A stretch of 64,000 bases of DNA, taken from positions 135,265 to 199,264 of the forward strand of contig PQXB01000001.1 of the NCBI GenBank assembly GCA_003194425.1, read 5' to 3'. Made by a program: the position numbers and the translations under genes. Below are positions 1 through 64,000 of the stretch, in pieces. The notes beneath the pieces were generated by a model, which worked only from the letters and a program-made list of their open reading frames with translations, had not been told where the DNA came from and made no database searches. The DNA comes from Candidatus Methanophagaceae archaeon. Its GTDB lineage: Archaea; Halobacteriota; Syntropharchaeia; Alkanophagales; Methanospirareceae. How positions within the stretch are numbered: position 1 is the stretch's first letter; each line of letters starts with the position of its first letter.

Positions 1-915
1 GGTTTGAAGTTGGCGGGTGTGGCGGAGCGGCGACCGCTGATTTACGCTGCGACCGAGAGGAATTGGAGAGAGTTTCTGGGGCTTGCGAAGCAGTTTGAAG
101 TTCCTGTAACGCTCTTCTCTGAAAACCTCGACACGCTAAACCGTCTTGCTCTGACCTTCTCTTTGGCGGGCGTAAAAGATCTTGTCTTGGACCCGGGGAC
201 GCAGCCGGTGGGGGCGGGGCTTGAGGAGAGTTTTTCAAAGTTCGTGCGGCTGAGGCGTGCGGGAATTGAGGGGGAGGAGAAGGGGAAGGAGGTTGCGTTT
301 CCTTTGATGGCGGTTCCGATGACTACGTGGGTAGGGCTGGCTCGAGAGGCTCGTGAAAATGAAGGGAATTCAGAGACTTTAGAGGCATCTTACTGGGAAG
401 CAATTCTCGCAGACTTGTTCATCCTAAAATACGCGGACATAATGATTCTACACTCGACGGAGCCGCACTCGTTGATTCCTGTTCGGACGCTCGTTGCGAA
501 TATTTACACTGACCCGCGGCGGCCGGTGAGCGTGAATCCGGGGTTGAAGGCGGTTGGAAATCCGAGCGAGAGCTCGCCGCTCTTTGTCACGACCAACTTC
601 GCCTTGACTTACTACACGGTAGAGAGCGACATTTCGTCTAACAAGATTGACTCGTTCTTGGTCGTGGCGGACACGGACGGGTTGGGCGTGGAAGCCGCGG
701 TTGCGGGGGGGCAGCTCAACGCAGAGGTGATGAAAGAGACTTTGGAGTCGTTTGCGGTGGCGGAGAAGGTAAAGCACAAGACAGTGGTACTGCCGGGGCT
801 TGCAGCACGGATTTCGGGCGAGACCGAGGACGCTACGGGGTGGAAGGTGGTTGTGGGTCCGCGGGACAGTGGTCAGATTCCGGGCTGGCTGGAGAAGAAT
901 TGGCCGCCGGAATAG
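1..915 (+). CDS. Partial (5'-truncated by window) corrinoid iron-sulfur protein subunit of CODH/ACS, CdhE/AcsC-like C-terminal TIM-barrel plus Rossmann part. CdhD cannot be excluded.
   Basis: ORF runs in frame from nt 1. Sequence is TIM-barrel/corrinoid-like (LPGLAARISGE, GPRD). Methyl-branch neighbours (mtr operon) lie in the same window. Confidence 0.45.
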   Translation, partial: GLKLAGVAERRPLIYAATERNWREFLGLAKQFEVPVTLFSENLDTLNRLALTFSLAGVKDLVLDPGTQPVGAGLEESFSKFVRLRRAGIEGEEKGKEVAFPLMAVPMTTWVGLAREARENEGNSETLEASYWEAILADLFILKYADIMILHSTEPHSLIPVRTLVANIYTDPRRPVSVNPGLKAVGNPSESSPLFVTTNFALTYYTVESDISSNKIDSFLVVADTDGLGVEAAVAGGQLNAEVMKETLESFAVAEKVKHKTVVLPGLAARISGETEDATGWKVVVGPRDSGQIPGWLEKNWPPE

Positions 916-947
916 GCTGGCAAAATAACCTAGCTTAGAAAATCTGG

Positions 948-1418
948 ATGAAAGTGGGGGTAGGTGGGACTTTTGACCCGCTGCACGACGGGCATAAAAA
1001 ACTTTTGAAAAAGGTGTTTGAGTTGAGTGAAGGCGGAAAAATCGTCGTAGGCGTGACTTCAGACCGCTTTGCACGAGCCACTAAAAAGGTTCTCCTCCGT
1101 CCGTACGCCGCAAGAGCAGCGAGGGTCAGGCGGTTTTTGCGCGAGGAATGCGGGGTAGGGGGGGAAGGGGTAAAAGTGGAGACGGTGGAGTTGAACGACA
1201 GGTTTGGGGTTGCGTTGGACGAGGATTTTGAGTGCCTCGTGATTTCGCCGGAGACTTACGAGGTCGCGTTGGAGATAAACAGGCTTCGAAAAGAGCGTGG
1301 CAGGAAGCCGATAAAAATAGTTAAGGTAGAGCACCTAAAGGCAGCCGACGGAAAACCAATCTCTTCTACGAGGATAAAAAAAGGCGAAATAAACGAGCAC
1401 GGGGCTTTGTTGCAGTAA
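948..1418 (+). CDS. coaD: Archaeal phosphopantetheine adenylyltransferase (cytidylyltransferase-like)
   Basis: N-terminal GGTFDPLHDGH nucleotidyltransferase HxGH motif; ~156 aa as in archaeal PPAT. Confidence 0.7.
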   Translation: MKVGVGGTFDPLHDGHKKLLKKVFELSEGGKIVVGVTSDRFARATKKVLLRPYAARAARVRRFLREECGVGGEGVKVETVELNDRFGVALDEDFECLVISPETYEVALEINRLRKERGRKPIKIVKVEHLKAADGKPISSTRIKKGEINEHGALLQ

Positions 1419-1431
1419 TGTTGCATAAAAG

Positions 1432-2637
1432 TCAGAGTGAGAGTCGCTTCTCAAACCTCGTCAGGTTCTCGCACCCGCCCTTCAAGACCAGCACCAAATC
1501 CTCCAGCCGAACGCCGCCCACTTCGGGGTCGTACAACCCCGGCTCAATTGTAACCACATTCCCACTTCGCAGCAGGTAGTCGTTCTCGCCAACGCTGGGA
1601 GTTTCGTGCAAATCCAACCCCACGCCGTGCCCGGTGGAATGAATAAACCCGGTTTTCGAGCCTTTTCTAACCGTCCCGTAACCCCTCTCCTCAAAGACCT
1701 CGCAGACCCTGTTGTGCACCTCTCGGCAGGTTACACCCTCTTTCACAAGCCCTAAAGCAGCGTCTTGAGCGTGCTTGACCGCCTCGTACATTTCTTGCAC
1801 CTCCTTTGCAGGCTCGCCCTTGACCACGGTTCTTGTCATATCCGCAAAATACCGCTCTGACTTCAGTCTCGGGAAAATGTCGATGACCACGGGTTCGTTC
1901 GCGAGAATCGGACCGCTGCCAGTAAAATGCGGGTCGGCAGCTCTTTTTCCACACGCCACGATCGGCTCTCCGCCGTCGCAGTTGCACCCGGAATCAATTA
2001 AATCGTGCTCAATGCAGGCTTTCACTCTTTCGGAGGTTAGTTTTTCAGAGGTCAGTTTTGAGACGGATTTTATCAGGGCTACGGCGGTCTGCATTGCGTG
2101 CTCGCAGGCTCGCTGTGCCTTCCGAATGCAATTTATTTCGTACTCATTTTTCGTCTCTCGCTCTTTTGTTATTTCTGTCTCACCGCCTGCTGCCGTTTCG
2201 CCCGCCACCACTTCTACTTCCACGCCCCTCTTCCGCAGTTCCTCGGCTGTGTAGAGCGGAAAATACCTCGGCACCTCCACCGCGTTCAGTCCCTCCTGTT
2301 GAAGAATTCTTAGAAGAAGCTCTTCGGTTTTTAGGTTTGGGTTGTAGCCGTAGTCGAGCGTAGAGCGGACTTCTTTTGCGGTTGTCTCCTTTCTCGCCCG
2401 TTCGTACTCCATTTGCGAGACGACGAGAATGTCTTTTTCTTCGTGGGGAGCGGAGGATGGAGTGGAAGCGGAGGGAAGAGTGGATGAGGGAGTGGAAGCG
2501 GAGGGAAGAGTGGAGGAGGGAGTGGAAGCGGAGGGAAAGCGGAGGTAAATAAAAGGGTCTGCGGCGAGGAAGTGAGAGGCGTAAAACATATCAGCGTTGT
2601 GCGTGCTCTCGCTGACCATTAAAAGAGGTTTTTTCAT
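1432..2637 (-). CDS. M24 family Xaa-Pro aminopeptidase/dipeptidase
   Basis: Pita-bread C-domain motifs (HSTGHGVGLDLHE, VVTIEPGLY). The N-domain carries an in-frame (STPSSTLPSA)x3 repeat. Confidence 0.8.
   Translation of the reverse strand: MKKPLLMVSESTHNADMFYASHFLAADPFIYLRFPSASTPSSTLPSASTPSSTLPSASTPSSAPHEEKDILVVSQMEYERARKETTAKEVRSTLDYGYNPNLKTEELLLRILQQEGLNAVEVPRYFPLYTAEELRKRGVEVEVVAGETAAGGETEITKERETKNEYEINCIRKAQRACEHAMQTAVALIKSVSKLTSEKLTSERVKACIEHDLIDSGCNCDGGEPIVACGKRAADPHFTGSGPILANEPVVIDIFPRLKSERYFADMTRTVVKGEPAKEVQEMYEAVKHAQDAALGLVKEGVTCREVHNRVCEVFEERGYGTVRKGSKTGFIHSTGHGVGLDLHETPSVGENDYLLRSGNVVTIEPGLYDPEVGGVRLEDLVLVLKGGCENLTRFEKRLSL
2440..2530. repeat. 30-nt tandem repeat x3 inside the M24 peptidase CDS (in frame)
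   Basis: ggagtggaagcggagggaagagtggatgag-like unit repeated three times, encoding the STPSSTLPSA repeats. Confidence 0.8.
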
Positions 2638-2696
2638 CGTGCTTCCTATTTATTTCTTTTCCTATTTATTTTTCAGAGATAAGAAAATAGTTAAGA

Positions 2697-4034
2697 ATGA
2701 AAATTGGAGTGGTAATTCACGGACCCGAGGTAGTGGACGAAGGCGAGGCGGAGGAGGCGGTAAAACGGCTGAAGGCTGCGAACGCGGGGTTTAAAGTAGA
2801 AGCGGCTTTGGGCGGAATAACAGGTAAAACCGCGGTTGTTGACGCAGGCTTACGGCGTCTAATTGACATCAGTAAGGACTTGAGACCCTCTGAAGTAGTG
2901 CGGGATTTTGTCGCTCGGGGAATAGATTTTGTCGTCTTGGTAAATCGTGCGAAGACCAGCGAGAGCGGGTTTCGGCTCGGCGAGGGGATTCTGCGGAATT
3001 TCTTCGCGACTGGCGGTACTGGCGGTACTGGCGGTACTGGCGGTACTAAAGGCGGTGCAACGGCAACGGCGAAGATTTCGTTTCTGCAGTTGGAATTCTG
3101 TGGCAGGAGGATTCTTCGTTGGGTCGTGAAGCCCGGGGACGAGGAGGTGTGTAAAAGGCTGACAAGAGTTTTTAGCGAGTTTAGGGTTGAAGAGGTTGCG
3201 GAGAGCAAACACGAACTCGGGTCGAGGTCGAGGTGCCGAAGAGACGCTCGTTCGGGTTTAGTGTACCGCGAGATAAGAGGAGTGAGTCCCGGTGAGAAAA
3301 TCGTTGTGGACGGCGTAGTTGTCGGAGTGGCGTCGCAGGCTAACGCGGTTACGTTGGTTGCGAGGGAGGGGCGACTCGTAGAAATTCTGGGCGGCACGTT
3401 GATAAAGCACAACCTTGAAAAGCTGCCGAGTTTGGATCTGGAGCGGGAGATGGTTAAGACTGCGAGTGTAATTCGGAGGACGAGACCGAGAAGGAGGGGG
3501 AAAAAAGAAAAGTCAAAAGGAGGAAAGAGAAAGAAGAAGGCGTGCTTCTTCTACACGGTTGAGGGCATTTTCCCGAGGCTCGTGGGAAGGGGTGCTGGAG
3601 CAGGAGCCGAAGCAGGAGCCGAAGCAGGAGCCGAAGCAGGAGCCGAAGAGGCGGAGGTTGCGGTTGCGGTGACCGTGGGGGACGACACGACGAGCATTGC
3701 CGGCGACATCTTGAAGCGGTTCGGAGTTCGGCTGATTGGGATTACAGACGGCGACGCAGACGGGCTGATTGACGGAATTAAGACAGGAGCGTTGGAGGAG
3801 TACGAGAAGTTTCTGCCGCCTGGCTCGGTGGTAGTGAGGTTGAAACCCGAGACGGACGACCTTGTAGGGCAGCGGGTGAAGGCAGAGATTTTTAATGGAG
3901 GAGAAGAGATTGAGTTGGAAGGAGTAGGGGAAGAAGAAGTTGCGAGGTGGTTTGAGGAGTTGAAGCGTCGGGTGCTTGAGTTGGCAGGCGAGGAGGTTGT
4001 TGGGGTGCTGAGTTCTTCGACTTATGAAGGTTGA
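2697..4034 (+). CDS. Conserved archaeal hypothetical protein (MKIGVVIHGP N-terminus, DUF2117-like). Contains (GGT)4 and (AGAE)4 repeat insertions.
   Basis: Long ORF in the local coding strand pattern with no recognisable catalytic motif. Repeats at 3012-3047 (9 nt x4) and 3598-3650 (12 nt x4). Confidence 0.45.
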   Translation: MKIGVVIHGPEVVDEGEAEEAVKRLKAANAGFKVEAALGGITGKTAVVDAGLRRLIDISKDLRPSEVVRDFVARGIDFVVLVNRAKTSESGFRLGEGILRNFFATGGTGGTGGTGGTKGGATATAKISFLQLEFCGRRILRWVVKPGDEEVCKRLTRVFSEFRVEEVAESKHELGSRSRCRRDARSGLVYREIRGVSPGEKIVVDGVVVGVASQANAVTLVAREGRLVEILGGTLIKHNLEKLPSLDLEREMVKTASVIRRTRPRRRGKKEKSKGGKRKKKACFFYTVEGIFPRLVGRGAGAGAEAGAEAGAEAGAEEAEVAVAVTVGDDTTSIAGDILKRFGVRLIGITDGDADGLIDGIKTGALEEYEKFLPPGSVVVRLKPETDDLVGQRVKAEIFNGGEEIELEGVGEEEVARWFEELKRRVLELAGEEVVGVLSSSTYEG

Positions 4035-4101
4035 AAAGATTTATGTATTTTCAGTTATTTTCAATTTAAATTATGCGTAGGGCGAAAGGGCGAAATTTAG
4101 A

Positions 4102-4674
4102 ATGAAAGAAGAAGAGAAGGAAGTGCTAAAGGTATTGGAAGAGAATGCGAGGCTGAGCTACGGGGAAATTGCGAGGCTGGTCGGAGTGGCGGGCGGGGAA
4201 GCAGGCGGGGAAGCTGGAGGGGAAGCTGGTGGGGAAGCTGGTGGGGAAGTAGGCGGGGAAGCTGGTGGAGAAGCGGCGGTGAAAAAGATTATTTCAGAGT
4301 TGGAGAAGAAGAAAATTATAAAAAAATATACAGTGGTGGCGGACTGGGAAAAGGCGGGAGTAGAGAGCGTGCAGGCGTTAATTGACATAAAAGTCAGTCC
4401 TGAAAGGGAGACTGGGTACGACCCGGTTGCAGAGCGGATTTCGCGGTTTCCAGAAGTGCGGTCGGTGCGGCTGGTCTCGGGCGAGTACGACCTCTCGGTG
4501 CTGGTGGAGGGGAAGACGATGAGAGAGGTTGCGTATTTCGTTGCCGAGAAGATTGCACCGCTGGAGCAGGTTCGGAACACGCTGACGCACTTTTTACTGA
4601 AGACTTACAAGGAGGACGGAGAGATTTACGGCGAGGAGGAGGGGGAGGGGAAGAGGCTGGCGGTGACGCTGTAA
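4102..4674 (+). CDS. Lrp/AsnC family transcriptional regulator (HTH plus RAM domain) with a (GGEA)7 insertion in the HTH turn
   Basis: N-terminal LSYGEIARLVGV...AVKKIISELEKKKIIKKYTVV HTH and a C-terminal RAM/ligand domain (VRLVSGEYDLSVLVEG). 12-nt x7 repeat at 4190-4272. Confidence 0.75.
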   Translation: MKEEEKEVLKVLEENARLSYGEIARLVGVAGGEAGGEAGGEAGGEAGGEVGGEAGGEAAVKKIISELEKKKIIKKYTVVADWEKAGVESVQALIDIKVSPERETGYDPVAERISRFPEVRSVRLVSGEYDLSVLVEGKTMREVAYFVAEKIAPLEQVRNTLTHFLLKTYKEDGEIYGEEEGEGKRLAVTL

Positions 4675-4739
4675 AAACACTTTCTTTCTAAAGAAAGAAC
4701 CTGTGCTAAAAGAGAGAAGAGAAAAAGAAAAAGAGGGAA

Positions 4740-5963
4740 ATGTCAAATAAAATAGCCGAGCGGGTGAAAGGGCTAAAAGGCTCGGGCATAAGAGAGTTTT
4801 TCGATGTCGCAGAGCAGATGGAGGGGGCGATTTCGTTGGGCGTCGGCGAGCCTGACTTTGTAACACCCTGGAGCATTCGGGAAGCGTGCATATTTTCGCT
4901 TGAAAAGGGCTACACTTCTTACACGAGCAACTGGGGGCTGCTCGAATTGAGAGAGGCGATTTCCGAAAGGACTTACAGAGAAAGTGGCGTGTTCTACGAC
5001 CCAGAGGGCGAGATTCTCGTGACGACCGGAGTGAGCGAGGCGTTCGATTTGGCGCTGCGTGCGGTTGTCAACCCAGGCGACGAGGTCGTGCTTCACGAAC
5101 CCTCGTACGTCTCCTACAAGCCCTGCACGGTCTTTGCTGGCGGTACGCCGGTCTGCGTGGAGACGCGGGTAGAGGACGAGTTCAAACTGCGGGCGGAGCA
5201 GCTGGCGGAGCGGGTGACCGAGAAGACGAAGGCGGTTGTCCTGAACTACCCAAACAACCCCACAGGAGCGGCGTTGAGCAGGAAGGAGTTGGAGGAGATT
5301 GCGGAGGTTGCGGAGGAGCGGGATTTGGTGGTTATTTCGGACGAGATTTACGGCAGTCTGACTTACGGCGACAACGGAGACAGCGGGGAGCGGGGGAGGG
5401 GGCACACCTGCTTCTCGTCGCTCAACGGAATGCGGGAGCGGACGGTTCTGCTGAACGGTTTTTCGAAGGCTTACGCGATGACAGGGTGGCGGATTGGGTA
5501 CGCTGCGGGAAACCGGGAGCTCTTGGAGGCGATGATGAAAATTCACCAGTACGTGATGCTTTGTGCTCCGATTACGGCACAGAAGGCGGCGCTGGAGGCG
5601 CTGAGCCCGAGGTGCGACTGCGAGACCGAGAAAATGGTCGAGGAGTACAACAGGCGACGGCGGTTAATGCTGGCAGGGCTGCGGGAGGTTGGGCTGGAGT
5701 GTTTTGAGCCGAAGGGTGCGTTCTACACTTTCCCCTCGGTTGAGAGCACGGGCCTCTCGTCCGAGGAGTTTGCAAAGCGGCTGCTCTTGGAGGAGAAGGT
5801 GGTCGTGATTCCGGGAAGCGTCTTCGGGGCTTGCGGCGAGGGGTTCGTGAGGTGCTCTTACGCGGTCTCGCAGTACGAAATAAAAGAGGCGTTGGAGCGG
5901 ATTGGGCGGTTTTTGGAGGGGTTGGAAGGGGGTGGAAGGGGTTTGAGAGGGGAAGGGGTTTGA
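4740..5963 (+). CDS. Class I/II pyridoxal-phosphate aminotransferase (aspartate aminotransferase-like)
   Basis: Aminotransferase class I/II fold by overall similarity (e.g. LNGFSKAYAMTGWRIGY). Confidence 0.8.
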   Translation: MSNKIAERVKGLKGSGIREFFDVAEQMEGAISLGVGEPDFVTPWSIREACIFSLEKGYTSYTSNWGLLELREAISERTYRESGVFYDPEGEILVTTGVSEAFDLALRAVVNPGDEVVLHEPSYVSYKPCTVFAGGTPVCVETRVEDEFKLRAEQLAERVTEKTKAVVLNYPNNPTGAALSRKELEEIAEVAEERDLVVISDEIYGSLTYGDNGDSGERGRGHTCFSSLNGMRERTVLLNGFSKAYAMTGWRIGYAAGNRELLEAMMKIHQYVMLCAPITAQKAALEALSPRCDCETEKMVEEYNRRRRLMLAGLREVGLECFEPKGAFYTFPSVESTGLSSEEFAKRLLLEEKVVVIPGSVFGACGEGFVRCSYAVSQYEIKEALERIGRFLEGLEGGGRGLRGEGV

Positions 5964-5969
5964 GAGGGA

Positions 5970-7235
5970 GTGAAATTGAGAGGGAGTGAAAAAATGTTTT
6001 CGTCGCAGGAGGAACAGGAGGAACAGGAGGAACAGGAGGAGCAGGAGGAACAGGAGGAGGTTTTTGAGAAAGAGCGGAGATATTTGATGCCGACCTACAA
6101 GCGATCGCGGGTCGTGCTGAAATCCGGAAGAGGGGCGGTGGTGAAGGATTTCTCGGGTCGCGAGTACTTGGACTGCGTCGCTGGAATTGCGGTGAACGCG
6201 GTCGGGCACTGCCACCCCGCGGTAGTGAAAGCGTTGAGAGAGCAGGCGGAACGGCTCATTCACACCTCAAATTTGTTTTACACCGAGCCACAAGTAAAAC
6301 TCGCGGAGAAACTTTCGGGACTAACAGGACTGGAGAAGGCGTTCTTCTGCAATTCCGGTGCAGAGAGCGTGGAGGCGGCGTTGAAGTTAGCGTGCAAAGA
6401 AACAGGGAAAACCGGGTTCGTTGCCGCGGAGGGAAGTTTTCACGGCAGAACGCTCGGCTCGCTGAGTGCTACTTTTGACCCGAAGTTCAGAGGCGTGTTT
6501 GAACCTTTGCTTTTGCCTCGGGTGGGGAACGGTGTGAAATTCGTGCCGTACGGCGACGCAGAGGCGATTCGAGCTGCGACTGACGACAAAACCGCTGCGG
6601 TCATTTTGGAGCCTGTTCAGGGCGAGACAGGCGTGATTATTCCCCCCGCGGGCTACTTAAAAGAGGTGCGGGAAATCTGCGACGAGAAAAGGGTCTTGCT
6701 GATTTTTGATGAAATTCAGACCGGGTTCGGTCGTACTGGAAAGTGGTTCTGCAAGGAGCACGAGGGCGTGGAGCCGGATATTTTGACACTCGCGAAGGCG
6801 TTGGGAGCAGGGTTTCCAATCGGCGCGATGCTCGCACGAGAGGGCTTGGAATTTGAAGCCGGCGAGCACGGCTCGACCTTCGGCGGCGGTCCGCTGGCGT
6901 GCTCCGCCGCGCTGGCGTCTGTAAAAGTGATTGAGCGGGAGGGGCTGGTGGATCGGTCGAGAGTGCTGGGTGCGTATTTTTTGGAGCGGTTTGCGGCTGA
7001 GTCCACGGCTGCAGGCTCGGACTCCAACCCTGCAGTGAAGGAAGTGCGGGGCAAGGGGCTGATGATTGGGATTGAATTGGCGAAGCCCTGCGGGGAAGTG
7101 GTCGAGCGGGCGTTAGAAAGAGGCGTTCTGGTAAATTGCACTGCAGAGAGAGTGGTAAGGCTGGTGCCGCCGCTGGTCGTAAGCAAAGAGCAGTTGGACA
7201 AGGTGATTTCGGTCCTGCTCGAATTCATCAAGTAA
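5970..7235 (+). CDS. Class III aminotransferase (acetylornithine/LysJ-type). N-terminal (EEQ)n low-complexity; start uncertain.
   Basis: Conserved DEIQTGFGRTGKWF and TFGGGPLACSAAL motifs. Start may be at the internal ATG 5994 or 6087. Confidence 0.8.
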   Translation: MKLRGSEKMFSSQEEQEEQEEQEEQEEQEEVFEKERRYLMPTYKRSRVVLKSGRGAVVKDFSGREYLDCVAGIAVNAVGHCHPAVVKALREQAERLIHTSNLFYTEPQVKLAEKLSGLTGLEKAFFCNSGAESVEAALKLACKETGKTGFVAAEGSFHGRTLGSLSATFDPKFRGVFEPLLLPRVGNGVKFVPYGDAEAIRAATDDKTAAVILEPVQGETGVIIPPAGYLKEVREICDEKRVLLIFDEIQTGFGRTGKWFCKEHEGVEPDILTLAKALGAGFPIGAMLAREGLEFEAGEHGSTFGGGPLACSAALASVKVIEREGLVDRSRVLGAYFLERFAAESTAAGSDSNPAVKEVRGKGLMIGIELAKPCGEVVERALERGVLVNCTAERVVRLVPPLVVSKEQLDKVISVLLEFIK

Positions 7236-7276
7236 TTTTAATATGTCTAATTAAAATATAATTTAGAGGTTGTAAA

Positions 7277-7987
7277 ATGGAATACGAGATAATTGGGGAT
7301 AATCTCCAGATGGTCGTTGTAAAGATCTCTTCTGGAGAGATGGTTTACGGAGAGGCGGGTGCAATGATTTATATGAGCGAGAATATGGAGATGAACGCGA
7401 AGGCGAAGGGCGGGTTTCTGAAAGGGGTGATGCGAAAATTTGCGGGAGAGTCATTTTTTATGACAGAATTCTCGCCGAAAGGATACGGTTTCGTGGCTTT
7501 TGCCGGCAACGCACCAGGGCGGATAAAAGCGATTGAACTCAGGGGCAACGAGTTCATTGCAATGAACGATGCTTTCTTGTGCGCTCAGGAGGGCGTTGAA
7601 CTCGAGATCAAGGCTGCCTTATCAGCGAAACAGAGAGGGGGGTTGCTGTTCGGTGGAGGACGACCATTTATTCTGGAACGGCTGGGTGGAAGGGGGTCTG
7701 CGTTTATCCACGCCTGCGGCGATTTTGTAGAGATTGACCTTGCACATGGCGAAGTTGTGAAGGTGGACACCGGCTCTATCGTAGGATTCGAGAGCAGCGT
7801 GAGTTACGACATCGTGAGGGCAGGGAACGTAAAGACAATGCTCTTCAGTGGCGAACACTCCTATTTGACTACCTTGACCGGTCCAGGTCACGTGATTCTG
7901 CAGTCAATGACCATGCCGAACTTGGCGGCAGCGCTCAGACCTTTCCTGCCTTCATCTTCAGGAACATCCGAAGGATCCGTAGAGTAG
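7277..7987 (+). CDS. AIM24/TIGR00266 family protein
   Basis: Family-typical MEYEIIG...LQMVVVKI start and beta-rich repeats of DUF124/AIM24 proteins. Confidence 0.55.
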   Translation: MEYEIIGDNLQMVVVKISSGEMVYGEAGAMIYMSENMEMNAKAKGGFLKGVMRKFAGESFFMTEFSPKGYGFVAFAGNAPGRIKAIELRGNEFIAMNDAFLCAQEGVELEIKAALSAKQRGGLLFGGGRPFILERLGGRGSAFIHACGDFVEIDLAHGEVVKVDTGSIVGFESSVSYDIVRAGNVKTMLFSGEHSYLTTLTGPGHVILQSMTMPNLAAALRPFLPSSSGTSEGSVE

Positions 7988-8097
7988 GATCCGAGAGTAG
8001 GTAGTCGCAGTTCAGTATCGAGAGGTTGCAGGGGGTTGAGGTCAAAACAAAAGAAGCACGTTCCGATTTTCAAACGAGCGTCAGGGCAGAAACGCTT

Positions 8098-9045
8098 TTA
8101 TCTTTTTTCTTTTCTTATTTGAGGGTAGAAAAAAACCGCCAACGGAACGAGAAAGAGGACGCCAATCACGATTTTGCCGACGACCGAGCCTGAATTGAAG
8201 AGAATAAAAAAAACAGGCTCTTCCTCACGCTGCATCTCAAACAGGCAGGGAAAAACATCTCCCAAGAACTCTTTTGTTACATTGAGAATCCCGTCGTAAG
8301 AGCCTTCGGGTGGTGCGAGTGCCGAGACGCGAATCATTGTAAAGTTGGCACTGTGAAACGGCTCCTCCTTCACATAAAAATAGAGGACGACCCGCCGGTC
8401 TGTTACATTTCCGCTTTCTCCCCCCCTCTTTACGACGACGAGCTTCTTTACCGAGACTGTGCCGTTGAAGTAGCCTAACTCTCCTTTTCTGCTCTCGAAA
8501 GTGGAGTACAGAGGTCTCCCTGCCCAACTCACATTCTGCACAAACACCTCCTCTTTCCCCACCTCCTCAATCTCGTAGCCAAGAGCGGGGTAGCAGACGA
8601 TAGGGGAGTGGAAGCTTGAACGAGCGTTGGACTGCAGAATGAGGAGATCTATTGAGTAGTATGATTTTGGCTGTGAGTAAGCACGCATTAGCATCACATC
8701 CGCACCCAGAGTTTCTGCAACACCCGTAGTGTTGTAATCTGGTTCTAAGGCGTTCCACTCGTCAATCTGCTTTGGAAATGCCAGCATATGCTCGTTGTTC
8801 CCGAAATCCTGCAGCGTTTGAACGAACATTGCATCTTCTGTAGCCTGCGAGAGCTCGGTGTCAATTGTCTTGATGCCCTTGGCTAAAATCATTGAAGGCG
8901 TCGAGAAGAGCAGGATAATTACGAGTGCGAACGAAAGCAGTCCAATAATCCTTGAATATTCCACGAAGAAATCTTTCAGCTCCTCCCTCTCTTCCTCTTT
9001 TTCCTTCTTCTTCTCTCCTTCTCTCCCCTCCTTCTCTTTTGCCAC
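8098..9045 (-). CDS. Bitopic membrane protein: KE-rich cytosolic N-terminus, TM, ~250-aa extracytoplasmic domain with many N-x-S/T sequons, C-terminal TM plus basic tail. Paralog of 57919-58839.
   Basis: N-terminal TM IIGLLSFALVIILLF; six or more NxS/T sequons; C-terminal GKIVIGVLFLVPLAVFFYPQIRKEKR. Clear paralogy to the ORF at 57919-58839. Confidence 0.6.
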   Translation of the reverse strand: MAKEKEGREGEKKKEKEEEREELKDFFVEYSRIIGLLSFALVIILLFSTPSMILAKGIKTIDTELSQATEDAMFVQTLQDFGNNEHMLAFPKQIDEWNALEPDYNTTGVAETLGADVMLMRAYSQPKSYYSIDLLILQSNARSSFHSPIVCYPALGYEIEEVGKEEVFVQNVSWAGRPLYSTFESRKGELGYFNGTVSVKKLVVVKRGGESGNVTDRRVVLYFYVKEEPFHSANFTMIRVSALAPPEGSYDGILNVTKEFLGDVFPCLFEMQREEEPVFFILFNSGSVVGKIVIGVLFLVPLAVFFYPQIRKEKR

Positions 9046-9220
9046 TTCAAACCTTACCTCCTCTCTCTAAACTTCTTTTCGTCTAAATGTTTAAACACCT
9101 GCTAAACACTTCACTTGCAAATTCGCTGTTCTTAAAACCTTTTTAAAATAAAAAAAATGAGAGGAGCAGAAAATCTGAAAAAATCTCCTCTCTTCTCCTC
9201 TTTGGTCCTCTTTTATTGTC

Positions 9221-9925
9221 CTATTTCCTGTCCTCTTTTCTGCGGTTGTACAGCACGAATCCAGCGAGTGCGAGCAGTCCGGTACCAAACAAGACCACCG
9301 TCGGCAGCTCTGGCGTTGGGTAGGGGTCGCCACAGGTTGGAGAAGACACAGTGGTTGCTGAGGAGCCCTCTGTATTTATGTACGCCTCCGCACCATCCCC
9401 AGCCATCGAGAGCCTAAGAGCGAGATAATCTCCCTGTGGCACTGTAAACAATGGACAACTCACAACAAAATGGCTAGCACCATCACTGCAGACATTTACA
9501 ATTCCTACGATTGATTTTTCGCACTTTTCGTCGAACTCTCCTGTGCTGTGGTCGAGGATTCCAACTTTCGCTGTAACCGTTTCGGTACTATCGAGATAAC
9601 CACTACACTCCGCATCAATAGGCTCATAATCGAGATGTACAACCCAGTTTCCCGCGCAGAAGGAAACCTCGCATTGAGCCGATTCGTTTGCACTCCAGGT
9701 AAATGAGTCGGTCTCATTTAACCAGAAATCATTTGAAGTTCCCGTTCTCGCTCCTCTCGTCATCCAATAATTTGCTCCAGCTGGAACTTCTGTTTCATTT
9801 GTAGTTGGGTACCACGTGATGCTCACCGCGCTCGCCGTTCCGACCACCGAAACCAGCACTACCGCTGCTACCAAAAAACTTACAACCGCTTTTTTCGTTT
9901 CTGTTTTCGTTTCTGTTTTGTTCAT
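9221..9925 (-). CDS. Secreted protein with a PEL-CTERM-like tripartite sorting signal
   Basis: Signal peptide, Cys-rich domain, C-terminus PTPELPTVVLFGTGLLALAGFVLYNRRKEDRK (P-E-L + TM + RRK). Shares GD(Y/W)LA(L/V)RLS with 38791-39513. Confidence 0.65.
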   Translation of the reverse strand: MNKTETKTETKKAVVSFLVAAVVLVSVVGTASAVSITWYPTTNETEVPAGANYWMTRGARTGTSNDFWLNETDSFTWSANESAQCEVSFCAGNWVVHLDYEPIDAECSGYLDSTETVTAKVGILDHSTGEFDEKCEKSIVGIVNVCSDGASHFVVSCPLFTVPQGDYLALRLSMAGDGAEAYINTEGSSATTVSSPTCGDPYPTPELPTVVLFGTGLLALAGFVLYNRRKEDRK

Positions 9926-10065
9926 TTTTTCTTTTTTTCACCTCCTAACTTTTTTTCTTTTTTTCCTTCGCTTCCCTCTTTTTCCTCCTCCTCTTTTTCT
10001 ACTCTCTTTTCTTCCTCTGCCCTCTCCCTTTTTGGCTCGTTCTTACCGAGGGCAATTAGTATATT

Positions 10066-10734
10066 CTATCTCACTCTATAAAAATGTTTTCGATATTTTA
10101 GCGTTATTTTCAAGATTTCAGGGGAATTTAGGTTGCTAAATGTCTCGAGGGCGGGATTTTTTTCCCGCACCCTGCTCACGGGGAGGAGGCAAACGTTCTT
10201 GAGCCGCGGGAGGAGAGAAGAGAGTTTCTTCTCGCCGCACTCCGCCGCTGCCTTCGTCGCTGCCAGCGTCGGCTCTTTTTTGTAAACCGCGTGCAACGGC
10301 TCCAGCAACCCGTTCTCCCAACACGGCACTACCGCGTCGCAGCAGCCTGCCACTGCAGTCTCGAAGAGAAGTTCTACAACAGCCTCGCAGACAAAAGGCA
10401 TGTCGCAGCCAAGAACGAAGCAGTAGGCAGACGAAGCCCGCTCCAAGCCCGACTGAACGCCTGCAAGCGGACCAAAACCCTTCAGCGTGTCAAAGACAAA
10501 GACGATTTTTGTTTTTGTAGCTGTTTTAAGAGCGTTCTTAATTCGTTCGCCCTGCACTTCGTCGCGTGCTGCCACGATTATTTCGTCCGCCACGCCCGAG
10601 ATTCTCTCGATCGCGTGCTGCAGGAGCGGTTTGTTGTTTAAGCAGGCGAGGCATTTCTCGACGTGGGGATCTTGAAATCTTTGGCTCTTCCCGCCCGCGA
10701 GAATGACCGCGGTCTTTTTTCTTTCGCTTTGCAT
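10066..10734 (-). CDS. mobA: Molybdenum cofactor guanylyltransferase MobA-like NTP transferase
   Basis: AVILAGGKSQRF N-terminal NTP-transferase motif; ~200 aa. Confidence 0.6.
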   Translation of the reverse strand: MQSERKKTAVILAGGKSQRFQDPHVEKCLACLNNKPLLQHAIERISGVADEIIVAARDEVQGERIKNALKTATKTKIVFVFDTLKGFGPLAGVQSGLERASSAYCFVLGCDMPFVCEAVVELLFETAVAGCCDAVVPCWENGLLEPLHAVYKKEPTLAATKAAAECGEKKLSSLLPRLKNVCLLPVSRVREKNPALETFSNLNSPEILKITLKYRKHFYRVR

Positions 10735-10810
10735 TGGTTTTTAACTCTAAATTAAACTTAAGAAAGAAGAGGGTTTTTAAGGTGTAACGAAAGAATAAAA
10801 GGGAGGAAAG

Positions 10811-11128
10811 ATGGAAGCGAGGGAAGTAATATCTTCGGTTGTAATGGTTTTTTCTACCTTCGTGCTGGCGTACAAATGGGTGTACAAGTACAAGGCAGGA
10901 GACCCAGTGGTCGTGCTCTCGTCGGTGGTTTTGATGGGGATGTTAGCGGTTCTGTTTCTAAGTACAGCAGAGCGGTTAAAGAGGCTGGAGGAGGAACTAA
11001 ACGAGAAAGAGCGGTCTTTGCGAGTGAGCATGCAGTCAGTCGAGGAGGAGGTGCGGGAGAAGGTGAGTGCTGCGACGAGGCGGTTGGACGAGGTTAGGGA
11101 GGAGATTGTAAGGAGGGGGTACCGGTAA
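10811..11128 (+). CDS. Small membrane protein (2 TM plus coiled coil), hypothetical
   Basis: Hydrophobic N-terminus followed by an EE/RR-rich helix. Confidence 0.35.
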   Translation: MEAREVISSVVMVFSTFVLAYKWVYKYKAGDPVVVLSSVVLMGMLAVLFLSTAERLKRLEEELNEKERSLRVSMQSVEEEVREKVSAATRRLDEVREEIVRRGYR

Positions 11129-11139
11129 AAAGACATCTG

Positions 11140-11730
11140 ATGTGGAAAGAGGTAGTGGCGAAGTTTGAGGGTCTGCCCTCGCAGAAGAGGGTCGTTGAAC
11201 TGCTCTTGGAGCGAGGGTTTCAAGTCAGTGCGGAGGGCAGTGCGGAGGGCAGTGCGAAGGGCAGTGCGAAGGGCAGTGCGGAAGGAAGGGTGAAGGGAAG
11301 AATTGTCTCGGGCGGGATTGAAATTCCGCACACGCAGGTGGCGAACGAGACAGGCGTGGACAGGCGGGTAGTAGACGAGACGGTGAGGCGGATTTTGAGG
11401 GACGCGGGGCTGCGGGAGATTTTTGAAAATATCAGGTCGGTCGCGTTTCTTGCGGAGGTCGCGCCTTTGCTGGGGCTGTGTGTGGTTGTAATTTACCCAA
11501 CGGACGCGAGGGAGAAGGGGATTCTCGGCGAGGTCGCTACGGTGATTGGAAAGCGCGGGGTTAGCATTCGTCAGGCAGTCAGCGACGACCCCTACCTCGT
11601 GGACGACCCGAAACTCACGATCATCGCGGATAAAAATATTCCAGGCGACTTAATTGCGGAAATCGGGCGGATAAAGAGCGTGAAAAGCGTGCAGATTCTC
11701 TCGCCCCGTCTCCCGTCCCGCAGAGCGTAA
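11140..11730 (+). CDS. ACT-domain regulator of amino-acid metabolism (archaeal COG2150-like) with a (SAEG/SAKG)5 insertion
   Basis: N-terminal HTH-like region; C-terminal ACT-like VVVIYPTDAREKGILGEVATVIGKRGVSIRQ. 12-nt x5 repeat at ~11232-11290. Confidence 0.5.
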   Translation: MWKEVVAKFEGLPSQKRVVELLLERGFQVSAEGSAEGSAKGSAKGSAEGRVKGRIVSGGIEIPHTQVANETGVDRRVVDETVRRILRDAGLREIFENIRSVAFLAEVAPLLGLCVVVIYPTDAREKGILGEVATVIGKRGVSIRQAVSDDPYLVDDPKLTIIADKNIPGDLIAEIGRIKSVKSVQILSPRLPSRRA

Positions 11731-11734
11731 AAAA

Positions 11735-12655
11735 GTGCACATTGGAATTGTCACCTGTGAGATTTTAAGAAGCGAGATTGCAGCGGTAATTGAAAAATCG
11801 GGCGTGGAGAATGTTTTTTTCGTGCTGCCCGAGTTCGAGCCTGAGACCTGCAGTTTGGCTCTAAACATAACATCTAAAAGAATGAACGCTCGGTTTTCGA
11901 GCGAGGCAAAAACGAAAACAGGGAGAAGAACGAAAAGAAGAACGAAATTAAAGATAAAAGAGAAGACAATTGCGGGGATAAAAAGGGAGATTCGTGAGAG
12001 GCGGATTAGGAATTCTGTTATCGTTAAGGTCTTGGATTTGAGGATGCACGACTACCCGGACAAACTGCTGGCTGAGGTTGCAGGCTGGGTGAAAAAGATG
12101 AGTTCGGTTTTAGGCGTGGATTTCGTGTTGCTGGGCTACGGCTTGTGCGGAAGCACGGCGAGCGAGGTGGAGCGAGTGGTGGTCGACGAGGCAGAGGTGC
12201 CTGTAGTAATTCCTCGGGACGGCGGAGGCGGCGACAGCGGGCGGGACAGCGGAGGCGGCGGCGAAATACTAAACAACTGCGTCGAAATTGCACTTGGCAG
12301 GGAACGGGTTCGGGAACTGCTGAAGGAGGAGGTCGGGACTTTTTTTATGACTCCCGCAGGGGCGTCGATCATAAAAGAACCTCAAGTAATCTTGGAGTCG
12401 TCTATAAATATTAGGGCAGGCAGGCTGAACCGAAGTGCTACTTGCGCTGCTACTGACACGCCAAAAATCGTAAAACTTATGAAGAACCACTACCGCAGGG
12501 TCGTGAAAATCTGCTACTCTGACGCCGACGAGAAGGACAGGGAGTACTCAAAGACGGTTGAGAAGTTCGCCAAGAAGTTCGGGCTTGAGGTAAAAGTCGA
12601 GCGTGGGTCGGCGAGAATTATGCTCGCGGCGTTGGAGGAAGCCCTCCAACCATAA
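11735..12655 (+). CDS. DUF1638-like protein (hypothetical) with low-complexity inserts
   Basis: MHIGIVTCEILRSEI start resembles DUF1638 proteins. Low-complexity KR-rich and GGGGDSGRDSGGGG inserts. Confidence 0.3.
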   Translation: MHIGIVTCEILRSEIAAVIEKSGVENVFFVLPEFEPETCSLALNITSKRMNARFSSEAKTKTGRRTKRRTKLKIKEKTIAGIKREIRERRIRNSVIVKVLDLRMHDYPDKLLAEVAGWVKKMSSVLGVDFVLLGYGLCGSTASEVERVVVDEAEVPVVIPRDGGGGDSGRDSGGGGEILNNCVEIALGRERVRELLKEEVGTFFMTPAGASIIKEPQVILESSINIRAGRLNRSATCAATDTPKIVKLMKNHYRRVVKICYSDADEKDREYSKTVEKFAKKFGLEVKVERGSARIMLAALEEALQP

Positions 12656-12673
12656 AACCTCGCTCTTCTATTT

Positions 12674-13858
12674 TCACTTGCATTTCTTATAAATTCTTTT
12701 AAATATATTTACATTTTTCACTGCCGCAGCAAACGCTTTTGCTCGGGTCTCGCCGACGCCAATTCCTGTGGCTACGGGCTCTCCGGGTTTTATGATTCTG
12801 CCTTTTTCAGGAATATCCGCTACTCCTACCCTTCTACCCCAACTCCCACCGAAGTCCTCTGCCACCACCATTTCCCGCTCTGCAAAGAGAATCGCTTTTG
12901 CGGCGCACCTTTGCCTTTTTGCCTTCACTCTTTCCGGTAGCTCCTTCCCCTCTCCCCCTCCTGCAACAACCGCTTTAAGATGCTCGTCCACCAAATTCAA
13001 GCCCGTAGAAAGCTCCACCGTGTCGAGGCTGCCTTGAAATCGCGGGTTCACTTCGATCACGACGGGTCGCCGCCCGTCCGCGGTAACAACAAAATCCACG
13101 CCGTTAGAACCCACCAAACCCAACTCAACCACCAACTCCTCCGCAATCTCGCTCATTCGCTGCACCTCCTCCGAAAATCTCGTCTCAAACGGCGAAATAT
13201 TCCCGCAGTAGACGAACGGACCGGGAGCGCCGAGACTCTTCAACCCGATTAACTGCTCGTTCACGCAGACCGAGACCGCCTCGTTCTTTTTAGAAATCGT
13301 GGAGACCGAGGCAGGCGTTCCTTTTAAATATTCCTGAAACAGAAATTCGGGCAACCGCTCTGCCCACCGAACCAACTCCTTCCCGGTCCTGCAGAGGAAA
13401 TTCGCAGTCCCTCCGCCGCCGTAAGCCGGCTTCGCAACCACCGGGTACTTTAGGTCTGCTCCTTCTCCTTCGGCTATTTCTTTCCCGGTGTAAGTGCGGG
13501 GGTGAGGGACGCCCAAGTCGTCCAATCGGGCGGAGAGCCACGCCTTGTTCGCCACCGCTCTCGTCTTCTCCAGCGAGTTACCCACTATTTTTCGCCCCAA
13601 GAAATCAGAACCCGCCCTCTCAAACCCTGACCCCAGAATTACGCCGTCTGCTTTGCTTACCTCTCCTCTGAGGAGTTTGAGACTGCTGAGGAGTTTGAGA
13701 CTGGCTTGAGGCTGAAGCGGGTCCAAGTGAAAATATTTTTTCGCGCACCTCCTCGTGTCCAAGTCGCCAAAAGCGTCGGCAGCAGACATTTCGTAGCCCG
13801 CTCTGCTGCCTGAACAGACAATGTGCCGAACCGAGTAGCCCACCGCCAACAATTTCAT
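12674..13858 (-). CDS. ATP-grasp family ligase (MptN/CofF/RimK-like carboxylate-amine ligase)
   Basis: ATP-grasp motifs (YPVVAKPAYGGGG..., VIEVNPRF). Confidence 0.6.
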   Translation of the reverse strand: MKLLAVGYSVRHIVCSGSRAGYEMSAADAFGDLDTRRCAKKYFHLDPLQPQASLKLLSSLKLLRGEVSKADGVILGSGFERAGSDFLGRKIVGNSLEKTRAVANKAWLSARLDDLGVPHPRTYTGKEIAEGEGADLKYPVVAKPAYGGGGTANFLCRTGKELVRWAERLPEFLFQEYLKGTPASVSTISKKNEAVSVCVNEQLIGLKSLGAPGPFVYCGNISPFETRFSEEVQRMSEIAEELVVELGLVGSNGVDFVVTADGRRPVVIEVNPRFQGSLDTVELSTGLNLVDEHLKAVVAGGGEGKELPERVKAKRQRCAAKAILFAEREMVVAEDFGGSWGRRVGVADIPEKGRIIKPGEPVATGIGVGETRAKAFAAAVKNVNIFKRIYKKCK

Positions 13859-14066
13859 TTTTACTACTCTTATTTGGATGGCAAACTAAACAAACTAAAA
13901 TACAAGGGCTCGTAATTATTATCGGACGGCGGAATGCAGAATCAGTAAGAGCAAGTAAGAAAATATTAGATAGGGGAAATAAAATTGCGAATAATAAAAA
14001 GAACCTAAACTATTCAAACCTTTAAGTACTTTTAAATACTAATAAAAACAAAATAGAGCAAGAGAG
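13859..14066. promoter_or_regulatory. AT-rich divergent intergenic region (probable promoters for 12674-13858 and 14067-15350)
   Basis: 208-nt ORF-free AT-rich stretch with several TATA-like TTTAAATA / AATAAAA boxes between divergent genes. Confidence 0.35.
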
Positions 14067-15350
14067 ATGAAAATGAAGGAAAAGGAGAAGAAGGAAAGAG
14101 GGGAGAAGCGAAACAACGGCAGCAGCGGCAGGGCGAGAAGAAGGGAAGCAGTGATTTTTACAGGACTTACTTGCGTGTTTGTGTGTGGTTTTGTCTTCGC
14201 GGCAGTAGGGACGCCGCCCCCCACCGCCGCGGGCGCAGAGGGCGCAGAGGGAGGCGGCGGCGCAGGGGGAGGGAAGACCTGGTACGTGGACGACGACGGC
14301 AGCACGAACGCGTGGGACAACGGCACAACCGACGGCGGGAACTACTGGAGTGACCACGCCTGCACGGGCAACCCGTCAGACGGAAGCGAGCCGTACGAAA
14401 TCGACGCGGACAGCACAGACCGCTACCCGTTTGAAGATGTGAGCTGGTGGGCAGCACCACCACCGCTACCAACACTACCACCGCCATCAAAGCCCGCGGT
14501 CACAATCGCGACCGACAAGACAGAATATTCGCCGTCTGGCAAAGGGAAAACAATTGGTTATTTCACGGTGAGCGGTGACGAAATCTGCCTAGAAGAAAGG
14601 AAGCCAATTGTTTATTTCTTCGGTTCCGAAGGGTGCGGGTACTGCAAGTGGGAGCATCCAGTGTTCCTAAGTGTTACCTCAAGGTTTGGGGATTTCATTT
14701 CGCTGCACGACAATATGGGAAATTTCAGCGCGGACAAGGAGATTTTTGAGAAATATAATCCCGGTGGTAGCGTGCCGACACTGGTTCTGGGCTGCAAATA
14801 TTACCGACCCGGCGCTGGCACAAGCATCGGCGAGGAGCAGGAAGCGAAGGTCTTGACAGCTTTGATTTGCGATTTAACTGACAGTAAGCCAGTAGAAGTC
14901 TGCTCTGACCCTGAGGTTGAGGATTTGATGAAGAAAAACACGATGAACCTCACAGACGAGATGAAAATCACAATCGGCTTGAAGAACCCAACGAGCAGCC
15001 CGGTAAACGCTTACTTCGTCTGGAATCTCAGTCTGCCGGACTACGGCTACGAGTGGACGATGATGGTAGTGCCACTGGCGCCGCTGCCTGCGGAGTTCGA
15101 GCAGTGCTACAACTTCTCGCTGCTTATTCCTGACTGGGGTGCGGTTGGGTTTAACGCGAGTTGGACGGTAGCGCTGCTGGAGGAAACGGCGCCGTACGAG
15201 ACGATTTGCGAGGACTCTGCGGACTGGAGGTACGTGCCTGCAGGGTCAGGGAGAGGGGTAGTAGAAGAAGAAGGAGGAGTAAAGCCTGCTGAGGTAGGAG
15301 AGGAATTGAAGAGAAGGGTAGAGGAAGAGGGAGTGGAGTTGCCGTTTTAG
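14067..15350 (+). CDS. Secreted thioredoxin-fold protein (CxxC = CGYC) with N-terminal signal peptide
   Basis: RARRRE + hydrophobic signal peptide; FGSEGCGYCKWEHP thioredoxin-like motif. Start may instead be the in-frame GTG at 14151. Confidence 0.55.
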   Translation: MKMKEKEKKERGEKRNNGSSGRARRREAVIFTGLTCVFVCGFVFAAVGTPPPTAAGAEGAEGGGGAGGGKTWYVDDDGSTNAWDNGTTDGGNYWSDHACTGNPSDGSEPYEIDADSTDRYPFEDVSWWAAPPPLPTLPPPSKPAVTIATDKTEYSPSGKGKTIGYFTVSGDEICLEERKPIVYFFGSEGCGYCKWEHPVFLSVTSRFGDFISLHDNMGNFSADKEIFEKYNPGGSVPTLVLGCKYYRPGAGTSIGEEQEAKVLTALICDLTDSKPVEVCSDPEVEDLMKKNTMNLTDEMKITIGLKNPTSSPVNAYFVWNLSLPDYGYEWTMMVVPLAPLPAEFEQCYNFSLLIPDWGAVGFNASWTVALLEETAPYETICEDSADWRYVPAGSGRGVVEEEGGVKPAEVGEELKRRVEEEGVELPF

Positions 15351-15383
15351 GTTAGGCGGCTCTCCTCTTTTTTTATTTTTTAG
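15291..15383. repeat. 93-bp direct repeat, copy 1 (3' end plus terminator of gene 14067-15350)
   Basis: Identical to 15916-16008 except 2 mismatches. Confidence 0.85.
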
Positions 15384-15388
15384 TTAAA

Positions 15389-15643
15389 ATGAAAAAATAT
15401 AAGGTCCGAGTAATAATTGACCCCTGTGAAGAGGGGGGATATTTTGCTACGTGCCCAGCCTTGCAGGGCTGCCACGCAGAAGGAGAGACCTACTTAGAGG
15501 CTTTGGAGAACATTCAGGATGTTATCAAAATTCATCTTGAAAGCCGAGCGGAATTGGGAATGTTGCCACCCGATCAAGCAGAAGTTGTTAGCGTGCTGGA
15601 CACATTCAAAGTGGAATTAATGGTACCAGTGGCGGAAGCGTGA
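15389..15643 (+). CDS. hicB: HicB family antitoxin (UPF0150)
   Basis: EEGGYFATCPALQGCHAEGETYLEALENIQDVIKIHLE is HicB-like. Confidence 0.75.
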   Translation: MKKYKVRVIIDPCEEGGYFATCPALQGCHAEGETYLEALENIQDVIKIHLESRAELGMLPPDQAEVVSVLDTFKVELMVPVAEA

Positions 15644-15873
15644 GTAAAAAGCTGCCCTCTGTAACCGACAGGGAAGTTATCAAGGTTGCCAAAAAGCTTG
15701 GTTTCACATTTTACAGGCAGGCAAAGGGCAGTCACGAAGTTTGGCGTAGGGCGAGTGACGGGCGGCATACTGTGATACCAAGACACGCAGGTAAAATTAT
15801 CAAACGGAAGACGCTGAAAAGTATCATAAATGATTTTGGAATAACCGTTGAGGTCTTTAACGGGCTGAGATAA
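15640..15873 (+). CDS. hicA: HicA family mRNA-interferase toxin
   Basis: KVAKKLGFTFYRQAKGSHEVWRR...TVIPRH (YcfA/HicA). 4-nt ATGA overlap with hicB. Confidence 0.8.
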   Translation: MSKKLPSVTDREVIKVAKKLGFTFYRQAKGSHEVWRRASDGRHTVIPRHAGKIIKRKTLKSIINDFGITVEVFNGLR

Positions 15874-15915
15874 ATATATCCAACAAAGAGATTGCATCCC
15901 TCTCCGAGGTAGGAG

Positions 15916-16008
15916 AGGAGTTGCAGAGAAGGGTAGAGGAAGAGGGAGTGGAGTTGCCGTTTTAGGTTAGGCGGCTCTCCTCTTTTTTTATTTTTTAGTC
16001 AAGGTTTT
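15916..16008. repeat. 93-bp direct repeat, copy 2
   Basis: Near-identical to 15291-15383. Confidence 0.85.
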
Positions 16009-16025
16009 TAGCACAGGTAAAAAAG

Positions 16026-16331
16026 TTGTTGTCTATAATGAATCTTCGGTTTTACAGAGACCCAGCGACAAATCTTCCACACATCTACAAACACGGGGTA
16101 ACAGAGCGGGAAGTAGAAGAAATTTTAGCACAGCCCGGCGAAGACCGTCTTGGAAATGAGGGCTCGCGAGTTGCTGTTGGTCAGACTCGAGAAGGCAGGT
16201 TTCTTCGTGTCGTTTATGTGCCTGACAAAGAGCCTAATAGTTTATTTGTGATAACGGCGTATAATTTAATGGGAAAAGCATTGTTAGCGTACCGAAAGCG
16301 AAAGCGAAGGAGGAGAAGGAGAAGAAAATGA
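16026..16331 (+). CDS. DUF4258-like putative toxin with poly-Arg C-terminal tail
   Basis: HGVTEREVEEIL...GRFLRVVY...VITAYNL pattern typical of DUF4258. Its C-terminal RKRKRRRRRRRK codons double as the SD (aggagg) of the next gene. Confidence 0.5.
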   Translation: MLSIMNLRFYRDPATNLPHIYKHGVTEREVEEILAQPGEDRLGNEGSRVAVGQTREGRFLRVVYVPDKEPNSLFVITAYNLMGKALLAYRKRKRRRRRRRK

Positions 16332-16561
16332 AGCAGCAGGATAAGTTTCCACCTGGCTGGAAAGAAGAGCGAGTGCGGCGTGTTTTAACGCACTACGAGA
16401 ACCAAACAGACGAGGAAGCGGTAGCTGAAGACGAAGCCGCTTTTGAGCTTGAACCTGAAATTGAACCAGAACCCGAAGGGCAGAGAGGCCAGACGATTAT
16501 GGAGATCCCGCAAGAACTGGTTCCTAAGGTTCGTGCTCTAATTGCTGAATGTCAGTGCTGA
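16328..16561 (+). CDS. Putative cognate antitoxin / small acidic protein
   Basis: 4-nt overlap (ATGA) with the upstream toxin-like gene; no family recognised. Confidence 0.3.
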   Translation: MKQQDKFPPGWKEERVRRVLTHYENQTDEEAVAEDEAAFELEPEIEPEPEGQRGQTIMEIPQELVPKVRALIAECQC

Positions 16562-16694
16562 ATCGTCCCTTTTCAATCCCGACGACCCTTTCTTCACTAC
16601 AACTAAAATGCTCATAGGAATATATCTGAAGAAGTAGGAGAGAGGGATGGAGTTACCACACACCCACTCACCACACCACTCACCACACACCCAC

Positions 16695-17495
16695 TCACCT
16701 CGCACCCACAAACTCCCGCACCTTCTCCTCAATCTTCTCAGTCCCAGAATTCATAACCGCCGTGCCCACGAGCAGAGCGTCCGCACCCGCCGCAAACATT
16801 CTCGACGCCTCCTCCTCGCCTTCAATTCCGCTCATCGCGACCAAAACGACCTCGGCAGGGAGTTCGGCTAATCTTGGCTTCACCTCTGCCGCAACCCGCT
16901 CAAAAGTCTCCAAATCCACCTCAAGCCTCTTTAAGTCACGGTTGTTCACGCCCACCAAAACCGACTCCGAAATCCCCTCCAAATCCGCCTCAAAAATCTT
17001 CCTCCACGACTCCCCGTCCACCTCGACCAACGCCTCCAGCCCGAACGAGGCGGCTTTCCTCGCCAACTCCCGCAGCCTCTTGGCACTCAAAAATCTCGCA
17101 ATTAGCAGCACCGCGTCCGCACCGCTCGCGTACGACTCGTGCACCTGAAACTCGTCAAAAATAAAATCCTTCCTCAAGACCGGCAGCTCAACCTCCGAGA
17201 GTTTAACAGCCCTCAAATCCTCCAAACTCCCTAAAAACGCCTCGTCTGTCAAGACCGAAATCGCACACGCCCCGCCGTTCTGCATTCTCCTCGCTGCTTC
17301 TACAGACCCAATTTCTGTTTGTAATTTTGTCCCTTCTTCTTTCAACCCCCTCCGCTTCACTTCCGCGATTACAGCCCTTTTTCCCGCTCCTTCCCCCGCT
17401 CTCTTCGTCTCTAAAATCGCCTCCTTCAGACTCCTCCGCTCCTTTAACCGCTCAACCGTCTCCCGCTTCCTCTTTAAAACTTCTTTTACATTCAT
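16695..17495 (-). CDS. trpC: Indole-3-glycerol-phosphate synthase
   Basis: GACAISVLTDEAFLGS, LVEVD, VLVAMSGI motifs. Start placed at MNVKEVL (17495); the ORF-track start 17561 is less likely. Confidence 0.7.
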   Translation of the reverse strand: MNVKEVLKRKRETVERLKERRSLKEAILETKRAGEGAGKRAVIAEVKRRGLKEEGTKLQTEIGSVEAARRMQNGGACAISVLTDEAFLGSLEDLRAVKLSEVELPVLRKDFIFDEFQVHESYASGADAVLLIARFLSAKRLRELARKAASFGLEALVEVDGESWRKIFEADLEGISESVLVGVNNRDLKRLEVDLETFERVAAEVKPRLAELPAEVVLVAMSGIEGEEEASRMFAAGADALLVGTAVMNSGTEKIEEKVREFVGAR

Positions 17496-18642
17496 CGTAA
17501 ATTTCAAAATATTTCTCCGCTGTTTTCTCCCACGAGTACTGCTTCGCCCTTTCCCTGCCACGCCTGCTCAGCTCTGCACGAAGTTCAGGCTCACGAAGCA
17601 GTCTAGACATTCCTGCGGCTATTTCGTCAGTGCTGTAAGGGTCGACGAGAACCGCAGCGTCGCCCGCTACTTCTGCCGTGCCCGTGAATTTTGAGGTTAC
17701 CACAGGCGTTCCTACCTGCATCGCCTCGATCACAGGCAGCCCAAAGCCCTCACAGGGCGAAGGATAAACAAGAAACTTGGCACGCCGTAAAAGCGTGTCC
17801 AACTCCTCGTCAGAAATAAAACCCGTAAAAATCACCCGCTCTTCCATTCCCGTTTTCCTTACGGCAGCGTCACAACGCTTCTTCATTTTTCTCAAATACG
17901 GGTTGTTGGAGTAGTTGCCGGTGATGAGCAGCTTGCCCGCGTACCCTTCCTGACGCACCAGCCTTGAGAAAGCTGAAATTAAACGCCCAATGTTCTTCCG
18001 CTCGTGAATCCCGCCAACATTAAGAAGAAAGCCGTCGGTCGAGCCGCTGCTCAACTGAAACCGCTCTTCAAGGCTCTTTTCGGTCGCAGCGCTCGGCGTT
18101 GTGGGTCTCCGCAAGCCGTTGGGGACGACCCTGACCTTCTCTGCAGGAACGCCAACCTTCTCCACGATTTCGTGCTTCGAGAACTCGGAGACCGTTGTTA
18201 CGACATCGTTCAGGCGGCACGCGAGCCGAGTGCCGGACTTGTAGAGGAGGTGGTTTCGGAAAAAACCCATCGCCTCGCGGAAAGTGAAAGGAATTACATC
18301 GTGAATCGTGAGAACGCACGGGGCTTTCTTGCGGAACGGAAAACTCCAGTTGTACGGAAAATGAACGACCTCCGCACCCTCTTGCTCGGCAATCTTCTGA
18401 ATCGTGACAGAATCCAACCAAGCGTTCTTCAGCGACATTGCGTGCGAACGGACGGGCAGAGGACGAGTTGCAACATTTGGGTCGCTCTCAAAAATCCGCT
18501 TCGCCTCTGCGAGCCGGTTTGACTTGCAGAGCAGGACAACTCGGTGCCCCTTCGCGGCGGCATATTTCGTTATTTGGATGACTCCCTGCTCCACGCCGCC
18601 GACCACGCCGTCAAACTTCCGAAAATCCATCACTATTTTCAT
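17452..18642 (-). CDS. GT4 family glycosyltransferase
   Basis: GT4 C-domain (EGFGLPVIEAM). Start re-assigned to ATG at 18642 (MKIVMDF...), removing the 224-nt overlap with the upstream GH130 gene. Confidence 0.8.
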   Translation of the reverse strand: MKIVMDFRKFDGVVGGVEQGVIQITKYAAAKGHRVVLLCKSNRLAEAKRIFESDPNVATRPLPVRSHAMSLKNAWLDSVTIQKIAEQEGAEVVHFPYNWSFPFRKKAPCVLTIHDVIPFTFREAMGFFRNHLLYKSGTRLACRLNDVVTTVSEFSKHEIVEKVGVPAEKVRVVPNGLRRPTTPSAATEKSLEERFQLSSGSTDGFLLNVGGIHERKNIGRLISAFSRLVRQEGYAGKLLITGNYSNNPYLRKMKKRCDAAVRKTGMEERVIFTGFISDEELDTLLRRAKFLVYPSPCEGFGLPVIEAMQVGTPVVTSKFTGTAEVAGDAAVLVDPYSTDEIAAGMSRLLREPELRAELSRRGRERAKQYSWEKTAEKYFEIYDECKRSFKEEAGDG

Positions 18643-18646
18643 CGTT

Positions 18647-19843
18647 TCAAAAACTACCGAGCAGGCTCTCGACGTCCGTGACCGCCACGCAGACCGACTC
18701 GTCCGACGCACCGTAGTACAGAAAAACCTTCCCGTCTCCGTCTTGCTTTCTCTCCTGCTCTCGCTCTCTCTCCCTCTCCTGTTCCCTCTCTTTCTCCCTC
18801 TCCTGTTCCCTCTCTCTCTCCCTCTCCTGCTCTCGCTCCACAACGCCGTTCGAGAAGACGACATTTCCAAAGAAGCCCTCGGTCTCGTAAGGCTCGGTCG
18901 GGGTCAGCAGCGGCACGGAGGCTCGCCTCACTACGCGGAACGGCTCCTCAAGGTCAAGCAGCAGGCAGAAAAGCGAGTAAGCGTCGTCCGCCCCTTTACC
19001 GTGGCAAATTACCAGCCAACCCTCGGAAGTCTTAATCGGCGGTGCTCCCGCCCCTACCCGCTCCGACTCCCAGTTCTCCTCCTTCCTCTTACTCTCGCGG
19101 TCGCGGGTGCGGAGGACGCACTTGTGGTTGCCCCAGTGCAGAAGGTCGGGCGACTCGGCGTACCAAATCGCAGGCTTCCCGAAGCCCGAATTGTTGGGGC
19201 GGTGGAGAGCCACATATTTCCCACCTACTTTCTCTGGAAAGATTGCGACATCCTTGTTCTCGGGGCAGAAAATCAGCCCCTTCCTCTCGAGGTTCTTGAA
19301 ATCCTCGGTAACCGCCAACGCAGTCGCCCACGAGTCTTCGGAGACTGCGGTGTAGTTGATGTAGTATTTTCCGTCGATGAAAGTCACTCGGGCATCCTCT
19401 ACGCCGTACCTCTCCGCCTCGCACGCGGGGTAAATGAACGGCTCGTCCTCTACGGTAAAATTGACCCCGTCCCTGCTCCTGGCTACTCGGATGTGGCTCA
19501 AGGTCGAGAGGAACTCCCGCCCTTTGTAGGCGACGGCACGAGTGTCTTTCAGCGTCACCGCGGGGTCCGACGCCTTGAACTCCAAAATATCCGGGACTGC
19601 AGTGCCGTCACCAGTGCCGTCACCAGTGCCGTCTCCGTCGTCCTCAAACCGACAGACTGGCGTGCGGACGTAGCCTTCTCTGGGTTCGCAGCCCTCCGCG
19701 ACTCGCACCAGCAGAATAATTTCGTCGCCGAAGTTCACAGCACCCGGATTAAAAGCACCGAGCACCTTGTAGCCGTCTCTTGTAGGCTTTACATCGCGGG
19801 GCTTAATTATCGGGTTGTTTTTATGCCTCACAATCATTTTCAT
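18647..19843 (-). CDS. GH130 family glycoside phosphorylase (beta-mannoside phosphorylase-like) with GDGT x3 and ER-rich inserts
   Basis: NPIIKPRDV start and five-bladed propeller GH130 pattern. Repeats at 19598-19640 (12 nt x3) and 18720-18840. Confidence 0.7.
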   Translation of the reverse strand: MKMIVRHKNNPIIKPRDVKPTRDGYKVLGAFNPGAVNFGDEIILLVRVAEGCEPREGYVRTPVCRFEDDGDGTGDGTGDGTAVPDILEFKASDPAVTLKDTRAVAYKGREFLSTLSHIRVARSRDGVNFTVEDEPFIYPACEAERYGVEDARVTFIDGKYYINYTAVSEDSWATALAVTEDFKNLERKGLIFCPENKDVAIFPEKVGGKYVALHRPNNSGFGKPAIWYAESPDLLHWGNHKCVLRTRDRESKRKEENWESERVGAGAPPIKTSEGWLVICHGKGADDAYSLFCLLLDLEEPFRVVRRASVPLLTPTEPYETEGFFGNVVFSNGVVEREQEREREREQEREKEREQEREREREQERKQDGDGKVFLYYGASDESVCVAVTDVESLLGSF

Positions 19844-19872
19844 CTAATTTTGATTCTTTTTTATAAAAACGA

Positions 19873-20625
19873 TTACCTCCTCTTCAAGCCCACACCAGCG
19901 AGCAGCCCGAAGAACAGCCCTGCCAAATGCGCCGTAAACGCAATCGGGTAGGCAGAGCCAATCATTAAGAAATTGAGCACCGCAAAAAGAATAACTACCA
20001 TCCACATCTCCAACGGCACCGGCAACGGAAAAATATACATCCGCATCCTCGGCATCAGCACCGCAAGCGCTCCGAAAACGCCGTACAACGCTCCGCTCGC
20101 TCCAAGCGACGGGTTAATCGCGGTTAGACCGTACACAAGCCCTGCAAAGATTCCCGAGCCGAAGAAGACGAGCAGGAACTTTGAACTGCCGATTTTTCGC
20201 TCCAGCACCGGCCCGAAGAAGACCAAAAAAAACATGTTGAAGAAAAGGTGCCAGAGACCGCCGTGTAGGAAAACGTGCGTTACCAGCGTCCAGGGTCGCT
20301 CTGAAATGTGTGCTGGCATCAAAACCAACTGCCTCTCGTAGCCCGGAACGAGTAGTTGCAGAGCGAAAGAGGCGGAAATGAGGAGCAGGAGCAGGTAAGA
20401 GTAGTTGTGAGAAAAAACGCCAAAATTCGTGCCAAAGTTCTTTCGAATTTCTTTTTTGTTTTCTTTTCTGCGTACCTCATCAAACCCAGACCCGACGCAC
20501 CAGTGCTTCTCGGGTGGCAGGTGCTCCTCGCAGAGGCTGTCGCCGCAGTATTTGCATTTCTGGGTCGCGGGTCTGCCGCAGACCGTGCACCGTGCTCGTG
20601 TTGCTCGTGTCGTCGTGCGTACCAT
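19873..20625 (-). CDS. Rhomboid family intramembrane serine protease with N-terminal zinc ribbon
   Basis: CTVCGRP...CKYCGDSLCEEH zinc ribbon; rhomboid GASGALYGVFG (Ser) and AHLAGLFFG (His). Confidence 0.7.
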   Translation of the reverse strand: MVRTTTRATRARCTVCGRPATQKCKYCGDSLCEEHLPPEKHWCVGSGFDEVRRKENKKEIRKNFGTNFGVFSHNYSYLLLLLISASFALQLLVPGYERQLVLMPAHISERPWTLVTHVFLHGGLWHLFFNMFFLVFFGPVLERKIGSSKFLLVFFGSGIFAGLVYGLTAINPSLGASGALYGVFGALAVLMPRMRMYIFPLPVPLEMWMVVILFAVLNFLMIGSAYPIAFTAHLAGLFFGLLAGVGLKRR

Positions 20626-20652
20626 TTTATTTTAAAAAGGGTAGTTTTTTAT

Positions 20653-21924
20653 TTAAACCTTGACCTCGCCCACCAAATAACCGCTCCTCGCCTCCGCTAC
20701 CCGCACCTTACAAGTAGCACCGAGTGCAGGAGGCGGTTCCGACTTTACCACGACCGTCCTGTACAAAGCGTCTCTTGCAACTACGCCCCCTCTCTTTCCC
20801 TTCTCGGTCACTAAAACCCGCAGCACCGTTCCCTCTAATTCTTTGTTCTTTGCGAGTGCAAGCCTGCGACACGCTGCGGAGAAAATTCTCGACCGCCGCT
20901 TCTTCTCCCGCTCAAGCAAGTCCTTCAGCCCCGCCGCTTCTGTCCCTGGTCTCGGCGAGAACCTCGTCACGTTCACCCTCTCCGGCTTCACCGCCCCCAA
21001 CAAATCCAGCGACGCAACAAAATCCGCCTCGGTCTCAGTGGGGAAACCAACGATGAAATCCGTACACACAGTGCAGTCTTCAAACCGCCTCCTTATGCTT
21101 TTCACAATTTCAACGAAGTCCGCAGCCTTGTAGTTCCGCCGCATTTCGCCCAGCACCTTGTCCGACCCCGACTGCACAGGGAGGTGAAAGAACTTGAAGA
21201 CCTTCTCGGAGTCAAACGCTTCAAGCAGGTCGTCCAGAATGCGAGCCACCGAAAACGGGTTCATCATTCCCACGCGAATTCTAAAATCGCCTGCCACCTC
21301 CACAGTGGCTACCCGCTCCAGCAACTCAGGAAGTCTTGTCCTCGATCCCACGCCTGCACAACCTTCTCTCCGGTCGTAGCCGTAGGCACTGCAGTCCTGC
21401 GAAGTAATTCTTATTTCTCTCGCACCCCTCGCCACCGCGCTTCGCACCGCTTCGCAGACCTCCTCAGGCTTGCGGCTTCTCAGCTCCCCCCTCGCCCGCT
21501 TTACGATGCAGTAGGAGCAGTTTCCGAGGCAGCCTGTTGAGATTGGAATTACTGCAACCACACCGTCAAACTCAAGTGGCACTTCAACTTCAAAATCAAA
21601 AAGGTCCCGAGGTGTTATCATTTTTACATTCTCTCCCAAAACACTCCTCACTAACTCAGGCTGTGCCGCCGCAATGCAGCCCGCCACGACAACCTCTTTT
21701 CCCTGACCCCGCTCTTTCAACGCCTTCAACGCCTCCAACTCCCTCAACCGCTTTAAGACATTCAATTCCGTCCTCTTCGTTACGGTGCAAGTATTCACGA
21801 CGACAACATCGGCTTCTTCGGCTCCCCCCACCAGCTCGTGCCCCGAGTTTTTAAAAATCGCCCTCATTTTCATCTCGTCGCCGACATTCGCGGTGCAGCC
21901 GAAGGTCTCGATGTGAAATTTCAT
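20653..21924 (-). CDS. mtaB: Radical-SAM methylthiotransferase, MiaB-like archaeal type (MtaB/CDKAL1-like)
   Basis: MKFHIETFGCTAN MTTase N-domain, radical SAM CxxxCxxC (CLGNCSYC), TRAM-like C-terminus. Confidence 0.8.
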   Translation of the reverse strand: MKFHIETFGCTANVGDEMKMRAIFKNSGHELVGGAEEADVVVVNTCTVTKRTELNVLKRLRELEALKALKERGQGKEVVVAGCIAAAQPELVRSVLGENVKMITPRDLFDFEVEVPLEFDGVVAVIPISTGCLGNCSYCIVKRARGELRSRKPEEVCEAVRSAVARGAREIRITSQDCSAYGYDRREGCAGVGSRTRLPELLERVATVEVAGDFRIRVGMMNPFSVARILDDLLEAFDSEKVFKFFHLPVQSGSDKVLGEMRRNYKAADFVEIVKSIRRRFEDCTVCTDFIVGFPTETEADFVASLDLLGAVKPERVNVTRFSPRPGTEAAGLKDLLEREKKRRSRIFSAACRRLALAKNKELEGTVLRVLVTEKGKRGGVVARDALYRTVVVKSEPPPALGATCKVRVAEARSGYLVGEVKV

Positions 21925-21983
21925 CTTTTAACTTTGAGAAAGGGGTAAAGGATAAAAGAGTAAAGGATAAAAAGAGGAGAGGA

Positions 21984-23108
21984 ATGACCCAGACGACGAG
22001 ACGGAAAATTGAGCAGCTCCGAATCTGTGCAGAGCAGGAGGTGGAGGCAGAGGAGGCTACGAGCTGCTTTGCAGACGTTAGGCTCGTTCACGTCGCACTA
22101 CCGGAGATTGACAAGGAGGAAATTGAACTGAAGACCGAGTTCTTGGGCTTCTCGCTCAACTACCCAATAATGATTGCCTCGATGACCGGCGGGCATCCAG
22201 AGACGAAAAGAATAAACGCCGTGCTTGCAGAAGCCGCGGAAACGCTTAGCGTTGGCATTGGCGTTGGCTCGCAGCGGGCGGCGTTGGAAGGAGTAGGAAG
22301 TCAAGAGGACTCTTTCCGTGTGGTTCGGGACACTGCACCCAACGCGTTTGTTTACGCGAACTTGGGTGCTCCGCAGTTGAAGGAGTTTGGGGTTGCGGGT
22401 GTAGAGCGGGTTATTGAAATGGTCGACGCGGACGCAGTCGCAATTCACCTCAACTTCTTGCAGGAGGCGATTCAGCACGAGGGGGACGTGGACGCAGGGG
22501 GGTGTTTGGCGGCGATAAAAGAGGTCTGCGAGGCGGTAAAGAAGCCCGTAATCGCGAAGGAGACGGGTGCGGGGATTAGTTACGGGGTTGCGAAGAAGTT
22601 GCACGAGGCTGGTGTAGCCGCGATTGATGTGGGCGGTTGGGGCGGCACGAGCTTGGCTGCTGCCGAGATTTACCGTGCTAAAGCTGAAGGAGACGAGTTG
22701 AGCGAGCATTTGGGGCGACTCTTCGGCTGGGACTGGGGCATTCCAACAGTGGAGAGCATTTTGGAGTGCTGTGCGGCGCTCTCTGCTCCTGCTCCCGTTC
22801 CCGTTTCTACCCCGGTTCCCGTGGTCGCGACTGGCGGAATTCGAACTGGACTTGACGCTGCGAAGAGCATCGCTCTTGGTGCGAGTCTCTGCAGTGCTGC
22901 TCTGCCGTTCCTGAAGCCTGCGATGAAAAGTGTGGAGGAAGTGGTGAAAAAAATAACCGAAATGGGCGAGGAGTTGAAGGTTGCAATGTTTTTAACGGGC
23001 TGCAGGACTACGGCGGAACTGAAGGGAGCGGAGGTTGTTCTGACAGGGAAGGCGAGAGAGACGGCAGAGCAGCGAGGGTTTTTACGCTCTCTTCTCCGCA
23101 GTCCGTAG
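21984..23108 (+). CDS. fni: Type 2 isopentenyl-diphosphate delta-isomerase
   Basis: FMN-dependent TIM-barrel IDI-2 pattern (IMIASMTGG..., ATGGIRTGLD). Confidence 0.8.
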   Translation: MTQTTRRKIEQLRICAEQEVEAEEATSCFADVRLVHVALPEIDKEEIELKTEFLGFSLNYPIMIASMTGGHPETKRINAVLAEAAETLSVGIGVGSQRAALEGVGSQEDSFRVVRDTAPNAFVYANLGAPQLKEFGVAGVERVIEMVDADAVAIHLNFLQEAIQHEGDVDAGGCLAAIKEVCEAVKKPVIAKETGAGISYGVAKKLHEAGVAAIDVGGWGGTSLAAAEIYRAKAEGDELSEHLGRLFGWDWGIPTVESILECCAALSAPAPVPVSTPVPVVATGGIRTGLDAAKSIALGASLCSAALPFLKPAMKSVEEVVKKITEMGEELKVAMFLTGCRTTAELKGAEVVLTGKARETAEQRGFLRSLLRSP

Positions 23109-23195
23109 ACACTTTTTTAGGCGGGAAGCCCAAATAGTTACCGCCTCATTGAATATTCAACAAAGCACTTAATTTCTAAATGCTTATTAAATTTA

Positions 23196-23972
23196 ATGAC
23201 CTTAGAGATAAAAGGCGTGGACGCGTACTACGGCAGCGTGAAAGTGCTGGAAGGAGTGGATTTCAAAGCACAGCAGGGCGAATTTCTGGGCGTCGTCGGT
23301 CCGAACGGCTCTGGCAAGACGACGCTGCTGCGGGCGGTTAGTCGGATTCTGAAGCCGCGGGTGGGAACGGTCTTGTTAAATGGGTCGAATGTGCTTGAAA
23401 TGAAGGACAAAGAGTTCTCGAGAAACTTCGCCGCAGTCCCGCAGGACACGACCATAAATTTCGAGTTCTCGGCTCTCGACATCGTGCTGATGGGCAGGAA
23501 TCCGCATTTGGGCAGGTTAGAACTGGAGAGCGAGCGGGACATTGAAATTGCGAGGCGGTCGATGAAACTCACCAACTGCTGGCACCTTGCTGAACGCCCG
23601 GTTACAGAATTGAGCGGTGGTGAGCGGCAGCTTGTCATAATCGCGAGAGCACTCACGCAGCAGCCAAAAGTCCTCCTCCTCGACGAGCCCACCTCGCACC
23701 TCGACATCAACTACCAAATAGAAATAATGCAACTTCTGAGGCGGCTGACTTTGGACGAGGGTTTAATTGTGGTTGCGGTAATTCACGACCTCAATTTAGC
23801 TGCTATCTTCTGCGACCGCCTGGCGCTGCTGCACAAGGGTAGAATCGCTGCTCTTGGCACGCAAGAAGAAGTCTTAACCGCGGAAAACATCAAAAGAATC
23901 TTCGGTGCGAATGTGGTTGTCAGTAGGCTCCCCCAGACCAACCAGTGCTACATTTTACCTGCTAAAACATAA
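23196..23972 (+). CDS. ABC transporter ATP-binding protein (FecE/BtuD-like); no permease adjacent
   Basis: Walker A GPNGSGKTT, signature LSGGERQ, Walker B LLLDEP. Confidence 0.8.
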   Translation: MTLEIKGVDAYYGSVKVLEGVDFKAQQGEFLGVVGPNGSGKTTLLRAVSRILKPRVGTVLLNGSNVLEMKDKEFSRNFAAVPQDTTINFEFSALDIVLMGRNPHLGRLELESERDIEIARRSMKLTNCWHLAERPVTELSGGERQLVIIARALTQQPKVLLLDEPTSHLDINYQIEIMQLLRRLTLDEGLIVVAVIHDLNLAAIFCDRLALLHKGRIAALGTQEEVLTAENIKRIFGANVVVSRLPQTNQCYILPAKT

Positions 23973-23975
23973 AAA

Positions 23976-24045
23976 ATAAAAGGGGGATAAAAAACAAAAT
24001 CCCCTCATTGCTTTTCTTTTTCTCTCTTTTTCTTTTTTTTCTTTT
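23976..24045. terminator. Convergent-gene terminator region: GC hairpin flanked by oligo-T/A tracts
   Basis: gggggat-(loop)-atcccc hairpin with T-runs on both strands, between the ABC ATPase (+) and mtrH (-). Confidence 0.35.
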
Positions 24046-25020
24046 TCACGCGCCCATTTTCAGAATCGGGTGCGGTTCCATCGCCTCGATCTCGTGCTCT
24101 GCCTTGTTCGCCTCAGAGACAATCATATCCGCCATTCCAACCAGCGGGAAGACCTTCGGTGCGTTCTCAATCGGTCCGTAGAGCACGAAATCCTGCCCAG
24201 CGATTACAGGAATAATATTTGAGGCAATGTCGCAGATGCTGTGGACGTCTGCGCCCAGACCTTCCCAGCCGCCCGGTCCTTTCGTCGCGTGCTCCTTCCT
24301 GAAAGTCTTCAGCCAAGTCCAAGCCGAGGGTGCGTTGTGAATGCCCAGACCCACTGAAATGCCGAACTTCGATTTAATGACGAAGCCCGAGGCGACCGCA
24401 GAGCCGACGCCTGCCCCGATTGGCAGTGTAGCGGGGTCGCACATCTGTTTCGTCACGCCCATATCCCGCGCAAGCTGAACCAACCCCTTCTCAAAGGTGC
24501 CTGCTCCTGTCTCCAACAAGTCAATCTTCCCTGCTACCGTCGAATCTTTTGGATTGAACGCTAAGATAATCGCTGCTTCCAGTCTAGACTCTCTGATTAC
24601 TTCCAGCTCCTCTGGCGAACACGAGACGTTTATTGAGTTGTAGACTGCCCTGTCAATCAGCCCCACCTCGTCAACGTACTTCAGCCCCGCAACCTTCGCC
24701 TCCGCAACCGTCGAGTCAATCAAGAAAGGCGAGTCACTTTTCTCTGCGCAGAACTCGATCTCTTTCTCCATTGCCTCCGGCGATTCTGAAAATATCTGCA
24801 TCATGCACGGGTTCCCTGTTAAATCCGAGAACTCGTCCTGCTTGTTTAACACATCTTCCGCTGCTTTCTTGTCAAATATCCCCTTCTCCGCGTCCTCTAC
24901 CAAGTAATGCTTTGCGTAGAATATCGTGCCACAAAGAACCGTCGCGCACTCGCCTGGCTGTCCCCCGACTTTCGTTCCTCCAATTTCATAAATATCCTGC
25001 TTCCTGTCAAATACATACAT
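24046..25020 (-). CDS. mtrH: Tetrahydromethanopterin S-methyltransferase subunit H
   Basis: Near-canonical MtrH N-terminus (IGGTKVGGQPGECATVLCGTIFY...GIFDKKAAE); ~320 aa. Confidence 0.85.
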   Translation of the reverse strand: MYVFDRKQDIYEIGGTKVGGQPGECATVLCGTIFYAKHYLVEDAEKGIFDKKAAEDVLNKQDEFSDLTGNPCMMQIFSESPEAMEKEIEFCAEKSDSPFLIDSTVAEAKVAGLKYVDEVGLIDRAVYNSINVSCSPEELEVIRESRLEAAIILAFNPKDSTVAGKIDLLETGAGTFEKGLVQLARDMGVTKQMCDPATLPIGAGVGSAVASGFVIKSKFGISVGLGIHNAPSAWTWLKTFRKEHATKGPGGWEGLGADVHSICDIASNIIPVIAGQDFVLYGPIENAPKVFPLVGMADMIVSEANKAEHEIEAMEPHPILKMGA

Positions 25021-25119
25021 TTTTCTTCTGTCCTCCTTTTTCTCTCTCCTTTCCTTTTTCCTTTCTCTCTCCTTTCCCTTTTCTCCTTTCTCCTCTGCTC
25101 TCCCTCCTTCTCCTGTTTT

Positions 25120-25407
25120 TTATCCTCCTATCAGGAAAATCACATACACAAGAATCCCTACAATCAGCCCGTATAAAATGCCGATTGCGAAGCCCATCTT
25201 CTCGCCCTGTCTCTGCGCCAGCTCGCCCATCACGAACTCCACCTTCTCGTCCATCGCTGTCAACCTGCCCTGTAGTTTCGTGTGCTCTGGCGGTGTAATC
25301 GCGACCGGAACCGCTAACTCCTTCAGCTCCTCCTCCAGCTTCTCCAGCACCTCTGTCTCTACTTCTTTCTCTATCTTCTCCTCTCCTCCTTTTGATTTTT
25401 CGCTCAT
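25120..25407 (-). CDS. mtrG: Tetrahydromethanopterin S-methyltransferase subunit G
   Basis: Size, position in the mtr operon, single C-terminal TM. Confidence 0.55.
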   Translation of the reverse strand: MSEKSKGGEEKIEKEVETEVLEKLEEELKELAVPVAITPPEHTKLQGRLTAMDEKVEFVMGELAQRQGEKMGFAIGILYGLIVGILVYVIFLIGG

Positions 25408-25488
25408 TTTCTCTTCCTCCTTTTCTTTCCTTGTCTCTCCTCTCCTTGTCTTTCTCCTTCCTTTCCTCGTCCTTCCCTTCTCCTACTC

Positions 25489-25677
25489 CTACATAATTCC
25501 AAGCCCGGCGAGAAGCAGACTCACGAAAATACCGATTGCCAGCCCTTTCACGAACCCGACCCAGAGACCTGCTGCGAACCGCGAGTCCCTACCGATCAGT
25601 GTTATGTTTTTTCTTAAGTCCTCAATTCTCGCGGTTAGGAGCGCTGTTTCCGGCGTCTGTTGAATTACTTTTGCCAT
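25489..25677 (-). CDS. mtrF: Tetrahydromethanopterin S-methyltransferase subunit F
   Basis: 62 aa with C-terminal TM, directly after mtrA (zero gap), as in mtrEDCBAFGH. Confidence 0.5.
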   Translation of the reverse strand: MAKVIQQTPETALLTARIEDLRKNITLIGRDSRFAAGLWVGFVKGLAIGIFVSLLLAGLGIM

Positions 25678-26421
25678 TTAGACCACCCCCTGTAAGCCCC
25701 AGTAAATGAGTGGCAGAAGGAACACGACTGCGATTAGTAGCCCAGTAAAAAGCCCCAACGTAGCGTTCATCGAAATCCCTGACGATAACTTCTGGTCTCT
25801 CGCGATTAACTGTGCCTTGTACTGAATGTCAGTCGCGGCGTGATTTATCACTTCCATATAAGGTGTGGCGGGCATTGCCAAAGGCATCTCCAAGACTGCA
25901 CCCAGCGCCTCCTCTTCGCCCACCTTCACAATCATCGGGTCTTCAGGAAAAGCACCAGGGTCCCTCGCTTTCAGCTCGTTCACCTTCGCATTTATCGCAC
26001 CGTAGTCCTCCACCCCGATCATATCGATTACTTCTACTTGGTTTCTGAACCGCTCGACCGCAGCGTCAGGTAGGTTCTCAATGAACGGAATCGCACCTGT
26101 TGTGTCAATTATTTTACGGTTAGACGGGTCAATGCCGTTCTTCCAGAGTGCGAGCATCGAACCGCCGCTAATGTGCCCCGGAACCTCCGCTCCTGCGATG
26201 ATGAGGAATCTGATGTTCGGATTTGAAATGATGTTTGTAATCATCTTCTCTAACCCGATGTTCTCTGTCTTGTCAGGTCCCTGAATCGCAATTCCTTGCA
26301 GGTTCTCGATGTGGAAGTACGAGCCTGTCGAGGAAATCGCGACGCAACTCTTCGGGTCGCCGACCTCGTAGTCACCTGTAACGAGCGGCCAACCATCTGG
26401 AACTTCTTTCTTCTCTACCAT
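25678..26421 (-). CDS. mtrA: Tetrahydromethanopterin S-methyltransferase subunit A (corrinoid-binding)
   Basis: ~245 aa with a C-terminal TM anchor. MtrA-like motifs (DYEVGDPKS, FLIIAGAEVPGHISG). Confidence 0.8.
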   Translation of the reverse strand: MVEKKEVPDGWPLVTGDYEVGDPKSCVAISSTGSYFHIENLQGIAIQGPDKTENIGLEKMITNIISNPNIRFLIIAGAEVPGHISGGSMLALWKNGIDPSNRKIIDTTGAIPFIENLPDAAVERFRNQVEVIDMIGVEDYGAINAKVNELKARDPGAFPEDPMIVKVGEEEALGAVLEMPLAMPATPYMEVINHAATDIQYKAQLIARDQKLSSGISMNATLGLFTGLLIAVVFLLPLIYWGLQGVV

Positions 26422-26424
26422 TTT

Positions 26425-26742
26425 TTATGCTCCTCCCACTTTCAGCCCTATTCCCAACTTGAACAACGCAAGCGTCACCGCCAGCACGCCAAAAATCACG
26501 CCGAAGACGAGCATCGTCACGAAGCCTGCGGTGTTCAACGCTCCTTCTCTGCGTGGCTGCGACATTACAAACCCGCTTGTAGGGTCAAGGCAGTTGAAGA
26601 GGTCGTCTACTGAAGTTTCCAATGCTGTTATCTGCTCCTCTATCGGTGCGAGGTTTACCTTGTAAAATCCTGGTCTTGCCACACCCACGGTAAGCGAGTC
26701 AGGATCCAGAACCACACCAAATTTCTCATTTATTACCAACAT
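26425..26742 (-). CDS. mtrB: Tetrahydromethanopterin S-methyltransferase subunit B
   Basis: ~105 aa with C-terminal TM, at the operon position between mtrC and mtrA. Confidence 0.6.
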   Translation of the reverse strand: MLVINEKFGVVLDPDSLTVGVARPGFYKVNLAPIEEQITALETSVDDLFNCLDPTSGFVMSQPRREGALNTAGFVTMLVFGVIFGVLAVTLALFKLGIGLKVGGA

Positions 26743-26857
26743 TTTCCTTCTTCTCTCTCCCTCCTCTCTTCTCCTTTTTCCCTCCTCTTCTCTACTCCTT
26801 CATCCTCTCTTCTCATCTTCAATTTCATTTCTTCCCTCCCCTTTTCTCTCCTGTCTC

Positions 26858-27724
26858 CTACTCGATCGTCTTGATCATCCCTGTACCTACTGTCGAGTAC
26901 GCTTCCTCAAAGCACATTCTCACGAACTTCACGAAGCAGACCAACCACACGACCGCGCCGAAAATCACTAAAAGCACTCCGTCTACTACTCCACTAACGC
27001 CCCAGGTCGTAGTCGCGACCGCTGCCACCACAATTCCGAGAATTACGCAGAGCAGCCCTGAAACCTCAACCGAGACAATCATCGTTCGCGGTCTTCGCTC
27101 GTCAGGACCGAGGCAGGCGTTGTACGGGTGAAACATTGCCATACAAGAGAGAATGAACATCACTGCGATGAGCCCGTTGCTAATTGCCTTGTCCAGCACT
27201 ACATCAAAGTTCAGCGAGCCTGCCACGATTGAGAATTGAAGCAGCATCGCGATCGTCCCCGCCATTCCAAGTTCCGTCATCCCCTGCTCCAATTTCGGAA
27301 TCTTCATTCCGATTATCTTCTCGTGGTTCGAGAGCACGCCCGAGACCAGTCCGACAACGCCCATCAGCAGAACGCCGCCTAACGCCGCCGCTGGGGCAAG
27401 CACCGAGTCTCCGACCTTACTAACGACCTTGCTAACTAACGCGATTCCAACTAACGCCCCTACAATGCCGTAGCCCATTGCCAGCACGCCGATTGACGGA
27501 ACGCCGGTTCCCAGCCCGTATTTAGAAGTCTTCCGCACGGAATCCATTCCCCAGACAAGAGCCAAAATCAAGCCCACCGCTTTTATCACTGCGGGCAGCC
27601 CTGGAAAAATCAGAATCACCGCCGAAATCACCCCTGCAATTATTCCCAACTGCTTTACATCGGGCGGAATTGTGAACCCCTCCGCCTTTTCTTCTTCTAC
27701 TACCGGTCCTCCTCCGACTGTCAT
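26858..27724 (-). CDS. mtrC: Tetrahydromethanopterin S-methyltransferase subunit C
   Basis: Polytopic membrane protein of MtrC size in operon context. Confidence 0.7.
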   Translation of the reverse strand: MTVGGGPVVEEEKAEGFTIPPDVKQLGIIAGVISAVILIFPGLPAVIKAVGLILALVWGMDSVRKTSKYGLGTGVPSIGVLAMGYGIVGALVGIALVSKVVSKVGDSVLAPAAALGGVLLMGVVGLVSGVLSNHEKIIGMKIPKLEQGMTELGMAGTIAMLLQFSIVAGSLNFDVVLDKAISNGLIAVMFILSCMAMFHPYNACLGPDERRPRTMIVSVEVSGLLCVILGIVVAAVATTTWGVSGVVDGVLLVIFGAVVWLVCFVKFVRMCFEEAYSTVGTGMIKTIE

Positions 27725-27725
27725 T

Positions 27726-28418
27726 TTATCCCGTCAGCCCTCCTAAATTCACTACCAGCACTACAAGAACGCCGCACAAGAGCGAAATAACGCCGCACGA
27801 AACTAGCGCCTTCGGCAGTCGCTTGAACTTCGGGTCTTGGAAGCCTTCGATCGTGCCGCCGATGTTGTAGGCTGCGATGATCGCGTTTGCCACGAAGATT
27901 CCCATCGCCGCTATTCCTGCCATCGTCTCCTCGAAGTGCGCGTAGTTGAGCAGACCGAAGTACATAATTGCACCCCCGAAACCGCCTAACAACGCACCCA
28001 CCATTCCCGAAATGTAGCTCACATTTGGCACCCCGTGCCCGTCGCACTGCGGTGTCTTGTAGGCTTTCTGCGGTTCTTTCGTTATCGGGTCTACATCCAC
28101 TCTGCCCGAGACGGGAACGATGCCGGTTCCGAAGACATAAATCACATTCGCTACGAGCATCGTGACGCCCATCATCAGCCACGAGCCGACGCTGCCCGAG
28201 AGCGAGACAAGCAGAATATTATCGCTGAATGTCGCGACCGAAGACGCCGTAAAAAGACCGCACATCGCCGCGCCGAACATTAGCATCACCGTTCCCGTTG
28301 CTACTCCTGTCGCTGTTCCCATCGCTGCTGGCGCTCCTCCTACAGGCAGCAGGTGAACGCCGAGACTCGCTAACACTCCCCCCAATATCACACAAACCAA
28401 TATCAAAATTGGGTCCAT
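27726..28418 (-). CDS. mtrD: Tetrahydromethanopterin S-methyltransferase subunit D
   Basis: Polytopic ~230 aa, 1-nt gap to mtrC. Confidence 0.7.
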   Translation of the reverse strand: MDPILILVCVILGGVLASLGVHLLPVGGAPAAMGTATGVATGTVMLMFGAAMCGLFTASSVATFSDNILLVSLSGSVGSWLMMGVTMLVANVIYVFGTGIVPVSGRVDVDPITKEPQKAYKTPQCDGHGVPNVSYISGMVGALLGGFGGAIMYFGLLNYAHFEETMAGIAAMGIFVANAIIAAYNIGGTIEGFQDPKFKRLPKALVSCGVISLLCGVLVVLVVNLGGLTG

Positions 28419-28488
28419 TTTTCTCGCTCACTTCCTCTCCTTTCTCTCTTCCTCTCCTTTCTCTCTTCTCTCTTTTTCATCTTTCATC

Positions 28489-29439
28489 TTACTCTCCTAC
28501 AAAAGTCCCGTACCTCTTTCTCGCCCATCTCACCAGGACTAAATTCCCGACTATCATCGCTACTCCAATCACCAGTCCAACTACGATTCCGATTACCGCT
28601 GCAGAGTCTCCAGCTGCGGCTTCTAAGTTCGGCAAATACCTTGCAACCTGCATCCCAACGAGCGTCCTCCAATTCTCGAAGAGAATTATCACGCCGAAGG
28701 TCAGTCCAGTGCAGGGACCGCCGAACTTCGCACAAAACGCCGCAATGTCCTTCTGTGTCCGCACGCCGCAGTCAGCGTAGCGCGTTATTTTGCCGTGGTA
28801 GACTACCCGCTTGCCCTCACCGAAAGGTCTGTCCTGGAACTCTCGCTCGGTGCCGTAGTGAATATCGCCTGTAGACGACCCGATTGCCCCGACTGTGATG
28901 CCCCAAATAAAAGCGAGCATCGGCAGAGCGAAGGGGTGGTCCAAACCGGGATTTCCCGAGAGCGTCCCAAGATTGCTCTGAATGTATGCTATCGCCGTAA
29001 TGCAGAGTGTTGCCATAAATCCATGCGTTGCGATTGGCATTATGTGCCCGTACAAGACATCGAGGTAAATCGGTTGCTCGAATCGTTTCTGTGCCGTCGT
29101 CCTGCCCACGTGCGCCGTTACCGAAAAAATCACATGAACTGCTTCGCCGACCACTGCCCCGATGGGAATCGCGATAATCGGGTGCGCCCCTTTGGAGAGC
29201 AGCACCCACGCGATAACGCCCGCTACGGTGCAGTAGAGTGCGTAGGCCGGTGCCTCACCAGAAATCGCCTTGTTGAAGAACCGATGCACTTGTCCTACTT
29301 GTGGTGCCAGTTGCACTTGCGAGTTCGGATTGCTCTGTGACCCAACATCAGACTCGAGGTCCTCAAACATGCACGCTACCAATGCCAAAAAAACTATCAG
29401 CAACATCCACGCAAACAGCATTGCTATTTCTATTGGCAT
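28489..29439 (-). CDS. mtrE: Tetrahydromethanopterin S-methyltransferase subunit E
   Basis: Polytopic ~316 aa, first gene of the operon. Confidence 0.75.
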   Translation of the reverse strand: MPIEIAMLFAWMLLIVFLALVACMFEDLESDVGSQSNPNSQVQLAPQVGQVHRFFNKAISGEAPAYALYCTVAGVIAWVLLSKGAHPIIAIPIGAVVGEAVHVIFSVTAHVGRTTAQKRFEQPIYLDVLYGHIMPIATHGFMATLCITAIAYIQSNLGTLSGNPGLDHPFALPMLAFIWGITVGAIGSSTGDIHYGTEREFQDRPFGEGKRVVYHGKITRYADCGVRTQKDIAAFCAKFGGPCTGLTFGVIILFENWRTLVGMQVARYLPNLEAAAGDSAAVIGIVVGLVIGVAMIVGNLVLVRWARKRYGTFVGE

Positions 29440-29490
29440 AACGAAAAATATAGGGACGCCTCTTTAAAAGGTTTTCTATTTTTTTACGCT
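29440..29490 (-). promoter_or_regulatory. Possible promoter/leader of the mtr operon (TATA-like TTTAAAG about 27 nt upstream of the mtrE ATG)
   Basis: 51-nt AT-rich gap. On the coding strand: ...aaaaatagaaaaccttttaaagaggcgtccctatatttttcgtATG. Confidence 0.3.
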
Positions 29491-30987
29491 TCAAACTTCC
29501 AAGCCCTCCAGAATCTCTGCGAATTTCCTGTCCGCGTTCCTCTTTTTCAGCTTTGCGAGCTTCACAATCTCGCTCTTGTCCACTCCAAATTCTCCCCCGC
29601 GAACGAACTCGGTCGCGTCCAAAAGCCGCTTCCCCACCCGAGACCGCACGACAACCGTCGAAAAGCCGTCTGGACTCCCGACCGAGCCGACCGAGATGTC
29701 TGCGAGCCGCGAGACGAAGTCGTCGCAGTAGGGACAGCCCTCCCGCACAACTCCCTCCAACTCCCGCACGTCGCAGGAAAAAACCTCTCCGTCCGCTGCG
29801 GTGACGATGAACTTCCCTTTTGTAATTTGCGTCTTCTCTGCGCGGTCGAGGTCAACGCCGAACCGCCGCCTCGTCTCCTCCTTCAGACCCTCGTAGTCAA
29901 AACTCTCAAGGCAGAACAAGCCCAGCACCGTGATTTCTGCCCCCGGGAATTCTCGTTCCAATTTCCGTACCGCTCTGACCTCGCAGGGCGTTCCTACGAC
30001 CGCAAGTCGCCTCTTGCTCTTGCTCTTACCCCCCTTTTCTTCCTCTTCCAACGCTCCTTCTTTCAACGCAGCCGCAATCTTTGAAACCATCGGGACACGC
30101 AGGTATTTCGTCCCGCTCGCGCTTCTCACCCCTGCCGCGTCCTCAACCACGACCGCCTCTGCCTTGTAGCCCTCTCCCCGCTGCACCACGACCGCGCTGT
30201 CAAAAAAACCGTTCTCCAGCCCTGCGACGAGCAGAGCCGAGACCATTCCTCCGTCCTGCCCTTGCACAACTGAACTCTTAGCCGCGACCAAATCGCTGTA
30301 AACGCCCAGTGCCTCGTCTCGCTTACTCCCTGCCCCTAAATCCAAGAACCTGTTTTCAATTTCCCGCTCGTCCTCCGCGGTCGTCGGAAAAATATTCTTC
30401 GCCAATTTTATCGCTTCTGTGGGGCAGACGAGAGCACACGAGCCACAACCCACGCAGTCGTCGGAGGGCTCTTTGTACGGCGTGCCGACCTCCCGCTCCA
30501 CGCCACGACCCAGAACATTTATCGCCGAGACGCCGACCAACTCCTCGCAGACCCGCGTGCACAACCCGCAGAGAATGCAGTGCTCCTCTGCTTCGTCCTT
30601 TTTCGCTGCCAACTCCAGCCTGAATCTCGGCTTCCCCTCTCCCTCTCTCACCCCGTACTCCCTCGCCAGACTTTGAATTCTGCCCTCCCCAGGACACCTC
30701 GCGAGCAGCAGTTCCAGGAGCATTTTCCTTACTTCGACGACCTCTGGAGATTTGGTCTTTACCACCAGCCCCTCCTCGGCAGGGTAGTTGCAGGCGGTGA
30801 CAATTTTCTTCCTGCCTCTCCCTCCTCGCCACTCAATCTCAACCGAGCAGAGCCGACAAGCGCCAAACGGCTCCAACGCGGGGTGGTAGCACAAAGTCGG
30901 AATTTCAATGCCAACGCTTCTCGCCGCGTCCAATAAGGTAGCTCCTTCCTCTATTTCCACTACCTCCCCGTCAATTTCTAATTTCAT
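29491..30987 (-). CDS. Fusion protein: NuoG/HydA-type N-terminal [2Fe-2S] + [4Fe-4S] ferredoxin module fused to an FrhB/FdhB-like F420-binding beta subunit
   Basis: N-terminal 2Fe-2S Cys pattern, HCILCGLC and CVGCGSCALVCP clusters. C-terminal FrhB_FdhB N- and C-domains (VVGTPCEVRAV, REGCPYCDDFVSRLADISVGSVG). Confidence 0.7.
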   Translation of the reverse strand: MKLEIDGEVVEIEEGATLLDAARSVGIEIPTLCYHPALEPFGACRLCSVEIEWRGGRGRKKIVTACNYPAEEGLVVKTKSPEVVEVRKMLLELLLARCPGEGRIQSLAREYGVREGEGKPRFRLELAAKKDEAEEHCILCGLCTRVCEELVGVSAINVLGRGVEREVGTPYKEPSDDCVGCGSCALVCPTEAIKLAKNIFPTTAEDEREIENRFLDLGAGSKRDEALGVYSDLVAAKSSVVQGQDGGMVSALLVAGLENGFFDSAVVVQRGEGYKAEAVVVEDAAGVRSASGTKYLRVPMVSKIAAALKEGALEEEEKGGKSKSKRRLAVVGTPCEVRAVRKLEREFPGAEITVLGLFCLESFDYEGLKEETRRRFGVDLDRAEKTQITKGKFIVTAADGEVFSCDVRELEGVVREGCPYCDDFVSRLADISVGSVGSPDGFSTVVVRSRVGKRLLDATEFVRGGEFGVDKSEIVKLAKLKKRNADRKFAEILEGLEV

Positions 30988-32936
30988 CTTCTTCTCTCAC
31001 CTCCACTCCGCACCTTTCTCCTTTCTATTTCCCGCTCCGCTTCAGGCACCGGCGGAGGAACCGGCACGCCAGAAATCTTCTTCACCGCCCTCACCTTCGG
31101 CGGACAAACATCAAAACAAATCCCGCACTTTACGCACTTACTCTGGTCAATTACGTGCACTTTTTTCTTCCCGCCCGAAATCGCACCCTCAGGGCAGTTC
31201 TTCAGGCAAAGCAGACAAGCAACGCACTTCTCCGGCTCGATGTAGTACGAAATCAAGTCCTTACAAAACAACGCAGGACATCTCTTCTCCGCGATGTGCG
31301 CCTCGTACTCGTCCCTAAAGTAGCGGAGCGTGCTCAAGACCGGGTTCGCCGCGGTCGTCCCCAGAGCGCAGAGTGACGCCTTTTTCATCACCTCTCCAAT
31401 CTCCTCGAGCATTTCAATGTCGCCCTCCTTCCCCCTACCCGCCACGACACCCTCCAAAATCTCTCGCATTCTCCTCAAACCCTCTCGGCACGGCACGCAC
31501 TTGCCACACGACTCGTCGCAGAGGAAATCCACGAAGTAGCGCGCCAAATCCACGATGCACGTCTCCTCGTCGATCACGATCATTCCGCCCGAGCCCATCA
31601 TCGAGCCCAGCCTCGTGAGTTCGTCAAAATCAACGGGTGTGTCGAGGAACTGCTCTGGAATTATTCCGCCTGAGGGACCGCCGGTCTGGACGCTTTTGAA
31701 CCGTTTTCCGCCGCGAATCCCTCCCCCGATTTTGTAAATAATTTCACGCAGCGTCGTCCCCATCGGGACCTCCACCAAGCCCGTGTTGTTCACTGTGCCG
31801 ACGAGCGAGAAGATTTTCGTGCCCTTGCTGCCCTCGGTTCCGATTGAGTTGAACCAGTCCGCGCCTTTGGCGATGATTAGCGGCACGTTCGCCCAGGTCT
31901 CGACATTGTTGAGGTTGCTCGGTTTGTCCCAGACGCCGCTCTCGGAGGTGTGGATGTATTTTGGTCGTGGTTCGCCGACTTTTCCCTCGATCGCATTCAT
32001 CAAGGCACTGGACTCACCGGAGACGAAGGCACCCGCACCCCTGTGCACTTTCACATCGAAATTGAAGCCCGAGCCCAGAATATTCTCGCCAAGAAATCCG
32101 TACTCCTTCGCCTGCTCGATAGCGACCCCCAGATTTGCGATCGCGATTGGGTATTCCTGTCGCACGTAAACGAAGCCCTGGTGAGAGCCGATTGCGTAAG
32201 CGCCGATTGTCAGCCCCTCGAGGACGCGGTGCGGGTTGCCCTCCATAATTGACCTGTCCATATAAGCACCCGGGTCGCCCTCGTCGCAGTTTACGATTAC
32301 ATATTTTGGTTCTCCTGCTGCGTTCCGAGTGGTTTCCCACTTCCTGCCAGCGGGAAACCCGCCGCCACCCCTGCCTCGCAAATTCGCTCTCTTCACCTCT
32401 TCCAGCACCTCCTCGGGCGTCTTCTCCTCCAACACCTTCGCTAACGCCTTGTAGCCGCCGAGAGCGAGGTAGTCCTCGATTTTCGTCGGGTCGATCCAGA
32501 GGTTTCCCTTGAAGACGAGGCGGGTCTGGTGCTTGTAGAACGGAATGTCCTGCTCGTGAACGCTTCGTTCGCCGGTGCTGGGCTCGGCGTAAAGCAGCCG
32601 CTCAATAATCCGCTTCCCTTTTATCGTCTCTGAAACAATTTCCGGCACGTCCTCGGGCGTTACTCCAAGGTAGCAAATCTCCTCAGGATAAATCACAAGA
32701 ATCGGACCACGCTCGCAGAACCCGTGGCAGCCCGTCCTCCGAACGCCCACCTGCTCAGTCAGACCTTGCTTCTCCAACTCCTCCTGAATCGCAGCAGCAA
32801 CCGCGTCGCTGCCCGTCGCGTGGCACGCCGTCCCAGAGCAGAGCGTGATGAACGGCTTGTTCAAGTCCCGCCCTGCCACAATCTTTCTTCTCAACTCCCT
32901 CAATTCTTGCCCTGAGTTTAGTCTCGTTCTTGGCAT
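30984..32936 (-). CDS. NuoF/HydB-like NAD(P)H-binding flavoprotein subunit with N-terminal thioredoxin-like [2Fe-2S] and C-terminal 2x[4Fe-4S] ferredoxin domains
   Basis: FMN motif GRGGGGFPAGRKW, NADH motif GAGAFVSGESSALMNAIEG, CGKCVPCREG; C-terminal CVACLLCLKNCP and CVKCGICFDVCP. Confidence 0.8.
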   Translation of the reverse strand: MPRTRLNSGQELRELRRKIVAGRDLNKPFITLCSGTACHATGSDAVAAAIQEELEKQGLTEQVGVRRTGCHGFCERGPILVIYPEEICYLGVTPEDVPEIVSETIKGKRIIERLLYAEPSTGERSVHEQDIPFYKHQTRLVFKGNLWIDPTKIEDYLALGGYKALAKVLEEKTPEEVLEEVKRANLRGRGGGGFPAGRKWETTRNAAGEPKYVIVNCDEGDPGAYMDRSIMEGNPHRVLEGLTIGAYAIGSHQGFVYVRQEYPIAIANLGVAIEQAKEYGFLGENILGSGFNFDVKVHRGAGAFVSGESSALMNAIEGKVGEPRPKYIHTSESGVWDKPSNLNNVETWANVPLIIAKGADWFNSIGTEGSKGTKIFSLVGTVNNTGLVEVPMGTTLREIIYKIGGGIRGGKRFKSVQTGGPSGGIIPEQFLDTPVDFDELTRLGSMMGSGGMIVIDEETCIVDLARYFVDFLCDESCGKCVPCREGLRRMREILEGVVAGRGKEGDIEMLEEIGEVMKKASLCALGTTAANPVLSTLRYFRDEYEAHIAEKRCPALFCKDLISYYIEPEKCVACLLCLKNCPEGAISGGKKKVHVIDQSKCVKCGICFDVCPPKVRAVKKISGVPVPPPVPEAEREIERRKVRSGGERRR

Positions 32937-32943
32937 TTTTCAC

Positions 32944-33435
32944 CTACGCGTACTTTTCTAAAATCCCCGCTACCATCGCGGGCGTAATCTTGCCGTGGTA
33001 ATTCCCGTCAACCACCACCACCGGTCCCATCGCACAGCAGCCCAGACAATTCACCCGCCGCAGACTAAACCGCCTGTCCAGCGTCGTCTCGCCCTCTTTT
33101 ATCCTCAGCCGCTCCTCCAGCCTGTCCAGAATCTTCGGCGCACCACGAACCTGACAGGCAGTGCCAAGACAAACCTGCACCGTGTGGCGACCCGCCGGAG
33201 TCAGGCTCATCGCTTCATAAAAACTCGCCACGCGGTAGATTTTGCTCTTTGGAACTCGCAACCGCTCGCTTATTCGTGCAATCGCCTCTCTTGGAATCCA
33301 GTTGAACTCGCTCTGAATGTCCAGCAGTAACTGAATCAAAAACCCCTCCTCGCCCCGCTCCTTGTAGCCCTCAATTATTTCCTCCACCCTCTCCAACCCT
33401 GTTTCCAACTCGGTTTTCAAGTTTGTTTTTCCCAT
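32944..33435 (-). CDS. NuoE/HydC-like [2Fe-2S] thioredoxin-like subunit
   Basis: C-x4-C...CLGCC pattern (VCLGTACQVRG...VNCLGCCAMGPVVVVDGNYH). Start set at MGKTNL; the longer ORF-track N-terminus is probably untranslated. Confidence 0.6.
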   Translation of the reverse strand: MGKTNLKTELETGLERVEEIIEGYKERGEEGFLIQLLLDIQSEFNWIPREAIARISERLRVPKSKIYRVASFYEAMSLTPAGRHTVQVCLGTACQVRGAPKILDRLEERLRIKEGETTLDRRFSLRRVNCLGCCAMGPVVVVDGNYHGKITPAMVAGILEKYA

Positions 33436-33531
33436 TTGTTTAAATGAGTGTTTGGAACAGTTTATAAATTTTGCGGTTTTTTCTGATTTGACGGCTTTAG
33501 ATTTGACGGCGAAAGAAGGGAAAGCGGGAAA

Positions 33532-34359
33532 ATGACACGGGGCTACGTAACCGAAATGTTCAGCTCCTTCCAGGGTGAAGGACCCTACGCAGGCAGGAGG
33601 CAGGTCTTTCTTCGGTTTGCGGGCTGTCCCCTCTCTTGTTTTTACTGCGACACCGCCTACGCAAGAGAGCCCAGACCAAAGTTCTGCAACCTGCTCCGCC
33701 CTGACAAGAAGACCCGCAAAAGAAACCCGCTGTCCGCGAGCGAGGTGCTGGACTGCGTAAAAGCGCTGCTCTCTCCCGACCTGCACAGCGTCTGCTACAC
33801 CGGCGGCGAGCCGCTCACACCGTCTTCCGCGGGGTTCGTAAAAGAAATTGCAAACGCGGTAAAAGAGACGGGGCTAAGGAATTTTTTAGAGACGAGTGGG
33901 TGCTCGGCACGGGCGTTCGCGTCTTTAGCCGACTGCTTTGACTTCGCTTCGGTTGACATAAAACTGCGGGGTCACCAAGCGGTGCAGGGGGAAGACAGCT
34001 ACGAGGCGTTGTACAGGAACGAGCTTGAGTGCGTAAGAATCGCGGTTGAGCGGGGTGTAGAGACGGTGGTGAAGGTGGTAGTGCTAAAGGGCACGCCCGC
34101 GGCGGAAATCGAAGAAATCTGCAGAGACCTTTCGGGGTTTGAATTTGGGTTAGAGGAGAGAGGAAGGGGCAGGGAAAAGGGTAGGGGAAGGGGCAGGGAA
34201 AAGGGTAGGGTAAAGTTTGTGTTGCAGCCTGTTACTGCTCCGCGGTCGGGGGCAGTGCCGAGCACAGAGGAACTCTTTGAACTTTCCGAAGTGGCGGGGC
34301 GGTTCTTACGCGATGTTGCGGTGATTCCGCAGGTGCATAAATTTTTGGGAGTTTTATGA
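33532..34359 (+). CDS. queE: 7-carboxy-7-deazaguanine synthase (radical SAM) with a (GRGREKGR)-type repeat insertion
   Basis: FLRFAGCPLSCFYCDT radical-SAM cluster motif typical of QueE. 27-nt x2 repeat at ~34150-34215. Confidence 0.75.
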   Translation: MTRGYVTEMFSSFQGEGPYAGRRQVFLRFAGCPLSCFYCDTAYAREPRPKFCNLLRPDKKTRKRNPLSASEVLDCVKALLSPDLHSVCYTGGEPLTPSSAGFVKEIANAVKETGLRNFLETSGCSARAFASLADCFDFASVDIKLRGHQAVQGEDSYEALYRNELECVRIAVERGVETVVKVVVLKGTPAAEIEEICRDLSGFEFGLEERGRGREKGRGRGREKGRVKFVLQPVTAPRSGAVPSTEELFELSEVAGRFLRDVAVIPQVHKFLGVL

Positions 34360-34437
34360 AAAAACTTTTTTGCAAGCAAAAACCTTTACTAAAAAATTGC
34401 AAGCAAAAACCTTTACTAAAAAACTTTTCTTATTTTT

Positions 34438-35661
34438 TTACAGAATTCTGCCTGAGCCGATTAAGTGCCACCGTGCGCCGATTTTCCGTCCGATTGCGAC
34501 ACGAGCTCCATTTTCCGCGCAAATCGGTCTGCTCAGTTTCACATCAACTGTCTCTCTCGCTTTCGTCACCCGCTTCACCTCGCCCATTGTGATTGCGGTT
34601 CCTACGCTCAGCATCACTTTCTCGCCCAGTTTTATCGCCTGAATCCCCTCCTCTTTCGCTACGCCGACGACACGGTCCAGCAAGTGAAATTCGATTCGGA
34701 GTTCGTTCCGAGTCGGAGGTAGCGACCCAAGCGTGCCGACGCACTGCCCCACCAACGAGTCTTCGATTGTCAAGCTGGGGTCCAGTTTTGTGCCGACGCC
34801 GATTAGACCGCCTGGGGTCACTTCTTTTACCCGCTCGCCGCCTGCGATTATTGAACTTATCTCGGTCTCAATCGGCTGCCACGTCTCCTTCTCCTTTCCT
34901 CCCGCTTCCTTTCCTCCCGCTGTCGCCACCCGACCCGGTCGGATTTCCAGCCTGTCGCCTTCTCGCAGCCTGCCCTGAAGCAGCGAACCGCCGATTACCC
35001 CGCCCTTCAGATTTTTTATCGGCGTTCCGGGTTTGTTTACATCAAAGGAGCGAGCAATGTGCATAATTGGAGGCTTGTCAGCGGGACGCGAGGGAGTAGG
35101 AATTTCCTGCTCGATGCACTGAATTAAAATGTCAAGATTCGCGGACTGTTGGGCCGAGATTGGGACAATCGGCGAGTTTTCCGCACCCGTTCCCCTAACA
35201 AACTCTTTTATTTGGCGGTAGTGTTGCAGTGCTTCCGCCCGCGAGACGAGGTCTATTTTGTTCTGCGCAATCACGATTTTCTTGATCCCGATTAAGTTCA
35301 GAGCCATCAGGTGCTCCTTCGTCTGCGGCTGCGGGCAGGGTTCGGAGGCTGCGATTAGGAGAACAGCACCGTCCATTATCGCGGCACCGCTCAGCATCGT
35401 CGCCATCAACGCCTCGTGCCCCGGCGAATCGACGAACGAGACAGACCGCAGCTCCTCGGTCCTTGACCCGCAGTGCTTGCAGAACTCTTCGACGGTGTAA
35501 CACCCCGGCTCCTCACAGGCAGGACATTTTCTGAATGTCACGTCTGCGTAGCCGAGCCGAATTGAAATTCCGCGTTTTATCTCCTCGCTGTGCCTGTCCG
35601 CCCACTCGCCTGACAAGGCTCTCACTAAAGTCGTTTTCCCGTGGTCTACGTGCCCGACCAT
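34438..35661 (-). CDS. Translation initiation factor 2 subunit gamma
   Basis: G1 to G4 motifs (GHVDHGKTT ...), zinc knuckle (CPAC...CKHC). Start problem described in findings. Confidence 0.85.
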
Positions 35662-35764
35662 TCCGATGTTTACTGACGGTTTCTTCGTTTTGCCTGCCCC
35701 CTTCCTTTTCTTTTGTGTTTCCTCTTCTATTTATTCTTCTTTGATAAGACCTTCTTTTTAAGAA

Positions 35765-37033
35765 ATGTTTGAGTTGCGAGCGGGCGAGAAGGAAATTCAG
35801 ACCGCGGCGGGGCGGTTTGCGGAGGCGGAGGTCGCGCCGAGAGCGGCGGAAATCGACCGAAAGGCGAAGTTCCCGCGGGTGCTCGTGCGGAAAATGGCAG
35901 AGCAGGGGCTCTTTGGAATTCCGTTCCCAAAGAAATACGGCGGGGCAGGAGCGACTTTAACGAGCTACGTTGCCGCGGTAGAGGAGCTCTCGAAGGCGAG
36001 TGCGAGCGTTGGTTTCCTGAGTGCTGCGGGGCTTATTTCCGCGTTCCCTTTTCTCTACGCAGGCACAGAGGAGCAGAAAGAGAAATTCCTTCGACCCCTG
36101 TGTTTAGGAGAGAAGCAGGGGGCTTTTGCTTTAACTGAGCCGTCTGCTGGGTCTGACCCGCTCTCCATCAAGACAACTGCGGTTCGAGAAGGCGAAGGCG
36201 GTGGTAGAGGGGGAGGCAAGGATGAATTTGTGCTGAACGGGCGGAAGGCGTTTGTCACTAACACCGCGGTCGCAGACATTTACTTGGTCTTCGCACAGAC
36301 AGAGAAGGGTAGAAAGGGTGAGGAGAAGAGCGGAGAGAGAGAGAAGAGCGGAGTGAGAGAGAAGAGCGGAGTGAGAGAGAAGAGGAGAGAAGGAGGGAGG
36401 GGGGGAGGTTTGAGTGCGTTTGTCGTTGAGAAGGGGACGAAGGGCTTCTCGTTCGCTAAAATCGAGGAGCTGCTGGGAATGCGAGGCTGTCTCGTTGGCG
36501 GGCTGACTTTCGACGACTGCAGAGTTCCCGCGGAGAACCTGCTCGGGAAAGAGGGCGACGGGTTCAGGATCGCGATGGCGACGCTGGACAGGGACAGAAT
36601 CGCGATGAGTAGCATCGGCGTCGGCGTTGCTCAAGCCTGCCTCGACGCCTCAAAGAAGTACGCAAAAGAGCGGAGGCAGTTCGGACAGCCAATCGCAAAC
36701 TTCCAAGCAGTCCAGTTTATGCTCGCTGACATTGCTGTGGAGACTGAGGCAGCGCGGCTACTCACCTACAAAGCCGCTTCTCTCGCAGACAAAGGCGACG
36801 GAAGAAAAGGCGGAGGAGCGGAGAAAATCACGAAAGAGGCGGCGATGGCGAAGCTCTACGCCTCGGAAGTTGCCCAGCGGGCTGCCACAAACGCAGTTCA
36901 GATTCACGGCGGGTTCGGCTGCACGAAGGACTGCCCCGCGGAACGGTATTTCCGGGACGCACGGGTGCTCGGCATCGCGGTAGGGACTTCAGAGATTCAG
37001 CGGCTCGTGATCGCGAGGGAAGTGCTGAGGTAA
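35765..37033 (+). CDS. Acyl-CoA dehydrogenase with a low-complexity insertion in the middle domain
   Basis: ACAD N-, middle and C-domain motifs (AFALTEPSAGSD, QIHGGFG). 21-nt x3 repeat at ~36326-36385. Confidence 0.8.
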   Translation: MFELRAGEKEIQTAAGRFAEAEVAPRAAEIDRKAKFPRVLVRKMAEQGLFGIPFPKKYGGAGATLTSYVAAVEELSKASASVGFLSAAGLISAFPFLYAGTEEQKEKFLRPLCLGEKQGAFALTEPSAGSDPLSIKTTAVREGEGGGRGGGKDEFVLNGRKAFVTNTAVADIYLVFAQTEKGRKGEEKSGEREKSGVREKSGVREKRREGGRGGGLSAFVVEKGTKGFSFAKIEELLGMRGCLVGGLTFDDCRVPAENLLGKEGDGFRIAMATLDRDRIAMSSIGVGVAQACLDASKKYAKERRQFGQPIANFQAVQFMLADIAVETEAARLLTYKAASLADKGDGRKGGGAEKITKEAAMAKLYASEVAQRAATNAVQIHGGFGCTKDCPAERYFRDARVLGIAVGTSEIQRLVIAREVLR

Positions 37034-37037
37034 AGCG

Positions 37038-37088
37038 GAGAAGAGGAAAGGGGAGAAGAGGAAAGGGGAGAAGAGGAAAGGGGAGAAG
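37038..37088. repeat. 17-nt GA-rich tandem repeat x3 (gagaagaggaaagggga) in the leader of the phosphohexomutase gene
   Basis: Exact three-copy tandem repeat between the ACAD stop and the PGM start. Confidence 0.8.
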
Positions 37089-37137
37089 AAATGATGAATA
37101 GAGATATTATGAGTAGGAGAAGGAGGGAGTATTATTT

Positions 37138-38784
37138 ATGAAAATAGACCGAAACACCTACCGTGCGAACGACATTAGAGGAATCGCAGACTCTCAGCTC
37201 AGCGACGAGTTTTGCCGTTTGACAGGGTTGGCGTACGTGGAACTGCTGCGGAGAGAGCGAGGTAAAGAGCCGCAAGAACTCACGGTCGTCGTAGGAAAAG
37301 ATGTCAGGAACAGTTCGCCGCGGCTGAAGAGCGCGTTTGCCGAGGCTCTCGTGAGTCGAGGGGTTCGTGTCGTTGACATTGCCCCGGGGGAGAAGGTGAG
37401 TTCAACGCCGCTGATGTATTTCGCGACTTGGCTCTTCGGTGCCGACGGCGGTGTTGAAATTACGGGTAGCCACCTCGAGAAGGAGTGGAACGGCTTCAAA
37501 CTCTGCGTCGCCTCGGAAAGCACCACAGAGCAGCAAATCAGCGAGATGTTTCAGACCGCGAAGAGGCTGGCGGAGGACGGAGAAAAAGAGGGGTTCAAGG
37601 CTTCTGAAGGCACGAGCGAGGAGGTCGACGTCCTGCCCGCCTACCACGAAATGGTGGTTGCGAATGTTGTTCTGCGGGAGAGGTGGGAGGAGCTGGCGTT
37701 AGGCTCGCTTTCAGGGAAGACTTCTCTGAAGGCTGCGATTTCCACCGCAACTCGCGAGGTGGAGAAGCTGTCCGAGGAGAGTAGGAGACCGTTAGCGGGC
37801 TTAAAAATCGTTTACGACGCAGGAAACGGGACTACAGGAGTAGTTGCACCACCGATTTTCAAGGCTTTGGGTGCAGAGGTTTTTGAGCTTTACTGCGAGC
37901 CGGACGGTAATTTCCCGCACCACCTGCCCGACCCCACGATTCCGCGATTTCTGAAAGACTTGCACTCCGAGGTGGCTCGCAGAGAGGCGCACCTCGGGCT
38001 CTCCTCTGACTGCGACGGCGACCGTGCAGGCGCGGTCTCGCCGGGTGGAAAGAATGTAATCGGGGAGCAAATCCTCGCTCTGCTCTGCAAACACATTTTA
38101 AAAGACCACCCGCGTGCGAAAATCGTTTACGACACAAAATGCTCGGACGCGATAAAAGAGGTGGTGGTTGAGAGCGGTGGCGTGCCGGTTGAGTGGAAGA
38201 CAGGGTTCTCTTTCATTAAATCCAAAATGGTCGAGGTCGGTGCGGTCGCGGGCGGCGAAATGTCAGGGCACGTCTACTTCGCGAAGAACAACCGCGCAGA
38301 CGACGCGGTCTTCGCATTCTCCGAACTTCTACTGCTCACCGCCGAGGAGTTGCGTCTCAAAAAATTCAAAGACAGAACCGTGCTTGACGGGTTGCTTGCG
38401 GACTTTTCGAGCAGGTACGTGAATACGCCGGAGATAAGAATTCCGGTGGTTAGCGACGCGGAGAAGGAGCGTGTCTGCGACGCCGTTGAAGGTTACTACC
38501 GAGGGCTTGCGACTGGAGAGCCTGAAAAGTACCGCAGAAGAACCGACGAGAGCGGGCGGGACATTGACGGCGTGAAGATTGATTTTCTGCAGGAGGACGG
38601 CTGGGCGCTCGTGCGCCGCTCGAACACTTCTCCTGTGATAATTCTCAGAATGGAAGCGAGGACCGAGGAAGGGCTTGGTAGGATTGGAAAGCATTTAATA
38701 AAAAAGTTTCGGGAGTTCAAGACCGTGGACCTGAACGCAGACGAGTTCGTAAAGAGAATAAACAAAAAATTTAAAAAGTGCTAA
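37138..38784 (+). CDS. Phosphoglucomutase/phosphomannomutase family protein
   Basis: Active-site loop TGSHLEKEWNGFK-like and four-domain alpha-D-phosphohexomutase architecture. Confidence 0.8.
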   Translation: MKIDRNTYRANDIRGIADSQLSDEFCRLTGLAYVELLRRERGKEPQELTVVVGKDVRNSSPRLKSAFAEALVSRGVRVVDIAPGEKVSSTPLMYFATWLFGADGGVEITGSHLEKEWNGFKLCVASESTTEQQISEMFQTAKRLAEDGEKEGFKASEGTSEEVDVLPAYHEMVVANVVLRERWEELALGSLSGKTSLKAAISTATREVEKLSEESRRPLAGLKIVYDAGNGTTGVVAPPIFKALGAEVFELYCEPDGNFPHHLPDPTIPRFLKDLHSEVARREAHLGLSSDCDGDRAGAVSPGGKNVIGEQILALLCKHILKDHPRAKIVYDTKCSDAIKEVVVESGGVPVEWKTGFSFIKSKMVEVGAVAGGEMSGHVYFAKNNRADDAVFAFSELLLLTAEELRLKKFKDRTVLDGLLADFSSRYVNTPEIRIPVVSDAEKERVCDAVEGYYRGLATGEPEKYRRRTDESGRDIDGVKIDFLQEDGWALVRRSNTSPVIILRMEARTEEGLGRIGKHLIKKFREFKTVDLNADEFVKRINKKFKKC

Positions 38785-38790
38785 AAACAA

Positions 38791-39513
38791 TTGAAAAGTA
38801 TGAAGAAAAATGTGAAATTGATGGAGGGAGTGATTTTTGGGTTGTTGGTGTTGGCGAGTGCGAGCATGCAGGTGACAGTGGTAGCGGCGGAGACAACGCA
38901 GACTTGGTTTCTTTCGTCAGAGGGTAAGCCAAGCGGTGCGCCGACCGCGAACGACGGACTAACACACGCGAAGGACAATCTGATGCAGAAAGATTCAAGA
39001 ACTGGTACAGGTTCGTATTTTACGCTTCCTTATGATAAGGTCGCGTGGTTTTATGCGGACACAGGGGCAGAATGTGGCTTGGGGTTTGGAGAGTACTCTT
39101 GGAGAGCACACATTCGTACAGGGGAAAAAGTAGACGGGGATGAAGTAGGTTCTAATCTTACCGTTGAAATCTGTAGGTTGGAGAAAGACACAGGAAATGT
39201 AACTGTTCTGGCAAGCCACACAGAGACATTGACAGCACAAGAGACGCATTTTGACTGGAACATTTCTTGCACAGACAACGGAACCACAACTCAGGATTTC
39301 AGCACTGGCGACTGGTTAGCCGTTCGATTGTCGTGGGACTGCACGGACGGTCTTAGAGTAGACTACAAAGCCGAGGCGGGTCTAGATTCCTTCATCGAAA
39401 GCCCCTCAACAGACCCCGGCTACCCTGCCCCTGAACTGCACTCCCTCGTCCTCTTCTCGACAGGCTTGCTCGCACTCGCGGGCTACAGTCTGCTGACAAA
39501 GAGAAGGGGATAA
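38791..39513 (+). CDS. Secreted protein with PEL-CTERM-like sorting signal (paralog of 9221-9925)
   Basis: Signal peptide; C-terminus DPGYPAPELHSLVLFSTGLLALAGYSLLTKRRG. Confidence 0.65.
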   Translation: MKSMKKNVKLMEGVIFGLLVLASASMQVTVVAAETTQTWFLSSEGKPSGAPTANDGLTHAKDNLMQKDSRTGTGSYFTLPYDKVAWFYADTGAECGLGFGEYSWRAHIRTGEKVDGDEVGSNLTVEICRLEKDTGNVTVLASHTETLTAQETHFDWNISCTDNGTTTQDFSTGDWLAVRLSWDCTDGLRVDYKAEAGLDSFIESPSTDPGYPAPELHSLVLFSTGLLALAGYSLLTKRRG

Positions 39514-39557
39514 AAGACGGAGAAGTTAAGTCAGGAGCTTACCGGTTTTAACCTAAC

Positions 39558-39600
39558 CGGTCGAGTCCGGCGGTCGAGTCCGGCGGTCGAGTCCGGCGGA
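39558..39600. repeat. 13-nt tandem repeat x3.3 (cggtcgagtccgg) upstream of the nuclease gene
   Basis: Exact copies, self-complementary ends (ccgg...ccgg). Confidence 0.75.
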
Positions 39601-39687
39601 TCGGAGGCTTGCGTGCGAAGCCGAGCTGAGGCTTACGAGCAACGCTGTGCTGGAGAACTCTCCAGCTCTTCAGAAGGAAAAAGAAAA

Positions 39688-40041
39688 ATGAAACCAACCT
39701 ACTGGTACAAGGCGAAATTGGGGAGGGTCGTGGACGGCGACACTTTGGACTTGGTAATTGACCTCGGATTTTATGTGCAGTTGCGGGAGCGAGTTCGGTT
39801 GGCGGGAATTGACACGCCTGAAATTCACGGCGTTCCCAAGAGCAGCGAGGAGTACAAGAAGGGACTGGAAGCGAAGGAATTCGTCGAGCGACGGCTGAGC
39901 GAGAACGAAAATGAAATGGTGATTGAGACAAGGAAGCGCGGAAAATGGCGACGCTGGATTGCGAAAATCTACCTTGAAGATTCCGAAAAAACCTTGAACG
40001 ACGAATTAGTTGAGCAGGGTCTAGCTGTGGTCGTGTCGTAG
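39688..40041 (+). CDS. Thermonuclease (SNase-like) family protein
   Basis: GRVVDGDTLDL...RLAGIDTPE SNase motifs. Start placed at the ATG preceded by a GA-rich SD (ORF-track start 39613). Confidence 0.65.
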   Translation: MKPTYWYKAKLGRVVDGDTLDLVIDLGFYVQLRERVRLAGIDTPEIHGVPKSSEEYKKGLEAKEFVERRLSENENEMVIETRKRGKWRRWIAKIYLEDSEKTLNDELVEQGLAVVVS

Positions 40042-40074
40042 CAGAAGAAGAAGAAGGAAATAGAAGAAGGAAAT

Positions 40075-40866
40075 TCAAAAATAATACGGAGCGACTAAAA
40101 AGAGAATGACATTTATAATTCCGTGAGAAAGGCTTATTCCAAAAATCGAACCTGTCTGCTCCCGAATTACTGAATACAAAAAGCCAACGGAAAAAGCAAG
40201 AACGCAGTCCAAAACCGCGAGGTTGCCAATGTGAAGCACGCTGAAGAGAATTGAGACAAAAAAAATCCCCCACCTCCTGCTCATCAGTTTCCGGGCGTTG
40301 TGTTGAATCAAGCCCCGAAACACGAGCTCTTCCAAGAAACCCGTGCAGACAACGAAAACTGCTGCTGCAACGACGAAATTCGCGGCTAAGCCTGCCCCTT
40401 CCCCCGCCGGCAGGGGAGCGGGCTTCAAAATCTGAAATTCTATTATTCCTGCAGGAAAGGCAAGGAGAACCACGCCTGCGTTAATTGGCACGTGCTTCAA
40501 CTTTGGTAACGAAAATCCGAGGTCTTTTAGGCGGAGTCCTTGCACCAACATTCCGGTGAAGGTTGCGAGAAATATCGGAATGGAAATGAAAAGGAAGCCA
40601 AAAATCTTACTAACTTGAGCGAAAGGCATTGAGAGGCTTAGAATTCGAATAAGCGGTGCGAGAAGAAGAACCACGAGAAACTGGGACAGATTTTTCTCGG
40701 TCTCTGTTTTGGTTTCTCGTGCAGAATAGAAAAGCAGTGCGAAGAGGATGGTTGCGTGAAAAGCGATGCCTGCTTTTGGGTGGTAACACGTCAGTGTCTC
40801 TGCGCTTGTTACCAGAAGCAAGAAAACCGCACAGATGTGTTTGATTTTTAAGGCGATTCTTTTCAT
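40075..40866 (-). CDS. CPBP family (CAAX-protease-like) intramembrane metalloprotease
   Basis: EELVFRG (motif 1), FSVLH (motif 2), HGIIN (motif 3); polytopic. Confidence 0.75.
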   Translation of the reverse strand: MKRIALKIKHICAVFLLLVTSAETLTCYHPKAGIAFHATILFALLFYSARETKTETEKNLSQFLVVLLLAPLIRILSLSMPFAQVSKIFGFLFISIPIFLATFTGMLVQGLRLKDLGFSLPKLKHVPINAGVVLLAFPAGIIEFQILKPAPLPAGEGAGLAANFVVAAAVFVVCTGFLEELVFRGLIQHNARKLMSRRWGIFFVSILFSVLHIGNLAVLDCVLAFSVGFLYSVIREQTGSIFGISLSHGIINVILFLVAPYYF

Positions 40867-40904
40867 TTCCTCTTTTAATCTGCTGTTATTAATTTGTTTA
40901 GTAA

Positions 40905-41831
40905 ATGAAAAACGCAGAGGGAGAAGACGAGGCAGCAGCAGAAGAGGAGGAAGAAGAGGAGAAGAGGTTGAGCGTTGTTCTGGCTGTGGGAATGGGATTT
41001 TTTATCGTTCTTACCGCGGTGGTTGCGTTGCTGCTTGCGGCGCCGTTTGAAGCCGCTGGCGTAAAAGCGTTTGAGAACTCGGAGTCGGTCTGGACCCCGC
41101 TCTATTTCCTTGCTCTCGTTGTCGGCTTCACGGTGGTTATTCTCGTAGTGCTAAAACTCGGGGACAGGGGCGAGAGGCTCCTCTATTTTTTGATGCTTGG
41201 TGCGGTGGCGGTGACGCTGTACTATGTTTTTGCGGTTCTCTTTCCTGCTCCTCTCGGCAGTCTCCCGCTGGTCAGCACCCTCGCGGTCTGTCTGCTGCTC
41301 TACAAATTTCCAGAGTGGTACGTTCTCGACGCGACGGGTCTACTAATCGGGGGCGGAGCGGCGGCGATGTTTGGCATTTCGCTCGGCGTGGCTTCTGTCG
41401 TGCTGTTGTTGGTGATTTTGGCGGTTTACGACGCGATTTCGGTTTACAAGACGAAGCATATGATTGTGTTGGCGGAAAGCATCGTTGAAATGCGAGTTCC
41501 GATTCTTTTTGTCCTGCCGAGGCGGCGGGGGTTCTCTTTGGTGCGGGGGGGACGAGGGGCAAAGTCCCACAAGAGCAGCAGGATGGACGAGGCGTTTTTA
41601 ATGGGGCTTGGGGACGCGATTATTCCGACGATGCTGGTCGTGTCTGCGAATTTAATGCCCGCGTTCGCTCGCTACTGGGGTTTAATAAACGCGCCTGCTT
41701 TGGGTGCGCTGTTAGGGACACTTGCGGGCTACGGGGCGCTGGTCAGAATTGCGGGCAGAGGGACGCCGCACGCGGGGCTGCCGTTTCTCAATTTAGGTGC
41801 GATTCTCGGGTTTGTCGTTGGGTTGGCTTGA
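40905..41831 (+). CDS. Presenilin/signal-peptide-peptidase family (A22) intramembrane aspartyl protease
   Basis: YD (LAVYDAISVY), GLGD (LMGLGDAIIP) and PAL (NAPALGAL) motifs in consecutive TM helices. Confidence 0.7.
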   Translation: MKNAEGEDEAAAEEEEEEEKRLSVVLAVGMGFFIVLTAVVALLLAAPFEAAGVKAFENSESVWTPLYFLALVVGFTVVILVVLKLGDRGERLLYFLMLGAVAVTLYYVFAVLFPAPLGSLPLVSTLAVCLLLYKFPEWYVLDATGLLIGGGAAAMFGISLGVASVVLLLVILAVYDAISVYKTKHMIVLAESIVEMRVPILFVLPRRRGFSLVRGGRGAKSHKSSRMDEAFLMGLGDAIIPTMLVVSANLMPAFARYWGLINAPALGALLGTLAGYGALVRIAGRGTPHAGLPFLNLGAILGFVVGLA

Positions 41832-42089
41832 CAACTTCCTCACGCCGTCTGCCAACCCGTGAGCGTAATTTATGCAGCCGAAGGCGGTAAAGAAATCCCC
41901 TTTTTCAAGGTAGTATTTCGCGTCCTCAAAATATGCCTTCGCAAGGCTCAACACCTCTTCTCTTGCTCCTGCAGCACTCGCAGCACCTGCAGCACTCGCA
42001 GCACCTGCAGCACTCGCAGCACCAAGCGACAACGCTTCAAAAAGTGCGATGTCTTTCTTTATCCTACCCGCTTCTTCGTTCAACTTCAC
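41793..42089 (-). CDS. DUF357-like small archaeal protein with an (AASAAG)3 repeat
   Basis: FTAFGCINYAHGLAD motif. 18-nt x3 repeat at ~41965-42020. Convergent 39-nt overlap with the presenilin gene. Confidence 0.4.
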   Translation of the reverse strand: MKLNEEAGRIKKDIALFEALSLGAASAAGAASAAGAASAAGAREEVLSLAKAYFEDAKYYLEKGDFFTAFGCINYAHGLADGVRKLSSQPNDKPENRT

Positions 42090-43129
42090 GATCCTATTTT
42101 AAGTTGCCACGTCTTATTTTTCTTCCCATTCTTTTTTATAGCATCTTCCTCTTCCAGACCCTTAAACTCTAACAAGAATTCGCGGATCCGCCTCTCCGCC
42201 AATTTCACATATTCTTCGCCTGTCTCGTAGCCAACATAATGGCGTCGGGTTTTTATCGCCGCTATTCCCGTCTGCCCGCTCCCCGCGAAAGGGTCTAAAA
42301 CAACCTCGCCCTCGAAGGTGTAAAGTTGAATCAGCCTGTAAGGAAGTTCCACAGGGAACGGTGCTGGGTGTCCAACCCTACGAGCAGATTCCGCAGGGAA
42401 CGTCCAAACGCTTTTAGTAAACTCAAGAAACTCCTCCTTTGAGATTGTGCTTTTTCTTCTTCTTTTCTCGTTCTTGCTCTCTCCTCGGCTAAACCCGCTT
42501 TTAGAAAAGACCAAAATATATTCGTGAATGTCCCGCAGCGTGGGATTAGCAGCAGAAAGCCAGCTCCCCCACGCCGTTGAAGGGCTCGCACTCGCGGCTT
42601 TGTTCCAAATGATTTCCCCTCGCATCAAAAACCCTAAACCGAGCAGGTCCTCAAGCACAAAAGCGTGAAGAGGAATGTACGGCTTTCTTTCTAAATTCGC
42701 GATGTTTACGCAGGCTCTACCGCCGGGCACGAGCACCCTGAAGACCTCTTTCCAAACCGTTCTTAAAAAATTTCTGTATTCTTCAAGCGTTAAATTTTCG
42801 TCGTATTCTTTGCCCGCGTTGTAGGGCGGCGAAGTGACCATTAAATGAACGCTGTCATCTGGCAACTCGTCCATCTGTTCGCTCGATTTACAGAAGATTT
42901 TATCCAACAACTGCGGTGGAATGCGATTTTCCAGAAATTGCACTTTCTTTTCTTTTTCCCCTGGCAAACTTTCGTATAATTTGCTGGCATAAAACGCGGT
43001 GGAATTATGATTTATTCGACCGGGCGAGCCAAACGAGCTTGTTTGCGTCCCTCTTTTTCTTTGACTGTTTGTCATTGTATAATAAAGAGGATTTTGAAAA
43101 ACCCCCGAAAACGAGTGAAAATGCCACAA
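42086..43129 (-). CDS. Beta-class DNA methyltransferase (N4-cytosine or N6-adenine), apparently orphan
   Basis: Motif IV SPPY (VTSPPYNAG) precedes motif I DPFAGSGQTG. 4-nt overlap with the downstream DUF357 gene. Confidence 0.8.
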   Translation of the reverse strand: MWHFHSFSGVFQNPLYYTMTNSQRKRGTQTSSFGSPGRINHNSTAFYASKLYESLPGEKEKKVQFLENRIPPQLLDKIFCKSSEQMDELPDDSVHLMVTSPPYNAGKEYDENLTLEEYRNFLRTVWKEVFRVLVPGGRACVNIANLERKPYIPLHAFVLEDLLGLGFLMRGEIIWNKAASASPSTAWGSWLSAANPTLRDIHEYILVFSKSGFSRGESKNEKRRRKSTISKEEFLEFTKSVWTFPAESARRVGHPAPFPVELPYRLIQLYTFEGEVVLDPFAGSGQTGIAAIKTRRHYVGYETGEEYVKLAERRIREFLLEFKGLEEEDAIKKNGKKNKTWQLKIGS

Positions 43130-43276
43130 AAGTATATAAAGAAGAGAGTGTTACGAGGAGTAAATCAAAATCCTCTAAAGTAAAATATTTCGCAGTCTTG
43201 AAATTTCCAAAAGGGGATTTTTGACGAAGCGGTGAAGCGTAGCGAAACCAAATACGCTCTGTTATACGCTGTGTCT

Positions 43277-43465
43277 TTATTGGACTTTCTTAACTTGCTT
43301 CCCCAACAATTTGATATATTCAAGAAAACTTAACCCTTCGAATTCCGCTTCCTTAGCAATAATTTTCCTCGCGATATGAACTTGCTGTAAAGCCGGGTCG
43401 TCTGGGAACTCCGCTTCCACCGCTCTTCTTATTTCCTCAATATCCTTCTCTTTGACCTTGCTCAT
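43277..43465 (-). CDS. Small protein downstream of the PIN gene (possible antitoxin)
   Basis: 62 aa, 15-nt gap to the PIN gene. Confidence 0.3.
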   Translation of the reverse strand: MSKVKEKDIEEIRRAVEAEFPDDPALQQVHIARKIIAKEAEFEGLSFLEYIKLLGKQVKKVQ

Positions 43466-43480
43466 ATTTTCCCCCCCTTC

Positions 43481-43945
43481 CTATAACAATTCCGCAGGTG
43501 TCATAATCTCTATTTGCCTCAGGTTATTTAAAGTATTTACCCTCCTCACTCTGTCTCTCGTTTTTCTCCTTACAATGTGCCTAAAGTTCCAACTCAAAAG
43601 ACAGTCTATCTCGTTTATCGCTGCGATAGCAATATGGTAGGCATCTTCAGGGTAACCCGCGGGAACTGCGTCATAGCGAATATATTCGCTCGCTACCCTT
43701 TCAACGTCGTCAGTTAAAGCGAGGAGTGAAAATTGCGCGACTGCATCCTTCATTTTGCTTCGGAGTTCTATGTCTGGGGTTCGTTCAATCTCGGCAACCG
43801 TAATTTCGGAGATGAAAGTCTCAAAGTTACCTTTTTCCGCGAAAAAAGATTCTGTGAGCGATTTCCTCTCCGGATTCCGCTCATCAAACCGTGCTGAAAT
43901 TACTGAGGTGTCTAAATACACTTTCCCTCTTCTTCTCAGTTTCAC
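43481..43945 (-). CDS. PIN-domain (VapC-like) toxin; GTG start
   Basis: Acidic residues at PIN positions (VYLDTSVI, ...EIE..., ...EDAYHIAIAAINEID...). Confidence 0.55.
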   Translation of the reverse strand: MKLRRRGKVYLDTSVISARFDERNPERKSLTESFFAEKGNFETFISEITVAEIERTPDIELRSKMKDAVAQFSLLALTDDVERVASEYIRYDAVPAGYPEDAYHIAIAAINEIDCLLSWNFRHIVRRKTRDRVRRVNTLNNLRQIEIMTPAELL

Positions 43946-44014
43946 TTTCCTTTACCTCTTAGGCATTGCATAACTTCGGTATCCACTCGAGTTCACACAT
44001 CCTCAAAATAAGTT

Positions 44015-44323
44015 TTATAGTCCCGTTGCATATTTTACACTCCCTAAAAGGTACGGACGAAGTCCGGGTTTCACCGTCCCATAAATTACAAGGTCAACCC
44101 TGCATTTGAATAAATCCTCAAGGAAAAGTTTTAATTCAATGTAATTGTCAAACGTTTTCTTACTCTTCTCAAATTCCACCAGTATGTCTATGTCACTCCC
44201 TCTTCTTTGTTCATTTCTTACATACGAGCCAAATAATCCTATCTCTTTAACACCAAATCTTTTTATTATCGCTTTGCTCTCCTCGATTTTCTTCAATATT
44301 TCGTTTTCGTCCGCTGTTATCAT
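44015..44323 (-). CDS. Minimal nucleotidyltransferase (MNT) antitoxin-type protein
   Basis: LFGSYVRNEQRRGSDIDILVEF NTase motif. Confidence 0.75.
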   Translation of the reverse strand: MITADENEILKKIEESKAIIKRFGVKEIGLFGSYVRNEQRRGSDIDILVEFEKSKKTFDNYIELKLFLEDLFKCRVDLVIYGTVKPGLRPYLLGSVKYATGL

Positions 44324-44452
44324 TTCTTCTTCACCTCTTTGGCAGAGACGGGCATTTTATAGGGCAAAATGTCCAGAAGGACAAGCTACTTAAGTGAGCA
44401 TAGCGTAAACTTGTATTCTTATACTGTGCCACATCTCTTTATTAACCATAAC

Positions 44453-46285
44453 CTATGTGCGATCGATACACGTATATCTAAATTTCTTTTTTACATTCCA
44501 CACTTTCACTACTGCCCATGTTAAGGCAAGGAACCATGCACTTGGTGAGATTATCTTAGCAAGGATAGCTGAGATAATACACACAACAATAAAGAGCCCT
44601 ATTTCGCCACCCATTAAGAATTGTTTTTCTTTTTCGACCTTGGATTTACACATAGCAATTATTTCATTCTCCTTAATTTCATTCTCCTTATCCCTCTCCT
44701 TGTTTTTTACATCTGACTCAACAACACCTAACGCTTTTTTAATTTTGCCAACTTCTGTTAGACATTGATCTTCACGTTTTTTGTCTTCTGCTATATTAAA
44801 CACCTTGCTAAGTGATTCTAAACAATTTACTAATGTAATACTATCGCCGCATTGCTTAGCATAGCCACCAGCTACAAACAATCTTTTCTGAGCTAAATCC
44901 ATTCTACCTTTCCTTAGATAGCATAGCCCCGCAGCGTAGCTGGAAAGTCCAAGACAATAGGGGTCATAGGTTTTTCCAGAAAGCCATGAAGTCCAGAACA
45001 GAGGATCATTCCCCCTCCACTCCCACTCACCCGGAATCTTGGCAACCATCATGCTGAGGCACTCGATTACCTCCCTATGCCGTCCCATATTCATATACCG
45101 ATCTGCGGTTTTTAATAAGGATTCAAGTGCTTTTTCATACTCTTTTAGAACAATCAGCGCAAGCCCATGATTCTTTAGTGCCTTAGTAACAAGCCATGGA
45201 TCATCACTTCCACGGATGATCTTATCTGACTGTGCTGCAATAAAAGTAGCTTCCTCCTTTGATGGGTCAAGAAGAATTATTTCAGAAAAGAAGTTCTTCC
45301 ATGCCATTTCATTGATACCCGAAGCCCACCTGAGTAGGAATTTATTTTGGCGAGTTTTCATTTTATCTTCTTTACCCTGATCATATTTTTCGTCGGCGTC
45401 TTTATCTAAGAGTCTTGCAAAAATACTCTTTTGGTCCGCGCCTACTAATTTACAATTAGGGCATTCGCGACCAAAAGCTTTGATGTTACCTGTTAGGCTG
45501 ACCTCATTATTCCGCAGCACCCAATAAACACCCTTCGCCGTTTTGGCAGTGCTTAGGATTACTGGAAAAATATCATCGTCGTTGCCACTGTATCCTACAA
45601 TTAAAACGGTGTAGGATCTAAAGACGACACGAAGAAGGTCTGAAAGATCTTTTTTTAGATTAAGTCCTGCCAGTCTAAGAGTAAATATTATGCTTGCTTT
45701 TTCGTCTAAAGTGCCATGAAGCTTAACTACGGGCAGGTGTGACTCGTCTGACCCCTTATTATTCAAGGAGTTTAACAAGCCTTGACGCACAGAATTCACA
45801 TAAAGTTTGTATTTATTAAGGCTTACTTTCTCTAATGCTTTCTCTATATATGTATCAAAATTCGTTGTTAGGACAATTGGTATCTTATATTCACGAGCGA
45901 TATATGCGATATTGGAGTGGTTGCAATTGGGTATGCCCATATTCAAAATATCTATAAAACCAAAGAAATTCTCTCGAAGATTACTATGCAAAATTTGACA
46001 GAACAATTCAGGTTTTATTCTTTTTGTACGACAATTAATAAAACTGTGGAAGTCATCAAGTCCGCTGTGTGCACTTTTTGCGGAATCTATTACAAGATCC
46101 ATTAGCTCCTTCGAGAGTGGACAAGAGGAAGGAGGATCCTTAGAAATCCCCGCACCCACAAAGATAACAAGTTCATTCGACTTTGCTTTTTTAAGCTCTT
46201 GAACAGCACTCTCAAGATCAACCAACTCTCTTAATTCATTTTTTACCATATCTTGCCTTTGACAATTATCTTTTTCTTTAATCAT
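44453..46285 (-). CDS. SIR2_2-domain protein with TPR-like helical middle region and 1-2 C-terminal TM helices (candidate NADase effector)
   Basis: SIR2_2 motifs VIFVGAGIS, VLTTNFD, VVKLHGT. C-terminal IGLFIVVCIISAILAKIISPSAWFLALTWAVV. Confidence 0.7.
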   Translation of the reverse strand: MIKEKDNCQRQDMVKNELRELVDLESAVQELKKAKSNELVIFVGAGISKDPPSSCPLSKELMDLVIDSAKSAHSGLDDFHSFINCRTKRIKPELFCQILHSNLRENFFGFIDILNMGIPNCNHSNIAYIAREYKIPIVLTTNFDTYIEKALEKVSLNKYKLYVNSVRQGLLNSLNNKGSDESHLPVVKLHGTLDEKASIIFTLRLAGLNLKKDLSDLLRVVFRSYTVLIVGYSGNDDDIFPVILSTAKTAKGVYWVLRNNEVSLTGNIKAFGRECPNCKLVGADQKSIFARLLDKDADEKYDQGKEDKMKTRQNKFLLRWASGINEMAWKNFFSEIILLDPSKEEATFIAAQSDKIIRGSDDPWLVTKALKNHGLALIVLKEYEKALESLLKTADRYMNMGRHREVIECLSMMVAKIPGEWEWRGNDPLFWTSWLSGKTYDPYCLGLSSYAAGLCYLRKGRMDLAQKRLFVAGGYAKQCGDSITLVNCLESLSKVFNIAEDKKREDQCLTEVGKIKKALGVVESDVKNKERDKENEIKENEIIAMCKSKVEKEKQFLMGGEIGLFIVVCIISAILAKIISPSAWFLALTWAVVKVWNVKKKFRYTCIDRT

Positions 46286-47361
46286 AGATAGCCTCTATCG
46301 AATATAGCAGCAGTAGGAATTCTTTTACGCACTTCGGACAGAAGGATTTTTTCATCACGCTTTGACAGGGTCGAGGTATTGTATGCCCACCTAAGTCCGT
46401 TTTTTGAATATAAAACCAGAAGCCTGTCAGTTCCAGAAATAATGTTATGCCTTTCGCGTAGGGTTGCTTTCTCAATATCTGACCACCGCAAGCCAAATGG
46501 CCTGCCTAAACCGGAAATAAAAATTCCTTCATCAAGTAATGTTATCTTTTGTAAATGTACAATAATTGTTTGAAGAATAAGATAAAGGGAGGATAATCCC
46601 CCTAAAACGCCCAAGAGGATACTAATTAATCCTGTTTTTTCATACCTGAACCTGATATAAATCAGTAATAAGGCTGTTACAGCGGGGGAAATAGTCCAAA
46701 TAAATGACCGAATAAACGAACGCATAGTTGGTTTAAAAGTTTGACCCATAATCTTTGGTAGAGCAGGGGGTTGGTGACCTTTTATGTACTTTACTAATTC
46801 TCCTATGGTTGTGCCGTAAGGGAAACTTAGCATAAACAGAAACAGCGATAATTCGCCCAGTAGCTGACCCTCTAAGTTTACAAGGCTCCAAATAAAGAGA
46901 TAAAAAGATGAAGTGAGTAAGGCAATAATTGGAGCTCTTTTGTAGAGATGAAAGCCCATTAGTTCAAACATCAGGCTCATCTTATCTGTCCAATCTATAT
47001 TTTCAGTAAGAAAGATTCTCTCCATTTCGACACCCTTTTCAAGTTCAATCAATTGTGCTGCCCGAAGATTATATTCCTCATCCCTTAGCTTAATTCTCTG
47101 CGAAAATGTATCGAATGGATTAATAGAAACTCGTGTTGACCGGCCACAAATATAACCTATTGCAAAAGGAATTGCTACTGTTATTATTCCCAATGGATGA
47201 AAAGGTGCCAAAAGAAAAGAGATTATGATGGCTACTAAATGAGGAACTCCAGCACGCCTAATTCTAAATATTTTGAAAATGACCCAGAAGAATACAAAAC
47301 TTACGCACAAAGTGGTGCCTATGACATACAAAAGTGTCATGTTCTCGTTCATGGTAATCAT
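46282..47361 (-). CDS. Polytopic membrane protein with a C-terminal soluble (PH-like) domain, in operon with the SIR2 gene
   Basis: At least 6 predicted TM helices; 4-nt overlap with the SIR2 gene. Confidence 0.5.
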   Translation of the reverse strand: MITMNENMTLLYVIGTTLCVSFVFFWVIFKIFRIRRAGVPHLVAIIISFLLAPFHPLGIITVAIPFAIGYICGRSTRVSINPFDTFSQRIKLRDEEYNLRAAQLIELEKGVEMERIFLTENIDWTDKMSLMFELMGFHLYKRAPIIALLTSSFYLFIWSLVNLEGQLLGELSLFLFMLSFPYGTTIGELVKYIKGHQPPALPKIMGQTFKPTMRSFIRSFIWTISPAVTALLLIYIRFRYEKTGLISILLGVLGGLSSLYLILQTIIVHLQKITLLDEGIFISGLGRPFGLRWSDIEKATLRERHNIISGTDRLLVLYSKNGLRWAYNTSTLSKRDEKILLSEVRKRIPTAAIFDRGYL

Positions 47362-47367
47362 CTCCTT

Positions 47368-47853
47368 CTATTCTCTTTGTGCTTTGATAATACTATCGAG
47401 AATAATAGAGCAAATTATCCCTCCTGTATACCCTATACTTGGCGCAAGGAGAAAAAAGATAGTGTTGAATTTTAAAATGCCAATAGCCTCAAGCCATTCT
47501 TGGCCGATATCTTTGTTAATGAAGAATGATAATGCGGCAGAAAGAATAGCTATGTTAGCCATAACTATACAAAACCACCCAATACCAAAGAATTTTGCAG
47601 GTGTCAAGATATCAGAACCCATTGCTGAATAAGATAATACGGAAATACTTGAAAATCCGATTCCGAAGATAACGGCAATCACAGGATAAATCACCAACAA
47701 CATTTTCATTTTATTTTCGTACTCTCCGAGGATCTCCCATGAGTTGCTGATTGTACCTTGAAATATTTCCATTGCAATCCACAATGTTAAGTAGAAAAAG
47801 AACAAGTAGCCAAATATAAAGCCGAAGGTTGATGCTTTACTTATTTTTTGCAT
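47368..47853 (-). CDS. Four-TM membrane protein, hypothetical
   Basis: Hydrophobic throughout; 6-nt gap downstream and 13-nt overlap upstream within the operon. Confidence 0.45.
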   Translation of the reverse strand: MQKISKASTFGFIFGYLFFFYLTLWIAMEIFQGTISNSWEILGEYENKMKMLLVIYPVIAVIFGIGFSSISVLSYSAMGSDILTPAKFFGIGWFCIVMANIAILSAALSFFINKDIGQEWLEAIGILKFNTIFFLLAPSIGYTGGIICSIILDSIIKAQRE

Positions 47854-48677
47854 TCTGATTCATCTGCCTTTGAGCTTTTAATCTGTTTGATTTCATCCAG
47901 CATACTTTCTGTTAGTTTTATGTCTTCATATTTTCCTATTTCTCTGTCTATATAAAGACTACGTTCATATTTCTCTTTCGCCATCTCATATTTTCCCTGA
48001 ATATGCTCTATTTCGGCGAGCCTAAAGATAGCACCGCTTATGACAGAAAGTATTTCATGGTTGTTTGGTGACTTGCTGTTCAGTGATTCCGCAATCACAA
48101 GTGCCTTTTCTACTGCCCCGGCTGCTTTGTCTAAATACTGCTGCTGACGATACAGAAGCGACAACTGATAATAAACAGCTACAACGTTTAATTCATGGCA
48201 GATAGATTCCGCATCTGTTTCAGACTTACTCGTAAGACGCTTCTGAATTTCGAGAGCTTGGAGATATAAGAACTCCGCCTTTTTCAACCTATTATTATTC
48301 CGAAGCTCTTCAATGAATTTTTTGGATCTTGGATTGTGCCAGTTTCCGGTGTAAGTGGTCTCATGGAGAAACTTGGCACGGTTATAGAGACGCTGAGATT
48401 TCGGAGTAAGAAATCGAGAGATAAAAAAGACAATTAGTCCACACATAGGAAACGAGATGCTTTCCCAAGAATTGAGGGAGAATTCCAATTTACCGATTGA
48501 CTGCCACACCATCATTCCAATAAAGCAAAATAGAGCAAATGTTACTTTTTTGTTTTTCTGACCCTCCAATCCTAACCTTATCCAACCTTTCTTCCCAATT
48601 TCCCAACCAATCAAAGCATTTGCTATTAATCCCACTACAATAAAGCAATACAGATCGAAAATAAATTGTTGTGTCAT
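47841..48677 (-). CDS. Membrane-anchored TPR-repeat protein (3 N-terminal TM plus TPRs)
   Basis: N-terminal TM helices followed by TPR-like AEFLYLQALEIQKRL / AVYYQLSLLYRQQQYLDKA repeats. Confidence 0.5.
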   Translation of the reverse strand: MTQQFIFDLYCFIVVGLIANALIGWEIGKKGWIRLGLEGQKNKKVTFALFCFIGMMVWQSIGKLEFSLNSWESISFPMCGLIVFFISRFLTPKSQRLYNRAKFLHETTYTGNWHNPRSKKFIEELRNNNRLKKAEFLYLQALEIQKRLTSKSETDAESICHELNVVAVYYQLSLLYRQQQYLDKAAGAVEKALVIAESLNSKSPNNHEILSVISGAIFRLAEIEHIQGKYEMAKEKYERSLYIDREIGKYEDIKLTESMLDEIKQIKSSKADESECKK

Positions 48678-48716
48678 TTTTTTATGTTATTTCCAAACTT
48701 GAGCTCGCACACACTT

Positions 48717-50975
48717 TTATTTATCATCAGAACCCTTCTCTGTTACCAACCTCGGCACGAGCGTCGAGTACCGCCCCAACTGAATCCCGTATTTTTTGTT
48801 GTACTCTGCCATTTCCATCAGTTCGCCAGACCTGTGCCTCGCCCGTTTTATCCGCATTCCCTCAATCTCCCACCCGTGCTCCTCCTTCAACTTCCGCAGC
48901 AACTCCGCCCGCCGCATCACATGCAACTCCTGCTCGGACCGCACGAACAAGTGCCAGTCGTCTGAATATTCGCCAAAGAAATTTTTGTAAGCCTCGTTCT
49001 CCGCCTCCAGACTCGCAAGCCTGGGGTCTCGCAAGGCAAGCGGGCGGTGCAGCAGTTTCGCACTCATCGCGATCGCCTCCTCCTTCGTCTCCACCGGCAC
49101 GAGCATGTGCACTGGACACGGTTCGACCTCCTTCTTCTCACCCGTCACACCGTCGTACATCCACCACTTGCTCCTGTCGTTTTTGTCGCCCAGGAAGAAC
49201 CGCTTGAAGTTGCTTGAACACGAAGGTGAACACGAAGGTGAACACGAAGGTGAACACGAAGGACCGACGACGACAGGAATGCCCGACCTGACGAGACCCG
49301 ACGCAACCGCGAACATCGTCTCCGTCCACGCACCCCAAATTATCGCGACCACGGGCAGCCGAGCGTAGAGGTAGTCGGCAATCTGCGTCCAGTTCGCTTT
49401 CGGCACGTAGCCACTCCCAACCAACGCACCGCGGTAGACCGCAGCAGGAACGTGCGAAATCGCAGTGCAGCCCCCGAAATTCACCAACCCCTTCAGCACT
49501 CCAGCCGCGATGTACTGCTCGAACAAGAACTTCCGCCCCCCTTCCTCCTCGTCAAAATACTTCGCAACGTCCGCAGCAACGCAGCCCGAAACCGTGACAA
49601 GAGCGTTCCGCTCCAGAAAATACCTCGCAATTTCCGCTACTTCTTTCCCGTTCCCTGAACCCTCGCAGTCTCCGCGGTCTCCACAGCCCAGAATATTTAT
49701 CATTCCCGGCCCGTTCCCGCCTAAAATAATCCCGAAGGTCAGGTCCCGCCACTCCAACTCCGACATCGGACCCCGCCCAGCCCGCATAAGAAACTTGTCT
49801 TGCTTTATTTTACCTTTTTTCTTTGGTATTTTTTTCACCCCCACCACCAGCCGAACAGCGAGTTCGCCCGCCTTCTCTGGACCAGAAATTCGCACGCCCG
49901 GCAGGTCCTTCTCCAACACCTCGCTGACCAAATCCTGCACCGTCTTCGCTGACCTCTCCTCTAACTCCAAATCCAACCCGCAGGCGACCACCTTCGCACC
50001 CACCCGCTTCGCCTCCTCTAAAACATCAAGCTCAAAGCACAATTCTCCGCTGACCACGACCACATCGGGAATGCCTGCTCTGAAAACCTCCCTCGCCTTC
50101 ACCGCCGACGCGAGAACCTTTCCGCGTTTGTAAAATCTTGGAATGTCGTGCCCCACCGCACCGACGCCGCAAATTTCTACCGCCTCCTCCAATCCCGCTC
50201 CCGACCTTCTCAAATACTCAACCGCGAACCACGCCGGCAAGAAATCGCTGCCAAGAAAGACCACAACCGGCTTGCTCGTGTCAGCCGCACCGAGACCAAC
50301 TTCGGTCTCGACCGGCGGGAAGTCAGTGTACTCGGTCGCAGGACGCGTGCCTGCGTTGTAGAACCCGAAGCAGCACATTTTTAGCGTCTCTGCAATTTCC
50401 ATCGCGAGAAATGTAAGCGAGCCCGCGTGCAACGCCTTCTCTTCAAATTCCTCCGCACTCTCTCCGCCCTGTTCTTGAGCGAGAAGCAATTTTGAGAGCT
50501 GCGATTCCGCGTAGCACAACGCCCTCTCCGCCTCGCCCAAATCTTTCGTGTAAAACCCGGTCAGCAGTGAGGTGTTCATTGAGGGGTAGGTAACTGACTT
50601 CCCAATCTCAAGTTCCTTCTCTCGCCCAAACCGTTCTACCGAAAAATCAAGCAGACGCCTCGCAACCCCCAACTGCCGAGACAGCCCTTTACAAGCCTCC
50701 TGCAAACTCTGCCTCGCTTGCTTCGCCTGCTCTTCCTTTTTCAGCTTTTCTTCCTTTTTCAGATTTAGTTCGGCGTTCGCGTAGACCGCGGGGTACCTGT
50801 TCAGAAGCACGCTGTCCCACTCTTCGATGTCCGCAGCGTCTGCAAAAATGTTCAACCTCGGCTTCCACTGTTCCAGCTGTCCTCGCTCGCCCATTTCCCT
50901 GAGTATTTCGCGGGCGATTCGTTCCTTCTCTTTCTCTTTCTCCTTCTCTTCCCCCTTCCCCTTCTCTTCCTCCAC
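48717..50975 (-). CDS. Large (752 aa) conserved hypothetical protein with KE-rich N-terminus and a (PSCS)4 repeat
   Basis: Long GC-rich ORF with coding-like composition. 12-nt x4 repeat at ~49207-49262. No family confidently recognised. Confidence 0.5.
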   Translation of the reverse strand: MEEEKGKGEEKEKEKEKERIAREILREMGERGQLEQWKPRLNIFADAADIEEWDSVLLNRYPAVYANAELNLKKEEKLKKEEQAKQARQSLQEACKGLSRQLGVARRLLDFSVERFGREKELEIGKSVTYPSMNTSLLTGFYTKDLGEAERALCYAESQLSKLLLAQEQGGESAEEFEEKALHAGSLTFLAMEIAETLKMCCFGFYNAGTRPATEYTDFPPVETEVGLGAADTSKPVVVFLGSDFLPAWFAVEYLRRSGAGLEEAVEICGVGAVGHDIPRFYKRGKVLASAVKAREVFRAGIPDVVVVSGELCFELDVLEEAKRVGAKVVACGLDLELEERSAKTVQDLVSEVLEKDLPGVRISGPEKAGELAVRLVVGVKKIPKKKGKIKQDKFLMRAGRGPMSELEWRDLTFGIILGGNGPGMINILGCGDRGDCEGSGNGKEVAEIARYFLERNALVTVSGCVAADVAKYFDEEEGGRKFLFEQYIAAGVLKGLVNFGGCTAISHVPAAVYRGALVGSGYVPKANWTQIADYLYARLPVVAIIWGAWTETMFAVASGLVRSGIPVVVGPSCSPSCSPSCSPSCSSNFKRFFLGDKNDRSKWWMYDGVTGEKKEVEPCPVHMLVPVETKEEAIAMSAKLLHRPLALRDPRLASLEAENEAYKNFFGEYSDDWHLFVRSEQELHVMRRAELLRKLKEEHGWEIEGMRIKRARHRSGELMEMAEYNKKYGIQLGRYSTLVPRLVTEKGSDDK

Positions 50976-50997
50976 TGCCTCTTCCTCCGCGGGGTTG

Positions 50998-51234
50998 TTA
51001 AAAAATATCCACCTCTGCCACGCAGTTCGGACAGACGACCCGCTTTTTTACCGCTTCTCCTGTAATTCCGGGGGTCGTAACGCCTTTTATTCGGTGCGCA
51101 GGGTGCGTGTCTTCCACCGTTACCTCCACCGAGCAGGTTTCACACAGCGGAACGCCGCAGAGACTGCACTTCGCTCTCGCTTCCCGCTCTTTACAAACTC
51201 CGCAAACGCCGCAAACGCCGCAAGCCTCTCCCAT
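50998..51234 (-). CDS. Small Cys-rich zinc-ribbon protein with a (CGV)3 repeat
   Basis: CGVCGVCGVC...CSLCGVPLCETC...CPNC motifs. Confidence 0.4.
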   Translation of the reverse strand: MGEACGVCGVCGVCKEREARAKCSLCGVPLCETCSVEVTVEDTHPAHRIKGVTTPGITGEAVKKRVVCPNCVAEVDIF

Positions 51235-51285
51235 CTTTTCTACAAATCATTTAAAAAATAAAAAATTGTTAGGAACAATTCAGCA

Positions 51286-52560
51286 ATGAAAAAAGAAGAG
51301 GTTCTCTTCTCTGCGGAGGAGTGCGAATTCAGAGCCGAGTTGCGAGATTTTCTTGAGCGCGAGGACGCGAAGGGGGCAGAGCGGGAAATATTTGAGCAGG
51401 ATTTTTATCCGCGGGAACTTTACGAGCGGTTGGGGAAAGCGGGTTTCTTGGCGCCGGTGCTGCCCGCGGAGTTCGGCGGTAAGGAAGAGGAAGGCGGGAG
51501 TAAAAGAGGAGGGAGTGAGGGAGGGGGTAAATTGGTGTACGAGGCGGTGTTGGCGGAGGAGCTCGGTGCTGCCTGCGTGCCGCTTGCCTGGATTCACTCA
51601 ACCTCCTCCTACGCCTACGCGACGATTTTGAGGTACGGGAGCGAGGAGCAGAAGAGGCGGTTCTTGCCCGCGATGAAACGGGGCGAGAAGGTCGGTGCTG
51701 TCGCGATAACCGAGCCAGAGGCGGGGAGCGACGTAATGCGGATTCAGACGAGGGCGGAGTTGCGAGCGAGAGGCGGTGAATTTCTGTTAAGCGGCGAAAA
51801 GCGAAACATCACAAACGGGAGCCAAGCAGACTTGCTTTTGGTCTGGGCGGTGACGAACCCCGAGGTTGACCCTGCGCGGGGGCTGAGCGTTTTTATCGTG
51901 GAGCCTGGTGAAGGTGGAGGACCTGGTGAAGGTGGAGGAGAAGGGTTTGAAGTAGTGGAGGATTTCAAGTTGTTAGGCGGGTTTCCGGGGACTGTAAATT
52001 CTCGCCTGCGGTTTGACGAGTTGAGCGTGCCGAGGGGGAACTTGCTCGGCGAAGAGAGCGGGGAGAACGCGGGAGCGAGGATTTTGTTCGACGAGCTCAC
52101 GGTTGAGCGGGTCTTGTACGCGGCGATGCTGGTCGGCGAGGCGAGACCTGTGCTCGAACTCGCAGCGGACTACTCGGCAGAGCGGGAGCAGTTCGGAACG
52201 CAAATAAGCAGGTTCGAGGCGGTGAGCTTCAAAATCGCAGACGCAGCTGCAAAGTTAGAGGCTGCAAAGTTGATGATTTTTTACACTGCGAGGTTGCTCG
52301 ACGCGGACGCGGGCTTCAGTGCAGAGAAGGAGTCAGCAATCTCGAAACTGCTCGCTTCCGAGGCGTTCTACGAAGTCGCTCACAGCACCCTCCAAATTCT
52401 CGGCAGCAGAGGGGTCTCCGACGAGTACCCTGCTGAGTGGGCGTTCAGAATGGCGAGGCTCTCAATGATTCCCGCAGGGACGAACGAGATTATGCGGTTC
52501 ATCGTGCAGCGCGAGATTTACAAGGAGCGCAAGGAGCGTAAGCGTAAGACAAAAACATGA
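51286..52560 (+). CDS. Acyl-CoA dehydrogenase (second copy) with Gly/Glu-rich insertions
   Basis: ACAD domain motifs ([11 protein letters not shown]). 21-nt x2 repeat at ~51898-51945. Confidence 0.8.
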
Positions 52561-53421
52561 ATAAAACAGAAATAGGGTCTGCAACTGCGAAGGGAGGATT
52601 TGTAAATGAAAAGAGTATTTGCAAGAAGTTTAACAGTTGGAAAAAGGATAAAGAGGCTCAAATTTGGCTCAGGATTATGGGATATAAAGTAGAAAAGATT
52701 GATTCTGTAGAAGCAATTCAAATTCCAACCAGAATTAAGAAGAGTGAAATAGAAAAATTTGGGATAAGCGAAGAGGATTTTGAGGGTTAGCGAAGAGGAT
52801 TTTGAGGGTTTGATGCGATTCAAGAAAGCCGACGCTCAGATAAGAATTGTCATTACTATCGGCGAGATTTTGAAGGTAGAGAATTTGTCTTTAAAGAAGG
52901 CTAATTCTGACGCAGATTATAATCAGGTGGATAAGCGGAGGGTTGATTCGTATCAAAAGATGTGGAGTTTTGACGACGAAATAGCCTACTGGTTAAAGCT
53001 TTTCACGGGTGAGAACAATCCTAAATCGTTTGCTAAACTCGTGGGTGAAGTTGAATTGAGAGACAAAAGGAGGTTATTTTTTGATGAAATGCCTGAGGAG
53101 ATTTGGACTAAAATTATAACATTTTTTGAAGAAAATAGGATAATTGTTGTTAGCGATATTTTAAAGGGGCGAGGCGGACTTTCAGCCAACTGGATGCTGG
53201 TCACGAGGTACAACAAAAATGAGGAGACTACTACTTGGACACTCAAAGATATTAACACCGTTATGAATTTCTTTGGTGGGGGGGAGGTAAAAATATCGCC
53301 GAGAGGAAGTTTGTATTTAGGTAAAATCACAATGCAGAGAAAAGGCGGAACTCCAGACCCTACAAAACTACAGTTCAAGATAAAACCCTGTCAGTTGTTT
53401 AGCCTGGGGGAACGACAATGA
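52557..53421 (+). pseudogene. Type II restriction endonuclease-like gene disrupted by a 22-bp tandem duplication (frameshift)
   Basis: ORFs 52557-52790 and 52780-53421 lie in different frames. Exact duplication agcgaagaggattttgagggtt x2 at 52767-52810. Removing one copy restores ...ISEEDFEGLMRFKK... The gene is followed with 4-nt overlap by an MTase. Confidence 0.55.
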
Positions 53422-54224
53422 AAGGAATGAAAATGGAAGTAGACAAAGTGTATTTAGGCGACTGCGTAAAGATTATGAAGACTTTACCAAATAAATCTGT
53501 AGATTTAGTCTTTGCAGACCCGCCGTTCAACATTGGGCTAAAATACGATGTTTATAACGATAACCTTTCGTATGAAAAATATTACAAGTGGTCTGAAGAG
53601 TGGGTAAAAGAGGCTTGCAGGCTACTTAAAAACAGTGGGGCAATTTATGTCGCGATCGGAGACGAATTCGCAGCAGAGCTAAACATAATTCTAAAACGAA
53701 GAGGCTTCTATTTCAGAAACTGGATCGTGTGGCACTACACCTTCGGTCAAAATCAGCGGAAGAAATTTACCCGCGCACACACTCACATTTTATATTTCAC
53801 CAAAGACAAAGCACGATTTACATTTAACGACAAGCACATTCGCGTGCCCTCGGCAAGGCAACTCGTCTACAAAGACAAGCGAGCAAACCCGCTTGGAAAG
53901 ATTCCCGACGATGTCTGGCAGTTTTCGAGAATTTGCGGAACGTTCAAGGAGCGTCTCGGAAGACACCCTTGCCAAATGCCAGAATCCTTACTTGAGCGAA
54001 TAATAAGCGTCAGTTCCAACGAGGGCGACACGGTCTTAGACCCTTTCGGCGGGACAGGGACAACAGCAGCAGTCGCGAAGAAATTGAAGAGACATTTCAT
54101 CACGATGGAAATATCCGAAGAATATTACGACATCATCTTGAGAAGGTTGAATTTAAGAAGAGTGAAGAGTGTGTCAGAGGACGAGGAAGAGGAGCAGAGG
54201 ACTTTATTTGCGGTTTTAAGATAA
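53418..54224 (+). CDS. Beta-class DNA methyltransferase (R-M system partner)
   Basis: Motif IV DPPF near the N-terminus (LVFADPPFNIG), motif I DPFGGTGTT near the C-terminus. Confidence 0.8.
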   Translation: MKGMKMEVDKVYLGDCVKIMKTLPNKSVDLVFADPPFNIGLKYDVYNDNLSYEKYYKWSEEWVKEACRLLKNSGAIYVAIGDEFAAELNIILKRRGFYFRNWIVWHYTFGQNQRKKFTRAHTHILYFTKDKARFTFNDKHIRVPSARQLVYKDKRANPLGKIPDDVWQFSRICGTFKERLGRHPCQMPESLLERIISVSSNEGDTVLDPFGGTGTTAAVAKKLKRHFITMEISEEYYDIILRRLNLRRVKSVSEDEEEEQRTLFAVLR

Positions 54225-54357
54225 TACCTCCGCTAATTCCCGTCTATTTATAGAAGGGATACAGCGGATAATATAAAAAGTTTTCGGAATAAAAAGCGGA
54301 AACACCTTCCAAGCGCCGGTAAACCCCTTTGTGCCTTCGCAGGTCTTTATTTATTCT

Positions 54358-55590
54358 TCAAAACGCTCCCCTAACGCACTCTTCGGTCCTGCACAACCTC
54401 GCCCTAGCACCACCGCACAGAAGCGGCACGTACCTCAGCATTTTACCCGAGTTCGTCAAAACACAGTCGTAGCCCTCAAACGCGGGCGAGACCACGAAAC
54501 AAGTGTCGCAAATTACTTTTACCTTAACCCCGAAATTCTCAATCTTCTCCACTAACCCTTCCCTCCGCACGCTCTCACTCTCTTTTATCGCCCGCGCGGT
54601 AAAGACGAAGAAATCCTTTCTTACTTTCCTTCCCCTGCCCTCCTCCTTCAAGAGTCCGTAAATGCGTCTCAATTCCGCGGGAGAGCAGTGCGGACAGCCG
54701 AGTGCGATTGCTGTCCCCTCGGGTTCGCAATTCTCATCTTCAGCACCACCAAAAACCGCCTTTAAATCCTCCTTTCCTATTTTTATCTCCTCCTCTGGCA
54801 GCTCCTCCTCTTCCGCCTCTGGCGTCACTCCTTTTATGTGAAACATTCCCACAGACCCGGTCGCCCCCACCGCCGCGGACAAATGCTTCAACTCGTCTCT
54901 GCTCGGCGGACGGGAAGAAACGGGAAGTTCAATCGCGGGTATTTTGTCCCCTACAAGATTGCCAATCAAAAATCCCAGCGCACTGTAGTCCGCGTCCGCG
55001 AGCTCGCACTTCTCTCTCTCGCACACCTTCACCCGCACAGTTGGCTTCCTGTTCTCGGCTTGGTGAAGCCCGTAAAGAGGCGTCTTCCCGATTAACGCGG
55101 CGGCGAGGGCAGAAGGCGCCCCCTCCATATTCGTCCGCGCACCCAGGACCGAGTTAGCGAACAAGACCGCCGAAGACTCTGCCCACGCCAAATGCTCGCC
55201 TTTTTTCGGCAGGTCACCCCCACCAAGCAGGTAAGGGACGCAGGTGCATTCTGCGGAGACGCCCAGACTCTTGTAAGCCGCGAGCACCGCCAGCTGCTTC
55301 TTCGCAAACGGCTCTAAAACGCCCATTTCCCGCCATTTCTCCTTTTCCAAATCCATTCCGACGGGATTTAGAGTGCTTTCAACCGCTACCCTGCCTTCAA
55401 GACTGTTGATGAACTCAAAGGCGTCGCCGATGGTCTTGTAGGACGCGCCCGACAAGTGTGCGGTCTTTATCGGAATTAGCATTGAGGCGTCGTTTATTTC
55501 GCCGATTGCGACGAGGATTTCCATCGCCTTCTGCCTCGTCCAGCCCGCCTCCCCTTCGTAAATCCGCTCTTCTTCTCTCGTGAGGTGCAT
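54358..55590 (-). CDS. AcnX-type (DUF521) hydro-lyase large subunit, probable phosphomevalonate dehydratase of the archaeal mevalonate pathway
   Basis: MHLTREEERIYEGEAG...AMEILVAIGEI...IPIKTAHLSGASYKTIG matches the DUF521/AcnX N-terminus. Confidence 0.55.
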   Translation of the reverse strand: MHLTREEERIYEGEAGWTRQKAMEILVAIGEINDASMLIPIKTAHLSGASYKTIGDAFEFINSLEGRVAVESTLNPVGMDLEKEKWREMGVLEPFAKKQLAVLAAYKSLGVSAECTCVPYLLGGGDLPKKGEHLAWAESSAVLFANSVLGARTNMEGAPSALAAALIGKTPLYGLHQAENRKPTVRVKVCEREKCELADADYSALGFLIGNLVGDKIPAIELPVSSRPPSRDELKHLSAAVGATGSVGMFHIKGVTPEAEEEELPEEEIKIGKEDLKAVFGGAEDENCEPEGTAIALGCPHCSPAELRRIYGLLKEEGRGRKVRKDFFVFTARAIKESESVRREGLVEKIENFGVKVKVICDTCFVVSPAFEGYDCVLTNSGKMLRYVPLLCGGARARLCRTEECVRGAF

Positions 55591-55709
55591 TTTCTTGTTG
55601 CTAGAAAAGTAGTCGATAACTATTTGGGCTTCCCTCCTTCACGCCTAAATACGCTAGCTTCTTGCTGCTCCTACCTTCCTGTCTTCTCTTCCTTGTCCTC
55701 TTTCTGCAT

Positions 55710-56150
55710 TTAACTCGAATTCCTCTTCCCCTCCCAATCTACTTGAACCTCTACCTCCACCTCTGTCTTTGGCACGGTCTGCTCTCTAAAATACTCGGCA
55801 TCAAATTCTACACGAACTGCACCCTTTGGAAGCAAATCTGCACCTTCTACCACCCTTTTTCTAACCACGCTGTCGTGTGCAGCGTCTGTAAATATCAGAG
55901 TTACTGTCACATTTTTTGCCTCTTTATCTCCGATGTTCCAGACCTCTCCCTGCACTTTCACGCTCTCCATTCCGCTGACGCTGAGGTTCTCTGCTGCTCC
56001 CTGTGTAGCTCCCTGTGTAGTAACAACATCATAAGCAATGTTCACTTCGCTCTCTCTTTCTTCTCTGATTTGGAGGAAAAGGAGAACACCACAAAAAATA
56101 ATCCCCGCTATCACCACACCAAGTACAAATCTCTTGATTTTACGCTCCAT
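55710..56150 (-). CDS. N-terminally anchored small protein, hypothetical
   Basis: Single N-terminal TM; lower-GC block. Confidence 0.35.
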   Translation of the reverse strand: MERKIKRFVLGVVIAGIIFCGVLLFLQIREERESEVNIAYDVVTTQGATQGAAENLSVSGMESVKVQGEVWNIGDKEAKNVTVTLIFTDAAHDSVVRKRVVEGADLLPKGAVRVEFDAEYFREQTVPKTEVEVEVQVDWEGKRNSS

Positions 56151-56152
56151 TT

Positions 56153-56302
56153 TTATTCTCCTTTTCTTCTATTGATATTGTACAAACCCACATATTCCAA
56201 GAAACCTTTATTTGTTTTATGTTTCGCCAAATACACTATGAATGGAATAAGCGTAGCTAATAAAAGTTGAGATATTGTATTTACGATTTCTTGAACTAAC
56301 AT
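56153..56302 (-). CDS. Small hydrophobic peptide (49 aa), hypothetical
   Basis: Start placed at the internal ATG to avoid a 59-nt overlap. Tight spacing with neighbours. Confidence 0.25.
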   Translation of the reverse strand: MLVQEIVNTISQLLLATLIPFIVYLAKHKTNKGFLEYVGLYNINRRKGE

Positions 56303-56303
56303 C

Positions 56304-57230
56304 TCAGCCCCCCCTTTTTCTCGGCTTACCTGTCTTAATAATCGCGTAAACCAACCCCGCAATCACGCTTATCGCTAATATCGGCAGGGGGAAGAAAGCG
56401 AAACCGAAACCTTCCGCTGAGCTGTGAAAGTCAAAAATCGTGAAGAGACTTTTCGCGGGTCCGATTGTAAAAGATTCTACTCCCAAAATATCAAGAGCCA
56501 TTGGCGCTGTTCCCATCAGAAGCCCCAGCGCAAAAAAACAGAGAATAAATACTTTGAAAAATTTGGAGGCAAATCCTGTTGCAGAGATATTCAGGAGCTT
56601 GTCTGTTTCTCTGCCATAAATTATCAGCCCGTTTTTTCGGTCTTCCAGCAATACTTCTTTCGGATATCTCAGCACGTTACGGGTCACCCACAGATCGCCC
56701 ACCGCTCCGGAAGCGTTTACTACAAGCGGTAGCAGGATCCAGTGCGCAACCGAAGGGAAAGCAGCCATTAAACCAATCCCCGCCAGAGAAATCACGACCA
56801 ACGGCGCAATCGCGATCACAATGAACTGGTTGCGTCGAAAAGCAGTTTTTGTTGTGGCGTAGAAATAGGGGAGGATGAAATATGCAATGCCCGCGCCGTA
56901 ACTCGGCTTGCCACCATATTTTGTCATAAATACGCCGTGAATGAGTTCGTGCAGCACCAGTGTGCCAATGAAGAGTGCTGCTGAAATGAGAATTGTGCCG
57001 CCGCTCGTGAAGTCAAAGTTAAAGCCAACTTTCCCTGTAAATTGAGAATAGAGTGCAGTGAAAAAAAATGCAAACGCAAACAGAGCCAATGTCCCCACCC
57101 CAATTAGCGTAACTACAACCTCTTTTGACATCTCCAACCTGCCAAGCTCTTTACGCCCGTCAACGTCAAGGTTGAGTGGTTGTTGTTCTTTCATCTTAAT
57201 CCTCTTGTACAAGCCCCATCCACGCCACAC
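56304..57230 (-). CDS. Polytopic membrane protein with HExxH (putative zincin peptidase, DUF3267-like)
   Basis: HELIHGVFM within a TM region. Start ambiguous (57230, 57194 or 57131). Confidence 0.5.
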   Translation of the reverse strand: MWRGWGLYKRIKMKEQQPLNLDVDGRKELGRLEMSKEVVVTLIGVGTLALFAFAFFFTALYSQFTGKVGFNFDFTSGGTILISAALFIGTLVLHELIHGVFMTKYGGKPSYGAGIAYFILPYFYATTKTAFRRNQFIVIAIAPLVVISLAGIGLMAAFPSVAHWILLPLVVNASGAVGDLWVTRNVLRYPKEVLLEDRKNGLIIYGRETDKLLNISATGFASKFFKVFILCFFALGLLMGTAPMALDILGVESFTIGPAKSLFTIFDFHSSAEGFGFAFFPLPILAISVIAGLVYAIIKTGKPRKRGG

Positions 57231-57299
57231 CAGAATAAAATTTTCTAAATATTTGCCTTTTTGTCAGACATAAAAAGATAAATAAGAATATACCCCTCT

Positions 57300-57935
57300 T
57301 TGAGATGCAAATTCATTTTGAAGGTTGCAGGAGGCTTCGTGGGCTTGGTCTTCTTTGCCGGCGTAATTTCGGTGGACGGGAGCGGAGCGGGTGGGGTAGG
57401 CGGTGCGAGCCTGCTGCTGCCGCTGTGCGTTGGCGGCGGGGTCTTCTTGGGTCTCGGTGCGGTCATTTTGTGGGTAGTCTGGACAGCAGAATCGCGTTCC
57501 ACCAACTTCCTCGCCAAGATCCCTTTTGCTTTCGTGCGGCGGTTTGAAGCGGAGTTTCAAAAAATGAAGGAGAAGAGTTTTTCAATACGCGAGACCGTTC
57601 CTCTTATTCTCGTAATTTACTTTGTCTGTTGGGTTCTTCTTGCAGTTCAGTGGCAACTCATCGGTTTGTCGCTTGGCGTGACGGCGGCGGAGTTGGGGTT
57701 TTTAGCCTACTTCCTTCTGCACCCGTTGATCACGATTCTGCGGTTCGTTCCTGTAACCGTCTCGGGGTTGGGGCTGATGGAAGGTGCGACCGCGGTAGTG
57801 TTTGAGTTGCTCGGCGTAGGACCTGCAGTAGGTCTCTCTTTTGCTTTGTTAGTGCGGTTGAATATGATTTTGGTGGACTGCGTGGGGCTGAAAGGAGTTT
57901 TTTCGTCAGAGTTCAGACTCAAAAATAACGCTTAA
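57300..57935 (+). CDS. Membrane protein, flippase-like / LPG-synthase-TM (UPF0104) family-like
   Basis: Multiple TM helices; GLMEGATAVVFELLG motif. Confidence 0.35.
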   Translation: MRCKFILKVAGGFVGLVFFAGVISVDGSGAGGVGGASLLLPLCVGGGVFLGLGAVILWVVWTAESRSTNFLAKIPFAFVRRFEAEFQKMKEKSFSIRETVPLILVIYFVCWVLLAVQWQLIGLSLGVTAAELGFLAYFLLHPLITILRFVPVTVSGLGLMEGATAVVFELLGVGPAVGLSFALLVRLNMILVDCVGLKGVFSSEFRLKNNA

Positions 57936-58839
57936 TCCGCGGGTAAAAAAAGACCAGCAGCGGAACGAGAAACAGCAGACCTACCCCCACTTTACCAGCG
58001 ACCGAACCGTGAAAGAGTAGAATAAACAGAACCGGCTCCTCTCCTCCCCGCAGTTCAAACATACACGGGAAGGCGTCTGCCATTAGTTCTTCGGTTAGAT
58101 TGAGAGCCTCCGCGTAAGAGCCTCCTCCTTCGTCCGCGGTTGGTGGTGCGAACGCGGAGACGCGAATCATTGTAAAGTTCTCTGAAAATGAGGACTCTTT
58201 CAAATAAAAATACAGCACGACCTTCCGCTCGGTTACCTCTCCTAAATCTCCTTTTTTCTTCGCGACCACGAGTTTCTTTACCGAGATTGTGCCGTTGAAA
58301 CAGCCTAACTCCTCTTTTTTACTCTCCCAGCTGCTGTACAAAGGACGTTCTGCCCAACTCGCGTTCGGCACCGCTAAACGCACTTTCCCCTCCTCCTCAA
58401 TCTCGTAGCCCATCGCGGGGTAGCAGACAATTGGGGGGTGAAAACTCGTGCGGTTGCTGGACTGCACGATCAGGAAGAAGACGGGCTGCTGCGCTTTTGC
58501 GTGCCAGTAGTCGCGCATAAGCATAACATCCGCACCAAGGTTGGCGGCAACTCGGCTCGTGTCAAGGTCTGATGTCATCCCGCGCCAGTCGCCAATTTTC
58601 ATCGGAAAAGCACGAATGTGCTCGCTGCTTCCGAGGTCCAGCCTCGCTCTTACCGTTACCGCGTCGTTGGTAGCGTGCGAGAGCTCGGTGTCAATCGTGG
58701 TGATATTTTTGGCGAGGAGCAGTGAGGGAGAAGAAAAAAGCAGAATGAGAACGAGAGAGAGCAGAAGAAGCCCGATTAATTTTGAATACTCCTCGACGAA
58801 ATCTTTTTCTTGCTCCTTCTTCTCTCCTCCTTCTTGCAC
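57919..58839 (-). CDS. Bitopic membrane protein, paralog of 8098-9045
   Basis: Same architecture and conserved blocks (HPPIVCYPAMGYEIEE, ISVKKLVV, FTMIRVSAFAPP, LFLVPLLVFFYPRIKR). Confidence 0.6.
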   Translation of the reverse strand: MQEGGEKKEQEKDFVEEYSKLIGLLLLSLVLILLFSSPSLLLAKNITTIDTELSHATNDAVTVRARLDLGSSEHIRAFPMKIGDWRGMTSDLDTSRVAANLGADVMLMRDYWHAKAQQPVFFLIVQSSNRTSFHPPIVCYPAMGYEIEEEGKVRLAVPNASWAERPLYSSWESKKEELGCFNGTISVKKLVVAKKKGDLGEVTERKVVLYFYLKESSFSENFTMIRVSAFAPPTADEGGGSYAEALNLTEELMADAFPCMFELRGGEEPVLFILLFHGSVAGKVGVGLLFLVPLLVFFYPRIKRYF

Positions 58840-59075
58840 CTTCCACCCTCACCTCACCTAGGAATTCGATTAAAAGATTTGGTGACTTTACTGCTCCTAC
58901 TGCTCTTCATCGTAAATGTAGCAGTCGTGCTCCCTCCCGCTGACACCTTCTCTCTCGACAAATCCAACGCATTTTCACAAGGGCGAACCAAAAGTGAAGA
59001 CCTTTCTCCTCGCCTTTCCGAGACCAGACAGTGCATTTTACTAACCTTTTTTCACCTTAAAATATTTCCTCTTCA

Positions 59076-59110
59076 AAAAATAAAAACAGGGGGTGGAACG
59101 CCCCCCTTTT
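59076..59110 (-). terminator. Hairpin plus oligo-T terminator downstream of the beta-helix gene
   Basis: Minus-strand transcript ggggggcguuccaccccc followed by uguuuuuauuuuuu, 30 nt after the stop. Confidence 0.45.
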
Positions 59111-59139
59111 CTTCTCTCTCCTTCTCTGCCTTTCCTTTT

Positions 59140-60732
59140 CTACTTCTTCTCCCTTCTCCGCTGTCCGAGCAAGAAGTAGCCCACGACCCCGAGCAGCCCC
59201 GCCGAGAACAGCACCACCGTCGGCAACTCCGGAACCGGCGCACACGGCACTGGACCAGACTTGTAGCCACTGAAGTCCACTTCCCCTTTTCCCGCATTCT
59301 CGTCGTTGTCGTAAATGCTTGCATCTATTTTCGCCGCGTTTGTCGTGCCCCAGTAGTTGTTCTTCGCCGTTACTGCGTCTGACTGGTCGTTGTAGAAGTT
59401 CCACTCGTACCCCTCGCTCGTTCCGTTGTAGTTCCCGTTCACTAAAATGTTGTTCTGCGCGATTGTGTTCCCTGTGCTTCCGCCTGATAAGTGGAACCCT
59501 GCCTGCTTGTTGGCTTGCACCCTGTTGCACGAAATGTTGTTGCCGTCCGTGTTCCAGAGCCGGATGCCTTGCTTGTTGTTCTCGTTCGCGGTGTTGCCGG
59601 TCAGAGTGTTGTAGTTCGAATAATCCAGAAAGATGCCGTCCCAGTTGTTGTAGTTAGCGGTGTTGCTGGTAAGGGTGTTGTTGCTCGAAGAATCCAGCTC
59701 GATGCCGTCGTCGTTGTTGTAGTTAGCGGTGTTGCTGGTAAGGGTGTTGTTGCTCGAAGAATTCAGCCAGATGCCGTCGTCGTTGTTGTAGTTAGCGGTG
59801 TTGCCGGTCAGAGTGTTGTAGTTCGAATAATCCAGCAGGATGCCGTCCCAGTTGTTCTCGTTCGCGGTGTTGCTGGTAAGGGTGTTGTAGTTCGAATAAT
59901 CCAGCAGGATGCCGTCGTCGTTGTTGTAGTTAGCGGAGTTGCTGGTAAGGGTGTTGTAGTTCGAATAATCCAGCCAGATGCCGTCCCAGTCGTTCTGGTT
60001 AGCAGTGTTGCTGGTAAGAGTGTTGTTGCTCGAATAATCCAGCCAGATGCCGACCCAGTTGTTGTAGTTAGCGGTGTTGCTGGTAAGGGTGTTGTTGCTC
60101 GAAGAATCCAGCAGGATGCCGTCGTCGTTGTTGTAGTTAGCGGTGTTGCTGGTAAGGGTGTTGTTGCTCGAATAATCCAGCTCGATGCCCCAGTCGTTCT
60201 GGTTAGCAGTGTTGTTCGTTAGCTCGTTGTTGCTTGAATCCTGCAGGTAGATGCCGAACCAGCTGTTTTTCGAGCAGTTGTTCTCAGAGATCTTGCAGTG
60301 CTGCACGCCGTTGAGGGTAATCCCTGCTATCCAGCCACCACTTGTCGCTCCGGTCGCCGTGAACCCTGAGATGTTCACCCAGTCCGCGGTCACTTCAAAG
60401 ACGTCGTCGCTTGAACTTGCCGCGGTCACTGTCACCTTGTCCTTGCCTTCGCCCTCTAGCGTGAGGTGTGCTGTCCCCACGTTCACGTTCTCGTTGTAAC
60501 TCCCGTTGTAAACAAAGACGGTGTCGCCGCTGGTTGCTGCGTTCACTGCGTTCTGAATTGTTGCGTAGTCGCACCCTATTGCGCAGACGGTGTAAGTCGC
60601 TGCGTTCGCTGTTCCCACAACTACCGCGGCGACTGCGCAAAGGGCAAGCGTAAAGGCAAAAAAGAAACCCATTGCAGACGCTGCCACCGCGGTATTTTCC
60701 TTCTTTCCTAATCCGTTTTTTCCTTTTCGCAT
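59140..60732 (-). CDS. Secreted right-handed beta-helix (NosD/PbH1-like) repeat protein with PEL-CTERM-like sorting signal
   Basis: Signal peptide; about twelve 22-aa repeats (LTSNTANYNNDDGILLDYSNYNT); C-terminus PVPELPTVVLFSAGLLGVVGYFLLGQRRREKK. Confidence 0.7.
   Translation of the reverse strand: MRKGKNGLGKKENTAVAASAMGFFFAFTLALCAVAAVVVGTANAATYTVCAIGCDYATIQNAVNAATSGDTVFVYNGSYNENVNVGTAHLTLEGEGKDKVTVTAASSSDDVFEVTADWVNISGFTATGATSGGWIAGITLNGVQHCKISENNCSKNSWFGIYLQDSSNNELTNNTANQNDWGIELDYSSNNTLTSNTANYNNDDGILLDSSSNNTLTSNTANYNNWVGIWLDYSSNNTLTSNTANQNDWDGIWLDYSNYNTLTSNSANYNNDDGILLDYSNYNTLTSNTANENNWDGILLDYSNYNTLTGNTANYNNDDGIWLNSSSNNTLTSNTANYNNDDGIELDSSSNNTLTSNTANYNNWDGIFLDYSNYNTLTGNTANENNKQGIRLWNTDGNNISCNRVQANKQAGFHLSGGSTGNTIAQNNILVNGNYNGTSEGYEWNFYNDQSDAVTAKNNYWGTTNAAKIDASIYDNDENAGKGEVDFSGYKSGPVPCAPVPELPTVVLFSAGLLGVVGYFLLGQRRREKK
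59560..60240. repeat. About 10 copies of a 66-bp tandem repeat (coding, in frame) in the beta-helix gene
   Basis: Repeated gttgttgtagttagcggtgttgctggtaagggtgttgttgctcgaagaatccag... units with point variants. Confidence 0.8.
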
Positions 60733-61248
60733 TTTTTTGTCAAGATTATTTTAGGTGTAGGTCTTAAAAAGGTTTTTGATTTTTTGCGTTAGTCTTACTT
60801 GCTTCTTACCATTTATCCAACGCTTAATTTTGTCCCTCTTCGATTCAGGCTCTAATTCTAATTCTCAAAATCAGGACGCTCGGCAATAACTAATACAGAT
60901 CTCCTCTTTTCTCCAGAATCGGTGTAGAGGTATTTGAACAACACAATTAAGTCACAACTTTCGTCCTTGAGCCGTCCAACCAGTTGGTCCACTTCAGAGT
61001 TGTTAAGAACGGTTTTTTACTCGAACCTTGCAGCACTTGACCTACCACGCAGACTTATTTAATCACAGAATCACAGAGCCTGGAGCTTGTGGAGCACTCC
61101 AGGGTGTCCCTGCTTTTCTCGTTCCTAACTGCTGCGTCTTCTTCCATTTTCAACCAGGCACCTCCTAATCAACTAATCATCCCAGGGGCTTACTTATCCA
61201 AGCAAGCTCATTCCTCAAATCTGTTAATCTTTAGACTTGTTATTTATA

Positions 61249-62163
61249 TTAAAGTGGAGGAATATCTTTACCAAGCCTCCCAATTGCGTCCGCACGGCAG
61301 TGCCGGCAGTGCGTCATCTCCTTCACGAACTCGCTGCACTTCTCCTGAATCGCCCGCTTCTCCTGCGGTGTCGGGGGTTTAATGTGTGCGAACTTGAACT
61401 GAGGGATGAGCGGAATAATGTTCTGCATATAAACGCCCAGCTCCGCTGCCTTCTTCGCAACCTCAACCACGTGCTGGTCGTTCACGCCAGGAACGAGAAC
61501 CGTGTTCACCTTCACCAGAATCTTCCGCTTCACCGCCTCCTCGATGCCTTTCAACTGGTTCTTGAGCAGCACTTCAGCCGCCTCCTGCCCCTCGTATTTT
61601 TTACCGCGGTAGTTCACGAACGAGTAGATTTCCTTGCCGACCGCGGGGTCGACGGCGTTCAGTGTTACGGTTACAGTCCCAACGCCCAGCTCTTCGATCT
61701 CCTCAATCCGGTCTGGCAGCAGCAGCCCGTTCGTGCTCAGGCACCGCATTAGCCGCGGGAACTCCTCCTTCACGAGCCGGAAGGTCTCGAAAGTCGCCTC
61801 GTTGAAGAGTGGCTCCCCTGGTCCTGCGACCGCGACGACCTTGATGTAGTGCACCTTCTTTAAAACCTCCCTCACCCGCTCCAGCGCTTCCTCCGGCGTC
61901 AACACCTTGCTCGTCACCCCAGGTCGCGACTCGTTCACGCAGTCGAATTTCCGAACGCAGTAGTTGCACTGAATGTTGCACTTCGGGGCTACGGGGAGGT
62001 GCATTCTCCCGAAGAAGTGGCAGGCGTTCTCGCTGAAGCAGGGGTGTTCTTGGATTTTCCGCAGTTGCTCGGGGTCCCACTGAATTTCCCTGCCCTCTAC
62101 TTCGGTTACTCGCGGGGCGGAGGGGGTGGGTCTCCCGCCCCTACTCCCCTCTTCTGCGCTCAC
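61249..62163 (-). CDS. NifB-like radical-SAM protein (stand-alone radical SAM core)
   Basis: CNIQCNYC cluster motif and NifB-like context (HPCFSENACHFFGRMHLPVAPKCN). Confidence 0.7.
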   Translation of the reverse strand: MSAEEGSRGGRPTPSAPRVTEVEGREIQWDPEQLRKIQEHPCFSENACHFFGRMHLPVAPKCNIQCNYCVRKFDCVNESRPGVTSKVLTPEEALERVREVLKKVHYIKVVAVAGPGEPLFNEATFETFRLVKEEFPRLMRCLSTNGLLLPDRIEEIEELGVGTVTVTLNAVDPAVGKEIYSFVNYRGKKYEGQEAAEVLLKNQLKGIEEAVKRKILVKVNTVLVPGVNDQHVVEVAKKAAELGVYMQNIIPLIPQFKFAHIKPPTPQEKRAIQEKCSEFVKEMTHCRHCRADAIGRLGKDIPPL

Positions 62164-62969
62164 AACACCGCCCTCTTGAACTTCTCAAACTCCTCAAGCC
62201 CGTCTTTCTTGAGGTAGCGTCCCAGCCGCAGTTTAGTCTCGCAGTTCTTGTAGTAGTTGAGGACGCGGTCTGCGAGTTCAAGAGCCTCGTCGTCGCTCAA
62301 GTTCTCTGCCAAAACCTCTGCAATTCTGGGCGACGCACCCGCGGCACCGCCGACGACCACTCTCCAACCTCTCGGCATTCCGACAAAACCCAAATCCTTT
62401 ATCCACGACTCCGCACAGCAGTTAGTGCAGCCAGAGACGCCGATTTTGAACTTTGACGGCAGTGCCATTCCGTGAAACCTCTTGTCAAGTTCCAGACCCA
62501 GCTTCACTGCGTCTTGCTTCCCGCGCTTGCAAAATGTCGTCCCTGGACAAAACTTTACGCTCCGCACACACAACCCGATCGCGTAGCCGGGTGGCAGACC
62601 GAGGTCGTTCCACGCATTTTCAATCTCGCTCTCCGCGATTCCCACGATCGCAATTCTCTGCGCCGAGGTCAATTTCAACGCCGCAGCTTTGTACTTCTCC
62701 GCGACTTCTGCTACCTTCCTCAGTGCGGAAGGCTCGCAAAGCCCGCCCGGAAAATGCGGTGCTATCGCGTAAGTCTCGTAGTCCCGCTGCACAATCGCTC
62801 CCTTCTCCAACAAGTCCCCCCTCTTCTCTTCTTCCTCTTCTTCCTTCTTCTCCTTCCTCTCCTCCTCTTCCTTTTTTTCTTCCTTCTCTTCTTCCTTCTT
62901 CTCCTCTTCCTTCTTCTCCTCTTCCTTCTCTTCTCCTTTCTTTTTTCCCTTCTCTTCTTCCTCTACCAT
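62160..62969 (-). CDS. Small nitrite/sulfite-reductase-like [4Fe-4S]-siroheme domain protein with KE-rich N-terminus
   Basis: Cys cluster pattern (CPGTTFC...GCTNCC). 4-nt overlap with the nifB-like gene. Confidence 0.55.
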   Translation of the reverse strand: MVEEEEKGKKKGEEKEEEKKEEEKKEEEKEEKKEEEERKEKKEEEEEEKRGDLLEKGAIVQRDYETYAIAPHFPGGLCEPSALRKVAEVAEKYKAAALKLTSAQRIAIVGIAESEIENAWNDLGLPPGYAIGLCVRSVKFCPGTTFCKRGKQDAVKLGLELDKRFHGMALPSKFKIGVSGCTNCCAESWIKDLGFVGMPRGWRVVVGGAAGASPRIAEVLAENLSDDEALELADRVLNYYKNCETKLRLGRYLKKDGLEEFEKFKRAVL

Positions 62970-62973
62970 TTTT

Positions 62974-64000
62974 TCACTCCCCTTTTAAGATTTCCTTGTG
63001 CTTACTCACGATTTCCTCTGCTAACCTGTCCAAAGCGTTGAACGCCTCTTCGCCTGGAACTCCTTTGACAACAACAGGCTCCAGCAGTTCTACCTTTAAG
63101 TTGGGCAGCAGTCCCGTAACTTGCTCCACCATTCTGCCGCCCCAGCCGTAAGACCCGACGACAGACGCGAATCGCAGTTTTGGTCGCAGAGCGTTTGCGA
63201 GACAAGCTGCGTAAACGACTTTCGGGTGCGGTCCGACCAGAACAGTCGGAGACCCGATCACAACCGTAGCAGCGTCTACCAAAGCCATCGCCAACTTCCC
63301 AATATCAGGTTCTGACAGATTAAACTGCTTTACTGTTACGCCCCGCTCAATCAAAGCCTCTGTAAAGTAATTTACCATTTTCTTCGTGCTGCCGTGCATT
63401 GAGATGAAGGGAATGACCACCTCGTTCTTCACCTCGTCAGAAGCCCAATCGCGGTAAGCGTTGAGGATGAAGTTCGGGTTGTTGTACGCGGGACCGTGAC
63501 TCGGTGCGATTATTTCTATCGCCAACGCATTTATTTTCTGCAGATTTTTCCTGATTGTTGTCCGGAAAGGCATCATAATCTCTGCGTAGTACCGCTTGGC
63601 TGCCTCGTAGACCGTCGCCGTCGCTGTCGCCTCGTCGGGTACAAACAGGTCGCTGGTTGCGAGATGTGAGCCGAGGAAATCGCAGGTAAAAAGCACACGG
63701 TCTTCTCTTAAATAAGTCAGCATCGTCTCTGGCCAGTGCACCCACGGTGCGTGAATGAACTCCAGCGTTTTGTCGCCCAAAGACAGCGTCTCTCCGTCTG
63801 CCACTGTTATAAACTTTTCTCCAGGAATTAAGAGCAAATCAGTAAGCAAATCCTTGCATTTCGGCGTGCAGACTACCTTGGCGTTGGGGTAAATATCGAG
63901 TACCTGTGGCAGCGACCCTGAATGGTCCTGCTCGGCGTGATTGGCAACTACATAATTTATCCCCCCAGTCCCAAGTTCCCCTGTTCCAAGTTCTTGTTCT
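62974..64000 (-). CDS. fprA: FprA-type flavo-diiron protein (F420H2/rubredoxin oxidase family), 5' end beyond the window
   Basis: Metallo-beta-lactamase-like diiron domain plus C-terminal flavodoxin domain. The ORF continues upstream of 63849 in frame (HAEQDHSGS motif at ~63930). Confidence 0.7.
   Translation of the reverse strand, partial: EQELGTGELGTGGINYVVANHAEQDHSGSLPQVLDIYPNAKVVCTPKCKDLLTDLLLIPGEKFITVADGETLSLGDKTLEFIHAPWVHWPETMLTYLREDRVLFTCDFLGSHLATSDLFVPDEATATATVYEAAKRYYAEIMMPFRTTIRKNLQKINALAIEIIAPSHGPAYNNPNFILNAYRDWASDEVKNEVVIPFISMHGSTKKMVNYFTEALIERGVTVKQFNLSEPDIGKLAMALVDAATVVIGSPTVLVGPHPKVVYAACLANALRPKLRFASVVGSYGWGGRMVEQVTGLLPNLKVELLEPVVVKGVPGEEAFNALDRLAEEIVSKHKEILKGE

Follow-up and report, generated by a model that had tools for sequence, protein, structure and literature searches.

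The window analyzed here is a 64-kb stretch of the chromosome of a hydrothermal, Guaymas-type, methane-oxidizing ANME-1 (Methanophagaceae) archaeon, taken from a metagenome-assembled genome (MAG). Tandem repeats were called with TRF (period of at least 6, score of at least 50) and by a separate scan for perfect repeats, and they occur in 21 of the window's approximately 69 coding sequences (CDSs) as well as in its spacers (Table 1). TRF detected 41 arrays, comprising 26 inside CDSs, 9 intergenic arrays, and 6 that straddle a gene end. A first-pass annotation had reported pervasive in-frame repeats in at least 14 CDSs, and both methods recovered head-to-tail repeats at each locus that it named, all in frame upon translation. 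Its range of 2440 to 51950 was too narrow, as repeats span the whole window. It overlooked arrays in GH130 (24 nt x3.7), ATP-grasp (18 nt x2), eIF2-gamma (15 nt x2), IGPS (24 nt x2.3), SIR2 (15 nt x2), orf9221, and orf55710, two in the Prismane-like gene, and one (54 nt x2.7) outside its range in the NIR_SIR gene.

Table 1. Repeat features of the window, with their state in conspecific strains (L numbers) and homologues
Feature	Positions	Strand	Repeat	Other strains and homologues
M24 peptidase	2448-2545	-	30 nt x3.3, (PSASTPSSTL)n	L008/L009 one unit shorter; absent from outgroup orthologues
DUF2117 gene, repeat 1	3009-3047	+	9 nt x4.3, perfect, (TGG)n	L008/L009 minus one unit; none in 7 homologues
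DUF2117 gene, repeat 2	3599-3648	+	12 nt x4.2, perfect, (GAEA)n	L009 +1 unit, L008 +2 units; absent from homologues
Lrp/AsnC regulator	4192-4283	+	12 nt x7.8, (GGEA)n	Alleles of 0, 2, 4, 6, and 7 units; outgroup orthologues lack insert
Aminotransferase junction	5934-5991	+	Adjacent perfect non-3n duplications, 17 nt x2 and 16 nt x2	17-mer single-copy in L008/L009
Class III aminotransferase, N-terminus	6006-6058	+	9 nt x5.9, (EEQ)n	L008/L009 minus three units
196-aa "amino acid-binding protein"	11226-11297	+	12 nt x4.8, (SA[EK]G)n	Cluster alleles of 192, 196, and 200 aa
ATP-grasp gene	13668-13703	-	18 nt x2, perfect	Single-copy in L008/L009
GH130, near C-terminus	18750-18838	-	24 nt x3.7 (12 nt x6.9), Glu/Arg/Gln/Lys-rich (EQERER...)	54 nt shorter in L008/L009
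GH130, second repeat	19600-19633	-	12 nt x2.8, perfect, (DGTG)n	L009 one unit fewer
Spacer upstream of mtrH	25039-25114	.	23 nt x3.0, intergenic, polypurine/polypyrimidine	
Radical-SAM QueE	34162-34210	+	24 nt x2, perfect, (RGREKGRG)n	Three copies in four other strains; more variants in its 90% cluster
Spacer queE/eIF2-gamma	34370-34423	.	27 nt x2, perfect, intergenic	Single-copy in L010/L012
eIF2-gamma, domain II	34892-34921	-	15 nt x2, perfect	No length difference among the four strain loci spanning the site
Acyl-CoA dehydrogenase (ACAD) 1	36318-36384	+	18 nt x3.8, (EKSG[EV]R)n	L011 one unit shorter
Spacer ACAD1/phosphoglucomutase gene	37027-37089	.	15 nt x4.1, all-purine	20 nt shorter in five strains
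Spacer upstream of SNase gene	39558-39599	.	13 nt x3.2, perfect, intergenic	12 nt shorter in four strains
DUF357 gene	41968-42023	-	18 nt x3.1, perfect, (GAASAA)n	Four strains minus one unit; absent from one outgroup orthologue
752-aa Prismane-like gene	49215-49262	-	12 nt x4.0, perfect, (SCSP)n	-1, +1, or +2 units
752-aa Prismane-like gene, 12-nt unit TCTCTGCCCTGT	50461-50473	-	Single-copy in the window	1 to 6 extra copies (+12 to +72 nt)
752-aa Prismane-like gene, N-terminus	50923-50973	-	18 nt x2.8, Glu/Lys-rich	18 nt shorter in four strains
78-aa zinc-ribbon gene	51194-51223	-	9 nt x3.3, (CGV)n	Cluster alleles of 75 and 78 aa; absent from 72-aa orthologues at 71-76% identity
ACAD2	51904-51939	+	18 nt x2, perfect, (PGEGGG)2	Single-copy in L024
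R.HinP1I-like REase gene (52557-53421)	52767-52810	+	22 nt x2, perfect, frameshift	Also in L022; missing in L017, L018, L021, and L024
Right-handed beta-helix/NosD gene	59563-60239	-	69 nt x9.9, 84% matches, 207-nt super-period	
Nitrite/sulfite-reductase-like (NIR_SIR) gene, N-terminus	62827-62964	-	54 nt x2.7, imperfect, Glu/Lys-rich	

The unit lengths given in the first-pass annotation hold for the M24, DUF2117 (2697-4034), Lrp, class III aminotransferase, GH130, DUF357, 752-aa, and zinc-ribbon genes, and also for a supposed ACT regulator, whose 12-nt repeat is real (x4.8 at 11226-11282); the protein has no Pfam match and carries the NCBI name "amino acid-binding protein." Elsewhere divisibility by three (3n) stood while the exact length did not: the queE unit is 24 rather than 27 nt (the 27-nt duplication is the one in the adjacent spacer), both ACAD units are 18 rather than 21 nt, and the beta-helix unit is 69 rather than 66 nt. 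This last array encodes the 23-residue coils of the protein; it is an old structural protein repeat, of a class separate from the other arrays.

In coding DNA, the arrays follow the reading frame. Units are 3n in 25 of 26 coding arrays, versus 4 of 9 intergenic arrays and 2 of 6 gene-end straddlers (Fisher P = 0.002 for coding versus intergenic and 1e-4 when edge arrays are added to the latter; binomial P = 2e-11 for the coding share against 1/3). Within the window, the contrast that the first-pass annotation had drawn between in-frame coding repeats and non-coding repeats of arbitrary length was confirmed. The same rule applies to differences between strains: of the unique indels of 6 to 100 nt, 46 fall in coding DNA and 15 in spacers or pseudogene sequence, and 3n lengths account for 42 of the former and 3 of the latter (Fisher P = 4e-7), in agreement with an active duplication process filtered by selection. 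Within working genes, almost only frame-keeping duplications persist; these statistics show that selection filters the outcome.

Where selection is relaxed, the raw spectrum of duplication lengths is exposed: units of any length occur in spacers, at the very 3' end of one gene, and in a restriction endonuclease gene undergoing decay. The latter holds the sole non-3n array among the 26 coding ones, and removal of one 22-nt copy restores a 280-aa open reading frame from the ATG at 52557. The gene is intact (280 aa) in L017; two strains share the 22-nt duplication, two others have a separate 14-nt perfect duplication, and a 1-nt deletion also occurs in the strain set. The frameshift had been recognized before as the only non-3n repeat inside a gene, a description that needs nuance, since the 17-nt duplication (5934-5968) overlaps the 3'-terminal ~10 codons of the gene for the class I/II aminotransferase, whose C-terminus it rewrites. 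Intergenic DNA makes up ~7% of the window, yet 9 of the 41 arrays lie there, or 15 of 41 counting the gene-end straddlers, and array density is ~4 to 5 times higher in non-coding than in coding DNA.

Copy-number variation among strains, proposed earlier as a test, was evident at nearly every array when the window was compared with 16 syntenic loci from independent assemblies of its species (98 to 99.5% identical). The sequences compared are all consensus assemblies of metagenomes, so the copy numbers are population consensus values. The 16 loci yielded 61 unique indels of 6 to 100 nt, of which at least 31 match neighboring sequence exactly or almost exactly, the remainder being mostly multi-unit changes. 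L008 and L009, for instance, differ by 10 single-nucleotide polymorphisms in 20.5 kb but by 5 repeat lengths. Length differences of whole repeat units alone likewise separate alleles in the 90% identity protein clusters of QueE, the zinc-ribbon protein, and the 196-aa protein.

Since every sequence is a MAG or metagenome contig, and repetitive sequence is known to cause misassembly (collapsed repeats were noted in Borg assemblies; PMC9879509), the arrays might be assembly or consensus artefacts of low-complexity, purine-rich DNA. This explanation is effectively refuted. More than 15 independent assemblies (NCBI, ENA, JGI, and Logan) carry these arrays at matching positions; most, at 24 to 100 nt, are shorter than a read and than the 141-mer of k141 contigs; and the differences are exact whole units that stay in frame, whereas an artefact would ignore reading frames and gene boundaries.

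Another possibility is that the pattern is ordinary, with a universal 3n bias and an excess that is a by-product of purine-loaded, low-complexity thermophile codon usage. A 3n bias of coding repeats is indeed general in prokaryotes (PMC6749651), coding strands in the window are 57% purine, and TRF prefers 3n periods in coding DNA. However, 30 codon-preserving shuffles of the window gave 2.7 +/- 1.2 arrays (maximum, 5), against 41 observed; composition alone cannot yield exact duplications of 12 to 27 nt; and most prokaryotes have 0 to 3 satellites per Mb (PMC6749651). The density of TRF arrays per 10 kb is 6.4 to 8.2 for the window and its species, 0.0 to 0.85 for other ANME-1 lineages (197 kb, including a locus labeled as thermophilic ANME-1c), and 0.2 for Escherichia coli. 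For perfect repeats, the values are 4.7 to 6.1, versus 0.12 to 0.13 in the other ANME-1 (counted over 158 kb of the 197 kb, with 39 kb of nearest outgroups set aside) and 0 in E. coli. Other ANME-1 lineages thus have ~10-fold fewer arrays and ~40-fold fewer perfect ones, which makes the ordinary explanation very unlikely. The 3n rule and the array density recur in 15 kb of conspecific DNA beyond the window's region; with distinct genome sampled from the species amounting to ~80 kb, "genome-wide" is an extrapolation.

Inserts are missing from outgroup orthologues of the DUF2117, M24, DUF357, zinc-ribbon, and Lrp proteins, and relative to solved structures, the Lrp and ACAD inserts form extra loops, the ACAD1 repeat belonging to a 30-aa insert; on this comparative evidence, the inserts are derived. 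The Lrp insert lies in the turn of the helix-turn-helix and has an AlphaFold2 pLDDT below 50.

The phenomenon is of a known kind, as exemplified by prokaryotic VNTRs, Methanosarcina satellites, and the tandem repeats of Borgs (PMC9879509), which resemble the window's arrays closely. The window's arrays share with Borg repeats their density, adherence to the 3n rule, units unique to each locus, rapid turnover, and a composition that promotes disorder, but they sit on an ANME-1 chromosome. This chromosomal setting at Borg-like density, together with mostly blunt, microhomology-free duplications, is what is new here.

A selected function, as argued for Borg amino acid tandem repeats, is an alternative explanation of the window's arrays. 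The lineage would then maintain a mechanism that installs perfect in-frame repeats, copy-number variation would be adaptive, and the repeats would provide disordered stretches, linkers of tunable length, or RNA elements with a regulatory role. The close match to the Borg description speaks for this idea, as do the strong lineage specificity, the arrays without length differences among the sampled strains (e.g., that of eIF2-gamma), and the placement of intergenic arrays in the highly expressed mtr operon, within purine-rich leaders that bear Shine-Dalgarno-like motifs; further length-variable, non-3n spacer repeats of this operon lie at 26747-26819 and 28427-28476. Yet the hosts are unrelated housekeeping enzymes (peptidase, aminotransferase, ACADs, QueE, eIF2-gamma, and GH130), no common motif or associated enzyme was seen, and a position in the Lrp helix-turn-helix turn is unlikely to be beneficial. 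Moreover, the excess in non-coding DNA and the similar non-3n duplications that appear in just those places where selection is relaxed (the REase pseudogene and the gene 3' end) argue against it. We therefore regard selected function as an improbable general explanation, although some arrays, such as the variable polypurine mtr spacers or disordered linkers, may be functional.

We propose instead that the arrays very probably reflect local duplication at a high rate, followed by whole-unit copy changes and selection on frame, with replication or repair error as the presumed source. Short tandem duplications of ~8 to 30 bp would arise unusually often in this species lineage. In each, as the data show, a segment is copied head to tail from sequence that is always local and unique to its locus. 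Consistent with this, no repeat unit was found elsewhere in the window, and arrays have only low-complexity 10-mers in common. The youngest events are exact two-copy duplications. Among 35 isolated examples, flanking homology is 0 nt in 17 and at most 1 nt in 24, where a fraction of 0.56 would be expected to have 0 nt without microhomology; flanking matches are longer in roughly one in four, and some of these matches are partial third copies. With microhomology missing from the flanks of most of them, the youngest duplications do not owe their origin to classical direct-repeat slippage. The slipped-strand process invoked by the first-pass annotation accounts for copy-number change in existing arrays only.

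From two copies on, whole-unit number shifts fast between near-identical strains, and selection leaves almost only 3n units inside functional genes. Survivors sit at termini or in loops, as hydrophilic, Glu/Gly/Lys/Ala/Ser-rich peptides predicted to be disordered. Candidate errors include strand-displacement or flap mis-processing, or template switching at polypurine/polypyrimidine tracts, at a rate that a lineage-specific trait of the replication or repair machinery may have raised; no sign of a changed gene for replication or repair was seen in the window. Most of the repeats would then be passengers, neutral or mildly deleterious, and not features of design.

Finally, repeat units have a polypurine/polypyrimidine bias (0.80 versus 0.65; P = 5e-9). 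The purine and hydrophilic bias of the coding repeats could come from selection, mutation, or both.

The tandem repeats of the window are real, and the reading placed on them by the first-pass annotation, a duplication process whose products are filtered by selection, is supported. Using TRF (period of at least 6, score of at least 50, overlapping rows merged out), we found 41 arrays, compared with 2.7 ± 1.2, and at most 5, in 30 shuffles in which each gene kept its codons while their order was permuted. By a separate scan for perfect repeats, 30 arrays are perfect repeats of at least 24 nt. Exact duplications of 12 to 27 nt in 64 kb are beyond the reach of chance, and the head-to-tail repetition matches that of coding VNTRs; the codon-preserving shuffles rule out both chance and a TRF bias toward units divisible by three (3n) in coding DNA.

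A tandem array was present by TRF at each locus named in the first-pass annotation and was in frame on translation. The unit lengths were correct for 10 of 14 arrays, while the other four were wrong yet still multiples of three: the 27 nt assigned to queE is truly 24 nt, the 27-mer being an adjoining intergenic duplication; the units in both acyl-CoA dehydrogenase genes (ACAD1 and ACAD2) are 18 rather than 21 nt; and the beta-helix unit is 69 rather than 66 nt. Approximately 10 more coding arrays bring the repeat-bearing genes to 21 of about 69 CDSs. In the curated gene map, 25 of the 26 arrays inside a CDS have 3n units, compared with 4 of 9 intergenic arrays and 2 of 6 straddling a gene end. 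The coding arrays differ from the intergenic ones (Fisher p = 0.002), from intergenic and edge arrays together (p = 1e-4), and from an expectation of one-third (binomial p = 2e-11). Intergenic DNA makes up about 7% of the window but holds 9 of the 41 arrays (15 with the gene-end straddlers), and so array density is several-fold higher in sequence that has no reading frame to preserve. The claim that a single non-3n repeat lies in a gene holds for a 22-nt duplication in the R.HinP1I-like restriction endonuclease gene, with one minor exception: a 17-nt duplication overlaps the final codons of a class I/II aminotransferase gene and alters only the C-terminal tail.

Variation between strains follows the same frame rule. 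We aligned to the window 16 conspecific syntenic loci (96 to 99.5% identical to it), drawn from independent assemblies at NCBI, ENA, JGI, and Logan; all data are metagenome consensus sequences, and about 80 kb of distinct genome of the species was sampled. In pairwise alignments, length differs at nearly every array. Pooling yielded 61 unique indels of 6 to 100 nt, of which at least 31 copy adjacent sequence exactly or near-exactly, the remainder being mostly multi-unit changes in the same arrays. Among coding indels, 42 of 46 are 3n, versus 3 of 15 in intergenic or pseudogene sequence (Fisher p = 4e-7); the rare non-3n coding indels either form compensating pairs, in two ORFs with poor conservation, or occur at the ends of genes. 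It is this contrast, together with the non-3n lesions of the decaying endonuclease gene, that bears out filtering by selection, and both units and indels show the 3n enrichment in CDSs over noncoding DNA that is typical of coding VNTRs.

Whole-unit copy-number differences among close strains, proposed earlier as a check, were evident in the 16 conspecific loci and in three protein clusters built at 90% identity (QueE, the zinc-ribbon protein, and a 196-aa protein), and they too are as in coding VNTRs. Within a cluster, alleles match at 98 to 100% identity apart from the repeat, where their differences are of whole units. QueE carries an 8-residue unit two or three times, with smaller variants in addition; the zinc-ribbon protein has alleles of 75 and 78 aa, with 72-aa orthologues (71 to 76% identity) lacking the repeat; and the 196-aa protein has alleles of 192, 196, and 200 aa. 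The GGEA units of the Lrp/AsnC regulator (Lrp) form an allelic series of 2, 4, 6, and 7, with none in other ANME-1, and a 12-nt unit in the 752-aa Prismane-like gene, present once in the window, has one to six extra copies in other strains. Two of the loci, L008 and L009, differ by 10 substitutions over 20.5 kb, yet by five repeat-length changes, which indicates that, per locus, arrays mutate hundreds-fold faster than a nucleotide site. An assembly artifact is ruled out, as the arrays recur with whole-unit differences in independent assemblies.

The endonuclease gene holds the only non-3n array within a CDS. Removal of one 22-nt copy fuses an upstream 77-codon ORF to the R.HinP1I domain, giving a 280-aa protein, and the gene is intact at that length in L017. 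The 22-nt duplication is shared by the window and L022; L021 and L024 carry another duplication, perfect and 14 nt long; and L018 and L024 have a 1-nt deletion. The gene appears to be under relaxed selection. Its non-3n duplications imply that the duplication process is not intrinsically 3n and that the 3n restriction is imposed afterwards.

Another comparison is with phase-variable contingency loci, which mostly have non-3n units of 1 to 8 nt in promoters or 5' coding regions and switch surface or restriction-modification genes of bacterial pathogens on and off. The likeness lies in hypermutable tracts whose length differs among close relatives; in contrast, the units here are 9 to 30 nt, in frame, and in housekeeping genes. 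The endonuclease frameshift, which occurs alongside other inactivating lesions in other strains, looks like decay rather than a reversible switch.

The surrounding restriction-modification and defense genes also vary. The N6_N4 methyltransferase gene is intact while the endonuclease is inactivated differently by strain; L018 has a 291-nt deletion in the methyltransferase, and in L015 and L019 the entire pair is gone between ACAD2 and AcnX. A low-GC island encodes a PIN protein, a 610-aa SIR2_2-domain protein, two unannotated ORFs, and a TPR protein. It is missing in L015, L016, L020, and L022, in which the Prismane-like and N6/N4 methyltransferase genes instead flank a gene for a ThaI-type restriction endonuclease, and the site looks like a swappable defense-island slot.

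Coordinates of individual features in the window
Feature	Position	Observation
Lrp insert	4192-4283	26-residue copy-variable loop in the helix-turn-helix turn, an unexpected position
17-nt x2 array	5934-5968	End of class I/II aminotransferase gene
AIM24-family gene	7277-7987 (window segment 7218-8080)	Missing from L008 and L009, where an EpsI-like gene directly follows the class III aminotransferase gene; ~0.8-kb presence/absence polymorphism
A/G intercistronic or leader tract	9925-10066	Near-pure A/G
HicB-like/HicA-like pair	15389-15873	Toxin-antitoxin pair
DUF4258 gene	16026-16331	Downstream of the HicB/HicA-like pair; terminates in an Arg/Lys codon run
A/G tract, mtr operon	25020-25120	Near-pure A/G on the sense strand
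MtrA region	25489-26421	C-terminal MtrF-like domain (Pfam MtrA + MtrF)
A/G tract, mtr operon	26742-26858	Near-pure A/G on the sense strand
A/G tract, mtr operon	28418-28489	Near-pure A/G on the sense strand
A/G intercistronic or leader tract	37033-37138	Near-pure A/G
Low-GC island	43200-48700	37.7% GC over 44-48 kb versus ~52% elsewhere
Restriction-modification pair	52557-54224	Endonuclease and N6_N4 methyltransferase genes
77-codon ORF	ATG at 52557	Upstream of the R.HinP1I domain
22-nt x2 array	52767-52810	In the endonuclease gene
665-bp insertion relative to the window	56113	L015 and L019; 5' end of a 146-aa ORF downstream of AcnX; brings several small called genes

The inserts are missing from outgroup orthologues of DUF2117, M24, DUF357, the zinc-ribbon protein, and Lrp. 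Comparison with solved structures places the Lrp insert exactly after helix 2 and before the recognition helix of the helix-turn-helix (7fby), and shows the ACAD1 repeat to belong to a 30-residue extra loop of the middle domain (5ol2_C). The flanking helices (residues 20 to 27 and 52 to 69) are preserved in an AlphaFold2 model of Lrp, in which pLDDT is below 50 for residues 31 to 53. The repeat peptides consist of 25% E, 17% G, 12% K, 10% A, and 9% S, against 9% E, 9% G, and 6% K in all window proteins. The 69-nt array belongs in a separate class, that of ordinary structural protein repeats: its translation has a 23-aa periodicity made up of Beta_helix/NosD coils (PF13229/PF05048), with PF13229 matching in four stretches (E = 8e-76) and NosD at E = 3e-52.

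Repeat density in the window, conspecific loci, and other genomes
DNA sampled	Amount	TRF arrays per 10 kb	Perfect repeats per 10 kb
Window	64 kb	6.4	4.7
Conspecific loci	188 kb	8.2	6.1
Other ANME-1 (DUF2117 50-63% identical)	83 kb	0.85	0.12
Other ANME-1 (zinc-ribbon protein 71-76% identical)	75 kb	0.66	0.13
Nearest outgroups	39 kb	0.0-0.5 (1 array in total)	
E. coli K-12	50 kb	0.2	0

The high repeat density is also confined to one lineage. About 15 kb of conspecific DNA that is nonsyntenic with the window (L020) has 7 to 9 arrays per 10 kb and obeys the frame rule again; equal density and the same rule outside this region indicate that the repeats are a property of the genome, not of the region. 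The nearest outgroups, whose Lrp is 75 to 79% identical, include a MAG labelled ANME-1c, a thermophilic clade (PMC9539880). Thermophily or purine loading as the sole cause is weakened by the 0 to 0.5 arrays per 10 kb of this MAG and the close outgroups, and if the ANME-1c label is right, the repeat excess is beyond what thermophily alone explains.

Each unit is confined to its own array and occurs nowhere else in the window, which rules out a dispersed mobile element or common repeat family and points to local duplications rather than mobile sequence. Units are biased toward polypurine or polypyrimidine (mean fraction 0.80 versus 0.65 in random segments, p = 5e-9), and 42% of them, versus 6% of random segments, are at least 85% one base class. 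The bias extends to intergenic arrays, which lie in extended AG-rich leaders, above all between the mtr genes, where several motifs resemble GGAGG. The near-pure A/G tracts listed in the table (all on the sense strand) contain several GGAGG/GAGG motifs that resemble Shine-Dalgarno sequences; the tracts themselves are tandemly duplicated, and their length varies between strains. They may possibly affect translation or mRNA stability.

Young events mostly carry little flanking homology. Isolated perfect two-copy duplications with units of at least 12 nt number 35 in the window and its conspecific loci; 17 have 0 nt of flanking homology and 24 have at most 1 nt, the expected fraction for zero without microhomology being 0.56. 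Extensions of at least 4 nt occur in 8 of this small sample and are mostly partial third copies. Classical microhomology-mediated duplication is therefore unsupported for most young events. A similar phenomenon, microhomology-mediated tandem duplication (MTD), likewise involves segments of approximately 10 to a few hundred bp going from one copy to two, with reversion and multicopy expansion, and is proposed to be associated with replication through Okazaki-fragment maturation (bioRxiv 10.64898/2026.02.28.708716). However, MTD is defined by microhomology arms of at least 4 bp, and only about 25 to 30% of strain-variable duplications across microbes are armless (10.64898/2026.02.28.708716), while the armless share here (17 of 35, a small sample) is near the no-microhomology expectation, and most of the duplications lack such arms.

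Together, the locus-unique units, purine bias, and scant flanking homology suggest a two-stage process. De novo duplication of 8 to 30 bp, mostly blunt and favored in homopurine tracts, would come first; once two copies exist, units would be gained and lost rapidly by slippage or unequal exchange. Candidate biochemical sources include flap misprocessing, template switching at structured purine tracts, and fill-in of staggered breaks. In Sulfolobus acidocaldarius there is general support for tandem duplications and deletions being part of the spontaneous mutation spectrum (PMC7785828).

The closest known parallel is with the repeats of Borgs, the extrachromosomal elements of Methanoperedens, which are also perfect, head-to-tail, locus-unique, recent, fast-evolving, and variable within populations (Schoelmerich et al. 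2023, PLoS Biol, PMC9879509). Both systems are hosted by anaerobic methane-oxidizing archaea, and in both the repeat peptides are enriched in disorder-promoting residues (PMC9879509). All in-ORF units of Borgs are 3n versus 14 to 38% of intergenic ones, the latter to be compared with 4 of 9 here (PMC9879509). By Borg criteria as implemented here (at least three units, at least 50 nt, perfect), the window and conspecifics have 47 to 53 regions per Mb, covering 0.25 to 0.33% of bases, while the Black Borg has 56 in 0.90 Mb and Borgs average 0.62% of the genome (PMC9879509). The density is thus of the same order, with about half the Borg base fraction, and the units are likewise unique.

Several differences set the two apart. 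Borg-type repeats are "virtually absent" from Methanoperedens chromosomes (PMC9879509), whereas those described here lie on the chromosome of ANME-1, among mtr, cdh, eIF2-gamma, and tRNA-modification genes. The window, which encodes CdhD, the Mtr operon, eIF2-gamma, and QueE, does not fit a giant linear extrachromosomal element such as the Borgs of Methanoperedens, and the two hosts belong to different orders of archaea. The bias here is toward G+A (sense strand G 40%, A 32%) rather than toward A, in which Borg units are enriched, and the partial repeats that flank Borg arrays are mostly missing from young duplications (0 to 1 nt). Finally, the repeat proteins are mostly cytoplasmic housekeeping enzymes rather than extracellular or membrane proteins.

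Prokaryotic VNTRs or satellites offer a broader comparison. A survey of 261 prokaryotes found medians of 0 to 3 satellites per Mb; Methanosarcina was one of a small number of satellite-rich exceptions, and many of the satellites fell within genes (Subirana and Messeguer 2019, PMC6749651). Satellites resemble the present arrays in occurring at tens per Mb in a minority of lineages, in having 3n genic units that encode amino acid repeats, and in their strongly lineage-specific abundance (PMC6749651). That survey did not cover ANME-1 or strain-level turnover, while nearly every locus here is polymorphic at about 99% identity, and many events, being duplications with two copies, fall short of the thresholds usually set for satellites. 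In the literature on tandem repeats of ANME-1 or Methanophagales, we found no earlier description of the phenomenon; one study of ANME-1 strain variation dropped variants of 50 bp or less (PMC13385816).

The strongest aspect of these data is that mutation and selection can be seen acting apart in nature with unusual clarity. The unfiltered process is seen in spacers, at a gene end, and in a decaying gene, and working genes keep 3n hydrophilic loop inserts. The underlying principle is already known; that repeats in coding DNA are biased toward 3n, with selection as the explanation, is textbook knowledge. What is notable here is the Borg-matching density on a chromosome, the restriction to one lineage, and the separability of mutation from selection.

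Second in strength, Borg-like density exists beyond Borg elements, on the chromosome of another methane oxidizer and in a single lineage only. Given this restriction, whole-genome comparison with repeat-poor sisters could point to the responsible difference in replication or repair. We consider it unlikely, if worth stating, that the lineage acquired a Borg-like repeat-generating activity making blunt, microhomology-independent duplications at polypurine tracts at hundreds-fold the per-site substitution rate; such an activity could come from a dedicated enzyme or from a changed component of replication or repair. If it exists, the Borg type of repeat would belong to certain archaeal replication systems and not to Borgs, and ANME-1 would be a chromosomal comparative system for locating the responsible gene.

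Third, there are practical consequences, as about 30% of genes in the species have length-polymorphic inserts. Such inserts defeat protein searches by exact match (of 10 tried here, 7 failed, with start-codon choice possibly contributing), inflate apparent divergence (88% identity for Lrp, otherwise about 99%), and can split genes in annotation. As markers, repeat loci would also distinguish strains of uncultured ANME-1 populations at high resolution.

The window is an archaeal chromosomal segment on a 1.19-Mb contig of a Candidatus Methanophagaceae/Methanophagales MAG. Of ten proteins looked up, three have exact GenBank matches (PXF51014, PXF51031, and PXF50990), and proteins of ANME-1 cluster archaeon ex4572_4 are 99 to 100% identical to those three. 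In the published listing, ex4572_4 appears under Methanophagaceae gen. nov. 3, its source being a microbial mat of the Guaymas Basin at 50 to 80°C (PMC9012536). Pfam scans of about 60 ORFs assigned the gene content: CdhD, the M24 peptidase, DUF2117, the Lrp/AsnC regulator, and two aminotransferases; the mtrEDCBA(F)GH operon, FrhB-like and Nuo51-like genes, QueE, and eIF2-gamma; two acyl-CoA dehydrogenases, phosphoglucomutase, AcnX, and the beta-helix surface protein; and the low-GC defense island, the Prismane-like protein, and the R.HinP1I-type restriction-modification pair. The focal species has a GC content of 51 to 53%, markedly above that of all other ANME-1 loci sampled (42 to 47%); its coding strands are strongly purine-loaded, and GC skew tracks gene orientation. 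In the mtr operon, MtrA is followed by a separate 62-aa MtrF-like ORF, and a Glu/Lys-rich extension at the N-terminus of MtrG (95 aa) is 15 nt longer in strain L012. Lastly, hicAB operons of ANME-1, of which the window has a HicB-like/HicA-like example, are the subject of a recent experimental study (PMC13385816).

Follow-up and report, generated by a model that had tools for sequence, protein, structure and literature searches.

The window, by which we mean the whole 64-kb stretch of DNA analysed, carries two minus-strand gene pairs, 9221-9925 with 8098-9045 and 59140-60732 with 57919-58839. In each pair, the gene for a secreted protein whose C-terminal sorting signal combines a PEL motif, a transmembrane (TM) helix and a basic tail is followed by a gene for a bitopic, sequon-rich protein of about 310 residues. 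All four open reading frames are present, and the coordinates, strand, pair order and duplication given by a first-pass annotation are all borne out by the sequence. Together with two further genes that bear on their interpretation, the pairs comprise the following features, in which the secreted proteins are termed cargo and the 310-residue proteins are labelled according to the family assignment made below:

8098..9045, minus strand: EpsI paralogue A, 315 aa (PF11984, hhalign, AF2 model, orthologue P0008)
8575..8613, minus strand: motif F-H-x-P-x-x-C-Y-P-x-x-G-Y in the EpsI A ectodomain, FHSPIVCYPALGY
9046..9220, minus strand: pair A intergenic region, with oligo-T runs directly 3' of the cargo stop
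9221..9925, minus strand: cargo A, 234 aa, carrying a Sec signal peptide ahead of a mature beta jelly-roll domain and, at the C-terminus, a PEL-type signal
9224..9343, minus strand: cargo A sorting signal, SPTCGDPYPTPELPTVVLFGTGLLALAGFVLYNRRKEDRK (family alignment, TIGR02595)
38791..39513, plus strand: third PEL-CTERM cargo, 240 aa, small jelly-roll family (homology to the L001 cargo)
40075..40866, minus strand: Rce1-like CPBP intramembrane protease (PF02517, 61.9 bits)
57919..58839, minus strand: EpsI paralogue B, 306 aa (PF11984, identity to A, orthologues in L005 and L069)
58405..58443, minus strand: invariant motif of EpsI B, FHPPIVCYPAMGY
58840..59139, minus strand: pair B intergenic region, with a TGTTTTTATTTTTTG run 3' of the cargo stop codon
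59140..60732, minus strand: cargo B, 530 aa, with a signal peptide, parallel beta-helix / NosD-like repeats and a PEL-type signal
59143..59247, minus strand: cargo B sorting signal, PCAPVPELPTVVLFSAGLLGVVGYFLLGQRRREKK (tail shared with cargo A)

Cargo and partner are separated by about 176 nt in pair A and about 301 nt in pair B. Both gaps contain oligo-T runs, which in archaea are termination signals, so that co-transcription of the pairs is not assured and any argument from co-expression is correspondingly weaker. EpsI A starts at a GTG codon with GGAGGT 8 nt upstream. No Rfam RNA family was found anywhere in the 64 kb. Two genes downstream of pair B were considered as additional members of the module: DUF3267 (56304-57230) was rejected, being absent from L005, a 99%-identical relative that departs from the window at about 57310, and the LPG_synthase_TM reading frame (57300-57935) lies on the opposite strand to EpsI in both L005 and L069. 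The latter gene stays beside EpsI in these two relatives and is truncated in the window.

Cargos A and B have only their last ~32 residues in common (53% identity, E 4e-10), a stretch comprising the P-E-L motif, the hydrophobic helix and the basic residues after it. The AF2 model of cargo A shows a jelly-roll fold (pLDDT 76.5), and cargo B matches PF13229 with 253 bits and contains eight TIGR03804 repeats. The third cargo, which ends in ESPSTDPGYPAPELHSLVLFSTGLLALAGYSLLTKRRG, is a paralogue of cargo A (29% identity, E 6e-19) and is 41% identical (E 3e-52) to the product of L001 7022-7729; it is orthologous to the cargo encoded ahead of the exosortase and EpsI genes in relatives. It was overlooked in the first-pass annotation and has no EpsI partner adjoining it. 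All three cargos carry nearly identical sorting signals, and alignment of the cargo A family reveals S-P-x4-5-Y-P-x-P-E-L ... G-L-L-A-L-x-G as invariant.

What kind of signal is this? The tails have the tripartite C-terminal architecture of P-E-[LA], a hydrophobic stretch of 14-24 residues and [RK]x0-2[RK], with L or A rather than P at the third position of the motif. Searching for P[ED]x-type tails by regular expression gave 41 matches, three in the window and 38 in related loci, one of which (L057) is spurious. The nearest profile is the PEP-CTERM model TIGR02595, and the tails of cargo A (14.1 bits) and of the L001 cargo (12.0) both fall below its 16-bit cutoff, with no match for the tails of cargo B or the third cargo. 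Neither PEF-CTERM (TIGR03024, searched to E <= 10) nor PGF-CTERM matched the tails. For cargo A, an LPXTG_anchor match in the tail (18.1 against 15.9) was rejected as an artefact of a TM helix plus basic tail, since this tail has no LPXTG motif. We suggest from these profile comparisons that PEL-CTERM is an unmodelled variant of the PEP-CTERM signal.

The first-pass annotation could not place the 310-residue protein in any known family, although it listed EpsI/DUF3485 among the profiles worth comparing, and that suggestion names the right family. PF11984 (DUF3485) matches EpsI A with 32.1 bits and EpsI B with 44.1 bits, above the Pfam gathering cutoff of 26.1, over profile positions ~27-113 of 203 only. 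Alignment by hhalign to classical bacterial EpsI is more extensive, covering residues 25-270 against positions 3-208 of 214 at 99.6% probability (E 3e-24). Conversely, a profile built from 87 archaeal-type sequences retrieves six proteins that pass the EpsI equivalog model TIGR02914 with 81-122 bits; their matches to the archaeal profile have E 1e-12 to 1e-10 and lie at its positions 64-246, across the whole ectodomain. EpsI A and B themselves, with 20.7 and 27.4 bits, do not reach the TIGR02914 cutoff of 42.8 bits and stay far under the cutoffs of the type-V and type-B EpsI models. Judged by these profiles, both proteins are archaeal-type EpsI/DUF3485 proteins of a divergent subfamily that lies outside the equivalog models; NCBI already names homologues "exosortase-associated EpsI family protein". 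The closest match among GTDB representatives has 60% identity, and the next-closest homologues, P0003 and P0005, originate in different samples.

As the first-pass annotation had described it, EpsI A is predicted by hydropathy and by its AF2 model (pLDDT 81.4) to have a K/E-rich N-terminus, a first TM helix at residues 33-55, a beta-rich ectodomain from about 58 to 270, a C-terminal TM helix at 286-306 and a basic tail. Its description as sequon-rich is equally apt: each EpsI protein has six N-x-S/T sequons where composition would lead us to expect about one. Several sequon positions are kept in 35-48 of 56 homologues, and these conserved sequons fit the extracytoplasmic location predicted for the domain behind the N-terminal membrane anchor in both EpsI A and EpsI B. 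The ectodomain motif is more strictly conserved still, with F, P, C, Y and G invariant and H present in 55 of the 56 sequences, at identities down to 34%; FHxPExC is also invariant in the six classical bacterial EpsI proteins. No solved structure is significantly similar to the EpsI A model, whose fold weakly matches Mog1/PsbP/LpqN-like binding modules rather than proteases. No experiment has established what EpsI does (Haft 2006, PMC1569441).

The genomic surroundings of EpsI in relatives are informative. We compared 59 related EpsI genes from ANME-1, GoM-Arc1, Syntropharchaeia and a few Dehalococcoidia. An exosortase gene (Xrt) lies at most 300 nt upstream of EpsI in 37 of the 59, often overlapping it, a P[ED]x-CTERM reading frame lies within 5 kb in 31, and a CPBP protease gene within 1 kb in 25; the usual order is a PE[LA]-CTERM cargo upstream, then Xrt and EpsI, then CPBP downstream. 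The linked exosortases are of the bacterial type: they score 126-139 bits against the TIGR02602 cutoff of 105.55 and also pass TIGR04178, whereas archaeosortase models remain far out of reach (ArtC, TIGR03762, 45-48 bits against 100; ArtE, 28.7 against 95). The first-pass annotation had viewed the pairs in terms of archaeosortases and PEF-CTERM proteins, a frame we reject because no tail matches PEF-CTERM, the ArtC score is under its cutoff and the tails come nearest to PEP-CTERM. Some bacterial exosortases carry a C-terminally fused EpsI domain, seen as matches at ~280-486 of the XrtD model, and this fusion supports a direct physical partnership of EpsI with the enzyme.

Within the window itself we find no exosortase gene or remnant in any frame, intergenic regions included (best E about 0.1-1). 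There is, however, a place where one would be expected. The locus at 38.8-40.9 kb is syntenic to the Xrt-EpsI locus of L001 and L068, with cargo and CPBP kept and Xrt and EpsI missing, so that the orthologous cargo (38791-39513) and the CPBP gene (40075-40866) mark an emptied exosortase-EpsI slot. The CPBP protein is the orthologue of the one that flanks exosortase-EpsI in L001 (62% identity, E 2e-110), and its motifs EExxxR, FxxxH and HxxxN are intact. A search for Xrt homologues returned 410 matches, none assignable to the species of the window; the P0402 locus shows the canonical arrangement and is distinct from the window. Among other genomes, L067 has three EpsI and two Xrt genes within 12 kb, and Zod_Metabat.342, CSMAG_2436 and CSMAG_2415 each combine a cargo-linked EpsI copy with an Xrt locus.

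Both pairs have been retained over some evolutionary distance. Pair A is kept in the same-species contigs L063 and L064, and the 96% identical orthologue of EpsI A (P0008) has the same gene context; pair B is kept in L069, where the orthologous cargo again lies upstream of EpsI, and EpsI B has orthologues of 99% (L005) and 89% (L069) identity. Since both pairs are conserved in relatives, the objection foreseen by the first-pass annotation, namely that the pairing might be peculiar to this genome, does not apply. That annotation had also regarded the second pair as having a paralogous partner, and EpsI A and B are indeed 58% identical over their full length (E 3e-96). Between them dN/dS is 0.24 at a dS above 1, and neither has lost an invariant residue: both copies are under purifying selection. 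A comparison of strains adds a telling contrast. EpsI A is 96-100% identical and the sorting signal of cargo A 95%, whereas the mature domain of cargo A is only 58-85% identical. Hypervariability of the cargo body next to a conserved EpsI speaks against EpsI recognising the body of each cargo, and if EpsI does contact its cargo, the contact should involve the conserved signal. In a neighbour-joining tree, which carries no support values, cargo-linked EpsI proteins are polyphyletic, with those of L019, L025, L041, L042, L056, L067 and window A and B dispersed. Cargo-EpsI pairs thus appear, on the evidence of this tree, to have arisen independently in other genomes that also have exosortases.

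How does this arrangement compare with known systems? The closest is the EpsH/EpsI PEP-CTERM system, as in the methanolan cluster of Methylobacillus sp. 12S (TIGR02602 plus TIGR02914; PMC1569441). It shares with the window the EpsI domain from the N-terminal TM helix to the end of the ectodomain, the same FHxPxxC motif and a cargo with a tripartite P-E-x/TM/basic signal, and in relatives of the window the EpsI gene likewise lies directly downstream of a TIGR02602-type exosortase gene. It differs in several respects: the host here is archaeal (ANME-1 and related), window-type EpsI has two insertions and is extended at its C-terminus by a TM helix and basic tail, the signal is P-E-L/A and just under the PEP-CTERM cutoff, no EPS biosynthesis genes surround the EpsI genes, and in the window these are present in two copies, each linked to a cargo gene instead of an exosortase gene. 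In the EpsI-fused exosortases (XrtD/VPLPA-CTERM TIGR04152, XrtW NF038142, XrtN, XrtO), it is the EpsI part (~298-395 of 486 in XrtD) that the window proteins match, but they are separate polypeptides with two TM anchors of their own and no exosortase domain nearby.

So far as we are aware, no EpsI partner is known from archaeosortase systems. These systems (ArtA/PGF-CTERM of Haloferax volcanii; ArtC/PEF-CTERM; Haft et al. 2012) resemble the present one in that an enzyme of the exosortase superfamily processes archaeal surface proteins with a motif/TM/basic signal, yet the linked enzyme of the relatives scores as a bacterial-type exosortase and not as ArtA-E. Myxosortases (MrtX, MrtS, MrtJ, MrtA; Haft 2023 preprint, 10.1101/2023.06.07.544157; PMC11980579) offer a parallel for a CPBP/Rce1-like protease adjoining sorting genes, but PEL signals have no invariant Cys, many tails having no Cys at all, and the window CPBP, though weakly matched by the MrtS and MrtJ models, scores far below the Mrt cutoffs (MrtS 37.5 against 130, MrtJ 34.4 against 75, Mrt_core 23.6 against 100). 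With an exosortase in the same module in relatives, CPBP would be at most an accessory.

We consider it probable that the EpsI proteins of the window are extra exosortase-partner subunits placed beside cargo, that they act on the sorting signal common to the cargos, and that the exosortase gene lies outside the window in this genome. Exosortase is a cysteine transpeptidase, polytopic in the membrane, that takes off PEP-CTERM-like anchors; EpsI would be its partner subunit on the extracytoplasmic side, and the neighbouring cargos, with their Sec signal peptide, small jelly-roll or beta-helix surface domain and tripartite PEL-CTERM signal, would be substrates of this system. A cargo would be exported and retained in the membrane by its C-terminal helix, after which the exosortase would cut at P-E-L and hand the protein to a surface acceptor. 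The TM helices of EpsI would anchor it beside the enzyme with the ectodomain and its FHxPxxC motif at the outer face, where the ectodomain may engage either the conserved region of the sorting signal or the acceptor. EpsI A and B would then be lineage-specific duplicates that left the usual exosortase-EpsI operon for sites downstream of cargo, most likely allowing EpsI supply to track cargo expression, and they would not recognise a particular cargo body. The first-pass annotation had proposed a dedicated partner of the cargo (a chaperone, anchor or processing factor): that the partner belongs to the machinery sorting proteins by a C-terminal signal agrees with our results, but dedication to the neighbouring cargo is not supported by them, given that the usual neighbour of EpsI is an exosortase and that the body of cargo A is hypervariable.

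A different and considerably less probable scenario is that each cargo-linked EpsI is a specificity adaptor, directing one and the same exosortase to the neighbouring class of cargo. This would make sense of an adjacency that has arisen repeatedly and independently, of two paralogues old enough for dS to exceed 1 and yet both maintained, and of the 2-4 EpsI copies kept in many genomes. If adaptors discriminated between classes of cargo, however, the near identity of the three sorting signals would be puzzling, and EpsI A does not co-vary with the strain-dependent mature domain of cargo A. Keeping in mind that the tree behind the independent origins has no support values, we also note that surplus EpsI is often accompanied by surplus Xrt, so that the additional copies may belong to separate complete systems.

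Could the pairs simply be what is left of duplicated cargo-Xrt-EpsI modules that have lost Xrt, with EpsI redundant or being lost and its adjacency meaningless? The order of pair A is indeed the canonical small cargo, Xrt, EpsI minus Xrt, and breakpoints or indels adjoin both pairs (AIM24 at 7277-7987; the breakpoint at ~57310). Yet decay sits poorly with two intact EpsI reading frames that have every invariant residue, with the low dN/dS between them, with the persistence of both pairs in relatives diverged to 89% and 96% identity, and with intergenic regions devoid of any Xrt remnant, and we regard it as unlikely.

Slightly less likely again is that the exosortase has been lost altogether and that the EpsI paralogues, through the His and Cys of FHxPxxC and possibly with CPBP, process or anchor PEL-CTERM cargo themselves or direct that step. 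Were this so, EpsI would itself take an active part in sorting and not serve as a passive accessory of exosortase. The emptied ancestral slot with its cargo and intact CPBP, the 64 kb free of Xrt, the retention of three intact PEL-CTERM cargos and the invariance of FHxPxxC across the EpsI family all fit this idea. But 64 kb is a small fraction of a genome, Xrt is present in every other genome with cargo-linked or orphan EpsI where a second locus is seen, classical EpsI is always associated with or fused to an exosortase (PMC1569441), and binding modules, as opposed to proteases, are what the EpsI fold weakly resembles. Finally, that the 310-residue proteins are ordinary sorted substrates with no functional link to their neighbours is very improbable: they do end in a TM helix and basic residues, and many members have an acidic/Pro stretch (EEP) before these, but they lack both a P-E-L motif and a cleavable signal peptide, show full-length homology to EpsI, which is part of the machinery and in bacteria occurs fused to exosortases, and keep tight gene order with Xrt at most of the loci compared.

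The exosortase/EpsI system itself is already known; new here is an EpsI that is uncoupled from exosortase and duplicated beside cargo, and we find no discussion of the module in the searchable ANME literature. The function of EpsI has been without an account since its definition in 2006 (PMC1569441). Stand-alone EpsI beside cargo has arisen repeatedly and remains conserved even as the body of the cargo diverges, a pattern suggesting that EpsI acts on the sorting signal which the cargos share. ANME-1 have been reported to be without ArtA, ArtC and S-layer domains (Timmers et al. 2017, PMC5244752), so that the bacterial-type exosortase-EpsI-CPBP module, with its PEL-CTERM cargo, may be their main route of surface-protein attachment. 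Among these cargos are jelly-roll and beta-helix proteins as well as a papain-like protease, and how they are sorted bears on envelope building and on contact with syntrophic partners in these uncultured methane oxidisers.

The first-pass annotation had singled out two recurring gene pairs, each a PEL-CTERM secreted protein (the cargo) followed by a protein of ~310 aa. All four open reading frames are present on the minus strand, an observation far beyond chance; a further cargo gene stands elsewhere in the window.

Genes of the two pairs and of the third cargo locus
9221-9925, minus strand: cargo A, 234 aa; a 176-nt gap, then EpsI A
8098-9045, minus strand: EpsI A, 315 aa
59140-60732, minus strand: cargo B, 530 aa; a 301-nt gap, then EpsI B
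57919-58839, minus strand: EpsI B, 306 aa
38791-39513, plus strand: third cargo, with a similar tail and no adjoining ~310-aa partner
39613-40041: thermonuclease-like gene, filling the gap between the third cargo and the convergent CPBP (Rce1-like intramembrane protease) gene at 40075-40866

The ~310-aa partners are paralogous, as had been proposed (58% identity over their full length, E 3e-96), and hydropathy together with an AlphaFold2 model (pLDDT 81.4, pTM 0.69) bears out the topology described for them: a K/E-rich N-terminus, a TM helix, an ectodomain, here predicted to be beta-rich (residues 58-270 or so), then another TM helix and, at the C-terminus, a basic tail. Their reputed richness in sequons also holds, at six N-x-S/T per protein against an expectation of about one, with four or five of the positions found again in 22-48 of 56 homologues. 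What cargo A and cargo B have in common is confined to the last ~32 residues (P-E-L-P-T-V-V-L-F, a Gly/Leu-rich helix and a basic tail). The body of cargo B is a parallel beta-helix/NosD-like repeat domain; cargo A matched no Pfam domain. Repeats in cargo B measure about 23 residues (NNTLTSNTANxNNxDGIxLDxS) and are fewer in an 89%-related orthologue (L069, 2-979), so that repeat number varies between relatives. Oligo-T runs lie 3' of both cargo stop codons, so co-transcription of cargo and EpsI may be only partial. Many proteins of the window, finally, have long low-complexity extensions, rich in K/E or in E, at the N-terminus (5970-7235, 8098-9045, 40905-41831, 48717-50975, 62160-62969 and others), which appear to be a lineage-wide trait; the 22 extra residues of EpsI A, for example, are missing from most homologues.

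The ~310-aa proteins had been left without a family, EpsI/DUF3485 being named among the models worth comparing. Both clear the gathering threshold of the Pfam DUF3485/EpsI model (26.1 bits), EpsI A with 32.1 bits and EpsI B with 44.1, and both score below the stricter NCBIfam EpsI cutoffs. As a reverse homology test, 87 homologues were combined into a profile and run against 1.84 billion representative proteins, of which only 455 scored at E <= 1e-3. The profile matched, through profile positions 64-246, proteins of ~210 aa at around E 1e-12 to 1e-10, six of which pass TIGR02914 (81-122 bits). Profile-profile comparison with these six gives a probability of 99.6% (E 3e-24), residues 25-270 of the window protein aligning with positions 3-208 of 214. 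F-H-x-P-x-x-C-Y-P-x-x-G-Y is a motif that stays essentially unchanged across 56 archaeal-type sequences, some with as little as 34% identity, and its core, FHxPExC, is invariant in the six classical EpsI proteins. Compared with the latter, the archaeal-type form has an added insertion after TM1, an added variable loop (low pLDDT at residues 178-190) and ~45 more C-terminal residues with a second TM helix. Public annotation labels homologues from Methanophagales, Methanosarcinales, Syntropharchaeia and Ca. Argoarchaeum "exosortase-associated EpsI family protein". Pfam, profile evidence and annotation thus supply the missing assignment: the ~310-aa proteins are almost certainly EpsI family members, in the Pfam and profile sense. 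The PDB holds no sequence relative of EpsI and no solved structure matched the EpsI model below E 1e-3; weak matches to 3lyd, LpqN, MTC28 and Mog1 (probability 0.6-0.96, TM 0.22-0.37) hint that the modelled fold may be a Mog1/PsbP-like binding module.

PEP-CTERM signals are proposed to be cut by exosortases (Xrt), polytopic enzymes that resemble cysteine transpeptidases and carry a Cys/Arg/His site; in Haloferax the equivalent task falls to ArtA (Haft preprint, 10.1101/2023.06.07.544157). The gene for EpsI, for which no function is established, adjoins an exosortase gene or is fused behind one (PMC1569441). Scanning a single genome for each GTDB species gave 57 loci, mostly from ANME-1/Methanophagales, GoM-Arc1 (Argoarchaeum, Ethanoperedens) and related MAGs, with four from Dehalococcoidia. 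Neighbours, called as simple longest ORFs, were classed by phmmer and a tail regex for the 59 EpsI genes that reach 200 aa. An exosortase gene lies within 300 nt upstream in 37/59 (typical gap -37 to +60 nt), a CPBP gene within 1 kb in 25/59, usually convergent, and a P[ED]x-CTERM ORF within 5 kb in 31/59. The linked exosortase is, judging by its profile scores, of bacterial type: it reaches 126-139 bits on TIGR02602 8TM_EpsH (cutoff 105.55), passes the TIGR04178 signature and falls far below cutoff on the ArtC and ArtE archaeosortase models. From these counts and the exosortase type it follows that the conserved module is cargo - exosortase - EpsI - CPBP. The sorting tails alone come nearest to the PEP-CTERM model (14.1 and 12.0 bits, just under the cutoff of 16) and do not match the PEF-CTERM model, which makes "PEL-CTERM" an unmodelled PEP-CTERM variant with the consensus [AP]-[VI]-P-E-[LA]-x-T-[ILV]-[IV]-L-x-S-x-G-L-L-A-L-x-G-Y...[RK][RK]. 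An archaeosortase/PEF-CTERM system is ruled out by the same ArtC/ArtE scores and tail comparison.

CPBP has a conserved place beside exosortase-EpsI, both in these archaea and in Dehalococcoidia (loci L001, L006, L012, L013, L016-L018, L020-L024, L027, L032, L034, L037-L040, L045-L047, L051, L053, L054, L056, L067 and L068), and could clear the cleaved anchor peptide or perform a second processing step. A second, more divergent Xrt/EpsI clade (L043, L046, L047, L049, L054; L067 588-2233 and 8906-12133) has EpsI 34-41% identical to that of the window and cargo tails reading A-P-V-P-D-[VLA]-S... in place of P-E-L; with both systems side by side in L067, these look like two parallel sorting systems with distinct signals. 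The two-TM EpsI and its exosortase also occur in Dehalococcoidia MAGs (L053, L056, L057, L058), whose EpsI branch near the base of the NJ tree, which suggests inter-domain transfer in either direction. P0051 and P0306, labelled Nitrospiraceae, also carry this EpsI; such labels, and those reading "bacterium", may be binning errors.

EpsI behind a cargo gene, as in the window, is a minority arrangement, yet a recurrent one. Zod_Metabat.342 shows it twice (L019, L042) besides having Xrt->EpsI at L039; CSMAG_2436 shows it at L025 and has L006 and L030 as well; it is seen too in L041 (CSMAG_2415) and, in the order Xrt-cargo-EpsI, in L056 (Dehalococcoidia). L067, a contig of 12.5 kb, encodes EpsI three times, Xrt twice and CPBP once; one EpsI there follows a small cargo of 232 aa, and this pair adjoins a cargo -> Xrt -> EpsI unit. 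In a neighbour-joining tree without support values, cargo-linked copies are interspersed with Xrt-linked ones, and EpsI A and B, with near-identical relatives, are sisters, indicating a lineage-specific duplication. EpsI A and B differ at dS above 1 with dN/dS 0.24 (0.20 for EpsI B versus L005) and retain all invariant residues, which marks both as functional and old.

Might the paralogues then be adaptors, each specific to its cargo? The independent recurrence of the pairing and the long retention of both copies speak for this, but EpsI does not co-vary with the cargo body. Divergence peaks in the cargo A gene: compared with the same-species contig L063, its flanks in the window are 99-100% and EpsI A 96-100% identical, whereas 9282-10156 (mature domain, signal peptide and 5' leader) is 58-85% identical, with dS 0.35 and dN 0.29 against dS 0.02-0.04 elsewhere. 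The end encoding the sorting signal is 95% identical, and across the cargo family signal peptide and tail (S-P-x4-5-Y-P-x-P-E-L...GLLALAGF...RRK) are nearly identical in proteins only 35-45% identical overall. This pattern suggests cassette-like replacement of the surface domain, modelled as a beta jelly-roll (pLDDT 76.5), a generic surface or structural fold that resembles TNF-like folds and the CocE/NonD hydrolase C-terminal domain (E 1e-6 to 1e-4). With the window's cargo tails near-identical as well, we consider cargo-specific adaptors unlikely.

That the pairs are neutral remnants of decayed modules is improbable, given purifying selection on EpsI and conservation of both pairs in relatives: pair A in the same-species contigs L063 and L064 (96-97% identity to the window over 19 kb), and pair B in L069, with EpsI at 89% identity and a beta-helix cargo with the same tail 300 nt upstream. 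An AIM24/TIGR00266 gene (7277-7987, within 7217-8110) is an insertion relative to L063/L064, where an aminotransferase gene directly follows EpsI A. Just downstream of EpsI B, a rearrangement breakpoint at ~57310 (window 57230-57935, 56304-57230) leaves a 211-aa C-terminal part of LPG_synthase_TM (57300-57935) beside a DUF3267 membrane zincin gene (56304-57230); L005 (99% identity) has the full 338-aa LPG_synthase_TM gene and no DUF3267.

A further possibility is that EpsI acts without an exosortase, in a lineage that lost the enzyme. A six-frame search of the whole 64 kb, by tblastn from 46 Xrt proteins and by an Xrt HMM, found no exosortase gene or remnant (best E about 0.1-1). Moreover, synteny matches 38791-40866 to the canonical L001 and L068 locus (cargo - peptidase C1 cargo - Xrt - EpsI - ~140-aa ORF - CPBP): the third cargo is 41% identical to the small cargo of L001 (E 3e-52) and the CPBP, its catalytic motifs intact, 62% (E 2e-110), and everything between is missing. 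By synteny this is an emptied exosortase slot, its third cargo and CPBP orthologous to the ends of the module. Together with the invariant His/Cys this would fit exosortase-independent action, but 64 kb is a small sample of the genome and an Xrt is present in every comparable genome seen, so we give the idea little credence. Least credible of all is that EpsI is an ordinary sorted substrate, given its full-length homology to a machinery component.

Two other intramembrane protease homologues, a rhomboid with an N-terminal zinc-ribbon (19873-20625; PF01694, 122 bits) and the presenilin homologue PSH (40905-41831; NF041679, 286 bits), whose gene is divergent from that of CPBP, showed no link to the sorting system. 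A low-GC island at ~42000-48700 (GC 0.37-0.45 versus about 0.52 elsewhere) encodes membrane proteins without a family (46282-47361, 47368-47853, 47841-48677), a 610-aa protein and small ORFs resembling a toxin-antitoxin pair (43481-43945, 44015-44323), and is probably mobile or foreign.

We favour a role for EpsI in exosortase-type sorting of the neighbouring cargo, which we regard as very probable; the fuller statement, in which the exosortase is assumed to lie elsewhere in the genome and EpsI serves generically rather than for one cargo, is somewhat better than an even bet. PEL-CTERM proteins would be exported, retained by their C-terminal helix and cut by the exosortase. EpsI would sit beside the enzyme, TM1 being the counterpart of the linker TM in fused forms because it aligns to positions 276-300 of the XrtD model, and its ectodomain would present the invariant His/Cys motif on the outer face. 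Any contact with cargo would involve the conserved signal region or the acceptor rather than the mature domain, as EpsI A is constant, the cargo body variable and the three window tails almost alike. Cargo-linked copies are read as additional partner subunits, their placement tying EpsI supply to cargo expression.

The window system is taken to work like the bacterial PEP-CTERM/XrtA-EpsI system. It differs from the classical one in that its hosts are archaeal, its EpsI has a second TM helix, its signal takes a P-E-L/A form and a CPBP protease consistently accompanies it; in the window, EpsI is also duplicated, no longer joined to the enzyme and located after cargo genes. Among searchable papers, ANME exosortases figure solely as the InterPro counts of Timmers et al. 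(2017, PMC5244752), no paper connects PEP-CTERM with ANME or alkane-oxidising archaea, and CPBP is not linked to exosortase loci apart from separate myxosortase systems; exosortase and EpsI both go unmentioned in the main comparative-genomics study of ANME. The name EpsI, already in the annotation, will not surprise a specialist who reads it, but the cargo-linked copies are a useful starting point for working out what EpsI does and how ANME-1 attaches its surface proteins.

Follow-up and report, generated by a model that had tools for sequence, protein, structure and literature searches.

Three archaeal proteins end in a P-E-L motif abutting a membrane helix and an RRK-type basic cluster, a version of the PEP-CTERM sorting signal of bacterial surface proteins that has not been described before. 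The three, M1, M2 and M3, are most probably (about 75%) Sec-exported surface proteins of a methane-oxidising ANME-1 archaeon, with sorting tails of the PEP-CTERM kind, whose cognate enzyme would be an EpsH-type exosortase known from related genomes and expected elsewhere in this one. They are encoded in a 64,000-nucleotide stretch (the window) of an NCBI MAG with locus tags C4B55_*, which also holds two 'satellite' EpsI genes, each behind a substrate gene, and a CPBP protease of the cassette type. Neither the tail nor, for these archaea, an exosortase system of bacterial type is described in the curated models and papers found.

The tail signal and its carriers

A shared C-terminal PEL + TM + RR(K) pattern had been claimed for three proteins; the reading frames are present, and the pattern fits each of them exactly.

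9221..9925, minus strand: M1, secreted, 234 aa (C4B55_00740, PXF50987.1, annotated hypothetical); signal peptide, jelly-roll-type domain of the M1/M2 family, PEL tail
9224..9319, minus strand: M1 sorting tail, PTPEL / PTVVLFGTGLLALAGFVLY / NRRKEDRK; 55.4 bits with an independent tail HMM
38791..39513, plus strand: M2, secreted, 240 aa, M1/M2 family; signal peptide, jelly-roll beta-sandwich, PEL tail
39424..39510, plus strand: M2 sorting tail, PAPEL / HSLVLFSTGLLALAGYSLL / TKRRG; 55.0 bits with the same HMM
59140..60732, minus strand: M3, secreted, 530 aa, NosD-like parallel beta-helix; signal peptide, PEL tail
59143..59238, minus strand: M3 sorting tail, PVPEL / PTVVLFSAGLLGVVGYFLL / GQRRREKK; 61.3 bits with the same HMM

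The last 29-32 residues are PTPELPTVVLFGTGLLALAGFVLYNRRKEDRK in M1, PAPELHSLVLFSTGLLALAGYSLLTKRRG in M2 and PVPELPTVVLFSAGLLGVVGYFLLGQRRREKK in M3. By sequence and hydropathy, motif, TM helix and basic cluster follow one another at the extreme C-terminus, the motif running directly into the helix. The tails are genuine, with scores far beyond chance: the HMM was trained on 40 tails from outside the window and its sister strains, the runner-up among the 882 ORF ends of the window reaches 6.6 bits, and the maximum over 17,640 shuffled tails is 8.9 bits. No further PEL tail is present in the window by a regular-expression search of all six frames and an HMM scan.

In related loci, the tail consensus is [VI]-P-E-L-[PS]-T abutting a helix of about 18 residues (LILFSTGLLALAGY..), with an R/K cluster after the helix. 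This consensus and all three window tails have P-E-L as their core; PEA, PEP, PEM, PEF and PD[VAP] are rare variants. Across 57 tails, P and E each occur in at least 90% and one proline is invariant, while the helix residues vary.

The mature domains behave as first described, two being related and the third a beta-helix: M1 and M2 share 29% identity (E 6e-19), and M3 is a NosD/parallel beta-helix protein. The PEL tail is present on 68 of 71 M2 homologs. At the N-terminus, re-inspection of the predicted signal peptides finds a K/R-rich start and a hydrophobic, signal-peptide-like segment in 3/3 proteins, in addition to the C-terminal hydrophobic helix. Candidate A-x-A-type cleavage sites, judged by eye, are ASA|V, VAA|E and ANA|A, and the structure model of M2 contains an N-terminal helix.

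EpsI genes and the exosortase cassette

The strongest clue to a sorting system within the window is a pair of EpsI/DUF3485 genes behind M1 and M3, which the preliminary description had missed.

8098..9045, minus strand: EpsI paralog 1 (DUF3485); PF11984 32.1 bits against a gathering score of 26.1, NCBIfam EpsI and XrtD C-terminal-domain matches
57919..58839, minus strand: EpsI paralog 2 (DUF3485; C4B55_01020, PXF51040.1, annotated hypothetical); PF11984 44.1 bits against 26.1, NCBIfam matches

Paralog 1 begins 175 bp downstream of M1, with no exosortase between them, and paralog 2 lies 300 bp downstream of M3; both pairings are retained in sister strains. The two copies are 58% identical and are sisters in a neighbor-joining tree. 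Their PF11984 match spans only about 80 residues, and both miss the TIGR02914 cutoff of 42.8 bits (20.7 and 27.4 bits); several of their homologs are named 'exosortase-associated EpsI family protein' by NCBI. Paralog 1 consists of an N-terminal TM helix, an extracytoplasmic domain and a C-terminal TM helix (model pLDDT 79), and an invariant His-x-x-x-x-Cys (SFHPPIVCYPALGY) lies on the outer face of EpsI.

The arrangement around such genes was examined in 54 loci from species-representative genomes of ANME-1, GoM-Arc1 and Dehalococcoidia. The usual cassette runs from one or more tail-bearing substrates through an EpsH-type exosortase of about 275 aa and EpsI to a CPBP protease. At 45 evaluable EpsI homologs in other genomes, the gene directly upstream is an exosortase in 34 and a tail-bearing ORF in 4; both window copies instead stand behind substrate genes. 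A tail-bearing ORF lies on the same strand within 6 kb upstream of 22 of 33 EpsI genes, and 36 of 40 tail-bearing ORFs in the related loci are upstream of, and co-oriented with, the exosortase/EpsI pair. One locus (L001) holds the full set: a tailed M2-like protein, a tailed C1 peptidase, exosortase, EpsI and CPBP. Substrates elsewhere are of kinds typical of the cell surface, among them NosD beta-helices, subtilases, papain-like peptidases and proteins with Ig-like, lamin-tail or BNR domains.

The cassette enzymes score 125.8 and 139.3 bits on TIGR02602 (cutoff 105.55) and 186.7 bits on PF09721 (25.7), and the catalytic residues C182-S-G, R227 and H248 are kept in 39/39 sequences. They reach no cutoff of a named subclass (XrtA..Z, CrtA-C, ArtC/E); the best scores are 146-155 bits for XrtW (cutoff 425) and 144-146 bits for XrtA (208). 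The earlier reading of the tails as exosortase substrates is supported by the position of the 36 tailed ORFs and by the near-universal tail of the M2 homologs.

The same linkage bears on a simpler view, in which the tails serve as simple C-terminal membrane anchors that undergo no processing, and are alike through shared ancestry or recombination of a handy anchor module, not because a dedicated enzyme recognises them. Such a view agrees with a window that lacks a sortase and with a tail that provides a competent TM helix and a positive-inside cluster. It is nevertheless very unlikely: P-x-P-E-L is common to unrelated cargo (jelly-roll, beta-helix, C1 and S8 peptidases, Ig-like), P and E stay near-invariant while the helix varies, and linkage of the tails to exosortase/EpsI genes is both tight and directional. 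Motif conservation and linkage of this kind are unexpected for a passive anchor.

The catalytic subunit itself is absent from the window, as had been noted. No exosortase-family match appears among ten other membrane or secreted proteins scanned with profiles, and phmmer with the L001 exosortase finds none among window ORFs of at least 60 aa. The few kilobases reachable past the window edges likewise hold no exosortase. The syntenic position contains none, the sister lineage also having M2, SNase and CPBP with no gene between, and no host enzyme is found among the members of 20 sampled exosortase clusters. Other genomes with exosortase-less substrate-EpsI pairs carry an exosortase at a separate locus: Zod_Metabat.342 (L025 and L042 alongside L032), CSMAG_2436 (L034 alongside L010 and L033) and CSMAG_2415 (L043 alongside L022). 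We infer that the host exosortase lies elsewhere in the genome.

Relation to known sorting classes

The nearest curated class of the PEL tails is PEP-CTERM, and by sequence the signal reads as PEP-CTERM with leucine replacing the second proline. On TIGR02595 (cutoff 16 bits), the M1 tail scores 14.1 bits and M2 and M3 give no match; of the 57 related tails, 11 match at E <= 0.02, by estimate a level close to that cutoff. The PEP-CTERM/exosortase (EpsH, XrtA)/EpsI system of Gram-negative bacteria (Haft 2006, PMC1569441) has the same tripartite tag, with P-E-x abutting a TM helix before a basic cluster. It also shares with the related genomes an 8-TM EpsH-family exosortase with Cys-x-Gly, Arg and His, EpsI directly downstream, a link to CAAX/CPBP proteases, and many unrelated secreted cargos per genome. 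The differences are several. The hosts of PEL tails are an archaeon without an outer membrane and also Dehalococcoidia, whereas that survey reported no PEP-CTERM in Archaea (PMC1569441). The core is PEL rather than PEP, most PEL tails fall under the TIGR02595 cutoff, and the exosortase falls short of the cutoffs of all named Xrt subclasses. EpsI carries an additional TM helix at its C-terminus, occurs in multiple copies and often stands behind a substrate gene rather than an exosortase. Within the window, no EPS biosynthesis locus is seen in linkage with these genes.

The preliminary description leaned instead towards PEF-CTERM and an artC-like archaeosortase, a view that the profile searches do not support. 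The PEF-CTERM/archaeosortase C system (Haft 2012, cited through PMC5244752 and PMC9723798) is archaeal, and its signal likewise joins a P-E-hydrophobic motif to a TM helix and a basic cluster. In its favour, the PEL tails come from an archaeal host, P-E-L resembles P-E-F, and the M2-type cargo domain occurs with either tail, since two M2-family homologs (P0164 and P0185) bear a true PEF-CTERM at the tail position. TIGR03024 (cutoff 23 bits), however, gives no match on the window proteins, their tails or the 57 PEL tails, while it recovers full-length P0185 (26.8 bits) and the isolated tails of P0164 (24.6) and P0185 (31.8); full-length P0164 scores 19.4 bits. The sequence past the motif also differs, PEF-TTIAIP.. 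against PEL-PTIILFSTGLL... The linked enzyme is of EpsH type and far below ArtC (TIGR03762, 45.1 and 47.8 bits against 100) and ArtE (28.7 against 95), and ANME-1 genomes are reported to lack ArtA, ArtC and PEF-CTERM (PMC5244752). That the tails are a PEF-CTERM variant served by archaeosortase C or another archaeosortase is therefore extremely improbable.

The CPBP protease, proposed processing and wider meaning

A CPBP protease had been placed two genes downstream of one tailed protein, and it is found there, after M2 and on the opposite strand.

40075..40866, minus strand: CPBP (Rce1-like) intramembrane protease, C4B55_00915; PF02517 61.9 bits

It is 62% identical to the CPBP of the L001 cassette, 57% to that of L021 and 49% to the Dehalococcoidia copy at L052. 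The suggested parallel with the processing enzymes of MYXO-CTERM stands in part. CPBP is a conserved cassette member, and in 24 of 44 loci it follows EpsI at a distance of at most 1.5 kb; it accompanies an exosortase, the window copy reaches no Mrt cutoff, and the tails have no invariant cysteine. The MYXO-CTERM/myxosortase system (PMC11980579) is alike in the tripartite build of its tail and in a CPBP intramembrane protease encoded close to or together with the substrates, but its motif requires an invariant Cys and its CPBP acts without an exosortase.

On this parallel, CPBP rather than an exosortase would process the tails in this genome, as myxosortase (MrtX/MrtC) does MYXO-CTERM, with EpsI as helper. 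The presence of a cassette-type CPBP near M2 in a window without an exosortase, its conserved position near EpsI, its faint matches to MrtS (37.5 bits), MrtJ (34.4) and Mrt_core (23.6), and the EpsH-CAAX protease fusions on record in bacteria (PMC1569441) all speak for such a role. These scores are far under their cutoffs of 130, 75 and 100, and MrtX is at 20.8 against 180. Myxosortase-type signals need an invariant motif Cys (10.1101/2023.06.07.544157), and none is present near PEL in the M2 tail or the M2 family; beta-helix substrates have a Cys five residues upstream of PEL, a feature not general to the tails. Exosortase linkage is tighter (34/45, with catalytic residues kept in 39/39), and 20 of the 44 loci have no CPBP nearby. 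Processing by CPBP in place of an exosortase is accordingly unlikely.

Under the preferred reading, with an exosortase as the enzyme, cleavage and transfer would be expected to proceed as proposed for the homologous XrtA and ArtA. Once the protein is exported and its signal peptide removed, the tail helix would retain it in the membrane with the basic cluster inside. The exosortase and EpsI, on the outer face, would recognise PEL at the membrane surface, and the exosortase would cut there via an acyl-enzyme on its Cys. The mature protein would then be passed to an acceptor, which may be water, a glycan or, as for ArtA, a lipid; the helix left behind may be processed or removed by CPBP. The one-step transpeptidase nature of exosortases is unsettled (bioRxiv 10.1101/2023.06.07.544157). 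The sole experimentally studied archaeal member of the superfamily is archaeosortase A of Haloferax volcanii, which acts on PGF-CTERM and removes the C-terminal helix, leaving the protein lipid-anchored (PMC7157517; 10.1101/2023.06.07.544157). PEL-tailed proteins may plausibly meet a similar fate; the ArtA system differs in its PGF motif, in the distant relation of ArtA to EpsH-type exosortases and in having no EpsI or CPBP partner.

A wider and tentative reading, to which we give a rather low probability, joins these observations. A bacterial-type exosortase system acquired across domains might have become a main route of surface-protein attachment in ANME-1 and related alkane-oxidising archaea, in cells from which ArtA, ArtC and S-layer domains are reported to be missing. 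EpsI, a protein with no known function (PMC1569441), might then be more than a passive appendage of the enzyme: a partner dedicated to its cargo and required in stoichiometric amounts, whether as adaptor, acceptor or docking site, and its His-x-x-x-x-Cys could join the chemistry. Such a role would account for the excess of EpsI genes over exosortases and for their repeated duplication behind single cargo genes. If true, it would also open a first way into the function of EpsI, which has had no known role since 2006.

A shared C-terminal tail on three secreted proteins

Three secreted proteins of the window end in the same kind of signal, a PEL motif followed by a transmembrane (TM) helix and a basic end of the RRK type:

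9221-9925, minus strand: M1, tail PTPEL-PTVVLFGTGLLALAGFVLY-NRRKEDRK
38791-39513, plus strand: M2, tail PAPEL-HSLVLFSTGLLALAGYSLL-TKRRG
59140-60732, minus strand: M3, tail PVPEL-PTVVLFSAGLLGVVGYFLL-GQRRREKK

The tail takes up the final 29-32 residues of each protein, and a scan of all six frames finds the pattern at no further ORF end in the window. A profile (the tail HMM) trained on 40 PEL tails taken exclusively from other, non-sister genomes, which guards against circularity, gives 61.3 bits for M3, 55.4 for M1 and 55.0 for M2, with the runner-up among 882 window ORF ends at 6.6 bits and the top of 17,640 shuffled tails at 8.9 bits. This bears out the preliminary description, which had placed a common PEL tail on ORFs at these three positions. 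At the N-termini of M1, M2 and M3, a K/R-rich stretch is followed by a hydrophobic segment and then by an A-x-A-type site (assigned by eye), so that signal-like segments, whose absence would have counted against the preliminary reading, are present in all three.

The mature domains of M1 and M2 are related (29% identity, E 6e-19) and M3 is a NosD-type parallel beta-helix, as had been proposed. M2 folds as a jelly-roll sandwich; its TNF/C1q-like matches (E about 1e-5, TM 0.3-0.5) are taken as fold class alone and set aside as a clue to function. M3 is built of very regular repeats of ~22 residues (NNTLTSNTANYNNDDGI.LD.SS). A Cys five residues ahead of the motif (PCAP[VI]PEL) is kept in the beta-helix cargos, namely M3 and the substrates in the related loci L016, L021, L023, L026, L029, L033, L034 and L042, unlike the M2 family, which lacks it.

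The tail is present in 68 of 71 M2 homologs, and in related genomes it is carried by subtilases, papain-like peptidases, NosD beta-helices and Big_1, lamin-tail, DUF2341 and BNR domains, a typical surface or extracellular repertoire. The tag is real, conserved and independent of cargo type. In the source MAG, the genes looked up (M1, the CPBP protease and EpsI paralog 2; tags C4B55_00740 to C4B55_01020) are annotated as hypothetical proteins.

The exosortase cassette and the class of the signal

In longer contigs from related genomes, an EpsI homolog lies directly behind an exosortase of ~275 residues (PF09721). The locus L001 consists of an M2-like protein (C-terminal end VPELSTLILFSTGLLALAGY..), a papain-like peptidase (C-terminal end VPELPTFILFSTGLIALAGYVLLTKKR..), the exosortase, EpsI, a small ORF and a convergent CPBP protease that is 62% identical to that of the window. 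When one genome per species is scanned, 54 loci are obtained. The gene directly upstream of EpsI is the exosortase in 34 of 45 evaluable cases, a tail-bearing ORF in its place in 4 and neither in 7. A same-strand tail-bearing ORF occurs within 6 kb upstream of EpsI in 22/33 cases, tail-bearing ORFs are upstream and co-oriented in 36/40, and a CPBP gene follows EpsI within 1.5 kb in 24/44 (17 on the opposite strand). The tag is thereby genomically coupled to exosortase, EpsI and CPBP, and the earlier proposal of exosortase-type substrates is right in outline.

The cassette exosortases score 125.8 and 139.3 bits on TIGR02602 (8TM_EpsH; cutoff 105.55) and 186.7 bits on PF09721; the nearest named classes, XrtW, XrtA, XrtD and XrtV, all remain below cutoff. 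A Cys-Ser-Gly motif, an Arg and a His are invariant in 39/39 sequences and correspond to the Cys, Arg and His that have been put forward as a catalytic triad for the superfamily (PMC1569441; 10.1101/2023.06.07.544157); the catalytic residues are intact. By profile and motif, the cassette enzyme is a bacterial-type exosortase of an unclassified EpsH-type subfamily.

The preliminary description had called the tails a PEF/PEP-CTERM-like variant and pointed to an artC-like archaeosortase as a candidate enzyme; the PEF-CTERM/ArtC reading falls. The PEF-CTERM model (TIGR03024, cutoff 23) gives no match whatever on PEL tails, while its positive controls pass: full-length P0185, an M2-family homolog with a PEF-CTERM tail, scores 26.8 bits, and the isolated tails of P0164, a second such homolog, and of P0185 score 24.6 and 31.8; full-length P0164 scores 19.4. 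The ArtC model reaches 45-48 bits on the cassette exosortases against a cutoff of 100. The natural ends of P0164 and P0185 (IPEFTTIA..RRK) represent a natural exchange of sorting tags, PEF for PEL, on one cargo domain. On the PEP-CTERM model (cutoff 16 bits), the tail of M1 reaches 14.1 bits, and among 57 diverse tails 11 have E <= 0.02, a level estimated to lie near that cutoff. The PEL tail is therefore best described as a PEP-CTERM variant in which Leu stands in place of the second Pro, PEP-CTERM being the nearest curated class; no NCBIfam or Pfam model captures it. The system is a variant within a known kind of sorting system, not a new kind.

Within the paper collection searched, nothing was returned for 'PEL-CTERM' or for PEP-CTERM with ANME-1; none of the 15 top-ranked papers for these taxa mentions exosortase, and the only mention found is in domain counts (PMC5244752). 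Archaea were listed in 2006 among the groups without PEP-CTERM (PMC1569441), and a 2017 ANME review tabulates exosortase-domain counts and gives ANME-1 as devoid of ArtA, ArtC, PEF-CTERM and S-layer domains (PMC5244752). Statements on archaeosortase classes are drawn here from papers citing Haft et al. 2012 (PMC3256604) and from NCBIfam models.

EpsI genes and the layout of the window

The window holds three substrates, one CPBP gene and two EpsI genes without an adjoining exosortase. The two EpsI genes, overlooked in the preliminary description, lie directly behind M1 and M3:

8098-9045, minus strand: EpsI paralog 1, directly downstream of M1; DUF3485/EpsI Pfam 32.1 bits (gathering score 26.1)
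57919-58839, minus strand: EpsI paralog 2, directly downstream of M3; DUF3485/EpsI Pfam 44.1 bits (gathering score 26.1)
40075-40866, minus strand: CPBP protease

The EpsI paralogs, 58% identical to each other, match both the EpsI models of NCBIfam and the EpsI-like domain at the C-terminus of exosortase XrtD; neither reaches the TIGR02914 cutoff. In both, a domain of about 220 residues is set between N-terminal and C-terminal TM helices, a topology consistent with an extracytoplasmic domain. Within the domain motif SFHPPIVCYPALGY (aa 144-157 of 8098-9045), part of which varies, His146 and Cys151 are invariant (30/30 sequences of alignment A1); this stretch is predicted to lie on the outer side of the cell, where the two residues could form a functional dyad. 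EpsI has been described as without known function (PMC1569441), and a search for a solved or structurally similar protein found none.

The EpsI-like protein has 331 homologs, some labelled 'exosortase-associated EpsI family protein' by NCBI in Methanophagales (ANME-1), Syntropharchaeia, Argoarchaeum and Methanosarcinales MAGs, and the M1-EpsI pairing is retained in sister strains. In a neighbour-joining tree without bootstrap, which is weak evidence, satellite EpsIs (those behind a substrate gene, without an adjacent exosortase) cluster with EpsI copies from the same lineage: the two window copies are sisters, and the two Zod_Metabat.342 satellites join the exosortase-linked EpsI of that genome. 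This grouping speaks against ancient cargo-specific clades, and it suggests that an EpsI behind a cargo gene arose repeatedly through local duplication. Among the fetched loci, every genome has at least as many EpsI genes as exosortase genes. The copy pattern suggests a partner required in proportion to cargo or tailored to particular cargo. In L068 (1653-4280; JGI 3300005099), a single exosortase is flanked by two EpsI genes in one cluster, an arrangement that may be an intermediate towards satellite genes.

The preliminary description could not identify the cognate sortase in the window, and the searches agree: HMMs find no exosortase or archaeosortase among ten further window proteins, all membrane-bound or secreted, and phmmer with a related exosortase as query finds no match. 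A rhomboid protease (19873-20625, minus strand) reaches 45.3 bits, below the rhombosortase cutoff of 84, and is treated as generic; it carries an N-terminal, zinc-ribbon-like Cys cluster. The exosortase of this genome was not located by an E/K-rich N-terminus heuristic, in nearest-cluster shortlists from L010, L011 and L053, or beyond the window edges, where the extension reached short contigs only; nor was it in the member lists of 20 of 368 exosortase clusters, a sample uninformative on absence. The contig of P0083, the closest non-orthologous EpsI match, belongs to another lineage (GC 44%). Exosortase-less substrate-EpsI pairs occur in three other genomes, each with an exosortase-EpsI locus elsewhere, and we therefore infer that the exosortase of the window genome is likewise encoded elsewhere in the genome.

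Between 38.8 and 40.9 kb, the order is M2, SNase and CPBP (minus strand), then a presenilin homolog; set against L001, this stretch looks like the canonical cassette minus peptidase, exosortase and EpsI. The order recurs in a sister lineage (90% identity), so the M2-CPBP arrangement is stable. The divergent neighbour of CPBP is a presenilin/SPP-type intramembrane aspartyl protease (PSH; 40905-41831, plus strand; NF041679, 285.8 bits). PSH adjoins CPBP in the sister lineage L065 too; this adjacency is confined to the window lineage, and just 1 of the 54 other loci has PSH within 10 kb. PSH is therefore rejected as a member of the sorting system, with which it probably has nothing to do.

Other features of the window are as follows:

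56304-57230, minus strand: DUF3267 zincin-like membrane peptidase, 95.2 bits, directly beyond EpsI paralog 2
57300-57935, plus strand: short LPG_synthase_TM/flippase-like ORF, directly beyond EpsI paralog 2
42086-43129: N6/N4 DNA methyltransferase, low-GC island
43481-43945: PIN-like ORF, low-GC island
44453-46285: 610-aa ORF, low-GC island
46282-48677: three membrane ORFs without family match, low-GC island
52780-54224: second methyltransferase pair, low-GC island

The island (42000-48700 and 52780-54224; GC 0.37-0.45 versus 0.47-0.57 elsewhere in the window) resembles restriction-modification or defence DNA that has been acquired. Many proteins of this genome, such as those at 1432-2637, 2697-4034, 4102-4674, 8098-9045, 48717-50975 and 62160-62969, contain short low-complexity repeat inserts: PSASTPSS in three copies, GGEA in about seven, runs of GTGG and of AEAG, and N-termini rich in E/K. 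They are a lineage habit that makes proteins longer than their homologs.

Proposed mechanism, distribution and significance

By homology to XrtA and ArtA, the substrates would be exported through Sec and then anchored by the tail helix. PEL would be recognised at the outer face of the membrane, because the motif abuts the helix like other intramembrane-processed signals (10.1101/2023.06.07.544157). Cleavage would proceed through a Cys acyl-enzyme, and the cleaved protein would be transferred to an acceptor.

Most hosts belong to ANME-1/Methanophagales, Ca. Methanospirareceae or GoM-Arc1 (Argoarchaeum, Ethanoperedens); in addition there are some Thermoplasmata MAGs, few in number, and three from Dehalococcoidia. 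Dehalococcoidia are a bacterial class that is not known to possess an outer membrane. In the Dehalococcoidia MAG E44_bin29 (L052, 7460-10828), CPBP, exosortase, an M1-like protein with a PEL-type tail and EpsI are flanked by DegV, PepA, GcvT and TatC, the last of which passes the bacterial model and fails the archaeal one. By these markers the contig is genuinely bacterial, and the sorting system is common to archaea and Chloroflexota. Since EpsH-type exosortases are otherwise bacterial, the simpler reading would be that the system moved from bacteria into archaea.

A large part of the methane in the seafloor is consumed by ANME-1 archaea, whose cell envelope and display of surface proteins (proteases, adhesins, possibly electron-transfer components) are poorly understood. 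With a recognisable tag and its machinery, one could predict from sequence which proteins these uncultured organisms carry at their surface; the tail HMM has already found subtilases, papain-like peptidases, beta-helix proteins and a dedicated jelly-roll family. PEP-CTERM/exosortase biology now takes in archaea and Dehalococcoidia, organisms not known to have an outer membrane. In the compact three-gene cassette of exosortase, EpsI and CPBP, the copy number and placement of EpsI are naturally variable, and this variation could help to assign roles to EpsI and to the exosortase-linked CPBP.
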